Position numbers and translations under genes: made by a program
Shown: positions 1-64,000 of the stretch, in pieces
Layout: each line of letters starts with the position of its first letter
Numbering within the stretch: the first letter of the stretch is position 1
The notes under the pieces: model-generated
Database searches by the model: none
Seen by the model: only the letters and a program-made list of their open reading frames with translations
What the model was told of the DNA's origin: nothing
Assembly: GCA_016748015.1 (NCBI GenBank)
Contig: JAAOMT010000295.1
Location: 1,116,001-1,180,000 of the forward strand
Length of the DNA stretch: 64,000 bases
Direction: 5' to 3'
DNA from: Geosiphon pyriformis uo1
Taxonomy: Eukaryota; Fungi; Glomeromycota

Positions 1-14
1 CTGCCATTTTTTAG

Positions 15-273
15 AATTATGAGCAATTAAAGAAATCTAGAGCTGAGCGAAATAGAAACCGTGAGCTCAACGATAGATCTTATAAATTAAACGATGGGAA
101 TATATTAGAAAGCAATTCACCTTTTTTTTTGTTCGAAGCCCGATTTGAGGATTTCCTCCTTGTTCCACGAATACAGCCAAATTGATGTGTGGGAAAATCA
201 TCTTTTTTGTGTAGAGATTGAAGAGGGTACGGCAGATTTGAGAAGAGAGAAGCTTCATTTCGTGGATGATTGA
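15..273 (+). other. Possible terminal exon(s) of a host gene entering from the left edge
   Basis: CpG-retaining, higher-GC stretch. TTTTAG acceptor-like site at 14, then open frames NYEQLKKSRAERNRN... (15-185) and KAIHLFFCSKPDLR...EKLHFVDD* (109-273). No recognisable motif; exon structure unresolved. Confidence 0.25.
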
Positions 274-3200
274 TACATATTTAGCAAATTTACAGTTTTT
301 GTTCGAAACAATGCGTAAATGCTATTTTTGTTTAACCCTTGATGTCAAACAAAATCTTATTTATTCCTGCCCGTCGGCCGATATGAAGTTTATTTAGAGG
401 ATAAATGTTTTTGTTGAAAGCATATCCTGTGCGTTTAGAAAAAATAAAAAGTTAATGATCCTAACGTACAAAGCCGTCTTGCTAAAGAATTTATTGTAAA
501 GTATATACGTCAATTTTTAGACTGGTCAGCATATAGTCCAAATCTACGATTTATAAGGAATAATCCAGAGAAATGTAGAAAAAAGAATCCCTAAAAATTG
601 TAGAGATTTGACAGTTTATGGTGAAAAAGTGAAATAAAACAGATGTGTTAAACAATTCAATTAAATCAAATCAATAAAACATGGATGTACAGTAGTTATA
701 AATATATAAAACTTGAACTATCAAATAGTACGAATTATATTAAATGCTATAACCATTGTAGAGTAATTATTAATTATATAAATGCAAATTTTTTTTGCAA
801 CAGACTGACATTTAAAAATTAACATGAATTAATTTTTTCAAAAATATTATATTTTTATTTTTATTTTTATTTTTAATTACTGCTTTTTAAAACTTTTACA
901 AAAACCAAATTTATGTTATTAATCAACTTATTTTTTTCATATTTTTTACACTACTATTTTTGTTTAATTTATACTATTTCTTGTTTTTATATTTAAAAGC
1001 TTGCTAAATTAATTAAATACATTATAATATTTAGTATTTTATAATGTTAAATATTTATTTATTTATTAACAAATCATAAATTTTTTTTTATAAATTTCCA
1101 AAATCATATATATTTAAAAAATAATTTTTTTTTGTTTTTATACTAATTAGAGTTTTTAAACAAACAAATAAATAATCAACTTAAACATATTTTTAATTTG
1201 AAATTTTAGCAAAATAAACTTAGCTTTAATATTTATGACAAGATTTACTTGAGTTAACAAAAAAAAAAGTAACAAAATTTATTAAAAAATTAATTTTGAC
1301 AACAACATATTAATCAAGTTCTAAAGCTTAAACTTAAATAAACCAATAGAAAAAATAATATTAAAACACATTAAAGAAACAATAACTTTAACATAAAACA
1401 CAAATTTAGTAAATTAATTAATAAGAGCTTTAAATAAAACAAAAACTTAAAAAATTGCTTAGAAATAACAAAAGCTATATGATATAATTTTTAATATTTA
1501 TAACAATACTAATATTCAGAAGTTTTTTATTTGATAAAATTTTTGTTTAAATTACAAGTTTTAATAACTGCTTTATTAAGAACTTTTTTGAACTTAAAAG
1601 TAATAATAATAATTAATATGAAAAAACTAAAAAATAAAACAGGTTTGACTACCAATTTGAGAAACTAAAATTCACAATTTTAAAGATTGTACAGCTAAAA
1701 AAAATATTAAATCATAAAAAGCAATAGCTTTTTTTTAATTAACAAAAAAATAAATTGTATTATTATTCTTTATTATTAAAACAAATTTAAAAGTAAAAGC
1801 AATTTTAAAAAACTTAAAATAAACAATAGGATATCGTTACAAGTCAAAAAACTTCAATTTAATACTTAAAATTTTACCAAAAACATTTAAAACATTTTTG
1901 ATTTTGTCAATAAAAATGTTTTAAAAAATATTATATAAAATTACAATAGTAAAAGCAAAAACAAATACAAATACAAAAACAAAAACAAATACCACAAAAA
2001 ATTTTGCAATCTTAAAAAGAAATAACGAAAAAAGAATTAAAAAGTTTTATTTAAACAATTATATTTAAAAAAAAAACTTCAAATACAAACTTTATATAAA
2101 AAACTTAATATTGTTTTTTTGTAATAATCTTTAAATTAAAAAAATTATACACAAAATTGAAAAACAAATTTATAAATTATTTTAATTTTAACAATTTTAT
2201 TAAGTACTAAAACAGAAATTATTTACTTTAATAATTTTTAACAATTTGTAATTGTATTTTTAGCTATTATTAAAAACAATATTTTTAAAAAACAAGAAAA
2301 ATTGTGTTTTAATATTTATTAAATTAGTTTAATTTTTAAAATTAATTAATTAAATTTATATGTAAAATATAAATTGTTTTGTTTTTAAAAATGGTAAAAA
2401 ATTAACTAAAATTTAATATATATTAAACAATTTAATCATGTATTAATTAAAACCAGTTTTAGTAAATATATTGCTGTTTTATTTTTTATAAGAATAAAAA
2501 CAGACTTTAAAGTAAAAATAGTACTTTAAAAAAAACACTAAAAAGAATAATTTCTTTTGATATTATAAAAAAAAATTGATTATTTTAAACAAAAAAGTAA
2601 TAATTTTTTTTTATTCGGTTTAACGAGTGTGGCCCAAGTAATAATTTAAACAAAGAAAAAAAGATTACAAAAAAGAAAATTAATTTTATTATTAATTATA
2701 ATTAATTTAATACTTGTTTTTTAATTAAAATAAATCTTGATTTAATATTTTTTAATTTTAAATTAAAAATATTTAATTAGTTAATAACACAAAGTTTAAA
2801 AAAATTTTTACAAATTTTAAAGAATTAATAAAAAGATCAAAACCAAGAATTATAAAAAAAATAATTATATATATTCAAATAAATTAATAAAAAAATATAG
2901 AATTAAATATTATATTAAATATAATTACAATGTATTTTAAAGTTCTAAAAAAAAACATGTTTTTACTAAGATACATAAAATAATATTTTTGTTAAAATTA
3001 TATTTAAACATATATTATTAAATAAAAAATATAGTTTTTACTAATAATTAATTTGTAATTAAAATATGTAAATCAAAACTAAAGTTAAAAATTTCAAAAT
3101 ATTAAAAATTTTATTGATTAAAAAAAAAACATTATTAAATTTTTAATATAAAAATTTTAAAGTAATATGAATTAAAATCAAATTATTTAAAAAAATTAAG

Positions 3201-3285
3201 TATAAATTATAAAAATTATTTTTTTTATTAAATTATTTTGTTATTCAAATCAATTATTTTTGGACTTTATTAAATAATTATAACA

Positions 3286-3286
<1 letters not shown>

Positions 3287-3316
<30 letters not shown>
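3287..3316. repeat. (TAT)n microsatellite
   Basis: Directly visible tandem run. Confidence 0.9.
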
Positions 3317-3318
<2 letters not shown>

Positions 3319-4114
3319 CAATAAACAAATAAAAAAAAATATTGTATTTTTAAATCAAACTTTTTTTATTTTAATTTATTTGATCACAATTATGAAAATA
3401 AAACATAAATAATAATTATTGTAACAAAAAAAATTTTTTTATTTTAATATTTTATAATTTATTAAAACACCAATTTTATTTATTAAAAAAATTAATATAA
3501 TTATTATTTTTTATTTCTAATTTTTAATTTTTCAGATCAATTGAAAATTTTCAAATTTATACCAAAAATGGATATATATATATATATATATACCTGATAG
3601 TATTAAAATAAAATTACAAAGAGTTAAAATTAATTTTGCATAAAATAGGAATTCAATGATATATTATTTCGTAATAAAATATTATTATAATTTTTAAATT
3701 TTAATCATTTTTGTTTCTTTATTATGAATATCTTTGATTTTTAATGGTAAAAAAAATTGTAAAATACAATTAATGAAACATTAAAAATTAGTTAAATAAA
3801 GAGATTTATTTTTTATCATGTGAAATAGTTAATGTAAACTTGAATAATTCTGTTTTGAATCATATTAATTAATATATATATTTTTCGTACTTTTCGTGAT
3901 TATTAAATTTATAATTACTCATTTATTGAAAATAATTATATTTTAATAAAATTCTTGATATTTTTTTTTCAAAGTGACAATTATATTTTACCAAAAAATT
4001 ATTTTTGTGAACTCGTTTTACTTATTTTTAAAATTCAAATTAATGAAAAGATCTTAAACTATGAAAATATGAAATTTAATTAATTTGATATAATAAAATT
4101 CAATTTTTTCTTAA

Positions 4115-4147
<33 letters not shown>
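4115..4147. repeat. (AAT)n microsatellite
   Basis: Directly visible tandem run. Confidence 0.9.
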
Positions 4148-4909
4148 TAAATGTCAGTATAGTTTAGAAGTGAAGATATCAAATTTAAAATGACTAATAA
4201 AGAAAGAAAATATCTTATTGAATTAGTTAAAGTTTGTTAAAAAGAAAATTAATAGTTGTAAAAAAAAAAAAAAAAAAAAAAAAGTTTAGGATATAATTCA
4301 AAGAAACCCATTTTTCTTTCATTTTTCTTATTCTAAATATTCATATCTTTACTTTTTCAGTACTATGTACATATGATTGAATTTAATGAAACCGCTATAG
4401 TTCACCTCTAAATATCCGATGAGGAAAAAGAATCTGTCAAATAATTAAATAATTAATTAGTTAATTGATTAATTTAATTACGGTTAATGGTTAGCATTCT
4501 TAATAAATCGAACAATGGTAAATCTAACAAACACTTGAAACTTCTCCGATAATTACCGTTTCGAACAATAGGGATTAACATAATTTCAGAAATGGAATCT
4601 GCAAGAAAACGATACAATGTTTGAGAAACATGCACAGTGTGGCATCAAAATTCCCCCAAAAAAAATTTTTTTTTTGTTACTGTATCATTGTAAGAAGAAA
4701 TAACGGGAGCAATCGACAATAAAGATTTTATATTCTTTCTTTGTTCTAGGATCGATATCTAAAAGGAATATATAAAGAACTACCAAGAAAGTTTAAATTA
4801 TGCGAAAATCTATTTTAAAATTTATACCATTAACAAAAAGAAGTATTAAAAATGGGTTTCCTAGTTAAAAAAGTTTTTATAAAGTTAAAAAATTGGGGTA
4901 TCTTTAAGT

Positions 4910-4943
<34 letters not shown>
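4910..4943. repeat. (CAT)n microsatellite
   Basis: Directly visible tandem run. Confidence 0.9.
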
Positions 4944-5908
4944 ACAAGTATTTCTTAGCCTCTTTAAAATGTTGTGTAAAAATTTAATGCAAAGACTTAT
5001 TTTAAAGTTTCAGCTTTTAATGAAATAAATTGAGATTTTTTTAAGATAGAATTTAATGTTTAGACACTTTTTTATTTCGGCAAATGCCATGATGTTATAT
5101 TTTTACTCGAATGATTGGGAATCCCTAGGCATTCCTCGTCTTTGAGGATTGTCATTACAGATAATTGCATGTGATTGTACCATTGGACTAACCTATAATA
5201 CCATTAATTATTTTAAAAAAGAATATAGTAAACATTAAAAGAATTTTTTTAATCTTTTTTCACATTTTCAATAATCTTTATCATGTGATTAATAATTACA
5301 CGCACGTATAAAGTATTTAATTATCATTGACGAGTAATGGGTGCTATTAAAAAAAAATATTATTATGTATTAATATATATACTGAATAATTTAATTAAAA
5401 ATTTTTTCAGATCGCAAATTTTTATAATTACTTTTTTTTTAAAATAAATAAATAAATATATATATATATATTTATATATACTAAAGATTCTATGAAACGT
5501 AATGCGGTTTTGAAAAATTGTTTAAAAGATGAATAAGAATTCATTTTTTTAGAGATTCGTTTTATTAATAAAATAAGTTTTAAAAATTAAATCCCTTTGA
5601 TCAATTTAATTGAGTCACAACAATTGTAAATATTAATATTTTTAAATATTATTCCCCTTCAATATATCTATCACAAGTATCGCACCATGAGAACAATCAT
5701 GAAAGAAAAGGTAATTATCTTAGGAAAACTATAAATAAATAACATTATCAACTATTGTGAACTTTTCTCCGCTATTTAATTTATTGTTTCCAGTTTAAAA
5801 TAATCAAAAGTGGTGAATCGTTCCTTCATCAATTTAAATATATAAAGATACTACTGAAAGAGCGCACAGTAGATTTCAATGAATATATAATGGCAAAAGG
5901 AATTTTAG

Positions 5909-5910
<2 letters not shown>

Positions 5911-5944
<34 letters not shown>
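5911..5944. repeat. (TA)n microsatellite
   Basis: Directly visible tandem run. Confidence 0.9.
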
Positions 5945-5946
<2 letters not shown>

Positions 5947-6937
5947 TTTATTCCTAAATATCTAGGTTAGCCGATATTAATTGATAAACTTTATATCATT
6001 TTATAATTAAATTCCGATCATATAATATCATATTATCAATCAATCAATCAAAAACATTTCCTTTGCTGAATTTATTGAATGAATAGGGTTAATTGTCAGA
6101 TGTTATACTCTCGTCTCACACAACTCATATAAATACTACGTTTTCTATAGATTCTTTCTTTAGAAAAAATTAAACCCCAATTCTGTTTATTATAGTGACA
6201 AACCCAATTGAAGTTGTAAGGTCTTGACAAAAATTGAACAATTAATTTATTTGAATATATATATATATTCAAAAAGAACAAAGAGAATAATATTCTCAAT
6301 TTGGAATTTTACTTTCTATGTGATTAATAATGATAATATATCGAAAAGTATTATAGATTGTTGTTTATGGATTTCGAAAAGTTCTTTTAAAAAGTTCAAG
6401 AATAAAAAGAAAATTTCAAATTCATTTTTATAACAACTTTTACGAATAATACATATTCATTTATATTCATTAGCTATACATTTACACATAATTACATAAT
6501 AGAGATTATAGAAAACTTTAAAATCTGATATAAAAATTCTGGTCCAATAAATTTATTAAGAAATGGTGTAATATATGTATGAGGAATACTCATTTTTCTT
6601 TTTTAATTTTAACCATTTTAATTAAACCATTTCCAAGAACCCTGCATTAAATCCATTCCATTCTATACCTTTACAAAGACTAAAAAAGAAGTGACTCTTT
6701 GAAAAATTATCTAATTAAAAAATTAATTTTCATTTGACACGTAAAATTTTTGAAAAAATATATAAAGTACAAAAAAACTCTTTGTTTCGAAAAGTTTTTT
6801 TCTTTTTTTTTTTTTTTTCTTTTAAATGATCATCGATCAAAATTTCCTATGGTCATGAAAAGAATCAAAATTTTGGGAATCTACTTACAAAAGATTTTTG
6901 ATCTGAAAATACGAATCATTACCATTCAGGAATAATG

Positions 6938-6972
<35 letters not shown>

Positions 6973-7012
6973 TTGTGTGTGTATGTTTGTGTGTATGTTT
7001 GTGTGTGTGTGT
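6938..7012. repeat. Compound (TA)n(TG)n microsatellite
   Basis: Directly visible tandem run. Confidence 0.9.
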
Positions 7013-8811
7013 GGCTAGCCCCTTAAAACCAATCAAGAAACTAGTATTTAACATGAATAAACCATGAAAATTATTAAAAAAAAAATTGATGACAATTTTA
7101 TCTCCCTTTGTTTCCTAGAGAAAAATATTTAAGATAACTCCTGAATCTTAAACTCGGAAAAAAAAACACAAAAAAACAAAAAAAAAACAATAACCATCAT
7201 TTTTCGCCATTAAAAAATATTAAAAAATTAATTTAGCAACATATTTGACTTTTCGATTTTTCAAAAATGAATAAAAGAATAAACATCAGGTGGTCACAAG
7301 ATGGTTGATAAGGGAGGTAAAAATTCAAATATATCCATAAAAAGTATCGAAATTTCTCAAGAAAATAAAAAGATTAGAGAAAATATAAATATACAAAATA
7401 CCAATATTTCAACAAGATACGAAAGAAAAATATATACAAGTTTAAATAAAAAAATATTAATCAATATAATCATAAATATATACAGATAATAAAGTATGAA
7501 ACCTGTTTATTTTTTTTTTTGAATTGGCAAGAATAACTTTCGTGAAAAAATTAATGATAAACGAGCTTTGAAGTTGTAGTTGTAGTTGTAGTTGTTGTTG
7601 TTATTTCAAATCTTTTTAATTCTGAATTATAAAACTCTATTTTTAGCATCATTCTGACATTTCTAAAATGAAAGAACGTGGCATCAAGTCATTCGATAAA
7701 AGGTTTTTATCATTATTTGGATGATGATGAGATTTGGAATTTTTTTTGATGTGAAATGCCTCGTGTATAGATGATTTTCAGGAAAAAAGTTTTCTTTCTT
7801 TCTTTCTTTCAATGATCCCATCAAACATATCATCGTTTTTTTTTATTGGGTTACAACAAACCCTATGATTGGATGATGATCAAAAAAATAAGAATTTCAA
7901 ATTGCTAAACATTTTTTAAAATATTGAACTAGCCAATTACTCCTTATCTATACTCCAAACTATTCCATAATTCCGTGGTTTTTACTATATTTGTTCAAGA
8001 GGTGACCTTTTAATTTGGAAATTGATCTGAAAGTTTACATATTCTACAAGCAAGTATCACCTGAACATCGTCATGAAAGACATTAATCCTTACAAAAACC
8101 CACTTTAATTTCATCCCGAAAATTGTTAAAAATCATCATCAAAATTTGTGATTTTCCAAATTTCAAATTATTTCCCGGGATTTTTGTTGATAGATATTCT
8201 TTTTGAAAATAATAGCAATGATTGATTGAAAGAACGTTTTGGGGACTACATCAATTCTGATCCTTATTTATTTATTTATAAATATTTCCTGATTCAAGGA
8301 ATCCTATATCAATATGTGATTGGGGAGTAGGAGGAAGAGAAGAGAAGAGAAGAGGAAGGGAGGAGAGGGGAGGTAGTCGATAATTGACACATACAATGAA
8401 GGCCTGATCTCAAACAAAGTTGAATAAAAACCTGAATTTTTTTAAAAGTTTTAATCAAAGAAATCTTTCAAAGAGAAAGAATTTGACGATATTTTCCCTT
8501 TTATGTGAAACATTAAAAAATTTACCCATTTAATTTTAACCTTTATATTAAATGCAAAAAAAGTTTGATAACGTGAATAAAAATAAGTTCAAAAAATTTT
8601 GAATTGATCAATTGATTCATGTATATCTTGTTCTATGAGGATGTACGAGTAGAACGAATAAAACTTTAAAACCTTTGTATTCAAAGAAAAATTTCACAGT
8701 TCATATAATAAATTATCTGAAAAATTCACCCTTTATTCTCATACCAGCTAATATTTATTTTCATTTTATCCGTTTAATGATTTCTTTCATTTTTAAATAT
8801 TTACCCCTTAT

Positions 8812-8849
8812 CCTTACCTAACCCTACCTAACCCTACCTAACCCTACCT
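8812..8849. repeat. (ACCCTACCTA)n decamer repeat, ~3.5 copies
   Basis: tccttaccta accctaccta accctaccta accctacctg. Confidence 0.85.
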
Positions 8850-8874
8850 GACCTGATTATCAAGGTAAATATGG

Positions 8875-8929
<55 letters not shown>

Positions 8930-9400
8930 AAAAAAAATAAATAAAAAATTAATATTTTATCAATAACTATAATCAAAAACTATTGGTTTAGTATAATTAA
9001 GTATTAAATTTTATCAACATAAAGTATTAATAATATAAAATAGATTAATATTTTTTTAATTAAATAATGATAACATAGATTGAATGATAATAGATAATTT
9101 TATTAATATTAATATAATTCTATTTTAAGTCATAAAAAACTATTTTTTGAAGAGAAAAGTATTGTTGTTCTGATTCTATTGAATACTTTTTTGCTTTTAA
9201 CACTTTTACTATATATATATAATTTATGTTATATGAGATTTCTTAAAAACCTTTAATTTTTTTAAAAGAAATTTTAAAATTTTAAAATTTTAAAATTTTG
9301 TAATTTCTTAAAAAAAATGCTAAAATTCTTCTTTTTATTATGCCTATTTCTGATTGGTTATTTTATCTATTATTATAATTTTTTATTTCTATAAATAATA
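8875..9400 (-). mobile_element. Truncated Gypsy LTR 'X' (U3 array type I, strongly decayed)
   Basis: 8960-9030 matches the LTR core (tcaataactataatcaaaaactattggtttagtataattaagtatt). TATA at ~9210, decayed GGAATCCT-type array 9234-9330, end ctataaataata (= ctatgagtaaca) at 9400. The poly-A at 8875-8937 occupies the position of the LTR's A-rich tract; the rest of the LTR is missing. Confidence 0.8.
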
Positions 9401-9976
9401 CCAGTTTTGAATAATTAATTAATAATATAAGTTTTTCTATTAGTCTTTTCCAATAAAGCAGCTAAATTATAAGCCATTGTTTTTACAAGAAAGATAAACA
9501 AAAGTGTCTTAAAACAATTTCTAAACATCTAAATATTGTAATTTTTTATAGTTTTTATCATATACACTAAATTTTTTTTAATTAAAAATATCATCTAGTT
9601 ACCAATTAGTCTGTCTAAACCAATTTGACAAAATTTATTACAGTTTTCTGTCATAGTCTAATTAATTGTAATCAAATTAATACAATTTGACCAAACTTAG
9701 TTATTATAATAATAATTATTTCTTTTGGTATATTTATAAAAATTTTTTAATTACCATAGTTTAATATAAACAGAATCTTTGTTTTTTAAGATTATTGTTT
9801 ACAATAATGCTCTTTTTTCTGACCAATAATACAGCCTTTTTTATGCTTATTTTTAATATAAATATTGATTTAATAATCTTTTTAAATTTTAAGAAAGTAA
9901 TAATCTTTTTTGAAATTATTTATTTTTGAAAAAATTTTCTTAATAATCTGTACTTTTGCCATTGCTGTTTTGTCTT
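9401..9976 (-). pseudogene. LINE-a ORF1 relic, piece 3
   Basis: Minus strand reads KTAMAKVQII..KINNF..IIVNNNLKKQ..LQLIRL*QKTVINF..TLLFIFLVKTMAYNL, collinear with ORF1 of the LINE at 50880-52667. Confidence 0.8.
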
Positions 9977-10965
9977 TGTTATAAGTAATTAGTTGGGTAT
10001 AAAAACAAATAACAAACCTATAACTTGGTGCTCAATAGCTTATATGGTGTTGGTAATATCTGAAAATTTTAGAGTCTAAAAGTTTTGATTGAGTTTTTTG
10101 TATAATGAACAGAGATTTAATATTAATATTCTTTGGTAATATTTTTAGTTCTCTCCCTTAACTTGTAAGTTGGTATATGTTTATTGTCTATAGCTTTCCA
10201 AAATATCTATTTTGTTAATTTTTTTCTTAGCTTAATAGTCAGTTCTTTAGTAAGCTATTTCTCAATTCTAAGTGTCTACTTTATTCCTGGGTCTTTTACC
10301 AGTCCTTTTTCTGATGTTAGTACTTTGCATTTTAATCTCTTTAATCATGTAGTAAATCAATGAAACAAACATAAAAGAAAATAAAAAAAATAAAGAAGAA
10401 AATAAAAGAAAAGAAGAAATTAGTATTCCATTAATAACCATAATCAAGAGCAATTGTTTTAGTGTGGTTAAGTATTAAATTCTATCAATATTGGGTGTTA
10501 ATAGAGTAAAGATGATTAATATTTTCTAATCAAACAATGATAACATAGATTCAAGTGGTAATTAATAATTTATTGATATATAATGTGGATTTAAAACTTT
10601 TTTTAACTGTTTTCTTAATTGAAAATTCTAACTGTATATTCTAGCTGTAAACTCTGTCTTTTTTGTTTTTAATACTTTCACTATATATACATAATTGATG
10701 TTCTATGAGATCTCACACATTCATAAACAATGTGCTATAATTTTTCAAGCAATGTTCACATTGTTAAGTAATATGCTCTAATCTACTAATATTGCTTATA
10801 TTGCTGAGCAATATGCCATAATTCACTGATATTGCTCATATTGTTAAGCAATATGCTATAATTTATTAGCAATGTGCTCATGTACTCAGTACTATTCTCT
10901 TATTGGTTTATTTTTTCTATTTGCTTTTCCTATTATTTTTTTTGTACTCTTTTCTATAAGTAATA
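9977..10965 (-). repeat. Element A 3' LTR (U3 array type II)
   Basis: TGTTA...GTAATA termini, adjacent polypurine tract 10966-10981, 40-bp tandem units at ~10715-10880. Confidence 0.9.
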
Positions 10966-10979
10966 TTATCTTCTTTTTT

Positions 10980-11613
10980 TTAATATTAAGCTTTGTCAAA
11001 ATCTTTATTTTGGATTAATTCTGTTACTTTTTTTTCTAACATTATTTGTTCAACTCTGGTTCTTATGTCTTTTATTTGTGAGTTGTTTATTTTTCCTATT
11101 GGTTAATAGTTATTGTTTTCATTTCTGAGTGTAGTAGTATTTTTGGATAATTTTAAAATATGGTGTATAGTCAATAGATTGTTCTAATATAAAGTGATTT
11201 ATTTGTCTTCTTTTTAATAAAATTTTCAATTTGTTGTATTATTTCTTGATTAAATATTCTTTTGGATTTGTTGGTATATAGTTTTTGAATATTTAACTTT
11301 TGTCCCAATTGATAATAATAGTATAGTATTGGAAATTGTTTTGTTCAATGTTTTCAATTTTTTTTGTTAGCTTATCTGTTAGAACAATTATGGGTATTGT
11401 TCTGAAAGTATTTTTCACTTTTTCTATTATTTTATCTGACCAATGTTTTATTGAGTTTATTAATTACTGATATGGTGTATTTCCTGCTTTTTTTTTGGCA
11501 TTCTAATAACAGATTGTTTGGTAATTAATAATAATTTTTATATCCAATTGTTGTTAATTTACAGCTTGAAATAATTGTTAAGCCATTAAGTAGATGTAAT
11601 ATGGAATTTTTAT
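10980..11613 (-). pseudogene. Element A ORF3 (unknown function)
   Basis: Decayed homolog of D ORF3: YYYQLGQKLNIQKLY...NYPKILLHSEMKTITINQ...DFDKA*Y*. Confidence 0.8.
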
Positions 11614-11669
11614 TTTTCTGTTGTTGCTTTTGTCACATATATTATGTTTTTTTATATTATTTTGGTCAA

Positions 11670-13052
11670 TCACTTTAACATGTTTGTGTCAATAATTATA
11701 ATTGTTTTCAGATCTTGTAGGATCTCATTAGATTAGACTAGTATTTATTGTATTCCCAGTTGTAAAATATTACTGGTCAATAATAATAATATATTGTGAT
11801 ATGGTTTCAGTTAATATATATATATTGCTTTAGTTAAAATTTTGTTGTCTTATCTTAGTTTATAAGCTCTATTTTCCAGAATTTCTTCAATGTAAAATAG
11901 TCTATCCTATTTGGAGTCAAATTTTCCACTTTATTGTTTTTTTACTTTGGTACAATATAAGAATACTTTGTCTCCAATTTTGAATTCAACTGGTTTATCT
12001 GATAATTAATTATCATGTTATTTTTTTTGTTTTTCTTGTGACTTTTGAATATTATTAGCTGCTTTTTGTCTTTTGTTTTCTAGAATTTCAATTAGTTTAT
12101 ATGTTTTTTTTAACAATGTTTTTTGTAAATTGGCTTTTGTTATTAGTTCTATTGGATATGTGTTAATGTCTATTTCAACTGGTAATATTGCTGTTCTATT
12201 ATAAACAAGTTCAAATGATATTGTTTGTATGGTATTTTGCTTTATTGTTTAATAAACAAATAGTACTGATAGTATAAACAAGTCCTATTAATCCTGGTTT
12301 TTTTGGCTGATTTTTGTTATTGCTTTACACAATATTTTGTTGAATTTTTTAACTAAGCCATTTGTTTATGGATAATATAATAATAATAATAGTTTCTTAA
12401 TTCCAAATTTTTGACTTAATTCTGTTAATGTTCTGTTTACAAAGTGAATTTCTTAATCTAATAATAATTTTTTTGAACATTTGTGTCAACAAATCAAATT
12501 TTGGTAAACAAATTTGGCTATAGATTCTGTATCTGCTTTTTGAATTGCTTTTACTTCTGGCCATTTAATGAGATAATTCATAGTTACTGCTATATAATAA
12601 TTGTCTTTGTTGATTATTGTTAATAGTTTAACTAAGTCAATTTTAATTCAATCAAATAGTTATCCTACTCTAATTGGTTTTAGTGGTTCATTGGCTCTTG
12701 TTCCTCTACTTTTCTAACAAACATTACAATTTTGAATGTATTGGATAATATTTGGATATATTAATAATTAATAATATATTTTTTTGGTTTTTTTCATGGT
12801 TGTTTCTTTATGAAAATGTCCTGTAGTTGGATTTGAGTGTATATTGTATAGTATTGTTTTTTTCTCTGATTCTGTAATTACTCTGAATGGTTGATCTGAA
12901 TTTTTTCTGTTTTTTTAATATAGTATATTTTGGTAAGTGATAAAATATTTTAATTGTTGTTTTATATTGTTTTGCTTCTTTTGAGATAATTTTTTTTTGA
13001 ACTGTTAGATATTAATATAATATTGAAGTTGTTGATATTTTTGTGTATTCAT
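11670..13052 (-). pseudogene. Element A integrase (separate ORF)
   Basis: ATG at 13052 (MNTQKYQQLQ); HHCC zinc motif and decayed DDE core; many transition-derived stops. Confidence 0.85.
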
Positions 13053-13085
13053 CTTTTGTTATATTTTTGGGTTGAAATGTTTTTT

Positions 13086-16000
13086 TTAGATTTGTCTTAT
13101 TTATAACAAACTATTGGTGTTTTTTTTTTTTATAATGTACAGTATAATTAAATAGTGATAGTTTTATTTTCTATTTTACATGGTAGTCATCTCCAAATTC
13201 TTGTCTCTGAATTGATATCAATTCTTTGTGATTAGTATATATATTAAACTTTTGACTCAAATATTTTTTCATTTAATGACAGCCCAATAAATAGCCAAAT
13301 GTTCTAGTGCTGGAGTTCCATAGTTTTTTTTTGCTGGACTTAAGCTTTGGCTGACATATACTACAAAGCGTTCTCTTCTATTTGGTTTTTTTTAAAACAG
13401 TATGGCTTTTAGTGCTTGACTTAATGTATCAATGGTAATAATAAATAATTTGCTGTGATCTAAATAGATCAATACTGGGACTTAAATAAGTTTTCTTCTT
13501 AAAATATCAAAAGCTTTTTGTTGAGTTTCAGTTTATTTATATCTTATATTCTTTGTTTAAAGCTGGTATAATGGGTTAAACCAGTTTGGAGAAGTTTTGG
13601 ATAAAGCAGTGGTAATATTCAGCAAATTTCAAGAATGCTCTTAATTCTGTGAGATTTGTTGATATTAAAAAGTTCTTGACAATCTCAATCTTATTTGGAT
13701 ATGTTTTAATACTATTTTTGCTTATGACATGTTCTAAGAATTTTAGTTCTGTTTTACCAAATAAGCACTTGTTTGTATTTAGTTTCAATTCAGCTCTTTT
13801 TAATCTTTCAAACACTTGTTGGAAATGATAAAAATGATCATCAAATGTTTTGGAAAACACATTGGTGTTATCTAAGTATATCACTACTGATTTTCATAAT
13901 AGTTCTGTATATACGATTTCTATTAGCCATTAGAATGTGGCTAGAGTATTTATCAATCTGAAAAACATAACATCAAATTCAAAGTTCTTTTTTCTGATTG
14001 TGAATGCTGTTTTTTTTTTGTCAGCTGAATTTATGGCTACTTGCCAATAATTACTATTCAAATTTAATGTAAAAAACCATTTTTTTCTTTCAAAAGCATC
14101 AAATAATTCTTGGATTCATGGAGTTGGATAGCTGTCTCTATAAGTCACACTATTGAGCTTTCTGTAATTCACACAAAAGTGGATCTTTTTATTTTTCTTT
14201 TAGATTAGTATTCCTGGTAATAACCATGGACTTATTAATAGTTGAATTAACTTATTATTCAACATTCTGTTGATTTTTTATTAGATAATCTTATGGCTGG
14301 CTAGTAATATATAGTATGCTTATTGTTTGATTGGCATAGTATTTTCAGTCTTGATTTAATGTTAAATGATGTCAGTTCTGCCAAATTTATTTTTACTGGC
14401 AAAAATATTAGTGAAATTGTTAAGCAACATCTTACACTGCATTTGTTGAAATGAGTCTAAGTTTTCCAAATTTATTTGTTCTAATTGTTCTGATTGGAAC
14501 AAATAACATTTTTTCTGTCCATATATAATTTGTAATATAATATTCATATATTTACACAGTTGTGGAAAATCTGGAATAGTGTTTGATGGTTGATTTTTAA
14601 CTTCAATGCTTAAGTATCTGATAGTAGTTTTATTTAGTATTTTAATTATGTTTTTAGTTGTATTATAGCTGAGAATTTTAATGTGCTTAGAGTTCTTGGC
14701 TGGTATATAAAAATTGGTGATCCCAATCTTCTCTAATTCACAAATAGTTGGTTCTGCTTTAAAAATCTGGAGCTGGTTTCTTATTTTTCTCTCTATTATT
14801 AATATATACTGGTTATATAAAAGAATAGAAACTAATTGATTGGTAAAGATAAATTCTCCTTTATTAATAGATTTTTTTTTTGCCATATTAACTAGTATGT
14901 TTATTTTATCTATTGATCCAAATCCATTTTTTTCTTTGGCTGTAATCTCTAATTTTTTCTTTGTTCTTACTAACACTAACTGAGCTATTTTAATCAAAAA
15001 TAGAAATATTGCTTGTGCTATTTTTTGTTTGGTTTAATAATATATATTTTTTTAACTCATTTTGTAGCATTGCAAAGATATTTTTTATATATTCTGTATC
15101 AATTATTTCTCCTTTTATATTAATCTTTTTTTTCACTAAACTACTCCTAAATGCTAGCTAAACCATAGTTGTTGCTAAAATTTCTAGTACTATTTTCAGA
15201 TTAATGCAGGTGTGCAAATATAGTTCCAATTTAATGATATTTTTTTCTGGATATCTCAAATCAAATTTTATATTGGTATTATGTACTTATTCTGGCATAA
15301 TATCTTTATTATTATTGCTGAATTATTTGAGTTCTTGCTTCTTGAAAAGATCAGAAAGTGTAATATATTGTTCTGAGTTTAAATTGGAGTTTGAATTGTC
15401 ACTGTTATCATTGCTATTTTGAACAGAACTGGAATCATTGTTATTGTTATTGTTGTTAGAATTTGAATTGTGATTGAATGGCAATTCTGATTCCATTTTA
15501 CAGTTGCTGATTGGTTCTTTCTTTTTTGGAATCATATAAATCATGCATAATGGTGGATTATAAATAAAATCACAATCATTACAATATTGAAAGTTATAGA
15601 AAATTAAGCAGTATTGACAAAGTTGAGTATTTAGCTGTTCTAAATACTGTTCTTGTTTTTGTCTGATAAGTGCTAAGTTTTGTTAATGTTTGTGGAATTC
15701 TTCTGGACTTGTTTCAATATCAAAAAATGCATCGGAATTGGGAATAAAAATGATGTTAACTGGTTCAGTAGATTATTTTTTATTTCAAGAATTTCACTAG
15801 ATAAAGCACTTTCTACTTTGGTATTTGCCATTCACCAAATTTTGTCTTCATTGTGTAAGTAACTATTCAAGTGAAAGATTGCTCAATGTCAAATTGCATT
15901 AATGGGTTTTTTATAACTCATCCAGTCACTTATAAAGATCATGTATTAACACAAAACATCATATGTTTCTCCTTATTCAGAAATGTCATTCCATATTTCT

Positions 16001-18932
16001 TTATTAAGTAACTGTTCCCCACAAATAAAACATAATTTGTTGTTTTATTTGTCTTGTTTTTTGAGTAGCCATAGCATTCTTTATGGCATGGCTTGCAGTA
16101 ATAATGAGTTCAGATTCAGTAATTTTTATCAGATAAGATCCAGGCTCTCATAGAGAACAGCTTTTTTTTGTAATTCTTATATCTAAGTGGAATATATAGT
16201 AATTTAGGTCTAATGTTAATTGAGTAGGATTTTTTTCAGCCACTAGTGATTTCAATAGAGATATTGTTTTTTTGTCTTATCTTTTTTTTTCCTTTTTTCT
16301 TGTTATTTTATAAGAGTATTAGTAGTAGTTTATTGTAGTTGGTGTCAGTTCATAATACTTTGTAGGCTTTTCAGGTAAGTTTCTTTTTTTTTCTTTGAAT
16401 TCAATAAGTAGTGTTAATATAGTGGTTTTAAAGTGGCTACAAGTGGCTGGTACTTGAATGTATTGGCCGTTTTGGCTGAGTTGCAATTCTTGGATAGTTC
16501 AATCAAGTATTACATTGGTTTTAAATAACCAATTATTACCAATAAGAGCTTAATATTGCATGGCTTTCATAATAAAGACTTTAATTGGTGCAACAATATT
16601 ATTAACTTCAAATGGAAAGTTGTCAATCTCACCAATAGGCATTTTTGTTACTCTATTAGTAATAATAATCCTAACACTAACAGTGCAATCAACTTGCCAA
16701 TTTAATTGATTTATGAATTGTTGTGTAATAATATTGCTGACTAAACTACTATCAAGAATTAGTTTAATAAGGTGTTTATTAACTTTAGCATCTGTGTACA
16801 TTGTAGTAATGGGTTTAACATTAAGCATGACTCTATTAAATAGAAGTGTCATTGTTGATTTCTCTATTTTGAATGAGAATATAACTGCAAGTGATTTGTT
16901 TTCAGTAATAATTACTGGTAGAATATTGTTAATAAGTAATTAGATTTAATTGGATTCCAATAGATTGAATATTGTGGTTTCTAAAGATACTAAGAAACTT
17001 AAATAGTGTTGGACATTTGGGTTTTGGGCATAACTAGTTCCCAAATTTTGCTGTTAAGATCCAAATTGCTGGGCTGTTAAATTGAGGATTAGTTGATATA
17101 TTACCATTGTCAATTATCAATTTTAGTAGATCTGAGTAGTTCTTAGTCTTTGGTTTCCATTTTAAGATAAGTTCTGTGGTTGACTCTGATTTAGTTGGGA
17201 CTAATAAATAATTTGAGACTGAGGTGGTTGATAAATTACTGGTACTAGTGGTTGATAAATTGGCTGCATTACTTAAGCATAATGCAGTTAATATTGGTAT
17301 TGTCCTGATGATTAATTATTGGCATAGTTTGGAATTTAAAATTCGTAATCAGAATTTTAATATTGATTTTCCAATTATGAGTTATTTTCTTTAAATTAGC
17401 AATTTATTTTTAAATGGCCTTGTCTATTATAGTGATAGCAATTATGCATTTCTATTTGCCATGGTTTATTTGATAATAATGACAAATGTGCTTGTTGCTA
17501 AATACAATTGAAATTTTCTGAATTTTTACAGCATTGTAAAGATTAATATATTGTCTAATTGTTAGCTAAGTATCTTTCTAATTTCTGATTAATTGAATTA
17601 CTAAATTGTTTTAATTTAGAATCCAAGTCAGATGATCTATTCATTACTAAATTAATGGCTTAATTGTGGTTGGCTTCTAGCTTAGCCAATTCAAAATCTT
17701 TGACATGAGTAACAGTATTTTGAAGTGTTTGTGGGTGTATTGGACATATGCATTGTAAGAGACTACTGTATAGGCCATAAATAAATTAATTCAAGATTTG
17801 TGGCACAATAAAGTAGTTCATATTAATTGTTTGTATTTGGTGCAGGTTTCTATGAAAGCATTTTAGATAAGTGGTAATTGCTTCAGTATCTTCTTGCTTA
17901 ATAGTTGTGAAAGTATTTGCTAAGCAATTTATACTATTATTGTTGCTAAAATAGCTTAGAAATTTTAATTTAAATATATTGAAGTCTTGGGATTTTTGGA
18001 TTAGACTTTAATATCATAAGTCAATAATATCTTGAAAAAAGTATGAAATTGCTTATAATGCTTTAGTATTGTCTTATCCATTGGCTGTAATGGTTTTTTT
18101 CACATTATTGAGCCAGACTTATGTATTATTTTTTTCATCAGTGAATTTCTCAAGTTTTCCAATTGGTACATAGACCATTGATAATAATTGTTGTTGTTAA
18201 TATAATTGAAATTGTTGTTGGGCAATTGGTATGACTGGTAATAAATTGATCATGATTACTGGAAATAAGTTTTGAGGAACAATAGGAGCTGGGTTTAAAT
18301 TGTTCTGATTTTGCTGAGTTAAAACAATTGGAATTTGTATTTCTGGGTTTTTTAAGATCAGATTTTGATAATTAAATTCCTAATTTTTGTTCTCTTTTTT
18401 TTTCAAGTTGGTTATTTTCCAAGAACTAACTGTTCCAAAATCGGGTTGAGATGGTAGAAATTGAAATTCTAATTGTATAGGTGATTATGACTTAAATTTT
18501 TCAAAGTAATTATCATAAGTTCTTAATAAATTGGTTTTTTCTTGTTGGCTTTGGAACATAATTCTTGCTGTTGGTGTTTTTATAGTTAATGTGGATATGT
18601 CTGCTGATAGTATGTTGATAATACTTTCTGATGTATGATGGTATAATAGATAAATAGATAAAACTACTTTTGGTTTCTTCCAAATAGATAGTTGTATATT
18701 TCTTGGTGTTTTTGTTAATGTTTGTAATTTTTTTTGTTTTTGTCTGCAAAAATAATAGAAAATTTCTGTCTGGTGTGTTTTTTAATTTTTTTATTGATTT
18801 TTGTAATTATTGAGGCAAACAAATAATTTTGTGAAAGTGTGGTATTCTGAAGTAATTCACTATAAAAGTTGATAAGTACTGCTTTCAGATCTCCTTAATC
18901 TTCTAAGTAGGATTTAATTTTTTTGTTAATGT
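13086..18932 (-). pseudogene. Element A gag-PR-Cys-rich-dUTPase-RT-RNase H polyprotein
   Basis: LILDSS protease (16550-16852), dUTPase ~14905-15320, RT IYLDNTNVFS (13576-13884), RNase H to TAA at 13086-13088. Confidence 0.9.
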
Positions 18933-19782
18933 TGTTATAGATAATTATTTGGAGTATTGATACAAATAACAAATTCATAACTTGGTGTTTAATAAGAAAT
19001 ATAATAGGTAATATCTGAAGATTTTGGTTGAATGTTTTGTATAATGAACAAAGATTCAATAATAGTTTTCAATAGTCTTCTAAAATCACAATTCTGTCAA
19101 TTTTTTTCTTGGCTTGGTGGCTGACAATTTTCTGATAAGTAATTCTTAAATTCAAGTATCTATCCTTTTACAGGAGTCTTTTACTAGACAATTCTTGATG
19201 TTAGTAACTTAGTACTTAATTTTTAATCAATTAGTAAACAAAAAAAAAGAAAAAAAATAAAATTAAATCAAAACATAAAAGAAATAAGCCAATGCAATTT
19301 AAAGATTAGTATTCTGTCAATAGCCATAATCAAAAGCTATTTGTCTAGTATAGTTAAGTATTAGTATTTATCAACATAAATTGTTAATAGAGAAAAAAAT
19401 AGATTGTAATAGTAATAAGTATTTTATTAATATTTAATGTGTTCACTTCAAATCATAAAATATTATCATATAAAGAGATGGATATGGGGTTGAAACTGGA
19501 GATTTTAAGAATTCTTTTCTGCTTCTAATGCTACCATTATATATACATAAATTTTATTATATGAGATTTCTTGAATTCCTCAATTTTCTAGCCAGAAATT
19601 TTGAAATTTCTTTAGAAAAATTCTGAAATTCTGGAATTCTGGAATTCTTTATACTGGAATCCTGTAATTTTGAAATCTTGCAATTCCTTTAAGAGGAATC
19701 TTGGAATTCCATTTTTATTACATCTTATTCTAATTAACTAATTTGTATATTAATATATAATTTCTATATTCTATGAGTAATA
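18933..19782 (-). repeat. Element B 3' LTR (U3 array type I)
   Basis: TGTTATAG...GAGTAATA termini, GGAATCCT/GGAATTCC array ~19562-19712, PPT 19783-19797. Confidence 0.9.
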
Positions 19783-19795
19783 TTATCTTCTTCTT

Positions 19796-20427
19796 TTAAT
19801 ATTGAGCTTCATTGAAATTTCTTATATTTCCTAACTTTTTTTTTTTGATTAACTTCTGAACTTCATTTTTGAGAATTACTTGAATTATTTTAATCTGTAA
19901 TTTTTCAAATTGGACATTGGTTATTTTTTCTAATTGGTTAATAATAACTGTATCTATTACTGGATTAAGTAATATTGCTAGTTAATCTTAAAATTCTGTG
20001 TGTAACTGATATATGGCTTGTGTCTGTGTGAACAGATTGTTTTTTCTCACAATTTGTTCAATTTGTTGTAGTATTGCTGTATTGAATAGTTATTTTGTTT
20101 TGTTAGTGTACAAGTTCTGAATATTTATAATTTGTTCCAAGTAATAAGAACAGAAGTTTTTTATAAATTGTTGTAACCACCAATTTCAAGTTTTTTTAAT
20201 TATTTCTTGGTATGGTACAGCTGTTTTTAATGTTTCCATTAATAATTTTACTTTTGCTATTATCTTGTTTATAGTGTTTTCCAATTTTTTGAATACTTGG
20301 TATTGGATTTTTTTTTATTATCTTTGTATTGAATGATTTGTTAATTAATTGTAATTTCTAAGTTTGTTTGTTAAATTAATTGGAATAATTGTTATGTGAA
20401 TAAATAAATGTTATTAGTAATTTCTAT
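19796..20427 (-). pseudogene. Element B ORF3 (divergent type)
   Basis: YYLEQIINIQNLYTNK...ILQQIEQIV...FNEAQY*; clearly more diverged from A/D ORF3 than those are from each other. Confidence 0.8.
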
Positions 20428-20484
20428 CTTTTTATTGTTGCTTTTGATTGCATTTACTGTGTCTTTATATACTATTCTGTTTAA

Positions 20485-21867
20485 TCAATTTGACATGTTT
20501 GTTTTAATAACTATAATTGGTTTTAGATCTCATGGAATTTTATCCAGTTGGACTAGTATTTGTTGTACTCCCAGTTGTAAAATATTACTAGTGAATAATA
20601 ATATTGTATTGTAATATGTTTTCAGTCAATTTTCATGTGCTGCTTTGGCTAAAATTTTGTTATTCTATCTTAGTTTGTAGACTCTATTTTTTAGAATTTC
20701 TTCTATGTGAAATGGTTTGTCCCATTTGAAGTCAAATTTTTCACTTTATTGTTTTTCTGTTTTGGTACAATATAAGAGTACTTTGTCTTTAATTTTGAAT
20801 TCAACTGGTTTATTTGATAATTGGTTATTATGTTGTTTTTTTTGTTTTTTTTGTAATTTTCGAATGTTATCAGCTGCTCTTTGTCTTTTGTTTTCCAATG
20901 TTTCTATTAGTTTGTATGTTTTTTTTAGCAATATTTTTTGGAAGTTGGTTTCTGTTATTGGTTCAGTTAGATATGTTTTGACTTCTATCTCAACTGGTAA
21001 TGTTATTGTTCTACTATAAACAAGTTCAAATAATGTTGTTTATGTGGTATTTTGCTTCATTTTCTGATAAGCAAATAATTTTGATAATATAAACAAATCT
21101 TATTTGTCCTGGTTTTTTTAACTGATTTTAATAATTGCTTTATATAATGTTTTGTTGAATCTTTTAACTAACTTATTTGTTTATGGATAGTATAGTAATA
21201 ATAATGGTCTTTTGATTCCAAATTTTTGGCTTGATTCTGTTAATGTTCTGTTTACAAAGTAAGTTTTTTAATCTGATAATAATTTTTTTGAACATCCATA
21301 TTGACAAATCAAATCATATTAAATGAATTTGGCTATGAATTTTGCATCTGTTTTTTGAATTGCTTTTACTTCTGGCCATTTAGTAAAATAATTTATGGCT
21401 ACTGCTATATAATAATTGCCTTTGTTGATTATTGTTAATAGTCTAATTAAGTCAATTCTAATTTGATCAAATGGTTGTTCCATTTTAATTGGTCTTAGTG
21501 GTTTACTGGGTCTTGTTTCTCTTTTTCTTTGACAAGCATTACAATTTTGAACGTATTAAATAATGTCTGGATACATTGATAACCAATAATATCTTTTTTT
21601 GGTTTTTTTTATGGTTGTTTCTTTATAAAAATGTTCTGTTGTTGAGTCTAAATGCATGTTGTATAGTATTGTTTCTTTTTTTGGTTCTGTGATTACTCTG
21701 AATGGTTGATCTAAATTTTTTCTGTTTTTCTAATATAGTATATTTTGGCAAGTAATAAAATATTTTGATTGTTGTTTTATGTTGTTTCATTCTTTTTGAG
21801 ATAATTTCTTCTTGAACTACTAAGTATTAATGTAGTATTGGAGTTGTTAATATTTTTGTGTATTCAT
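20485..21867 (-). pseudogene. Element B integrase (separate ORF)
   Basis: ATG at 21867; HHCC and DDE motifs; collinear with A and D. Confidence 0.85.
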
Positions 21868-21898
21868 TTTTTGTTATATTTTTGGTTTTAAAATGTTC

Positions 21899-24014
21899 TT
21901 AGATTTGTTTTATTTGCAACAAACCATCAGCATTTTTATTTTATTTTATTTTTTATAATGTACAGTATATTTGAATAGTGAAAGTTCTATTTTTTATCTT
22001 GCATAGTAGTTGTTTCCAAATTTCAGTTTCTGAATTAATGTCAATTCTTTGTAATCTATGTATACATCAAATTTTTAACTCAAGTATTTTTTCTATTTGA
22101 TGACAGCCCAATAGATAGCCAAATATTTTAGTGCTAGAGTTTTATAGTTTTTTTCAGCTGGGCTTAAGCTTTGGCTGGCAAATACTACTGGGTGTTCTCT
22201 TCTATCTGGTTTTTTTTAAGATAATACTGTTTTTAATGCTTGACCAGATACATCAGTGATAATAATAAATGGCTTGCTGTAATTTGAATATATCAATACT
22301 AAAGCTTGAATGAGTTTTTTTTTTAAAATGTTAAAAGCTTCTTGTTGAGTTTCACTTTATTTATACTTAACATTCTTTGCTTGGAGTTGGTAAAATGGTT
22401 AAGCCAGTTTGAAGAAATTTTGGATAAAATGATAATAATATTCAGCAAATCTCAAGAATGCTCTTAATTCAGTAAGATTTGTTAGTCCTAGAAAGTTTAT
22501 GACAGTTTCAATCTTGTTTAGATCTGTTTTAATATCATTTTTGCTTACAATATGTCCTAAAAACTTTAGTTCTGTTTTTCTAAAGAAGTATTTGGTTGCA
22601 TTCAATTTTAATTTGGCTCTTTTTAGTCTCTTAAACATCTGCTATAGATAATGAAAATGATCATTGAATGTTTTTGAAAACACATTGGTATTATTCAGAT
22701 ACACAACTACTAATTTCTATAATAGTTTAGTATAAACAATTTCCATGAGCTATTAAAATATGGCTGGTACATTGGTTAAGCCAAATAATATAATATCAAA
22801 TTCAAAATTTCTCTCTTTGGTAGTGAATGTGGTCTTTTTTTTGTTAGCTAAATTCATGGCTACTTGTTAGTAACCATTATCTAAGTTTAGTGTTGAAAAC
22901 CATTTCTTTTTTTTAAAAGCATTAAATAATTTTTGTATTCATGGAGTTAAATAATTATCTTCATAAGTAATACTGTTGAGTTTTCTATAATCCACACAAA
23001 AGTGAATTTTTCTATTCTTCTTACAAATTAGTATCACTGGTAATGACTATGAACTCATTAAAGGTTGAATTAATCTGTTGTTTAACATTGAATTAATTTT
23101 TTGTTGGATGATTTCATGGCTTGCTGGTGGTATTTTGTATGCTCTTTGTTTAATTGGCATTGTATCTCCAGTCTTAATCTGGTGTTGGATAATGTCAGTT
23201 TTGCCAAATTCATTTTTGCTGGCAAAAATGTCAATGAAATTGTTAAGCAATATTTTAAGTTGTATTTGTTGAAGTGGGTCTAAGTTTTCCAAGTTTATTT
23301 GTTCCAATTGGTTTGATTGGAGCAAATAGCATTCTTCTTATTTGTATATTGTCTGTAATGTAATGTTCACATATTCACATAGTTGTGGAAAATCTGAAAT
23401 AGTGCTTGGTGGTTGTTCTTCAACTTTAGTGCTTAAGTATCTAATAGTAGTTCTTTTTGGTATTTTAATGGAGTTTCCAGTTGTATTGTAGATGAGAATT
23501 TTGATGTATTTGTAATTTTTAGCCAGTATATAGAGATTGGTAATAGCAATCTTTTCTGATTTACAAATAGTGGTTTCTGCTTTAAAAATTTGAGAATAAT
23601 CTTTTACTTTTCTTTTTATAACTATTAAATACTGGTTATATGGTGAGATAAAAATTAATTAACAGGTAAAGATAATTTTTTTTTGTTAATAACTTCTTCT
23701 TCTGCCATATTAACTGGTATATTTATCCTATTTATAAATCTGAAATTATTTTTCTCTCTGGTTATGATTCTTAATTCTTTTTTTGTTTCTACTGACACTA
23801 ATTGAGTTATTTTTACCAAAGGTAAGAATATTGTCTGTGCTATTTTTTCATTTGGTTCAATTACATATTCTTTTTTTGAGTTATTTTATAGCATTGCAAT
23901 AATATTTTTCACATATTTTACATTAATTATTTCTCTTCTGATGTTAATTCCTTTTTTCACTAAACTATTCTTAAATGCTAGTTGAACTATAATTGTTGCT
24001 AGAATTTTCAGTGC
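21899..24014 (-). pseudogene. Element B pol fragment (partial dUTPase, RT, RNase H)
   Basis: ORF fragments 22399-22638 and 23047-23325; ends ADGLLQIKQI* at 21899-21901. Confidence 0.85.
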
Positions 24015-24374
24015 AGTTATAGACTCTGTCTTTTCTGTTTTTAATACTCTTGCTATATATATAATTGATGTTTTACAAAATCTTATACATTCATAAGCAA
24101 TGTGTTATAATTTTTTAAGCAATACTTATATTGCTGAATGATATGCCCTAATCTATTGACATTGCTTATATTGCTGAGCAATATGCCATAATTCACTGAT
24201 ATTGCTTACATTGCTGAGAAATGTGTTCTAATTTACTGATATTGCTTATATTATTAAGCAATATGTCATAATTTACCAGCAATGTGTTCACATGTTCAGT
24301 ACTATTCTCTTATTGGATTATTTTTTTATCTGTTTTTCTTATTATTTTTTTTGTACTCTTTTTTATAAGTAATA
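24015..24374 (-). repeat. Element A 5' LTR remnant (U3 portion)
   Basis: Aligns to ~10643-10965, with one extra 40-bp unit. Confidence 0.9.
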
Positions 24375-24378
24375 CCTT

Positions 24379-24806
24379 TAACTGTTAATAGATTAATATC
24401 TAAAGCAAAAAATTTCTTATTAGCTACTTCTACTTAAGTTTTTATTATTTTGAAATCAATCCATTTTTTGTCTAAAAAGATATTAAGTAAAAAAAAAGAA
24501 GTTTTTTATTTTTATTCATGTTAAAGTCAATTAAACCAATAAAAAAATCACATTTCAATATTAATTTTTTTAGCTTTAGAAGTTATTGCTGCTAAACCAA
24601 AAAAAATATTATTATTAATATTAACTAAGACCTTATTATTTTTACTATTACCAAATTTATTATTTATATTTGAATATATACTATCTTTAGAACCAAATTT
24701 GACCAAAAACATATCTTTTTCATTAACAGAGTGCTTAATATTATCTACAGAAATCTTTTTTTCAAAAAGAAAAAACCCCCAATAAATTCATAGAAAGCTT
24801 TCTTAG
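24379..24806 (-). pseudogene. LINE-a ORF1 relic, piece 2
   Basis: Reads SKKAFYEFIGGF....KKWIDFKIIKT*VEVANKKFFALDINLLTV; FALDI motif shared with LINE-b ORF1. Confidence 0.75.
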
Positions 24807-24810
24807 ATGC

Positions 24811-25810
24811 TGTTACCTGAGTAGAAAAACCAATCTGAAGTTATAAAAAAATGTGATCAGAATGTAACATAATACAGAATAGCACACAATAATATTGGTT
24901 AATGTATTATAACTTAGGATAATGCAAGATAATACATTACAATATGGGATAACACAGAATAATACTAGATAACATGTTATAACGTAGGATAACTAGTAAT
25001 AATATAGAAGAACAAAGCAATAACAAAAATAACAAAGCAATAATTAGCAATAATAAAACAATTAGAAACAATTCTGTAAAACCAAAAAAATATATAAAAG
25101 CAAGTAGTTGTAAAAGGTAGAAACGGACAGACAGATAGATATGAATCACTAGACAAGAATCAAATATTCATATTTTTTCATCATTTATTATATTCTATAT
25201 TAATCTTTTGAAATAAATTAATTATTAAAAAATCAGAATTATGAATTCATGTTCTCAAACTTTATAGAATTTACATAAATTAACTATTGTTTTGTATCTT
25301 TGTTTTAAGACAAATGCTCTTAGAATAACTGTCTCAAACTATTAACAATTTGGACTAATTGCTCTTGATTACAATGATTGATGATACTAATTCTTTTTTT
25401 TTTTATTTTTTATTTTTTTTTTGTGAAACAGCAATATAGTAAAATTGACTGTCTGAGAATAAATTTTGTAATAGCCTGGTAAAAGAGGGAAGCTCCCCCT
25501 AGGTTTTTAGATATTAACATTATCTTAATAGCTTATCAGAAGAGTGAAAAGACAACACCAGACCTTAATAACTGCACTTATTAGCTTAGAGAAAAAAGCT
25601 TACTTTTATAAGAAGTTGCAATTAGCAAGAACCAAAACTCTGTGCCTTATAACCAAAGAACTCAATAGGTAAATTTACAACTAGTAAAACAAGATCTTTA
25701 GAAACTGATAATCAAGATTAAGCCACTGGAATTACATGAAACATGCCTTACCAATAATTGAAAGCACCAAAAGTTATCATCTTCCTATTCCACCAAGTTT
25801 ATCCATAATA
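24811..25810 (+). repeat. Element C 5' LTR (U3 array type III)
   Basis: TGTTACC...ATAATA termini; CCAAT ~24830, 10-bp phased array 24869-25007, TATATAAA ~25091. Confidence 0.93.
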
Positions 25811-25812
25811 TT

Positions 25813-25829
25813 TGGTGTTCCTTGTGAAG
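25813..25829 (+). promoter_or_regulatory. Primer-binding site of C (tRNA not identified)
   Basis: TGGTGTTCCTTGTGAAG, 2 nt after the LTR; TGG complements tRNA CCA. Confidence 0.75.
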
Positions 25830-25839
25830 TTATAAATCT

Positions 25840-28800
25840 ACAGAGACAAAGCACTCCAGAAATTCACAAAAGTGGTAACTATTAAAACAGTAGAAAAAGA
25901 TCACTTCTCATATAGAAGAGCATTATTTCAATAATTTTAAAAAGACCTAGAAATACCAGCAGAAACCACTTATGCAGAAAGTAATTTTTGTAACTATATT
26001 AATGCAAAAATTGACTGCTTATTAGACCATGCAACCAACACAGAAAAACTTGAAAAACAAATCCATCAAAGCTTATTAGAGTATTCAACAGCCATGACTA
26101 CCCAAATAATTGCTAAAACTCTGTGCATAATTGATACAGACATTAAATATTATGTGGCAAAATGATTCCCTTAAGTACAACAACTAGTGGAATCTGACTT
26201 TAAGAAATATAAAAATAAATCCAACAACCCCACAACTGCTCAAGCCAAGTTCATAGTCAACAAGAAACCAAGGTTTCTTTCCTCAACAATTTTATTATAC
26301 TATCAAACACCTTAAAGTAGAATTGTATTCAATCCACCCCTGGAAACCCAGTTAAAAACACCACAAACTCCTGAAAATTCACATCTCTGGGGTTAACACA
26401 GTTGGACCAAATCATTAGGAGAATATGGATTGTTGTTTGGAAATCTCACCCCAACAATTAATAAAACAGATAGAAATATGTCAATGTGAGAACCACCATC
26501 AACCCAACTCTTGACTGAATCATTAACTATTCTCTCTAAAAAATCAGCTATTCTCCAGCTCATTAGGAAAATTAACAAAAAAAAACAACCAGAATTAGCA
26601 CCAGAAGAACACTCTAGCAAGCAAATACCAAACCTCTCAGTATTAACTAGTAAGACTCCACTTACTCATTAGATCATAACTTACCAAGATATTGCCAAAT
26701 TAGAGAAATTCTCTAGTGAAGAAGATGATGCATATACATGAACCATAAAAGCCAAGAAAGCCATTACTACCAACAATTGGGATGATGATAGAGCCATTCA
26801 AGTATTGCTATTCTTTCTAATTAGAACTGCAAACTTATGGTATCAAAGTCTTACAGAGAAACCAACCAACTTTGCCATCTTTAAACTTGTCTTTCTGCAA
26901 TACTTTTGTGATTCCAATACTCTCATCAGATTACAAAATCAGTTCAGTATCATAAAACAAAAAGATTATGAAGCAATGACTACTTATCTTAGATGATTTA
27001 ACCAAATCTTTTGTCAAATCCAGGCCATTGAAAGGGACTACTACACTGTGCTGCAAATCCTTAATCAATTTGTCAAAAGATTAAAGAGCAGTCTTCTCTG
27101 ATCCATAAAATCCTACCACCCAACAAATCTACAAGAAGCAGTTACTCTTGCTTGTAACTTTAAGTTAGCAAAACAAGAGGCTACCCATATTCAAGCCATT
27201 AATCTGGCTATCAATAGAACATCTGATATTAACACAAAAATAATTCAATTAAATGAGAAATTAACTCAAAAAATTAAGAGATTTTTAGCCAGTACCATAG
27301 AACCCTACCAGCTATTACAACGAAGAGATAGTAATAACAACAAATATCAACAACAACAGAATCATTAACAACAACAACAATCTTGGAGATCTGATTTCTG
27401 CAATTGTTACTATTGCCAGAAATCTGGACACATTGTCCAAGACTGCCATAAGAAAGTAATAAACCAAAATTAAGAAAATCAATATCAGCAACTAAAATAC
27501 TCTTAAAACATGGTATTCCAATACCCTATGTCTTAATATCAACTGTTTCAATACTTACAAATAATTTAGTATACCCAGCAACTGTCTCAGAACTACTACC
27601 AGCCATCACAGCCAATGGCTTAAGCAGTATTCTAATACCAAAATTTCATTAATAACCAACCTAGACATTGTGCAATTCATTATAACTAAGAATGGAGGAA
27701 TCCCAACAACAATCAGACACCAACTAATAATGTACCATTACAATCTCTAAATTGTAGTAATGTCTCATCTTGACCAGCATCAACTGGATACTCTAACCAA
27801 GCCTCATATCTTGGTCTCATAGAAAACCAAAATTTTTATAGCTCTACACCTTTAGAAAAAAAGGATGTAAAAGAAACTCTCAATTCTTTAAGGCAAAATC
27901 AAATCAACAATCTTATTCTACCTGCTACTATTACTGAAGATATTATCCTTGCCACTATTTTTCCCTTTAATATTAACAGTCTGAATACAAATAGCCTTTT
28001 TAGTAGAGCCATCATAAATCAGAACAAAGCAATCATGGCTCTGTATACTGATACTAGAGTCGAAAACATAGACATTAAATTAATTCTCAATAGCAGATTA
28101 GCAGACAGTATAATAACAAAACAACTTATGGATCAATTAGGTTACCAAGTAAATTGTACTGCAACTGTCTAAATCATTACCACAGATAGCAATACCAAAA
28201 CTTTAATTGAAGAAATTGATAACTTCTCCTTCAAAATCAATGGAATCTAAATTCCTATAAAAGTTCTGATCATAGAAACCATGCAATATCAAGCTCTTGT
28301 CAGAAATAACTAGTTGGCCAAAGCCCATGTCACTCTTGACTGAAACACACAGAAATTACAGATCACCTTTAATGAATGACATGCCTAAGTTTTGGCTATG
28401 TGCAAACATTTTAAGTTCAAAGCTTAGAGGAATTGCTAATTGAATTCAAAAACACAACACCACCACCAACCATAAAAACCTATTAAGTTTTGTGGATGGA
28501 CAATTTCCAAACAGAGTTATCTCCACCATCAACTTGAAAAGAAAAGAAAAAGAGAAAAGCAGAAGAAAAACTACAATTGGCACCTGCAGACTATTCCACC
28601 CCAAGTCAAGGAAGTCAATAGTATTAAATCCCAAAATTAATTTGTGTTGACTGTGGGAAAAAGTTATCTTCTATAAGTGCATGTATCAGAGATGATGAGA
28701 AATGGCCAACTGTCAACAAATATTACTGCAGATCTTGTGTATTGGAAAGATTTGGCAGACCAAAATGACAAGACAAATGGAACAATACACTATGCCTTGT

Positions 28801-31658
28801 CTGTGGCAAGATCCTGCCAGATGAAAAACTATAGAACAATGTTTCTGGCAAAGGAAAAACATGTGACGAAGCATGTTAATACACTATTTTGATCAATGAT
28901 TGGGTACAAAAATAAACTTTAATTAACAATGTCTGAAAATGAGCATTATAATAATTGGATGGATATCTCCATAATGAACATGAAATTTAGAAAATGATAA
29001 GTGTGAAAGCAGAGAGTGCTACAACTAGCAAATTACTGGAAATCAAAAACAACCCCTTATCTCTTCCAAAACCTGAATATATCATGACTTTTGACATCTT
29101 TGGCAACATTGAAGATGATTCAAAATACTTTTATGAACACTACCAGAATCTGGCATCAACTAGAAAAGAGCAAAAACAAAGATTAGCTGACCTAAACACG
29201 AAACTGTGTGATCATTGTTTAATTTCTTGCTACTTTCAGTATTATAACAAATGTGATATCATGTTCAACCTGCCTTCAAAAAAACTATACCCAATCACCA
29301 AACTACCAAAACCCAAGGTAGAAGAGGAATTAATCACCAAAGACATATCATTTTAAAGATCCAACTAAGGATACCAAAACAGAACAATATCTCACATATC
29401 CCAACCTATCCAAAGAATTAGAATTAAAATGGTACAGTAACAATGAAAAAGAAATCTGCTCTAAAAGAACACATAATACTGATGCTGATTTTGATTTATG
29501 ATACCCTGGATAATTACCCATAATTATAGCCCTACATTTTCTTGTAAAAATAGATCTTAAAATAGCATTAGAAATTCCTGTTAGTACAATGATACAAGTT
29601 GTCTTTTGATCTGATTTAGCCAAAAAAATTCAACATAAAGGGAGGAATCATTAATGCTGGTTACACGGAAAACATTATAGTGATACTACAGAACAATTTG
29701 AACAAACCCTACAAAATAAAATCACAAAAAAAGATTGTGCAAGCTATCTTTTTACTTCTAATCAAAATATCCCAATTAATCCCAATAACAATCTGAAGAG
29801 AATTAGGCCTTATTGTCTGAAAAATTTAGGAATTTAGATCAAGTAGAAAAGGAAACATACCAATCAACTTCATGGAGGAAGATAGTAACCAGATAGAACT
29901 TATCTATACTGACACAGTTATCTCCATCCTCCCTTACTGACAATACATCCTCAAGATGAATTAAAAGATCCAAGATCAAGTCTTGTTATTTAAAGCTAAT
30001 TCTGAAATCTGTTCCTTAGCCAATGTTGCTAACTTATATCTACTGACCAAAGCCCATAAATACTTTAAAATTCTCATATACAACTCCACAGAAGATGTAA
30101 TTGAAATCCCCAAAGAGATCCTTGTTGGTTTCATCTCACCAGACATTCAACATCCCAAAAAACTCCAGCCCATCCCAGATTTTGTGCAATTGTTCTTATT
30201 TTGTGATATCACTTCACAAGTATAAAATCAGCTGAAAGAAAATTACTTGTTTATGTCAGAAGAGATCAATAAATTGAATCTTAAGAACTTAAGTATTTTG
30301 CAGCAAATACAACTCAAGGTTTTTCTAAATCAATACACCAATGTCTTTGCCAGCAAAAATGTGTTCAGATGCACTGACATTATGAAGCATCAGATTGATA
30401 CAGAAGACACTCAACCTATTAAACAATGGGCTTACTGAGTATTCTCATCTGGTGACAATCTTATCAAACAAGAAGTCCAACAAATGCTCAACAATGGCTT
30501 AATTAAGGAATTATTAAGCCCTTGGTTTTCTTTAGTAGTTCTGGTTACCAAGAAAAATAGAAAGATACAATTCTGCATGAATTACTGAAAATTAAATAGT
30601 GTTATCTAAGAAGATAGTTACTCCACTCCTTTTATCCAAGAAATCCTGGACAATCTAAGAAAAAAAAAATGATTCTCATTATTAGACCCAGTCAGCAGAT
30701 ATTGGCAGATCAAAATAAATCCCAAAGATAAAAAAAAAATAGCATTTACCACTCAAAATAGAAACTTCGAGTTCAATGTAATGCTCTTTGGACTCTACAA
30801 CACTCCTGCTATATTCTAATGCCTTATGGATGTTATGTATAAAGAAATTTTTTGGAAATCAGTCGTAATTTACTTAGATGACACAAACATGTTCTCTGAA
30901 ACATTTGATGCATTTTTAACAAGTCTTTGAATGCCTTCGAAATGCCAGATTAAAACTCAATTCTGAGAAATGTTTCTTTGGAAAAACCAAGTTGAAATTC
31001 CTAGAACACATAATTAGCAAAGACAAAGTCAAATCTAACCTGGACAAGGTCCAAAAATTTAAAAATTTTCTAGTCTTAATCAACTTTTAAGAGTAACAAA
31101 AATTTTTAGGATTGGCAAGATACTACTGCTAATTCATCAAAGAGTTTTTAACTATTGCAAAACTTCTTTACTACTTGTTGTCCAAATACATATCATACTT
31201 GTAAAAAGAAGATCAATAAAAAGCCTTCGACTATTTCAAACAGCAACTGATCACATCCCCAATATTAATCTAACTTCACTAAATGTTTTATTGTCACTAT
31301 AGACACTTTAAAGAACACACTAGAAACTGTCTTGTTGCAAATAAGACCAGACAACAGAGAACATCTAATTGTGTATGCTAGTTATAACACAAGTCCAGCT
31401 GAAAAAATTTACAGTACAATAGATCTAGAATGCCTCACCATTTATTGGGCAGTACAAACATAGAAACACTATCTTAGTCAACTATTTGACTTATATACAG
31501 ATCATAAGAGACTCATTTGGTTACTCAATAATCCACAACTGGAAAGAAAATATGTAAGATAGAGTACTTATCTGCAACAATTCTTATTCAAAGTTCATTA
31601 CAAAAAAGGATCCAAAAACACCAATGCTAACAGTTTGTTAAGAATGTAACAAACTTAA
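25840..31658 (+). pseudogene. Element C gag-PR-Cys-rich-dUTPase-RT-RNase H polyprotein
   Basis: Capsid-like WYQSL (26805-26996), zinc knuckle CYYCQKSGHIVQDC ~27406, protease LILNS ~28080, dUTPase DADFDL ~29480, RT YLDDT ~30871, ends NANSLLRM*QT*. Confidence 0.9.
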
Positions 31659-31668
31659 TCCCAGACCC

Positions 31669-33036
31669 ATAGACACACTCACTTATCAATGACTACATTA
31701 GTACCTATTAACACTATATTTCAAGGAGATATTATCTCAACAGAAACAAAGTACCATATAAAAACAAGCCTGAAATTATTTTATTTAAGACAACCAACTA
31801 TATTGACAAAAATGCTGAAACTGCCCCACTTCACAACAAGTTATAAAAAACAATAAAAAAAAAACTATATTACATAGTATGCATTTTAATCCAACCACAA
31901 GACACTTTAACAAAAATGTTATTCTCAAAAGAACACTAAATTTATACTATTGGTCAATAATATACAAAGATATTTTCGAATATGTGCTCAATTGTGACTT
32001 ATGCCAACAAAGAGGAAAAGCAAGATCAACAGAACCACTTCAATCCATTCCAGTTGAAAATTTATTTGATAGAATTAGGATCAATTTGGTTGGATCTTTT
32101 TTAATTATATTCCAAAAAAATTGCTATATTACTATAGCCATAGACTATCTTACAAAATGGCCAAAAGCCAGAGCAATCCAAGTAACCAATGCCAAAACAG
32201 TAGCCAAATTTGTGCATCAAGACCTAATTTGCTAACATGGATGTCTGAAAGAATTATTATCTGATCAGGGAACACATTTTATTAATAATATGCTAACTGA
32301 ACTAAGCCAACAGTTTGGAATAAAGTAACTCTTATTGTTATCATACCACCCACAAATGAATGGACTGGTAGAACAATTTAACCAAATACTGTGCAAAGCA
32401 TTAGTAAAAATAAGTCATAAAAACAAACAAAAATGGGACTTATTCATATCTTCTGTACTCTTTGCATACTGAATATTGAAACAAAATACAAATTAGTTCA
32501 CACTATTCAAACTAGTCTATAGAAGAAAAGCTACATTACTAATTGAATGAGTAATATTGTCATGCCCAACAGAAACAATTAATAAAGAAAATTTTGAAGT
32601 AATCTTATATCATAAGACATACCAGTTCATGAAAATATTAGAAAATAATTGTAAAACAGCAGCTGAAAACATTAGTAATGCTCAGAAACAACAAAAAGAA
32701 AGACATGATAACCACCTACCAAAACAACCAATGGAATTCAAGATTGAAGACCAAGTACTATTACATCATATAAAAGCTAAGAAACAGTGGATTGAAAAGT
32801 TTGACCCAAAGTGGAACAGTCTATTCCACATACACAAAGCTTTAAGAAATAGAGCTTACAAATTATGATTGGAAGACAGAATTTTAAAGAAAGTAGCACA
32901 TGGAAATTGGTTAAAAATTTATTATGCAAAACAGGAATTATTATCATCAGTACCTCAGCTAGAAACACAAATTTCATTAATCAGACTAGAAGATATACCA
33001 CGAGATCTGGAACCAATCATCATTATTGAAATATAG
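31669..33036 (+). pseudogene. Element C integrase (separate ORF)
   Basis: Starts (M>I)DTLTYQ; MHFNPTTRHF..CDLC; LLSDQGTHF; NGLVEQFN; GPY/F-like KFDPKW; ends DLEPIIIIEI*; no chromodomain. Confidence 0.9.
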
Positions 33037-33116
33037 ACAATGTACAGCAAATTAAATTAGGGAATTCAAATATATATAGCATCTAAAAAACAGTAAGAAA
33101 CAATAGAACTTTCAAC

Positions 33117-33854
33117 ATGAACTTGTCAAATCAAATTCTACAACTTTTAAAACAACTATTTGGTGCAATTCAACAATCTTCTGCTCAAATAAAAGTGACA
33201 ATTGATAAAAAAAAAATATGCTATAAAGATAGGAGCAAGAAAGAGATGTGTGTAAGTTCAATTAAAACTAACTGTTCTCATTTTTACACTCCACCTAAGA
33301 AAAAAATTTTACAAAAAAGAATTAAATCGTCTTGGATGGAGCTTGAAGAAAGAGTGGAGGAATGAGAAAAAGTTTATAAAAAAAGATACTTGGTCTCTGA
33401 ACTCCAAAAAATTAAAGAAGCTTTAGCTTATGAAATCAATTTCCTCAAAACAGGAAAATAGACACCAAACAATACAAAAAAATGAAAAGAAAGACTTCCT
33501 TCAGCTTATTGGTTCTACAAAATAGGTAAACAATTAGACTTAAAAACACTATATGGATACTTTAGTCAAAAAACTTTCAACAAAAAAGCAATGCAACAAG
33601 TAGAAAAATTTGTAGGAAGAAGCAACCTGACTCTATATTACAAAGCAGTATATTGACTATATGCTGCTTTCCAATATTGTCCAAATGTACTGTTGTATAA
33701 ATCTATAAAGATGATAACAGTTAACAACATAGGACAAATTACCAATTAACAGTTCAAAGACCTACAAAAAACAATACTTGACACAATTATCAAACTTTAC
33801 ACAAATAAAGACATAAAAACAGATACATATGATTTCACAAAAGCTCAATTCTAA
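33117..33854 (+). pseudogene. Element C ORF3
   Basis: ATG 33117 MNLSNQILQLLKQLF...YWFYKIGKQLDLKTLY...DFTKAQF*; the stop overlaps the PPT. Confidence 0.85.
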
Positions 33855-33868
33855 AAAGAGAGGGATAA
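33853..33868 (+). promoter_or_regulatory. Polypurine tract of C
   Basis: AAAAAGAGAGGGATAA immediately before the 3' LTR TG. Confidence 0.9.
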
Positions 33869-34454
33869 TGTTACCCAAATAGAAAAACTGATCCGAAGTT
33901 ATAAAAAATGTGACCAGAATGTGACATAATACAGAATAGCATTCAATAATATTGGATAATACATTATAACTTATAATAACACAGAATAATGCATTACATG
34001 TGGGATAATACATAATAATACTAGATAACACTAGATAATGTGTTATAACATAGGATAACTAGTAATAACGTAGAAAAATGAAACAATAACAGAAATAACA
34101 AAGCAATAATTAACAATAATGAAACAATTAGAAACAATCCTATAAAACCAAAAAAATGTATAAAAGCAAGTAGTTGTAGAAAGTAGAAATAGACAGACAA
34201 ATAGATATGAACCACTAGACAAAAATCAAATATCTATACCCTTTTATCATTTATTATATTCTATATTCATTTTCTAAAATAAATCAATTATTAAGAAATC
34301 AGAATTATGAATTCATGTTCTCAAACTTTGTGGAATTTACATAAATTAACCATTGTTTCATACCTTTATTCCAGGACAGATGCTCTTAGCATAACTGCCT
34401 TAAACTAATAACAATTTGGACCAATTGCTCTTGATCATGACAATTGACAATACT

Positions 34455-34502
<48 letters not shown>

Positions 34503-34662
34503 CTTTTTATTTTATTTTATTTTATTTTTATTCTTTTGTGGAGTAACAACATAGTAAAATCAATTGTCTGGGAATAGACTTTATGATAGCCTGGTAAAAG
34601 AGAGAAGCTCCCTCTAGGTTTTTGAATATTAATGTTATCTTAATAGCTTATCAGAAGAGTGA
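33869..34662 (+). repeat. Element C 3' LTR, left part
   Basis: Aligns to 24811-25546. Confidence 0.93.
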
Positions 34663-35466
34663 TGTTACAGATAATTATTTGGAGTCTCAAATCAAATAAC
34701 AAATCTGTAACTTGGTGCTCAATATTTTGATAATGCTGGTAATACTGATATGTTGGTTGTATTTAAAAGTTTTTAGAATGGAGTTTTTTGTATAATAGAC
34801 AGAGATTTAATTGTTGTTTTCTCAGTAACCTCTCAGAATCACAATTCTGTCGAATTTTTTTCTCAGCATGGTGGCCAGTAATCTTGGTAGAAATGCTCTT
34901 CTGGTAAGCTATCTGTTAATATATATACTTCTTATACCCTTCCTTAGGGGTCTTTTACCAGGCTATTCTTGATGTTAATAACTTAGCACTTAACTTTTAA
35001 TCAATTAGTAAAACAAAGAAATAAAAGAAAATAAAAGAAAATAAACAAAAAAACAATTACAAGTTAGTATTCTGTCAATAGCTGTGATTAAGAGCTATTG
35101 TTCCAGTATGGTTAAGTATCAATTATTATCAACATGAAGTGTTGATAATGAGAGTGAATTTAAGATAGAGAATAATTATTTATTGATATTTATGGATTGG
35201 AAGGTCACTTAGATAAAATCTAAACTAAGAGGTCTGTTTTTTTTACTTCTAATGCTACCACTATATATACATAATTTGGGTTCTATGAGATCACTTATAT
35301 TCTTGAGCAATATGCCATATTTTCTTGATATTGCTCCATATTGCTGAATGATATGCCATGATTTCTGACATTGCTTTATATTGCTAAGCAATGTGCTCAT
35401 GTGCTAACTACTACTTTCTTATTGGCCTACTATTTTTCTATATCTGTTTTCTTTTTATGAGTAATA
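34663..35466 (-). repeat. Element D 3' LTR (804 bp, U3 array type II)
   Basis: TGTTACAG...GAGTAATA termini; PPT AAAAGGAGGAGATAA at 35467-35481 (minus strand). Confidence 0.95.
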
Positions 35467-35479
35467 TTATCTCCTCCTT

Positions 35480-36115
35480 TTAATATTGAGCTCTATCGAA
35501 ATCTTCATTTTGAATTAATTTTAGTACTTCTTTTTCAAGTATTGTTTATTTGACTCTGTTTCTTATGTCTTCTACTTGTGTATTGTTCATTTTTCCCCAT
35601 TGGTTAATGGTTATGGTTTTTATGTCAGAGTGTAACAGTATTTCTGGATAGTTCCAAAATATGTTGTATAGTCAGTACATTGTTTTAACATATAGTGTTG
35701 AATTTATTTTCTTTCCGATAAATTCTTCAATTTGTTGTATTATGTCTTGGTTGAATATTTTCTTGAATTTGTTGATATACAACTCCTGAATATTCAACTT
35801 TTGACCTAACTGGTAGTAGCAATATGATATTGGAAGTTGTTCTGTCCATTGCTTCCAATTTTTTTTTGTAAGCTCTTCTGTTGGTGCTATAATAGGTATT
35901 TTCTCAAAAGTGTTCTTAACTTTTTCTATTAAGTTATCTGTCCAGTTTTTATTATTCTTTGATGGCTGCTGATATGATGTCTTCTTTGTCTTTCTTTGGG
36001 TGTTTTAATAGCAAATTATTTGGTTGTTAATAACAATTTCCATGTCTAACTGTTGTTGATTTAAGGCCTGGAACAATTGTTGAGCTATAATGTGAATATG
36101 ATCTGGTATTTCCAT
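35480..36115 (-). pseudogene. Element D ORF3
   Basis: ATG 36115 MEIPDHIHIIAQQLFQAL...YCYYQLGQKLNIQELY...EDFDRAQY*. Confidence 0.85.
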
Positions 36116-36167
36116 TTTTCTTGGTTGCTTTTGTCACATGTACTGTGTTTTTATACTTTTTGGTTGT

Positions 36168-37550
36168 TCAATTTGACATGTTTGGTTCAATAACTATGAT
36201 TGGTTCCAGATCTCATGAAATCTCATTTGGTTGAACTAGTATTCTTTGTACTCCCAGTTGTAGAATGTTATTGGTAGATGATGATGTTATCTGATAATAT
36301 GATTTTAGTTGATTACCATATGCTGCTTTGGCTAAAATTTTGTTGTCTCATCTTAATTTATAAGCTCCATTTCTTAGAATTTCTTCTATGTAAAATGGTC
36401 TGTCCTATTTGGGGTCAAATTTTCCACTCCATTGTTTTTATGCTTTGGTACAATGTAATAGTACTTTGTCTCCAATCTTGAATTCAACTGGTTTATCTGG
36501 TAGTTGGTTATTGTGTCATTTTTTTTGCTTTTCTTGTAACTTTTGGATGTTATCAGCTGCTTTTTGTCATCTGTTTTCTAGTGTTTCTATTAAGTTATAT
36601 GTTTTTCTCAACAATGTTTCTTGAAAATTATCTTCTGTTATTGGTTCAGTTGGATATGTATTGACCTTTATCTTAACTGGTAATGTTGTTGTTTTACTGT
36701 ATACTAATTCAAATGGTGTTGCTTGTGTGGTATCCCGCTTTATTGTCTAATAAACAAATAATATTAATAGTATAACCAAATCCCATTTATTCTGGTTTTC
36801 TTAGCTAATTTTGGCTATTGTTTCACACAGTGTCCTGTTGAACTTTTCAACTAACCCATTTATTTGTGGATGATATGGTGATAATAGTGGTCTTTTTATT
36901 CCAAATTTTTGACTTAATTTTGCTAATGTTTTATTTACAAAGTGAGTTTCTTGATTCAATAATAATTCTTTTAGACATCCATGTCAACAGATCAGATCTT
37001 GATAAACAAATTTGGCAATGGATTCTGCATTTGCTCTTTGAATGGCTTTTGCTTCTGGCTATTTAGTAAGATAGTCCATAGCTACTGCAATATATTTGTT
37101 GCCTCTGCTGGTAATTGTTAATAATCCTACTAAGTCAATTCCAATGTAATCGAATGGTTGTCCCACTTTGATTGGTCTCAATGGTTCACTGGATTTTGTT
37201 CCTCTTTTTCACTAACAAACATCACAATTTTAAACATATTGGATGATATTTGGGTACATTAATGGCCAATAGTATTTTTTTCTAGTTCTTTCTATGATTG
37301 CTTCTTTATGAAAATGTCCTGCTGTTGGATCTGAATGCATATTAAACAATATTGTCTCTTTTTCTGGTTCTGTAACTACTCTTGTTGGCTGGTCTGGATT
37401 TCTTCTGTTTTTTCAGTACAGTATATTTTGATAACTGATAAAATATTTTGATTGTTGTTTTATGTTGTTTTGTTCTTTTTGAGATAATTTTTCCTTAAAC
37501 AATTGGGTATTTATATAATGTTGAAGTTGTTGGTGTTTTTGTATATTTAT
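36168..37550 (-). pseudogene. Element D integrase (separate ORF)
   Basis: Start ATA (ATG in A and B); MHSDPTAGHF..CDVC; IGIDLVG; NGLVEKFNRTL; ends DLEPIIVIEPNMSN*. Confidence 0.9.
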
Positions 37551-39409
37551 CTTTTGTTATATTTTTGAGTTGAAATGTTTTTAGATTTGTCTCATTCATG
37601 ACAAACCATCAGCATTTCCATTGGTTTTTTTTTTTTTATAATGTACTGTATAATTGAATGGTAAAAGTTCTATTTTCTATCTGGCATAATGGTCATCTCC
37701 AAATTTTTGCTTTTGGATTGAAATCAATTCTTTGTGATCTGTATATATTTCAAACTTTTGGCTCAAGTATTTTTTTCATTTCATGACTGCCCAATAGATT
37801 GCTAAATATTCTAATGCTGGTGTTTCATAGTTTTTTTTAGCTCAACTTAAGCTTCTATTGGCATAAGCTACTAGATGTTCTCTTCCATCTGGTTTTTTCT
37901 ATGATAGTACTGCTCCCAATGTCTGGCCTGATGCATTGGTGGTGATAATGAATGATTTGTTGTGATCTGAATACATTAACACTAAAGATTGAATAAGCTT
38001 TCTTTTTAGTGTGTCAAATGCTTTTTGCTGAGCTTCTGTCCATTCATACTTTACATTCTTAGTTTGTAAATGATGGAGTGGCTGGGCCAGTTTAGAAAAG
38101 TCTTTGATAAAGTGGTAATAGTACTCTGCGAATTCCAAAAATGCTTTTAGTTCTGTAAGATTGTTTGGTACTGAAAAGTTTTTAACAACTTCAATCTTGT
38201 CTGGGTCTGTTTTGATGTCATCTTTACTCACAACATGTCTCAAGAATTTTAGTTCTGTTTTTCCAAAGAAGCATTTGTTGGCATTTAGTTTCAATCCTGC
38301 CTATTTGAATCTTTCAAATACTTGTTGGAGATGGTGTAAATGATCATCAAATGTTTTTGAAAACATATTGGTATCGTTTAAGTAAACAACTACTGATTTT
38401 CATAGTAATTAGTATAGACAATTTCCATGAGCCATTGAAATATTGCTGGAGCATTTATCAAGCCAAATAGCATGACTTCAAACTCAAAATTTCCTTCTCT
38501 TGTGGTAAATGCTGTTTTCTCTTTGTTGGCTGGGTTCATGGCTACTTGCCAGTAACCATTATCTAAATCCAGTGTTGAAAACCATTTATTTCTTCCAAAA
38601 GCGTCAAATAGTTCTTGAATTTTTGGAGTTGGATAGCTGTCTTCTTTGGTTACTCCATTTAGTTTCCAGTAATCCACACAAAAGCAGATTTTCCCATTTT
38701 TCTTTCAGACTAGTACTACTGGTGATGACCATGGACTCATTAATGGCTGAATTAGTCTGTTATTAAGCATCTGATTGATTTTTTGACAAATAATCTTATG
38801 ACTAGCTGGTGGTACTCTGTATATTCTTTGTTTAATTGGCATTGTATCTTCAGTCTTAATCTGATGTTGGATGATGTTGGTGTGGCCAAATTCATTTTTA
38901 CTAGCAAAGATGTTATTGAAATTGCTGAATAACATCCTTAGTTGCATCTGTTGGAATGGGTCTAGATTCCTTATGTTTATCTGTTCCAATTGTTCTGATT
39001 GGAGCAAATAACATTCACTTTGCCCATAGATGGTTTGTAATATGATGTTCACATATTTGCAAAGCTGTGGAAAATCTGGAATATGGTCTGGTGGTTGATC
39101 CTCAACTTCAGTGATCAAATATCTAATGACAGTTTTTTTTGGTATTTCCATAATATTTTCCATTGTGTTGTAGATGGAAATTTTGATGTTTTTAGGGCTT
39201 TTGGCTGATATGTAGATATTAGTAAGTCCAATCTTTCCTGATTCGCAAATGGTGACTTCTGCTTCAAACAACTGAGCTTGATTCTTTACTTTTCTTTTTA
39301 TGGCTAACATATACTGGTCATATGATAGAATAGAAATTGATTGACGGGTTGAGATAATTTTTCCTTTGTCAATAACCTTTTCCTTTGCCATATTAACTGG
39401 TACATCTAT

Positions 39410-39830
39410 TCTACTTGTTGATCTGAATCCCTATATTCTTCTAGCTGTAATCCCTAACTCTTCCCTGTTTTTTACTAACACTAACTGAGCTATTTTTACC
39501 ATAGACAGGAATATTGCTTGTGCTATCTTTTCATTTAGCTCTATAATATAGATCTTTTCTGAGTTATTTTGTAGTATAGCAATGATATTTTCCACATACC
39601 CTGCATCAACTATTCCTTCTCTGATGTTGATTCTCTTTTTTGCTAAACTACTCCTAGATGCTAATTGAACTATAGTAGTCACTGGAATTTTCAGTGCTAT
39701 TTTAAGATCAATATAGGTGCATGAATATGGTTCCAATTTGATGGCATCTTTTCTTGGATATCTCAGATCAAACCCTGTATCAGTATTATGTGTATGTTCT
39801 GACATGATACCTTTATTATTGTCACTATAC
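39410..39830 (-). pseudogene. dut: Trimeric-family dUTPase domain in element D (also A ~14905-15320, B partial 23735-24014, C ~29430-29845)
   Basis: All five motifs recognisable: TGFDL, SRSSLA, GIVDAGY, EKIAQAIF, RRI*GFRST. Confidence 0.9.
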
Positions 39831-42800
39831 CATTTGAGTTCCTGCTTTTTGGAAAGATTAGAAAGTGCAATGTATATTTCAGAGTTTGAATTGGAGTCTA
39901 AATCATTGATATTTTTGTTGCCATTTTGAATGAAGCTAGAACCGTTATTTTTGTTGTTGTCATTGTCGGAATTTGAATCGGGATTGAAATTTGATTCTGA
40001 TTCTAATGCGCAGCTGCTAATTGGTTTTTCTTCTTCTGAGATTATATAGATCATGTGGATTGGTAGATTGTAATTGAGGTCACACTTATTACAATATTGA
40101 AAGTCACAGGAAATTAAACAATGATCACATAATTGAGTGTTGATTTCTTCCAACCATTGTTCTTGTTTTTCTCTAGTGGGTGCTAATTCCTGATAGTGTT
40201 TGTAGAATTGTTCTGAATCTAGTAGATTTATGGCTGGTTCTGGGTTCCAGTCAAGTTCTATGGGTTCAGGTGAGTCATTTTTAATTGTTTTTATTTCTTC
40301 TGGTAATGCTCCTTCAATTTTGGCAAGTGCTATTTGTCAAATTTCATTATTATTGTATGGACATTCATCCAATTGTTTGACTACATGTCTCCAGACAGCA
40401 TCTATGAGTGTTCTTTTTCTTATCTAATTACTTATGAGAATCATGTATTGACATGATTCGTCACATGTTCTTCCTCTCCCAGGAATGTCATTCCACATTC
40501 CTTTGTCAAGAAGAGTTTTTCCACAAGCCAAACATGGCTCATTATCCCATTTTTCCATTCATTTTGGTCTTTCAAAATGTTTTATAATGCATGAGTGACA
40601 GTAAAACTTAGTTGCCATCTGGTATTTCTTATTGTCACCACAGCAAGCACCTATTGACAACAATTTCTTGCCACAATTGATGCATACCAGTTTTGGACAG
40701 TAATAAGCAGATTGCTGTAGTATAGTATAGAAATTATAAGTGGTGGTACTGGTGGATATTAATTCTTCTTCCTTCCCCTTTCCTTTTTCTTTGGTTTTTT
40801 CTTCCCATTCCTAATCTATTAACTCTTCCTGGTTGTTGTTGGTTCTCCAGGCTTGGTCAGAATTCCAGGTAAGTTTTTCTCTTTTCTTTTCTTTTCCATT
40901 GTTGCCTCACAAAAGTACCAGTAGTAACTTATTGTGGTCTTTGTCAGCCCATGAGACTTGATATGTTTTCCAGATAGGTTTTTTTTCTTCTTTCTCAAAC
41001 TCAATAAGAAGTGCTGGCATGTTGGATGTTTTGAAATGACCACACATGGCTGGTACTTATGTGTGTTGACCATTCTGACTGAGTTGGAGCTCCTGTGTGT
41101 TTTAGTCTAGCATGGCATTTGTTTTAACTAGTCAGTCATTTCCAACTAGTGCTTGGTACTGTGTTGCTTCCATCACTAGGACTTTGATGAGTACTATAAT
41201 GTTGTTGATTTCAATGGGTAAATTGTCAATCATGCCAATTGGAGTTTTGGTTACTCCATTGGCTGTTATAATTCTGGCGCTGACAGCTCGATCAATTCAG
41301 CAACCTAATTGGTCCATGAGTTGTTTTGTGATGATGCTGCCAGCTAATCTACTATCTAGAATCAGTTTGATAGAGTGGCCATTGACTTTGGCATTAGTGT
41401 ACATGGCAGTGATAGGTTTTTCCTCAAAGGTGGCTCCATTAAACAACAATATGGCTGACAGTTCCTTGAGTTCAAATGGGAAGATGGTGTTCAGTAATTC
41501 ATTTTTGGTGATGGTAACTGGTGGAATGTTGCTGGTAAATGTTGGTTGTTGGTTGGTTTCCAGATTATTGGGTTGGACATCTTCTGGAGTAATCAGTAGA
41601 CTTAAATAGTATTAGAAATTTGGGTTTTGGGTGTATCTGGTGCCTGAATTCCATTGTCGAGATCCTGATGGCTGGTTCAAGAAACTGGGGATTAGTTGAT
41701 GGATTACTATCAACAATCTCTAGCTTTGTTGTGTTAGTCTTGGCCTTTGGGTTCTGTTTTGAGGTAAGTTCTGAAATGGTGTTTGATTTTGTTGGGGCTA
41801 ATAAATTACCTAAGGCTACAGCTGATAAATAGGTTGGAACTGCAGTTAATAAATTGATGCTGGAGACTGATAAACTGGAAATGAGTATAATTGCTGCATC
41901 ATTGGGATTTGATACAACAACTGCATTATCAGTAAGTAATTTGGTTGATATAGAGCTGGGTTTGATTGATAATTTGGAATTTGAATCTGGCAATTGGGAT
42001 TTCAATATTGATTTCCCAATTGTTAATTATTTAAACATTGACAGCAATTGATTTGCAAGTGGCCTTGTTTACTACAATAGTGGCAAGCATGTGTTTTCTG
42101 CTGTCACTGTTAATTAATCATGAAAGATGCTGAACATGACTGATTTTGGAATCAATTTCTGTTTCCCTGATTGTTGCGTTGTTAGGGAGATTGGTAAATG
42201 GCTTGATTGTTGTTAGCTAAGTACCCTTCTAATTTTTGATTGAGTGAGTTGCTTAATTGCTTCAGTTTGGAATTCAAGTCAGATGATCCGTTTATCACTA
42301 GGTTACAGCTTGGGCATGGTTGGCTTTGAGTTCGGCTGCTTCAAAATCTCTGGCATTTGTAACTGCAGTTTGAAGGTCTGTTGGATGTATTAGACATATG
42401 TGTTAAAGAATGCTGCTGCACAGGCCTCTAATAAATTGATTTAAAATTTGTGGTACTGTGAAATAATCAGCCTATATGACCTGGATTTGGTGCAGATTTC
42501 TGTGAAAGCATCTTAAGTAAGTAGTAACTGCTTTATTTTCTTCTTGCTTAATAATGGTAAAAGTGTTTGCCAATTGGTTAATGCTATTATTATTACTGAA
42601 GTATCCCAAAAATGCGATTTTAAATTTTTGAAATGTTTGGGGTTTGGCAACTAAGCTTTGATATCACAAGTTGGCGGTATCCTGTAAGAAATAAGGGATG
42701 GCTTGGAGTGCTCTCTAGTCATTCCATCTATTGGCCACAATGGCTTTTTCAATGTTGTTAAGTCATATTTGGGCATCTCAAGTTTTGCTATTGGAGTGTA

Positions 42801-43321
42801 GGCCATTGAATCCAAGTTTGGTTGTTGAAGTTGTTGTTGCAGCTGTTGAAGTGACTGTTGTGGTTGCTGTAGTGGTATTTGTTGTGATTGGATTGGTTTA
42901 GCTGGTAGCTAATCAATAACAATTATTGGAGGTAAGTTTTGCTGATTAATTAATTTGGGTTTTGGATTGTCTTAATTTGGCAGTATTTGAATATTCAAAG
43001 TTCTGATTTCTGGATTTTCCAAGTTTAGATTTTGTTGAGTTTGTAGGTTCAGGATTTCAATTTCTGGGTTTTCTGGGATTGGGTTCTGGTAAGTAAATTC
43101 TTAATCTTCGGATTCTTTTTTTTTTTCTTGTTCTCCTTCCAATTCCGTTATTTCCCAAGAACTTGCAGTTCTAAAATCAGATTGGGGTGGTGGAGATTGA
43201 AGTTCTGATAGCATTGGTGATCATAACTTAAATCCTTCAAAATATGTGCTGTATAGTCCTAAAAGATTTTTTTTCCTTTGTTTACTTTGGAATGGGAATC
43301 ATCTAAATGTTGATGTTACAT

Positions 43322-44176
43322 TGTTACAAGTGATTATTTGGGATCTCAGGTCAAATATCAAACCCATAACTTGGTGCTCAAAAGCTATTCATGTTGTAAA
43401 TAATATCTTTAAGTGGTTGGTATCTGAAGGTTTTCCAAATAAGTCTTTTGTATAATGGACAGAGATTCAATAGTTGTTTTATCCGTAGCTTCCCAGACTC
43501 GCAAGTCTGTCAATTCTTTTCTTAGCTTGGTGGCTGGCAATCCTCTGGTAAGTAATTTATATCTTCAGTACGTATTCTACTCACTTGTAGAAGTCTTTTA
43601 TCAGGCAATCCTTGATGTCAGTAATCAGCACTTTGAATTAATTGGTTAGTGCACGATAACAAAATCAAATAAACCTAAAGAAAATAAAGAAATATAATGA
43701 AATAAGCCAAGGCGATTTGCAAGTTAGTATCCTGTCAATAGCTGTGATTAAGAGCTATTGTTCCAGTGTGGTTAAGTATCAATTACTATCAACATGAAGT
43801 ATTGATAGTGAAAAGTGAATTTGATATAGTGAATAATTATTTATTTGAGGATTGTGATAATTAAGCTAAGAATTCTTGGTGTCCATTCTGTTTTTTCTGC
43901 TTTTAATGCTACTGCTATATATACATATTTGAAATTCCTCAATTCCTCAATTTCTTGCGACAGGAATCCTAGAATTCTTGGAATCCTGCGATTCCTGATG
44001 AGAGGAATCCTGGAATTTTGGAATCCTGTGATTTCTTGTCAGAGAATCCTGAAATTCCTGGAATCCTGCAATTCCTCTGAGAGGAATCTTGGAATTCTAC
44101 ATTTACTATGTTTATATCTAATTGGCTAATATCTACTGACTAATAATACTATATTTCCTATATTCTATGAGTAACA
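43322..44176 (-). mobile_element. Solo LTR E (855 bp, U3 array type I) in gag of D
   Basis: TGTTACA...GAGTAACA termini; flanks acat/atgt; D gag frame rejoins (GVSTSN-V-TSTF) when it is removed. Confidence 0.93.
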
Positions 44177-44695
44177 ATGTTTGATGTGGACACACCTGTT
44201 GATGAGATATTGATGGTGCTTCTGGGTGTATAGTGGTATAATAGGTTGGTTGGTAATTCAACTCTGGTTTTCTTCCAAGTGGATGGTTGTATCCTTTGGA
44301 ATGTCACTGCTGGTGTTTGCAGTTTTTTTTTTTCTTTACTGGTGTTTGTAATTGGATATCTTTGTTAGGTGTGATATTCAATTTCTTTATTAATTTCTGT
44401 GATGATGGATGCAAAATTGTGGTTTGTTGATAGACTAGTGTTTTGAATTAATTCGTTGTAAAAGATTTCCCTTGCTAACTTGGTATTTACTGGTGTCCCT
44501 AACAGATAGACAATTCTCTCATTGATGTAAAAATTGAAGGCTGATTCCACTGATATGTGATTATGGTTTAATCCCAAATGTTAACAGTAGTGTTAAAATA
44601 AGAATTTCACGAATCCTAAATAGTTTGCTCTTATTGATTCTAATTCTGCCACTTTTGGATGGTTGTAGTTGGTGCTAGTTCTCTGTAAAATTATA

Positions 44696-44712
44696 CCTCA
44701 CAGGGAGGACCA
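44696..44712 (-). promoter_or_regulatory. Primer-binding site of D (tRNA not identified)
   Basis: TGGTCCTCCCTGTGAGG, 2 nt after the 5' LTR. Confidence 0.8.
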
Positions 44713-44714
44713 AA

Positions 44715-45558
44715 TGTTACAAATAATTATTTGGAGTCTCAAATCAAATAACAAATTCATAACTTGGTGCTCAATATCTTGATAATGCTAGTAATACTAG
44801 TACATTGGTTGTATCTGAAGGTTTCTAGAATGGAGTTCTTTGTATAATAGACAGAGATTTAATTGTTGTCTTCCCAGTAGTCTTCTGGAATCACAATTCC
44901 ATCGAATTTCTTTCTCAGCATGGTGGCCAGTAATCTTAACAGAGATGTCCTTCTGGTAAGCTATCCATTAATATATATACTTCTTATACTTTTCTTTTGG
45001 GGTCTTTTACCAAGCTATTCTTGACATCAATAACTCAATACTTAACTCTTAATTAATTAGTAAAACAAAAAAATAAAAGAAAATAAAAGAAAATAAACAA
45101 AAAAACAATTGCAAGTTAGTATCCCATCAATAGCTGTGATTAAGAGCTATTGTTCCAGTGTAGTTAAGTATCAATTATTATCAACATGAAATGTTAATAG
45201 TGGAAGTGAATTTGAGATAGAGAATAATTATTTATTGATATTTGTGGATTGGAAGGTTACTTAGATAAAATCTAAACTAAGAGGTCTGTCTTTTCTACTT
45301 TTAATGCTATCACTATATATACATAATTTGGGTTCTATGAGATTGCTCACATTTTCGAGCAATGTGCTATAATTTTTCAAGCAATGTTCACATTGCTGAG
45401 CAATGTGCCATATTTTCTTGACATTGCTCTACATTGCTAAGCAATGTGCCATGATTTTTGATATTGCTCTACATTGTTGAGCAATATGTTTATGTGCTAA
45501 CTACTACTTTCTTATTGGTCTACTATTTTTCTATATCTGTTTTTTTTTATGATTAACA
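44715..45558 (-). repeat. Element D 5' LTR (844 bp)
   Basis: Aligns to 34663-35466 with one extra 40-bp unit. Confidence 0.95.
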
Positions 45559-45562
45559 GTAA

Positions 45563-45825
45563 AAAGACAATGCCAGACCCTAATGACTACACTTATTAGT
45601 TCAGAGAAGAAAGTTCACTTTTATAAGAAGTTACAATCAGTAAAAACTAAAACTCTGTGTCTTATAACTAAAAAACTCAATGAGTAAATTTACAACCAGT
45701 AAAACAAGACCTTCAGAGACTGATAATCAAAATTAAGCCACCAGAATTATGTGAAACATGCCTTACCAATAATTGAGAGCACCAAACATTATCATTTTCT
45801 TATTTTACCAAGTTTATCTGTAATA
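45563..45825 (+). repeat. Element C 3' LTR, right part
   Basis: Aligns to 25547-25810. Confidence 0.93.
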
Positions 45826-45829
45826 ATAC

Positions 45830-46000
45830 TTTTTTTAGATATATTATTACTAAAAACAGTCATTAGATTTATTACAAAAGAATTATTTGTTTAAGAAATA
45901 TTGAAAGTAATAATACAAGAAAAACAAAGATAAAAAAAACTTTTTTTTCAAAAAATTGCTCTTTGGAAAATTTTGAACATAAAGAAAAAAGAAGTTTTTT
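45830..46000 (-). mobile_element. LINE-a 5' end relic, piece 1
   Basis: Continues into piece 2 across the C TSD (ISKKV-SKKAFY); its 5' sequence resembles the LINE-b 5' end at ~52750-52805. Confidence 0.6.
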
Positions 46001-46197
46001 ACAAATTATCAGCTGTAATTTTGTTATTTTAATCTATAATAATATTAATAATTATTATTATTATTATTATTTTATTAGAAATTTACGAATACAGCCCAAC
46101 TACTATCTAAATACATAAAATCAAACAAAATTCTAAATTAAATGTGGCTTATGCCTTTTCTACATGTAACCAAACACTCAGTCCAGTCAATATGGTA

Positions 46198-49100
46198 CTA
46201 TACACTTATAGGATTCAGCAAAGAAATACTGCCCAAAAGACCAAAGCCTAAACCAGTAATATGAGGACATAAACCAAAACACATATGAATATCCAATCTG
46301 ATACCAAAGTCACAAATGACTCCAGCAGTCCAAATATTTGACAAACCAGCAACCAATGACACAGCAGATCCATCATGTGATAAAAGATTGTGTTTCTTGT
46401 AAAAGGCTCTCAACTTGGCAGCAGACAACTAAATATTAAACCTATGACTCTCAGCAAGTCTGTAAACCAACTTAACAATCAAACACTATTGGAGTCAAAG
46501 CCAAAACATAGGCTAACATTAGTTGTCCAGCTTTTTAATACAAACTTCTTGGCCAATAATATGTATAAATTACCAGATAATTCAGCCTCATGCAGTGATT
46601 GTACTACCCTACTTCTCACAGCCAAGTTACCAACCAGCTCATATCACTCCATACTTACAGACAATAATAAATTCTTTCTGGTGCTGTTATCATGTGTACA
46701 TAAAAACAAATAATCAGAGTTCTTAATCATTCCACACTTAATACATGCTATGCTGAGATACTTAGAATTATATAATCTTTTTCTTGTGGTAATTGGCAAA
46801 TGATAATACAGAGTTTTTATAAGATAAAACTGTAAAGAAGTCAAAGATAAACTAGTAAAACTGAATCAGATTCTATCATCAGAGTGCCAAACACCAAAGA
46901 ACTTGTTTGCATTATTCTTGCCAACAACACCAACATTTATAATACTGGCACCATATTTGGCTTCCCAACCAACAAAATTGATGGTATTAAACAAACTCCT
47001 AACAAGGTGGTGCATGTTGCCAGAAACAGATCTGTTTTTAACACTAAAAAAGTAACAAGACACACTCAGAGGCAGTATAGACTTAGAAAAAACTGCTGCA
47101 TTAGCAAAAAAATCTACTTGCTCATTTTCGACAATGCCTAAATTTCCTTTGATCTTTTTTTATGTGACTGACAGATTCTTCCTCATAATAACTTGATAAA
47201 TATGCTCTTTTTCTATTCAGTATTTGCAGCAAAAATCAAGACCAAACACACTTTTATCAAACCTACATATATTTAGTGATGTCTGAATGTTAGTAAACAA
47301 AGTGATTATGTTAGAGACTGATACATACTTCAATGCTAAAGTAATGGCTTACAGTTCCACCAATGTAAAAGATAGTAAACCAAGAACTTTTATGCCAACA
47401 CTCACATCAACATTTGAAAAATAGGCTGAACCACCACCACAAACATTAATTGATCCCAAACCACTAACAAAACCATCAGTGTAAACATCAACAAAGCTAT
47501 GCCCAAAGATAAGCAAACACTCAGAAACAAAACCAACATTACAAGCAAAATTGGTGGGAGCAGAATAGGACACCATGACCACACTATTGTCCAAAGCACT
47601 ATTTTTGACAAAATTAGTAACAGAGACAAACCAAATAAGAATTAGACCTCTGGGATCAAGTCTCTTCTATTTGCAAAAAATATTTTAAGTGAAGCACACT
47701 TTTTGATAATTTAGGAGTTGATTGGCAAAAATGAGACTGTATTTTCTAAGAAAATTCTTTACACTCAGATAACCATTTAGGCCCAGCACGTTCAAGATTA
47801 ACACACCAATCCCAGCCCAAAAAATATTAGGAAGAGCACCACTCAAGGAAGTATTACACAAAACAAGAACATGTGTAATACCAGCTAAAAAATAATTCAA
47901 AGGATTAATGAATAATGTGACTAAAAAACAGAAAGAGTGTTAGAGCATCCAGCTGGCTATCTGTAAGTCTATTGCTCTGTGGTTAAAAAACCTACTAAAA
48001 ATCCCACCAGCATTACTAAAATTGACCAGGTTAGCCATCATATTCTTAGTTAGTACTTGCTTAAAAGACTTCAGGCCATATAACTCAAAATGATGCAGTG
48101 CTGCACTAAGAAAATCCTTAGGCAGATTAGTCTTAAGCTTAAGCCCCCTTCTTAATAATTTGTTACATTTTTCACAAATACTTTTAGAGGCAAAGCTAAA
48201 TTGAAGTCTATAACAAATAATGGACTGCAAAACAGCAAAGACCAAATACAAAAGTTGCTTCTCAGTGATGGCTTTCTTTAAAACCACATTTGAAAAAAAT
48301 TTAACATCAACATAAATCTTGGCCAAACTCAGCTTAAACAAGCTCTCAGTTAACAGAAAAATGCCCAAATAATAATGAGACTTGCCTCTTTCAGTCACAG
48401 AAATTCTTGACTCACTAATGAACAGTTCAGCTTTCTGAACACCTTGATTGATGGGTATAGCAACAGTTTTCTCAGTATTTATTAAAATGTTATTTATAAA
48501 AAAAAACTCACTGGCCAAGTTTAAAATATTGGTGTCACCATTAAGCAGTTTTCAATTCAAATAGTATTGTTAACAAAGGCACCTGTAGCAAAGAATGAAG
48601 TTCTGTCATTATTTGGATCAGGTCTGTTAGACTTAGTGTAAAACTTTGAACACATCTTGTAACCATACAATTGTTCATGTTTTTTAACCTTACAAAGCAA
48701 TAGATCATAGAAAATTTGCCATAGTAATGATGAGAATACTTCCTCTTGATCTAGACTATTGTATATAATATAACTATCAAACAGACCAAAATCTGTTATT
48801 ACTTGATTGAATCTGTTATTGTGTGTATCACCAAAAAAGTTTATAAAGCATAGACACATTTTGATTTTGGTTAAACTATTGAGCAAATAAAACCATCCTA
48901 CAGAATTGTAAGCTTTGTGCATATCCTGAAGAACTAATCATAACTCTCTGTTTTTTTCCAAAGTGTCTTTAATAACTGAGCCAACAGCAAAAATAGGGAA
49001 CTATGTAAAAATGCCCTTTAACACCAAAAAATTGTCACTGTGCAAAACATCAAATTTGCTATAAGCCAAAGAGATTCTGTCTAAAAGAATTTTAGACAAA

Positions 49101-50880
49101 ACCTTTTAAGCAGTTTTAATTAGTGTAATTGGCCTAATGTTAGTGAGAATACTCTTCCAATTATAAGGTTTAGGAATCATGAAAACCCAGGATTTCTTCC
49201 AATGCACAAAAACTGCTCCAGATTTTAAACAACTGTTGAAAATGCATAAGAGATCATCAAAAACTAGAAAACTACTGTGTTTTCAGAGTTCATTGGAGAT
49301 GCCAAAAAGCCCAGCAGCCTTCTCATCCAGCTAGTCCCTAACAATTTGGAAAAGTTCATCCATACTAACATTGCACATGACCTCTAAAAAAGTATCATTA
49401 TTAATGTAACTTAAGAAAGCATATTGATTAGACTAACAACTTAACAGAGCACTAAAAACCAAGTGTTTTCTTGTTCAGCCTTCCATGATTGCATTAATTG
49501 AAGACTTGACAGCTTGAGGCTTCAAGATAAGCTTATCATTAACAATTAAATGATTAAGAACCATCTTCCTAAAAGGCTGATTCAGAATGCTTTTTATCAT
49601 TCTACTCTTATTCAAACAAAAATTCTCCATGTGTTTTTTCATGGCCTTCTTAATAGAATTATTTCTGGCAACTTTAGATTCATAATATTTGGACTTGTGA
49701 TAACTTTTTTTAACACCCAAGATGTGATGTAAAATATCTTCAACCCTAGTACTTTTATTGATCATTAAACAAACTTTGGATGCTTCCCTTTCATTTATGT
49801 CTGTCCAAGTACCAATAAAGTGATCAGTTTCCAAACTTAAACCTAAACTTATACTATTGACAACCTTAGACATCAACAACTTCAACCTATAAAATCTAGA
49901 AGAGGATCTGTTCTTTACACAATCAAACTCATTGTATTAGGTTCTGGAAAAAATTTCATCAGTGGAACCAACCACCACTTTTTTGAAAATATTCTACATA
50001 GTATTCAAATTACCATTGTGTTTTGCAGTATGAAATACCCCTGATTTCTCTAAAAACTTGTCTAAAAAACACTCCACAAAACGTTTCCATCTATCAACAC
50101 CCATATTTTTTAACTTGAGCTTTCCACAATCTTTATTAATATACTTGCACATGTTCTCTAATTAAACATCCAAAAGACCATCCAAGTCTACTGAAACTGA
50201 GATAGCTTTGTAATTAGTATCAAAAACTCAGACACAGAATCAACTTTGTGATTGGTCACAGCCAAGATCAAACTCTTACTAACAAAAACATAATCAATAA
50301 CTTTTTCAATGTCTCTTAAGTTGCTCCACATGGAAACACCAGCCAAAAAATGTTCACCAAAAGAATTAACCAAACCTAAGCCCAAACAAAATCCAAAACT
50401 TGCACTCCTATTAAATCCACTCTTATTGAAATTACCACCTAAAATAATAAAACTACTGGAATTAACCACCCAAGCTATGAAAGAATTGATTTCTAGAGCC
50501 TGTTCAAATTTGTCACCAGAAGAAACACTAATATACAAACCAATAATTGAAACTGAAATCTTGCTTTTAAAAAGAAGACACACCAAAATAACATGACCAA
50601 AAACCTTCTCTATTTTGGAGACATGTCGAGCCAGTGAATTGTTTATAATTATTGCTACCCCAGCCCCAAGAAAGCCAATGTTCAGACCAGATGTGAAAAC
50701 ATGCATATTGTCAAACTTGTTCATAATTTATGGTCTAATGTTAGACTTTAACTTTGTTTTTGTAACTATAGATACCATATTCCCTAAATCTTTGTGCTAA
50801 CAAACAATGTCATTCTGCTTAGTAAGGACATTAAGACCCTGAATGTTACATGTAGCAAACTTCCATACTAGCTCTATCAT
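46198..50880 (-). pseudogene. LINE-b ORF2 (APE endonuclease-RT-RNase H-Zn finger)
   Basis: FATCNIQGLN, LGGNFN, KVIDYVF (APE); MHKAYNSV, QEEVFSSLLW, AFVNNT (RT); DVYTDG, VEL*AI (RNase H); CIKCG (C-terminal Zn). Confidence 0.9.
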
Positions 50881-52667
50881 TAAGAGGAGAGAGCAACAGG
50901 GACCAAACCAGCATTGTCAATTTTGGTTAAAAGATCCATAACCATAATTAAAAGATTGTTCAAAGTGTCTTCTATTTTTTTGATAACAGAAGAATCAAAA
51001 ACCACCACTTCTGCAACAGTCTCACTATTAGTGGCTATACCCAAACCCTCACTTATCACTATATCCACTCTCTGATTCTGTGATAAAGAGATCACCAACA
51101 GCTAACATTTAAGGCTAAGCTGGGAAACCATTGGTCCAAGTGCATCCAACCTTTTAGCCAGCTTATCAATGCACTCTGTGAGGCTGGCAAGACTGTGTTC
51201 AAGAGTGGCAAACCTATCATTTAGTTTCAAAGACATTATTGGAACAGATTTCACATCCAAAGAAAAGCCAAAACTAAACAGACTATTATTAGCAGAGAGA
51301 AAAGGGAAAGAGGGCCTACTGACAACTTTAGTTCAAGATATACCACCAAAAAAAACAGGATGAGCTACTGGCACCGAGCACTTGGCATAGATGGCAGCCA
51401 GTCTGCTTTTATCTTTCTCAAATAGCACTCTGCGAGAAAAAGCACTAAGAGATTTCTTGTTATCGAAAGCACAGCCCAATAATATATGTTCTATTTTCTC
51501 ACACTTAGTGCATTTGGAGAAATCCAATTAAAACCAATACAAATTGGTATTCTTTAGTATTAGAGTGGTATTCATAATGACATTAAGTGAATTGACAGAG
51601 TTAAAACATACCACAGCACATCTGAATCAGGCATATATGATCTGATAATGATTAATAACACATATTTTCTCACCCACAAAATCAATAAAGTCTTAAATGT
51701 CATGAGTATTAGTGCTTATTAGCAGTGTGTAGAGCAAAGCCCTATGCTGATTTCTTATATTCCATAATTTCCTATCTGTATTAGTCTTAGCTACCCTTAC
51801 AGCATTTTTTCTGATTAAGATAGACCATTCAACCATGACCAAATCAGCCTGATCTGATTGGGCAAACTTTATCATAGCCTTTTGCCATAGCCCTACTTAT
51901 TGTATCTTGATTGACACAACAGAACCAAACTCAAAAAATGCATTATGCACAGTCTCAGCTAATGTTTTAACAGGAATTTTTTTTATTACCACAGCCCAAT
52001 CTGAATGTACCACAGATTTTTTTAGATTGATATTTACTAGAATATTTGCCACACATGTTTTTTCTATAGCCTGTACCAGACTTGATTTGGAAGTAAATAT
52101 CACTTTAATGATCCCAGAAAATTTTGAGAGAGTGGAGGCTCTCCCAAAACCATTGATTTTTGAAAATAATTTTCTAACTACTATTAGCTTTTCCTAAAAA
52201 AATTTCTCAACTATTTTGTCCAAGTCAATATCCAAAGCAAATAACTTTCTAATAAACACATTTACCAAATTTTTCAGTGGTGGAGAAAGAACTACAAGAA
52301 CATTCAGAAAAATATCATCATTATCTACATCATCCAAGAAATTAATTTTTTCCAATGGCATACTCAAAGTCTTTTTTATTACCAATCTTGGATCTTTTGG
52401 CATCTAATTGGAATCATCCTTATTGAACACACACTTTTTTCCATAATTCATATTGGTTTCTTCAACTAGACACTTTTCTTTTATATTGATACTGTCAGAC
52501 TTGGTAGTATTACTAGCTTCAGACTCCCAAGAACCACCAACTGTCTTTTTAGACAAAACCACTTTATGTGCAGCACTATCTTTTAGAATGCTTCTTTTTC
52601 TCTTTTTTCTAGAAGCAATATCTCTACTCACAGTACCAGCATTAAAGTTTTTGACAGATTTTTTCAT
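50880..52667 (-). pseudogene. LINE-b ORF1 (RRM-like + CCHC)
   Basis: AVVIKKIPV..FFEFGSVVSIKIQ RRM-like segment; CTKCEKIEHILLGC knuckle; start position approximate. Confidence 0.8.
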
Positions 52668-54112
52668 TACAACAATACTACAGCCAACAGTGGCTTCATA
52701 ATCAAGCAAAAAAGGTTTGGATTTGTTATACTGAATTGTAAAAAAACTTCTCTCAAAAAACTTTTGGCTCTTTTTGGGAATTTGAGACAAAAGAGAAAAA
52801 AAGTTTTTTTAATTATTTTAATTAAGTATAAAATAAAAATATTAATTTTATTTTAAATTTTGTTAAATAAAATATAAATTAATTTATTTAAATTATATTA
52901 TTATAAATTAAATTTTTAATTAATAAATATATTAAAAATTAAAAATTTAATACAAAAAGTGTAAAAAACAATTAAAACAATAATTTAATCTTAATTATCT
53001 TATTATTTTTAATATTAATTTAACAATTAATTATTTTTATAATAGTTTTTGTTAATTTTAAATAATTTAGTTTTAATTTTGTGTTAATAAATAATTATAT
53101 TATTTATAATTATATGTATTTTAAAAATAAATTAATATTTAATTATTTTATATATTATAAAAACATTAAAATTAATAAACCAAATATAATTAACAATTAG
53201 AATTCAAAATTTATAATATGTTGAAGTTGAAATATTAAATCATATTTATTTGCCACTTGTTTCAATTTTAAAAACACATAATTTCTACTATTGCAACTTA
53301 TCAAAATCTAATTACCATAAATTTAATCACCCAGAACTATCAATTTGTAACACATATCGAAATTAAGATTTTACCCTAAGTGGGAAGAATCTTATGCAAA
53401 AAAGATATTTGCTTCCAAATAAAGATTTCTTGTACTACATTTGAAGGCCGAAAATTGAAAAGTATGGGTTGGACAAACTAATAATTCACCACAAAAATAT
53501 CCGAACACAATGGCACATAAGTAATTATTGATTATGGGGTTAAAGACATGAGCATTGGTAGCCGAAAAACGTGTCCCCCACTATTGATAATTTCCAATAT
53601 TGAAATAATATGCTTCGTGCATGGGATACCGTTGTCACAACAGCAAAAAGATGCACCACTATTTACCGTCCTTTCTTTACCATATTCCGTCTTTCTTTTT
53701 CGACACAAAAGTGACGGACTAAACCAGTAAAAGTGTTGTCGCAGTTTCTTTTCACTCTTTTCATAATTCCCCTTCACTCTTTTCATAATTCCCTTCACTC
53801 TTTTCTCCCTTCCTTCTCAGCTCTGCCATATGTTTAAGACTCGAACACCTTGTACTTCAATTTTTTGAGCTTCCCTAATCATTATACAAGTCGAGTCTTT
53901 TCCTCTGTTGATAAGAGAAAAAACCCATCCAAAGCAGCACGCACTTCTTCAATTGTATATGCTAATTGTATATTAAAAACCGTAAAATACATATTAGCAA
54001 CCATATTTTGCCTACAAAACTATCTTTTTTGCCGTTTTCAAAATATTGGAGCAAACTAAAAAGCTACGATAAGACTTTACCCTAACATCACTAATCTCGT
54101 CTCAATAAAGAA

Positions 54113-55252
54113 ATGGGAGGAAAGAGAGAGACAATTTGGCGACGTATTTCGATTGCCACCAGAGATCCTAGTGGCAGTGAATGGTTAGAAAAACAACAGA
54201 AATCAGCACGTCGACAAAAGTTAATTTTATTCGTGATAGGAATGTCCCTCGTAACGATTATTGTGGGAGTTATTGGTTATCATTACACGCACCGTACACC
54301 ACCCACCTATCCTAATATTAAACAAGCCCCAATTGGTAATGAAGCTGTCAACACCGCAAAACCTTCAGACATATCTATAATTCCGAATCCAAAGTATATT
54401 CGTTCATTTTGGGGTATCGGGTATACACCACTAAATACTCAATTCCCGTATTGTGGTGCTTCATTGGCAAACATAACCGAGGATATTAAAATTTTATCTC
54501 AATTAACGCCTCGAATTCGCTTGTATGGACAAGATTGCCAACAGGCAGAAATGGTATTGCAAGCGATCAAAATTTTAAAAGTCAAAATGTTGGTCACGCT
54601 TACTGTATGGGTTGACGCAAATGACACCACTTATGAACGCCAATACAATAGTATGTTGAGTACTCTGAAAAAATATTACGCCGATGGAAATATTGAATCT
54701 GTATCAATCGGAAACGAAGTCTTATTCCGGAAAGAAATAAAACCAGAAGTTTTATGGCAACGCATGAACGATTTCCGTTTCACATTAAAACAGCTGAATA
54801 TGACCCGACTGAAAGTTGTCACCTCCGATCTTGGCTCAAACATTAGCCCTGATATGGTTAAAAACACTGATGCTGTCTGGGCTAATGTACATCCATTCTT
54901 TGCCGGTGTAGTTGTAGAAAAAGCTGCAGATTGGACCTTCAAATATTTTCAAGAAACCGATGTGAAACCAGCCCTTCCAAAATTAGCTATTATTTCAGAA
55001 GTCGGATGGCCAACGCAAAATGGAACAAATTCAGGTGCTGTAGCCTCGGTCCCGAATCTACAGCTATTCTTGGATACCTTCCTGTGTGAGGCGAATCGTC
55101 AAAAGGTTCCCTATTACTTTTTCGAAGCCTTCGATGAGCCATGGAAGATCATTACTGGTAGTGACATGGAAACCCATTGGGGTATCATGACAGTGAATCG
55201 GGAACTCAAGATCAAGATCCCGAACTGTCCTGTAGCACAGGTTAATTATTAG
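54113..55252 (+). CDS. Glycoside hydrolase family 17 beta-1,3-glucanase/transglucosylase, type II membrane-anchored (BtgC-like), 379 aa, intronless
   Basis: Intact ORF; N-terminal TM helix LILFVIGMSLVTIIVGVIGY; IRLYG, SIGNEVLFR (acid/base Glu), ISEVGWPT (nucleophile Glu), YFFEAFDEPWK, ETHWGI. Confidence 0.93.
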   Translation: MGGKRETIWRRISIATRDPSGSEWLEKQQKSARRQKLILFVIGMSLVTIIVGVIGYHYTHRTPPTYPNIKQAPIGNEAVNTAKPSDISIIPNPKYIRSFWGIGYTPLNTQFPYCGASLANITEDIKILSQLTPRIRLYGQDCQQAEMVLQAIKILKVKMLVTLTVWVDANDTTYERQYNSMLSTLKKYYADGNIESVSIGNEVLFRKEIKPEVLWQRMNDFRFTLKQLNMTRLKVVTSDLGSNISPDMVKNTDAVWANVHPFFAGVVVEKAADWTFKYFQETDVKPALPKLAIISEVGWPTQNGTNSGAVASVPNLQLFLDTFLCEANRQKVPYYFFEAFDEPWKIITGSDMETHWGIMTVNRELKIKIPNCPVAQVNY

Positions 55253-56701
55253 TAGGCTGTGATGAGTTGAAAATCCCTTGCCCCCGAATATAAATATAAA
55301 TAGACAAATTTAATAATAACTGAAACCTAAAACTCACCATGAACACCACCTTCTCTCTATCGCCCTGAAGTTGTGATCTGTAAAATCAGGTCAGCAGATG
55401 TATAACTGATTTTTGCCGTGCACATTATATAGGGATAATTTTCTCATCTATCCCAAGAATAACATATATTAAGCTGCATTCGGTTATCTCTCCATTTCAA
55501 GCATTCATTCTTTTCCCGTTCCAAAAACGAAAACCGTTTTTATTACATATATATCTCCCACCTCAACTTCCATTCGTCAACAGCCCCCATCGATTCTAAA
55601 CTTTCTTTCCCTTTTCCATACACATCTGTCCTAATGATAAATTCTTTCGAAATTTTTGCCCCCTTAAATTTTTCTCCTTGTAAGATATCCCTGTTATTTT
55701 TAATAATAATACTACTTGTTTGTCATCATAGTAACGTATTTAATAGATCACGAGATTTTCTCGTTTTTTGAAGTTTAAAACAAAAATGATTTAAAATGTA
55801 AAAAAGTAAGAATCGAACACGATTATGCTTGTAATATAATTGTGTATGGATATTATAGGAGTGTACTCGGATCAAGATATGAAAAAAGGGGTTACGATAA
55901 AATGATATAGTCGACCAGATGCTGAATAAGAAAACACATCATATATGATTGAAAAGGTCCATCTTGCGCTATTTTATCCTGCAGAAGGGATAAAACCTCA
56001 GTTAATACGACCTATAGAGGTGAAAACTAGTTATTGGAATCGTTTTAAACATTTGATTATAGTCCAATATCATTATTTGGACTGGCTTTCAGGCTGCGTC
56101 TTTCCCAATACTTAAATCAGAGGCTTCATTAATCGTATTAGAATCTTCACGCTCAAATATCGAATTTAGGAAATGATTTCCATCTGGTCTTTCATTTCCA
56201 TAGCCGACTAAATGACCATATATAAACACGGATATTCTAGGGGATCCCCGCGAATTTGCTTAAAACCAGTTAGAAATTTTATAATAAAATCTTACATCGT
56301 CTAATAAGTCAATTCTGACTTGAAGATTTGTTTTTATTAGTGTTTTGGACTTCGTGCAGTAAGTAGGAATCGAAAAAGTTTTATTCATCCTGATAATTAT
56401 AAGTAGCATTGCTTGTATTGAAACAATGCAAATGAAGTACACGATAGGAAAATTTAAAGGAAATTAACATCTTGTGTATAAAGGAATATTTTTGCAAATA
56501 TACTGATCTAGATTATATTTACTATTTATATATATAAGAAATTTTGGTGTGTATAATGCAATGATAAGAAGGTTTATTGGGCGAAAGAAATTATAAGTGT
56601 TTCTTGCTATTTAACAATTGACCAAAAGCCTTCCTTCGCCAATCCCAAATATTTTAACAAATTGTGATGACCTTGCAACTAAACAAACTTCATACAACCC
56701 C

Positions 56702-58445
56702 TTAATCAATTACAATAACCTCGACCTCTGAATCAAGTAAATATCGGTGTGATTCCCTCTTATCAACCTCGTCCAGTCGATAATCGGCGTGTGCGATGAC
56801 TTGGGGTATCTGTCGCTTAGCATTTATTAATGCATTCCGACTTAACTTTGCTACATATTGAGTGTTAAGGCGTTTGAATGCGCGATGTTCTTTAGAATAT
56901 TCAATTACAACTTCGATATGTTCGTCATTTAATTCCCAACATCGTCCCATATGTAGACTTTCCAATTTGGCGCCGCAGTTGGAGAGGAAATATTCAAGCG
57001 AGTCAGGTGTAAACACCCCTGAAAGTTCAAGTTTAATCAGCCCCGAACAGAGTCGTATGAGCGGGTCATGTACCAAAATATTTTGCGGGTTTTCTAAAAA
57101 AAATCGAAAATTTTTAGGTCAGACTTTTAAAAAAAATTTAGCAACAAATCTCGACTGATAGAAAATATAATGAGTTACTATCGGTTTCGGATCCTAGGCA
57201 CAAAGTTTTCAAAGTTGATTGAGCATTTTTCACCATGGCGACGATTATGTCGAACGGCGGATACGACCTGAAAAATCGAAGTTTCCTTAATCTCGGGAAC
57301 TTTGCCTTAGCCAGTTCTCGCATGTTACGGTGGTTGAAACCGTAACAATATCGAAATTTCAATCGCTCCAAGTTTTCTAATGTAGCTACAGCATCAAGAA
57401 TTACGTCACCCATATCAACATCACAGAAATCGAGACATGTCAAGGATTCCCGTTGTCCCATTAGCGCAATGTCCAGACCTGGCAAACTATAATTGGCTCC
57501 CCCAAGTAAAAAGTGTTTAAGTCCACGTTGAGCCTCGATCAGCGAGACCAAAGCAACAGCTTCAGCTTCGCGATCACATGGAAACTCTTGATCATAGAAC
57601 ATCGCGACGTTGAGCTTATCTAAATTCTTGCAAGCTTTTGAAGCTGCAAACATTATTCCAGCTTTACGACCACGACCACATTCGAATTCTTTTAACTGTT
57701 GTAAACATTTGCTCGCACCTGGAAACAATGGGAGTGAGGTATGACCATTATCATTTAACAGAAAGGCAAGGTGCGGATCAGTGGCGGAGAATTCGTTAGG
57801 GGCATAATATTCGGTTAAAAAAAGTTCATAATGGATGTCTAATGACTCCATTGCAGGACATCGGCTCATAAAAAGCCTCCCCAACTCCTTTACAACCAAC
57901 CGAATACAATCTTCGCAAACACGAGCGGTTAAGAAAGAAGAAGAATGGCTATTGTTAACGCTGGTATTCTTTCGAGAAGAGGTAGCAGCATTCTTCAACA
58001 TTCCATTACTGGCCGTTGAGTTACTACCAGTCCCAATGCTCCCAGTGACTGCGAAGAACCATTCGTAGACAGCTTCATACAACCGCTTGGTATCCAGTTT
58101 TCGTAAAAAAGAAGGATAATCAAATGTGGGTTTATAGTTTACTAAGGGGATAGGAATCCCCGCCTTATTCAGACGAACTTTAGCCTCCAAAGACAAAAAA
58201 GTGACGTACTTATCGACTAACTTTACTATTGCTGGTCGGATTGGTACTCTTACGGGAGCTAAAGTTTTTCGCTCACCGAAATAATGAAAAGTTTCGCGCC
58301 ACAAGAGGGGCACAACATTCTTGCACCAAGTTCGGTTTGCCGAAAGACATTTATATAAGCTACGACGGTCGTCGGCGAGACATTTGTAAATCTCAAAGAG
58401 ACACTCATTTGGGAGGGTGTAATCGGGTGGAAGATGTTTCGTCAT
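56702..58445 (-). CDS. F-box-like/leucine-rich-repeat protein, 2 exons (58445-57179, 57093-56702), 552 aa
   Basis: F-box LPNECLFEIY..SLYKCLSANRTWCKNVVPLLW, PTFDYPSFLRKLD, RNI-like LRRs. An 85-nt GTAACT...CTGAC...TTTAG intron (57178-57094) joins the two ORFs in frame (SETD-KNPQNILVHDP). Confidence 0.88.
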
Positions 58446-60169
58446 TTTGGAATGGCCGAGGGTAAGATCGTGCGTATAATAGAGGTAGAAATGTTAAGTT
58501 GTGTGCGTCGGGATTTCCGTCGGTTCGCTGTCGAAAAGAATGAGTTTACAACGATCGCTAAAGTCTGATGAATTTAAGAATGGCAGTTTGATTTAAAGAT
58601 TATGTATTATACACCCAGTGTGTGTCCGTGTAAAAGAACTTTTCAAGAGCACCTCTCGCTTTTCTTTTTAAGTGGGGTTTTAAACCGTCAAAAGGAGCTT
58701 TTAGTACATAGTTATCAAATTTACTGAAAGGTAATTATGACTCTAAAAAGAGGCGAGAGGGCAGAAAAATTAAGCGAGTTCTTTTCGTACCTTTCAGCTA
58801 ATAGATCAATTTGTAATAGGTAGGGGGGAGCACTTATTGAAAGAGTGGATATTAATGTAACCAGTCACTCTGGATTTTATTTTTTAAATTTTTTTCAATA
58901 TCTATATGGCCATAAGCTAATCCTGTATTGATCTATTAATGCAGATATTCTGTTTTTTAAAAAACAATTTATTAATTGTAATATAATATCAAATGTAATA
59001 ATAATATAAAAAAATAAAATTTTTTCAAAAAATTAATATTTACATTAAAATTTTTATGTTTTATGGTTTTTTAAATTGTTTTAATTAAAATTTTATTTAT
59101 TGTAAATACTTTTATATTTAAAAAACAATTTTACCCAGTTTTTTTGTTCTGCTAAAGATATAAACTATTTTAGCATAGTACATTAGACGTGAATTGCGCA
59201 GCAAATTTCCTATTGAACACTAAAACTTAGAAATTTCGTTTTTATGTTAAGTGTTGTATTTATTAATAGTATTTATTTTAAATCTTTAATTAGATTTTAA
59301 AAAAATTAAAAAAATTTATAAAATTATTGTTATAGTTATATTATTAAGTTTGAAGATATTTATAAAAAGCTATAATAATAAAAAATTACAAATAAGTGTT
59401 TATTTAGAAAATATGTATTTAAAAATGGTTAATTGTATATTAAAATTACTCAATTATTTTTTATTTATTAATTAAAATAAATAATAATAATAATAAACAA
59501 ATTTTATTTTTTTATAGTTTATTAGTTCAATTATTTTTAAAGTTTTTTTAATTATTAAAACAGCCAACAATATTTTATAAAAAATAAAACTTTAATTTAT
59601 TTTGGCTATAAACAACAGTTTTTTATTTTAAACAATAATAATAATAACATATTTATTAAATTTGTATTTAATATTTAATTATATTGCTTAATATAATAAA
59701 TTTTGGTTAATTATACTAGTTATAAAAACAAAACAATTATATTTTTACATAAATTATATTATTATACTATTAATTATAAAGATTAATTTAATAAAAATAA
59801 AAATTGGTTTTTTGTTTTTTAAAAACACTTTTAATTTTGGTAATATTTAAAAAACAATTTTTAATTATAATATTTTTTTAAATAAATAATTTTTGTTTTA
59901 ATTATGCATAATTTTATTAATATAAAATTGGGTTTTAAAAACAATATTAAGCTTTTTTGTATAAAATTTGTATTTTAATTTTTTATTTATTTATTTTTAT
60001 TAGACAAAAATATTGTTTTTCATGTAAAAATTACAATATATATTAAAAAATTATTATTAAAGTTATGTAAAAATACTTATTTTATATATTAATTTAACAA
60101 AATTAATTAATAAAAAATATTTTTTTTGTTGATCTTTTGGTCACAATAAAAACATAAAATAGTCAAAGA

Positions 60170-63100
60170 AATATGCTTTTTTTTTCTTACTTTTGTTTTT
60201 ATAGTTATTTTTTTTGCTATATTTTTATTTATTATTATAAAACCAGTAAATTTTTCATATAAAAAGCCAAAAAAACTTGAAGCTACTAATAGTATAATGA
60301 ACTTATTAACTAGTTTTCTACCTGTTAATATATTGTAAACTAATAACAATAGTTACATAAAATCTTAGAATAATAAAGTAGATAGCAAAAAAACCAGTAT
60401 TAATAAAGTATTAAATATAAAAAACATAAAAAACACAATTACAAAAAAAATAAGTTACATAGATTCAAATGCTTTTAAAATAAATAATATAATTTCAAGA
60501 AAAACATAAATTAGAACATATGTTTTGGAATAACTGCTAAATATGTTCTTTTTTAATAAATTAAATAATAATAAAAACATAATAATACTTCTAATATCTA
60601 AGTTTAATGAATTCCAAAAATTGTTATTGGCTAAGTTATAAAATAAGAAAATTAAGAATTTTAGTTTAAAGAAATTTTTATATTGGATATTAAACTTTTT
60701 GTAATGCTTAACAAAACTTCTAAAAATAAGTTGTTATCAATAAAAAAAATTTTTTATTGTATTAATGGTTTTAAAAAAACATTAACTTTTTTAAAATTTT
60801 CAAATATTATTAGATTAACATTTATATTTAAATTAAGTTTCAACAAAACAAAAAAATTGACTATTAGTAAAAATTTTTTGGTAAATAATAATATTAAAAA
60901 AACAAATATTTATATGAATCAAAAAGTAATTATTAAGAAAATTTTTATAGATCTTTTTAAATTAGTTATGGAATTAATGTTTTTTAAGTTTAATAAGATT
61001 ATGTCTATTAAGATATAATTTATTGGTTTTTGGCAAAAAACTCTAGTTGAATTTGAATTTGTTAATGTTGCTAATTTGGTTTTAGTTGAATAGTTGGTCC
61101 TTATAAAAAAAATCATGTATATATAATCAAGACTGTTAATAATAAACAAATATAAATGTTTAAGAATTGGCATTTAACTTTGCTATATATCTTATTAATT
61201 AGCATTACTGTTTATAATTTTTCTGATTTGTTGATATCATATAAATAAAAAAATTTGTTTTATTGGCCATAATCCAAGCATATATAGATATAACAGATGT
61301 ATAATTGTTTGTTTTGTTAATAAAACATCAAAAAAATGGCTATTAATTCTACTTTAGTTTTTAAGAGTGTAAATCTATACTAGATTAACTTATTACTAAT
61401 TGTTTGTATTTAATATAAACAATTTAGTCATGTTTTTGTTATGTGTTCTGGTGGTAAAAATTCAAATAGTTACAGCAGAAAATCAGTTTTATCTTAGAAT
61501 TAAATATAATTAACTAATATATATAAGAAGAAGCAAGTTTTAATAGTTTGTCTGGTTTTTTTTGATAGTAAAACTTGGGATTCAAATTGTTAATAGTTCT
61601 TTATTTTTTTTTCTGTACAAAATAGTTCTTTAAAAATTGGTTTTTCTTTAGAAATAAAACTTTTTCACTAATTATATTAGAAATAAGTGATAAGTTTGTT
61701 GTTTTTAAGCATATTTTACCAACTTTGTAAAACAAGTTAATAAGTTGGCTAAGAGATTAGATACACTTAAGCCAATAGTTTCTTAGTTTAGTCTTGAATA
61801 TTAGTTATTGGTAATCTTTTTATCACAAAATTAAGAAGTAAATACAATAATAAGTAGAAGTTTAGATGTAATTATTAGTAATAAGACTAATATAGAAGCA
61901 AGATTTTTTGATTTATTAGTTATTTTTAAGTTAAAAAACAATATAAACAATTTGTTAGAAATAGTTATAGACTTGCTGATCAAAGTAAAAAATATTCTAT
62001 TGTATTTGAATATTTTTTTCTATTAATAACTAAGTTAGTTTGAAGAGTTTTTATGTATAATGTTCAAAGTATTAATGTCTTTGCTAAACAAAAAATGTTA
62101 TTTACTGGTATGTAAATTCAGGAAATATGATTTTAATTATTACAGAGACAAAATTGAGATCTAGTATTAAGTTATAAATTGTAAACAGATTTAATAGTAT
62201 GTGTGTTTTTATATCTGGTTTAAATAAAATTTTTTTTGAGACTGGTATAACAATAATTATAGATAACTCTTTGGTTTAATATGTTTTAAAAGTAAAAAAT
62301 TTTTTATTTATCTTATTTTAATCTGGCTTTTGTTTAAAAATAAAATTTTGGTCATAATTTTAAGTCTTTATACTAATGCTTCTACTGAATTTAAATTTGA
62401 TTAAGCAGTAAAAACTATTTTTTTTTATTGCTAAGACAGTTAATTTCAGCATTTTTGTGGTTTTGGGTGGAAATTTTAATAAAAACAGTTTAAAAAAAAG
62501 TGTAAGTTTTAAGTTTTGTTTGAATCTAAACTTAGTTAACTTATTTAGTAGATATTTATTAGTCAAAATTCCTACTTAAAACAATTTTAAAGACATTGAA
62601 AAGATCATAAATTTCATTTTTGTAAATCAAAACCTAATATTTGCAATTACAGGTTATAGAGTTAATATTATGTTTGAGTTTTTTAATACAAATTACAAAA
62701 CAATTTTAGTTGTAATCAGTTTGAATAATCTCTTAAATGCTTATCTTAATAATAATTAAAATAAACTAATAAAAATAAATAAAAGTTTAAAATTAAAGAT
62801 GTTAATATTACTAAGTAATTATAATTTAAAAAGTATTTATTATATAAATTTTTAAAGAAAGTAACTGAATTTAATAATACAAATAATAATAATAATTTAA
62901 ATACAATATAAAAAATTTAAAAAAAAGTGATAGTAAGTTTTGTTAATAAAGTATTCTCTAGATATTAATTTAATAAGTTTGAATATTTAAAAAACAAGCA
63001 ATTATCTAAGTTTTTCAAGCTAAAACTGTTGGTAACTAAGATTGTAAAAAGTTTAAGTTTGAATCAAATTTTAGAGACAGGTTGTCTTATTAATATTTGA

Positions 63101-64000
63101 ACTGTTATTAATCATAAAAAAAGCCATCAAAATAAATTTTATAATTAATAGTAGTAAAAAGTTAGAAAAAATTCTAAGTTATTTGTCAAGAATTAAAAAA
63201 AGTACTATAAATCTAAGTATTATGAATTTAGAGTTATTAGAAATAATTTTATTAAAAAAGCAATAGATAAACATATGAAAAACTTTTGTTTTAATAAAAG
63301 ACATATAATTAGAAATGTTTTGGAATAATTATTTTGGAAAATAATGCTCAATTATCTAATAGTAAATAATAATCTGGTTCTGAAATTTTGTGAAGTTAAG
63401 TTTATAATTAACAAGATTATGGAAGAATAAATAAGAAAATATGTAATATTCAATGCTTTGTTTAATTAATAGTCTAATTAATATGCTTCTTTAGATTATG
63501 TTAATAATAATATATTTTCAAAAATAATATATGATATCAAGTTTAATGAGTTTTTGTAGATAATTAAAAAACTGCTTAATGAAAAAGCTATTAATCTTTT
63601 TGGTATTTCTAATAAGTTCTAAAAACATAATGATATGTAAATTTTGGGTGATTTGTTGAATATTTTTAATTTATTTTTAGTGTTAGATATAGTTTGCAAA
63701 CAATAAAAGAAAGCCTAAGTTTTTATAATACCAAAACTATATAATTAAAAAGAAACTTTTATTAATATTAAGTCAATAGTTTTAATTAAAACAGTTCAAA
63801 AAATCTTGTTTAAGCTTTTTTTAAATAGGATTTTTTCAGTCTGTAATAGGTTTAACATCTTGTATAGTAATAATTTTTTAATTTTAAAAAGCACATTTAC
63901 TTAGACTCCAATTTTTGCTGTTGGTTCTGTAATTAAAAATACATTAAAAAAGGGCAGAAAAGTATAATTAGTTCTTTAAAATATGTATAAAATATACAAT
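60170..64000 (+). mobile_element. LINE-c: heavily eroded LINE related to LINE-b, runs off the right edge
   Basis: ORF1 relic (ILDIKL..KKIFYCINGFKK, 60683-61018); APE from ~62025 (LGGNFN ~62464, KIINFIF ~62600); RT approach NEKAINLFGISN ~63580, NIKSIVLIKT ~63765; 5' boundary approximate. Confidence 0.8.

Follow-up and report, generated by a model that had tools for sequence, protein, structure and literature searches.

An accessory ORF between pol and the 3′ LTR of Ty3/Gypsy elements in Geosiphon pyriformis and its likely exchange together with a repeat-rich U3

Introduction

LTR retrotransposons are usually seen as dependent on host factors for transcription, whereas complex retroviruses characteristically encode transactivators of their own. 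A 64,000-nt stretch of the Geosiphon pyriformis genome (contig JAAOMT010000295.1, positions 1,116,001 to 1,180,000; hereafter the window) raises the question of whether an additional gene, ORF3, located between pol and the 3′ LTR, acts on the tandem arrays in the U3 of its own element or travels with them by adjacency. The original prediction held that ORF3 type co-varies with array type, that both move as a cassette independent of integrase, and that ORF3 is a sequence-specific activator or anti-silencing factor for its own array.

Ty3/Gypsy (Metaviridae) elements with a sense ORF in this position are known, the ORF being termed aORF-3S (PMC7264820). Titles and abstract beginnings of the literature on extra ORFs of Glomeromycotina and Rhizophagus retrotransposons, in a search that covered few subscription papers, gave no account of ORF3, and a prior description elsewhere is possible. 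A search for literature on RIP-like processes and transposable elements in Glomeromycotina, with most subscription papers likewise outside it, returned none.

Results

The window holds four nested and decayed Ty3/Gypsy elements

Four Ty3/Gypsy elements (A to D), a solo LTR (E) and an LTR fragment (X) were identified, the elements being decayed and nested. LTR pairs with TG...CA ends were found for A, C and D, and the pairs of 4-bp target site duplications at A, C, D and E differ within each pair by transitions only. PBS-like sites starting with TGG follow the 5′ LTRs of C and D, and purine tracts precede all four 3′ LTRs. Pfam and motif searches placed protease, RT, RNase H and integrase in this order in A, C and D, with a dUTPase between protease and RT. 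C-to-T pressure on the elements is extreme, transitions prevail in every comparison, and both A and B are AT-richer than D.

Element A (minus strand) comprises a 3′ LTR (9977..10965), ORF3 (10981..11613), a decayed gag-pol (11736..18930; protease, dUTPase, RT, RNase H and integrase, by Pfam, self-alignment and dUTPase tblastn) and a U3-only remnant of the 5′ LTR (24020..24374), whose target site duplication is one transition apart from that at the A 3′ end. Element B (minus strand) is inserted within the start of A gag and consists of a 3′ LTR (18933..19782), ORF3 (19796..20427) and a pol that is 5′-truncated inside the dUTPase (20500..24015). Element C (plus strand) begins with a 5′ LTR (24811..25812) followed by the PBS and carries ORF3 at 33117..33854; its 3′ LTR is split by D into a first part (33871..34662) and a second part beyond the insertion (45564..45825; matching the final part of the C 5′ LTR at 85%). 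Element D (minus strand) comprises a 3′ LTR (34663..35466), ORF3 (35480..36115), a gag-pol (36171..43320) with zinc knuckle, protease, dUTPase, RT, RNase H and integrase (Pfam PF00692, PF00078 and PF17919, plus motifs), a PBS (~44697-44714) and a 5′ LTR (44715..45558). Solo LTR E (43322..44176, minus strand) lies in the start of D gag, and X (8880..9454, minus strand) matched the A and B LTRs at 67-68% by blastn. The ORF3 HMM gave no match in E or X, nor upstream of X.

The U3 regions carry three types of tandem array

The three array types and their positions, as originally claimed, were confirmed by TRF and shuffle tests. Type II has a 40-bp unit (TRF 10756-10863, 24125-24276 and 45338-45485) and spans ~10715-10885 in the A 3′ LTR, with a CCAAT box (10902) on one side and a TATA box on the other, ~24085-24295 in the A 5′ remnant, and ~35290-35405 and ~45335-45495 in the 3′ and 5′ LTRs of D. 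Type I is built of 8-9-mers in a 39-40-bp unit (TRF 19595-19709 and 43962-44098), spanning ~19570-19712 in B and ~43930-44100 in E. Type III, found in both C LTRs (~24905-25000 and ~33950-34070), has a 10-bp phase; the 5′ LTR array holds 5 RGATAA boxes versus 0.37 expected, RGATAA being the GATA-factor site.

Shuffle z values were 14.0 and 5.9 at lag 40 for the A 5′ and 3′ arrays, 6.3 (E) and 4.5 (B) at lag 8, and 5.6-6.4 (C) at lag 10. Periodicity was below significance in the D 3′ array and in X, whose 8-bp repeat (TRF 9269-9299, minus strand), though heavily decayed, fits its assignment to type I. A 7-12-bp signal was absent from the type II arrays of A and D (z 0-1.3). By eye, types I and II show half-sites in inverted orientation, as is typical of sites in double-stranded DNA. 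C has its CCAAT box in reverse orientation, and that of B has decayed. One site (35349-35350), where D reads CA and most other contigs TG, supports the proposed restoration of CpG in the type II motif, and the Geosiphon gene model P0084 reads through its array as S-D-V, which fits a retained CpG.

ORF3 and U3 have a different history from pol

The three integrase strings on which discordance had been proposed are present at 12595, 21410 and 37092, and the pattern holds on transversions alone, A being nearer B in pol and nearer D in ORF3 and U3. Transversion sites with one odd element out numbered A60/B43/D100 in pol, A20/B102/D26 in spacer plus ORF3 (chi-square p 3e-18 versus pol) and A9/B32/D15 in U3; R/U5 (A37/B30/D30) is outside the exchanged block. 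The best change point, ~36106, is at the start of ORF3 (36115) and 60-65 nt beyond the pol stop (36168-36170), and 27 contigs part from D's sequence with loose ends at 36158. The switch point is the ~65-nt spacer from pol stop to ORF3 start (36106..36170, minus strand), in agreement with the predicted exchange of an ORF3-PPT-U3 block near the pol stop.

Element C differs from the others in every region (17-25% transversions in pol). As E and X are without ORF3 and C is divergent everywhere, co-variation of ORF3 and U3 beyond whole-element descent comes down to a single exchange. This exchange most likely occurred once, in B's lineage, the B ORF3 being discordant with its A-like pol, and adjacency suffices to explain it, as the original prediction had cautioned. 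ORF3 was likely swapped between families along with the adjoining repeat-rich promoter region. Among the six listed of 159 loose-end rows over ORF3-PPT-U3, none is clearly a type switch at the PPT, the contigs being too short for this to be informative. In L006 and L047 the ORF3-U3 block also moves apart from the integrase core: identity is 86-91% upstream and 97-100% from ~270 nt before the pol stop onward.

ORF3 types form one protein family

The A ORF3 (type II) is broken by stops and a frameshift and ends at the PPT, with HMM matches at 11009-11554 (E 8e-30) and 11326-11613. The B ORF3 (type I) is also broken (HMM E 7e-44), the C ORF3 (type III) is a single frame with 5 internal stops ending at the PPT, and the D ORF3 (type II) is a single frame of 211 codons with 3 internal stops. 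Comparison of D with C (28%, E 9e-29) and with B (36%, E 4e-26) showed the types to be homologous, one family at 28-36% identity and not separate genes. All 20 of 20 relatives of the C ORF3 are named Geosiphon pyriformis, the source of every named ORF3 relative, the D ORF3 is 80% identical to the intact Geosiphon protein P0025, and at least five subtypes coexist among Geosiphon proteins. ORF3 has a start of its own, apart from the pol frame, and is intact in relatives with dN/dS of 0.03-0.29 (6 of 8 pairs computable); judged from these substitution patterns, it is a real gene under purifying selection in related elements.

By hhalign, the long ORF3 family matches the short one at the same position (90%, E 1.5e-6), and the short family has a basic core. 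No transmembrane or signal stretch was found in 20 ORF3 proteins (maximum 19-residue hydropathy 0.32-1.29), which are not env-like by this measure. The predicted model is helical and confident (mean pLDDT 81), and the protein is predicted to be soluble and helical. Pfam gave no match, and no family or fold ties ORF3 to a DNA-binding domain. Foldseek with models at pLDDT 55 and 81 gave no match at E<=0.001 in PDB or BFVD, which does not show a new fold. The best Z in a wide fold search was 4.7, and ParB-family (ParB/KorB) rows (Z 3.4-4.0, rmsd 3.1-5.1, 59-97 aligned) stood amid unrelated rows. The sole match in a PDB sequence search was importin-5 (E 0.12), the best in PHROGs was of unknown function (E 0.0012), and neither phage tblastn nor a search of viral contigs found relatives. 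For both queries an unnamed cluster of 190 aa from Mucoromycota came first in the ESM Atlas (0.94), below the level of reliable recognition. A suspected likeness to DUF1016_N did not hold up (E 0.037 in 1 of 14 proteins; hhalign 1.4% versus a 7-sequence profile, below block-shuffled controls).

A TATA-like box precedes ORF3

A strict TATA lies at -40 to -46 in 4/4 window ORF3s (3-7% each by shuffle, the four boxes being homologous and not independent). It is 43 nt upstream of the start in A (11649..11656, minus strand), 44 nt in B (20464..20471, minus strand) and 46 nt in C (33071..33078, plus strand), and in D it lies in the pol-ORF3 spacer (36148-36155, minus strand). A TATA near the pol stop was found in 13/29 ORF3-bearing versus 3/44 ORF3-less loci, the pol background being 4.9% of 547 windows. 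At -40 to -65 it was present in 8 of 21 curated metagenome starts and absent from the closest relatives, L018 and L045.

Short-period arrays accompany ORF3 in related loci

The comparison set consisted of 120 metagenome loci, and phylogeny was taken from a tree built on the integrases of related loci. In U3, a dense 7-12-bp array (z>=3) was found in 9/10 ORF3-bearing versus 1/21 ORF3-less families (Fisher 5e-6, families counted regardless of descent). The tree requires two ORF3-state changes, and two clades without ORF3 have SH-aLRT values of 98 and 99; a single origin of ORF3 plus arrays was not rejected (AU p 0.18), so the association may reflect one or two events. The 9-bp phase runs unbroken to the TATA box in several ORF3-bearing families, and short-type ORF3s that are 27-37% identical have a common AT-rich 9-bp unit. 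That these arrays are 3-residue coding repeats is unlikely, since the frames, open in some loci, are unconserved and interrupted in L076.

A strict code linking ORF3 type to array type is not supported by this comparison. ORF3-less relatives have U3 repeats of their own (L001, 49-bp x3, z 11; L075, 31-bp, z 5; L078, 7/14-bp, z 5-7; motifs x5 in L074 and L022; CRE-like repeats in L004), very divergent ORF3s share one unit, and P0084 joins a B-clade (type I) ORF3 (100% SH-aLRT) to a type II array. The last is a candidate mismatch that may be nesting. A ACTGTGCC-like motif is present in ORF3-bearing and ORF3-less U3s alike.

Discussion

The best reading, which we favor tentatively, is that ORF3 is an accessory transactivator, loose in specificity and transcribed from a promoter of its own. 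Two independent hints lend weight to this analogy, namely the TATA-like box before ORF3 and the association of ORF3 with short-period arrays. The internal promoter would likely drive ORF3 transcription, and the protein would likely act in trans, through putative DNA binding, on the array ahead of the LTR TATA box and raise element transcription in the manner of foamy virus Tas. Specificity is probably loose, set by spacing or a short core, and not a one-to-one code. The 3′ end of genomic RNA is the source of U3, and a template switch near the pol stop between co-packaged RNAs would therefore bring ORF3, PPT and U3 jointly onto a new pol. A more elaborate version appears unlikely, in which the lineage independently evolved a foamy-virus-like two-promoter circuit, with an internally promoted transactivator of new helical fold and a phased U3 binding array that co-diversified into at least five specificities in one genome and were cassette-swapped onto a shared pol.

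ORF3 elements resemble foamy virus Tas (Bel-1) in a regulatory-looking gene just before the 3′ LTR, its own TATA-like box and U3 repeats as candidate targets, but are without env; sequence or fold similarity was not found, and promoter and binding are putative here (PMC7390438). They have the gag-PR-RT-RH-IN order of aORF-3S elements and, like these, an additional sense ORF that follows pol in the majority of a family's copies, whereas those described are mostly env-like with a transmembrane segment and ORF3 is soluble, 131-244 aa long, without Pfam match and fungal (PMC7264820). The Retand/TRP28 elements of plants likewise combine an accessory ORF of proposed or shown regulatory role with nearby tandem arrays, but TRP28 runs antisense, and the arrays occupy the spacer between pol and LTR instead of U3 (PMC11963269).

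Nearly as likely as an accessory transactivator is that the arrays are fast-turnover enhancers for host factors, and that ORF3 has another role in replication and moves with U3 by adjacency. The family-specific repeats of ORF3-less relatives, the run of RGATAA boxes in type III, the motif common to U3s with and without ORF3 and the sufficiency of adjacency for the single exchange all fit this account, as does the general variation of U3 between subfamilies reported in PMC10794571. It does not predict the split in short-period arrays between ORF3-bearing and ORF3-less families, nor a 9-bp phase kept across such divergent ORF3s.

We consider it improbable that ORF3 acts as VANC would, by binding its own array to strip or prevent DNA methylation there in an arms-race co-evolution. 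The coexisting subtypes and the extreme C-to-T pressure would suit such a role, and the targets of VANC are short motifs multiplied into tandem repeats; Arabidopsis VANDALs also pair a diversified element-encoded protein with family-specific arrays of this kind, but are Mutator-like DNA transposons, whereas ORF3 hosts are LTR retrotransposons, and no family match was found (VANDAL features as given in PMC5735166). The predicted anti-silencing role is not favored by decay, since C/G sites changed between LTR pairs no less in arrays (56/136) than in the rest of the LTR (112/320; p 0.24), arrays hold 0-2 CpG each, and pol CpG o/e is 0.64 in 16 ORF3-bearing versus 0.57 in 30 ORF3-less loci (p 0.16), these being indirect, low-power tests on dead copies.

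Slightly less probable still is a Rev- or CERV-like regulator, with ORF3 recognizing the array at the RNA level and governing export, stability or packaging. Every element transcript has the 3′ U3 in its 3′ untranslated end, with the array directly after the ORF3 stop, where ORF3 could bind it, and the short family has a basic core. C. elegans Cer1, also an LTR retrotransposon, offers a precedent in CERV, an accessory ORF for which a regulatory role has been proposed or shown, but CERV comes from spliced RNA and acts on export, by the account in PMC10309623. The arrays, however, run in phase up to the LTR TATA box, the placement expected of promoter elements, and types I and II hold inverted half-sites. 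That the A/B/D pattern is convergent C-to-T decay and ORF3 a dead integrase tail is very improbable and largely refuted, for although A and B are AT-richer and transitions dominate, the discordance persists on transversions, and ORF3, which is under selection in intact relatives, starts separately from the pol frame.

ORF3 is a selected, family-less accessory gene across these fungal Ty3/Gypsy elements, and its intact copies and ORF3-less sister clades make the question of its role directly testable. If its specificity is real, the family would provide several compact activator-array pairs that are orthogonal to one another; if it hitchhikes, a so far unannotated protein family still accounts for more than 100 "hypothetical" Geosiphon gene models. 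Given the striking LTR expansion in Geosiphonaceae and Ambisporaceae, as reported in PMC11952901, ORF3 may bear on genome growth.

Organization of the nested elements

The window DNA is AT-rich and eukaryotic, and its nest of elements was worked out by self-alignment and sequence reading. Element A (minus strand; 5′ LTR remnant 24020-24374, 3′ LTR 9977-10965) carries the 5′-truncated element B (minus strand; 3′ LTR 18933-19782) within its gag start. Element C (plus strand; 5′ LTR 24811-25812) has its 3′ LTR split by element D (minus strand; 34663-45558), in whose gag start lies the solo LTR E (43322-44176); X is an LTR fragment at about 8880-9454. A 4-bp target-site pair was present at each of A, C, D, and E, with within-pair differences being transitions only. 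The domain order zinc knuckle, protease, dUTPase, RT, RNase H, and integrase identifies the elements as Ty3/Gypsy. The dUTPase was located between protease and RT in all four of A-D (39437-39826, 14935-15319, 23757-24014, and 29436-29811; PF00692, E = 4e-13 in D).

B (18933) and E (43322-44176), both with type I U3 arrays, share one orientation and each lie inside the gag start of a type II element, at positions within about 300 nt of each other, and D is inserted in an LTR of C; an insertion preference is possible. A telomere-like 10-bp repeat at 8815-8853 (roughly four copies, three of them exact, versus 0.01 expected) lies beside a long poly-A and the end of X. A different repeat, probably a non-LTR element, is present as two inverted copies, both decayed (46270-52370 and 59657-64000); the former matches the RNase H-bearing portion of Geosiphon gene models. 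The host genes encode a glycoside hydrolase family 17 protein with a hydrophobic N-terminal stretch (54113-55252, plus strand) and an F-box-like protein (56702-58445, minus strand).

U3 arrays

The three U3 array types of the original prediction were all present in the window LTRs, exemplified by type I in E (43930-44100), type II in the D 5′ LTR (45335-45495), and type III in the C 3′ LTR (33950-34070). Periodicity scored over the first 260 nt of each LTR was significant at lag 40-41 in A3, A5, and D5, at lag 8 in B and E, and at lag 10 in C; none was significant in D3 or X over this stretch. The proposed CpG reconstruction of the type II motif was supported at one site, with CA in D versus TG in most contigs. 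The type III array contains five RGATAA boxes versus 0.37 expected; RGATAA is the site of GATA factors. By eye and post hoc, a GAT/ATC core was common to all three supposedly unrelated arrays (GATT, GATG after CpG restoration, and GATA), arranged as inverted half-sites in types I and II, and the type I units resembled 8-9-mers of two related metagenome loci, L018 and L045.

A single exchange of the ORF3-U3 block

The likeness of A to B, two AT-rich elements, could be convergent decay, and the A/B/D comparison was therefore restricted to transversions. The odd-one-out sites were distributed as A60/B43/D100 in pol versus A20/B102/D26 in the spacer plus ORF3, the extra gene between pol and the 3′ LTR (P value, 3e-18). 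U3 (A9/B32/D15) followed the ORF3 pattern, and R/U5 (A37/B30/D30) was unlike it. The best change point, at about 36106 in D coordinates, coincides with the ORF3 start, about 65 nt beyond the pol stop. A set of 27 contigs matched the D integrase end up to 36158 and then diverged; by eye, the sequence they enter resembles the B spacer. The proposed transfer of ORF3, PPT, and U3 as a cassette was borne out, and the window shows a single exchange event. The recombinant would be the lineage of B, because the ORF3-to-pol transversion ratio is about 5-6 in pairs including B versus about 1.5 for A-D. C is divergent from the other elements in every region, and E and X have no ORF3 in the window.

The ORF3 protein family

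The three ORF3 groups of the original prediction belong to one homologous family (D-C 28%, D-B 36% identity). The profile search returned 82 proteins at E ≤ 0.001, and 108 of 109 collected database proteins were typed (I, 30; II, 19; III, 32; IV, 4; V, 20; two metagenome types, 3). Named relatives were Geosiphon pyriformis gene models in 20/20, 5/5, and 18/20 of those looked up, the remaining 2/20 being metagenome proteins; the host is therefore probably Geosiphon or a near relative. P0025 is an uninterrupted type II ORF3, 80% identical to D. Other intact ORF3s are P0002 (type III), P0076, and those of the short type in L006, L010, and L020.

Retrieval with a degenerate integrase motif gave 120 metagenome loci, 29 of which were labelled ORF3+. 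Of these, 27 were assigned with a profile built on a family of shorter proteins (131-167 aa), L018 with the long-family profile, and L045 from its position plus a weak match (E 0.004). L029 (profile E 6e-5) was kept as ORF3-less because its PPT comes straight after the pol stop. The short family can be aligned with the long one (hhalign 87-90%, E 1.5e-6 to 4e-6), and both terminate at the PPT. dN/dS was 0.03-0.29 in six of eight pairs, the other two being not computable. No transmembrane stretch was detected in 20 proteins checked. The structure model of P0076 (mean pLDDT 81) has a helical core at 80-220. ORF3 gave no significant match in Pfam, PHROGs, PDB, or viral structures; a ParB-family likeness in structure-search rows (Z 3.4-4.0) and a DUF1016_N hint gained no support on testing.

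Some relatives have other cargo directly after pol: L033 encodes a NUDIX protein at 1945-2886 (E 1e-10), and L067 has an Mrr-type restriction-endonuclease domain at 822-1460 (E 5e-8). Cysteine-rich ORFs lie further downstream in L052, L074, and L077.

Association of ORF3 with short-period arrays

The array comparison began with the 38 of 120 loci in which a PPT could be detected and the LTR extended for 230 nt or more; four near-copies and three ambiguous loci (L003, z 3.0; L005; L077) were then removed. A 7-12-bp U3 period at z ≥ 3 was found in 9/10 ORF3+ families, with L018 at threshold, versus 1/21 ORF3-less families. The period was 9 in eight of the array-bearing ORF3+ families, and in several relatives the phase continues to the TATA box. 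The window type II arrays are an exception (7-12-bp z 0-1.3). In the integrase tree, obtained by a quick search on 37 rows (nine near-copies and 12 loci of unknown ORF3 state excluded), two changes of ORF3 state were required and two ORF3-less clades were supported, and a single ORF3 clade was not rejected (AU P value, 0.18). The association is therefore numerically strong, and its independence is weak. Four changes, at least two of them forced, were counted on an earlier tree of 61 rows that had been labelled less strictly.

Expression of ORF3

Each of the four ORF3-bearing window elements has a strict TATA box 40-46 nt upstream of its ORF3 start (3-7% each by shuffle). Near the pol stop, it occurred in 13/29 ORF3+ versus 3/44 ORF3-less loci, near-copies included, over a background of 4.9% of 547 pol windows. 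Curated ORF3 starts had a box at −40 to −65 in 8/21; L018 and L045, the closest relatives, had none in this interval. The short-type ORF3 start overlaps the pol stop in L008, L020, and L080 (−4), L006 and L007 (−11), and L009 and L040 (−26 to −28). Because of this overlap, and because most such elements have no TATA box, there are hints that translational coupling may be a second route to expression.

Specificity of ORF3 for its array

Several observations speak against strict pairing of ORF3 type with array type. ORF3-less relatives have U3 repeats specific to their own families, most of them with a longer period. This also favors hitchhiking, a reading nearly as likely as the one preferred in the Discussion, where ORF3 travels with arrays serving as host-factor enhancers. 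A nearly identical AT-rich 9-bp unit is common to L010 and to elements whose short ORF3s are 27-37% identical to that of L010, so protein divergence as deep as that between window types need not alter the array. Gene model P0084 joins an ORF3 end of the B clade (100% SH-aLRT, with only 27% of the alignment columns filled), a type II array (61% to the D U3 over 57 residues), and gag, in this order. Among the 109 models, no other matched U3 clearly; P0049 had a weak hit (E 0.001) in a pol-derived stretch. P0084 is a candidate counter-example to a cognate code, and nesting could account for the mismatch. A code in which each ORF3 activates its own array is unlikely.

Anti-silencing by ORF3, also part of the original prediction, is improbable: decay was not reduced in the arrays relative to the remaining LTR sequence (56/136 versus 112/320 changed sites; P value, 0.24), and CpG depletion was no different in relatives with ORF3 than in those without it (P value, 0.16). 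The model for such activity, VANC, is described in the cited text as acting through local hypomethylation at amplified motifs (PMC5735166). RNA-level control by ORF3 has slightly poorer prospects still. That the A/B/D pattern is an artefact of convergent decay is hardly credible, given the discordance on transversions alone.

C-to-T decay of the elements

The LTR pairs of D (34663-35468/44714-45559), A (10640-10965/24020-24374), and C (24813-25812/33871-34662+45566-45825) differed by 90 transitions versus 3 transversions, 41 versus 1, and 128 versus 10, respectively, with transition rates alike in CA, CC, and CT contexts. The elements had a CpG o/e of 0.03-0.12, as opposed to about 1 for host genes. 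On this depletion and the almost exclusively transitional LTR-pair differences, every window copy is dead.

Discussion

The U3 in either LTR of a retroelement is copied from the 3′ end of its genomic RNA, and template switching close to the pol stop would therefore transfer ORF3, PPT, and U3 as one block. The gene, its position, the selection on it, the TATA-like box, the arrays, and one block exchange are the observed components of the mechanism. We tentatively favor a reading of the remainder in which ORF3, produced from its own promoter, would act in trans on the array with loose specificity and raise LTR transcription.

In foamy viruses, Tas is expressed from an internal promoter and then activates U3, as outlined in PMC7390438; the parallel with ORF3 is in architecture only. 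Sense ORFs after pol are known in LTR retrotransposons and are mostly env-like in the account cited (PMC7264820); ORF3 differs in lacking a transmembrane stretch. Retand TRP28 (PMC11963269) and Cer1 CERV (PMC10309623) are regulatory precedents for accessory ORFs, and ORF3 matches neither these nor env-like ORFs by sequence. An earlier description of the family was not found in the literature searched, which left most subscription papers outside.

The decay pattern looks like that of a C-to-T mutator acting on repeats in all contexts. RIP signatures were reported as undetected in Gigaspora margarita and Mucoromycotina in a preprint (10.1101/2021.03.30.436303). Given the transition bias, LTR ages calculated from total divergence would come out badly inflated.
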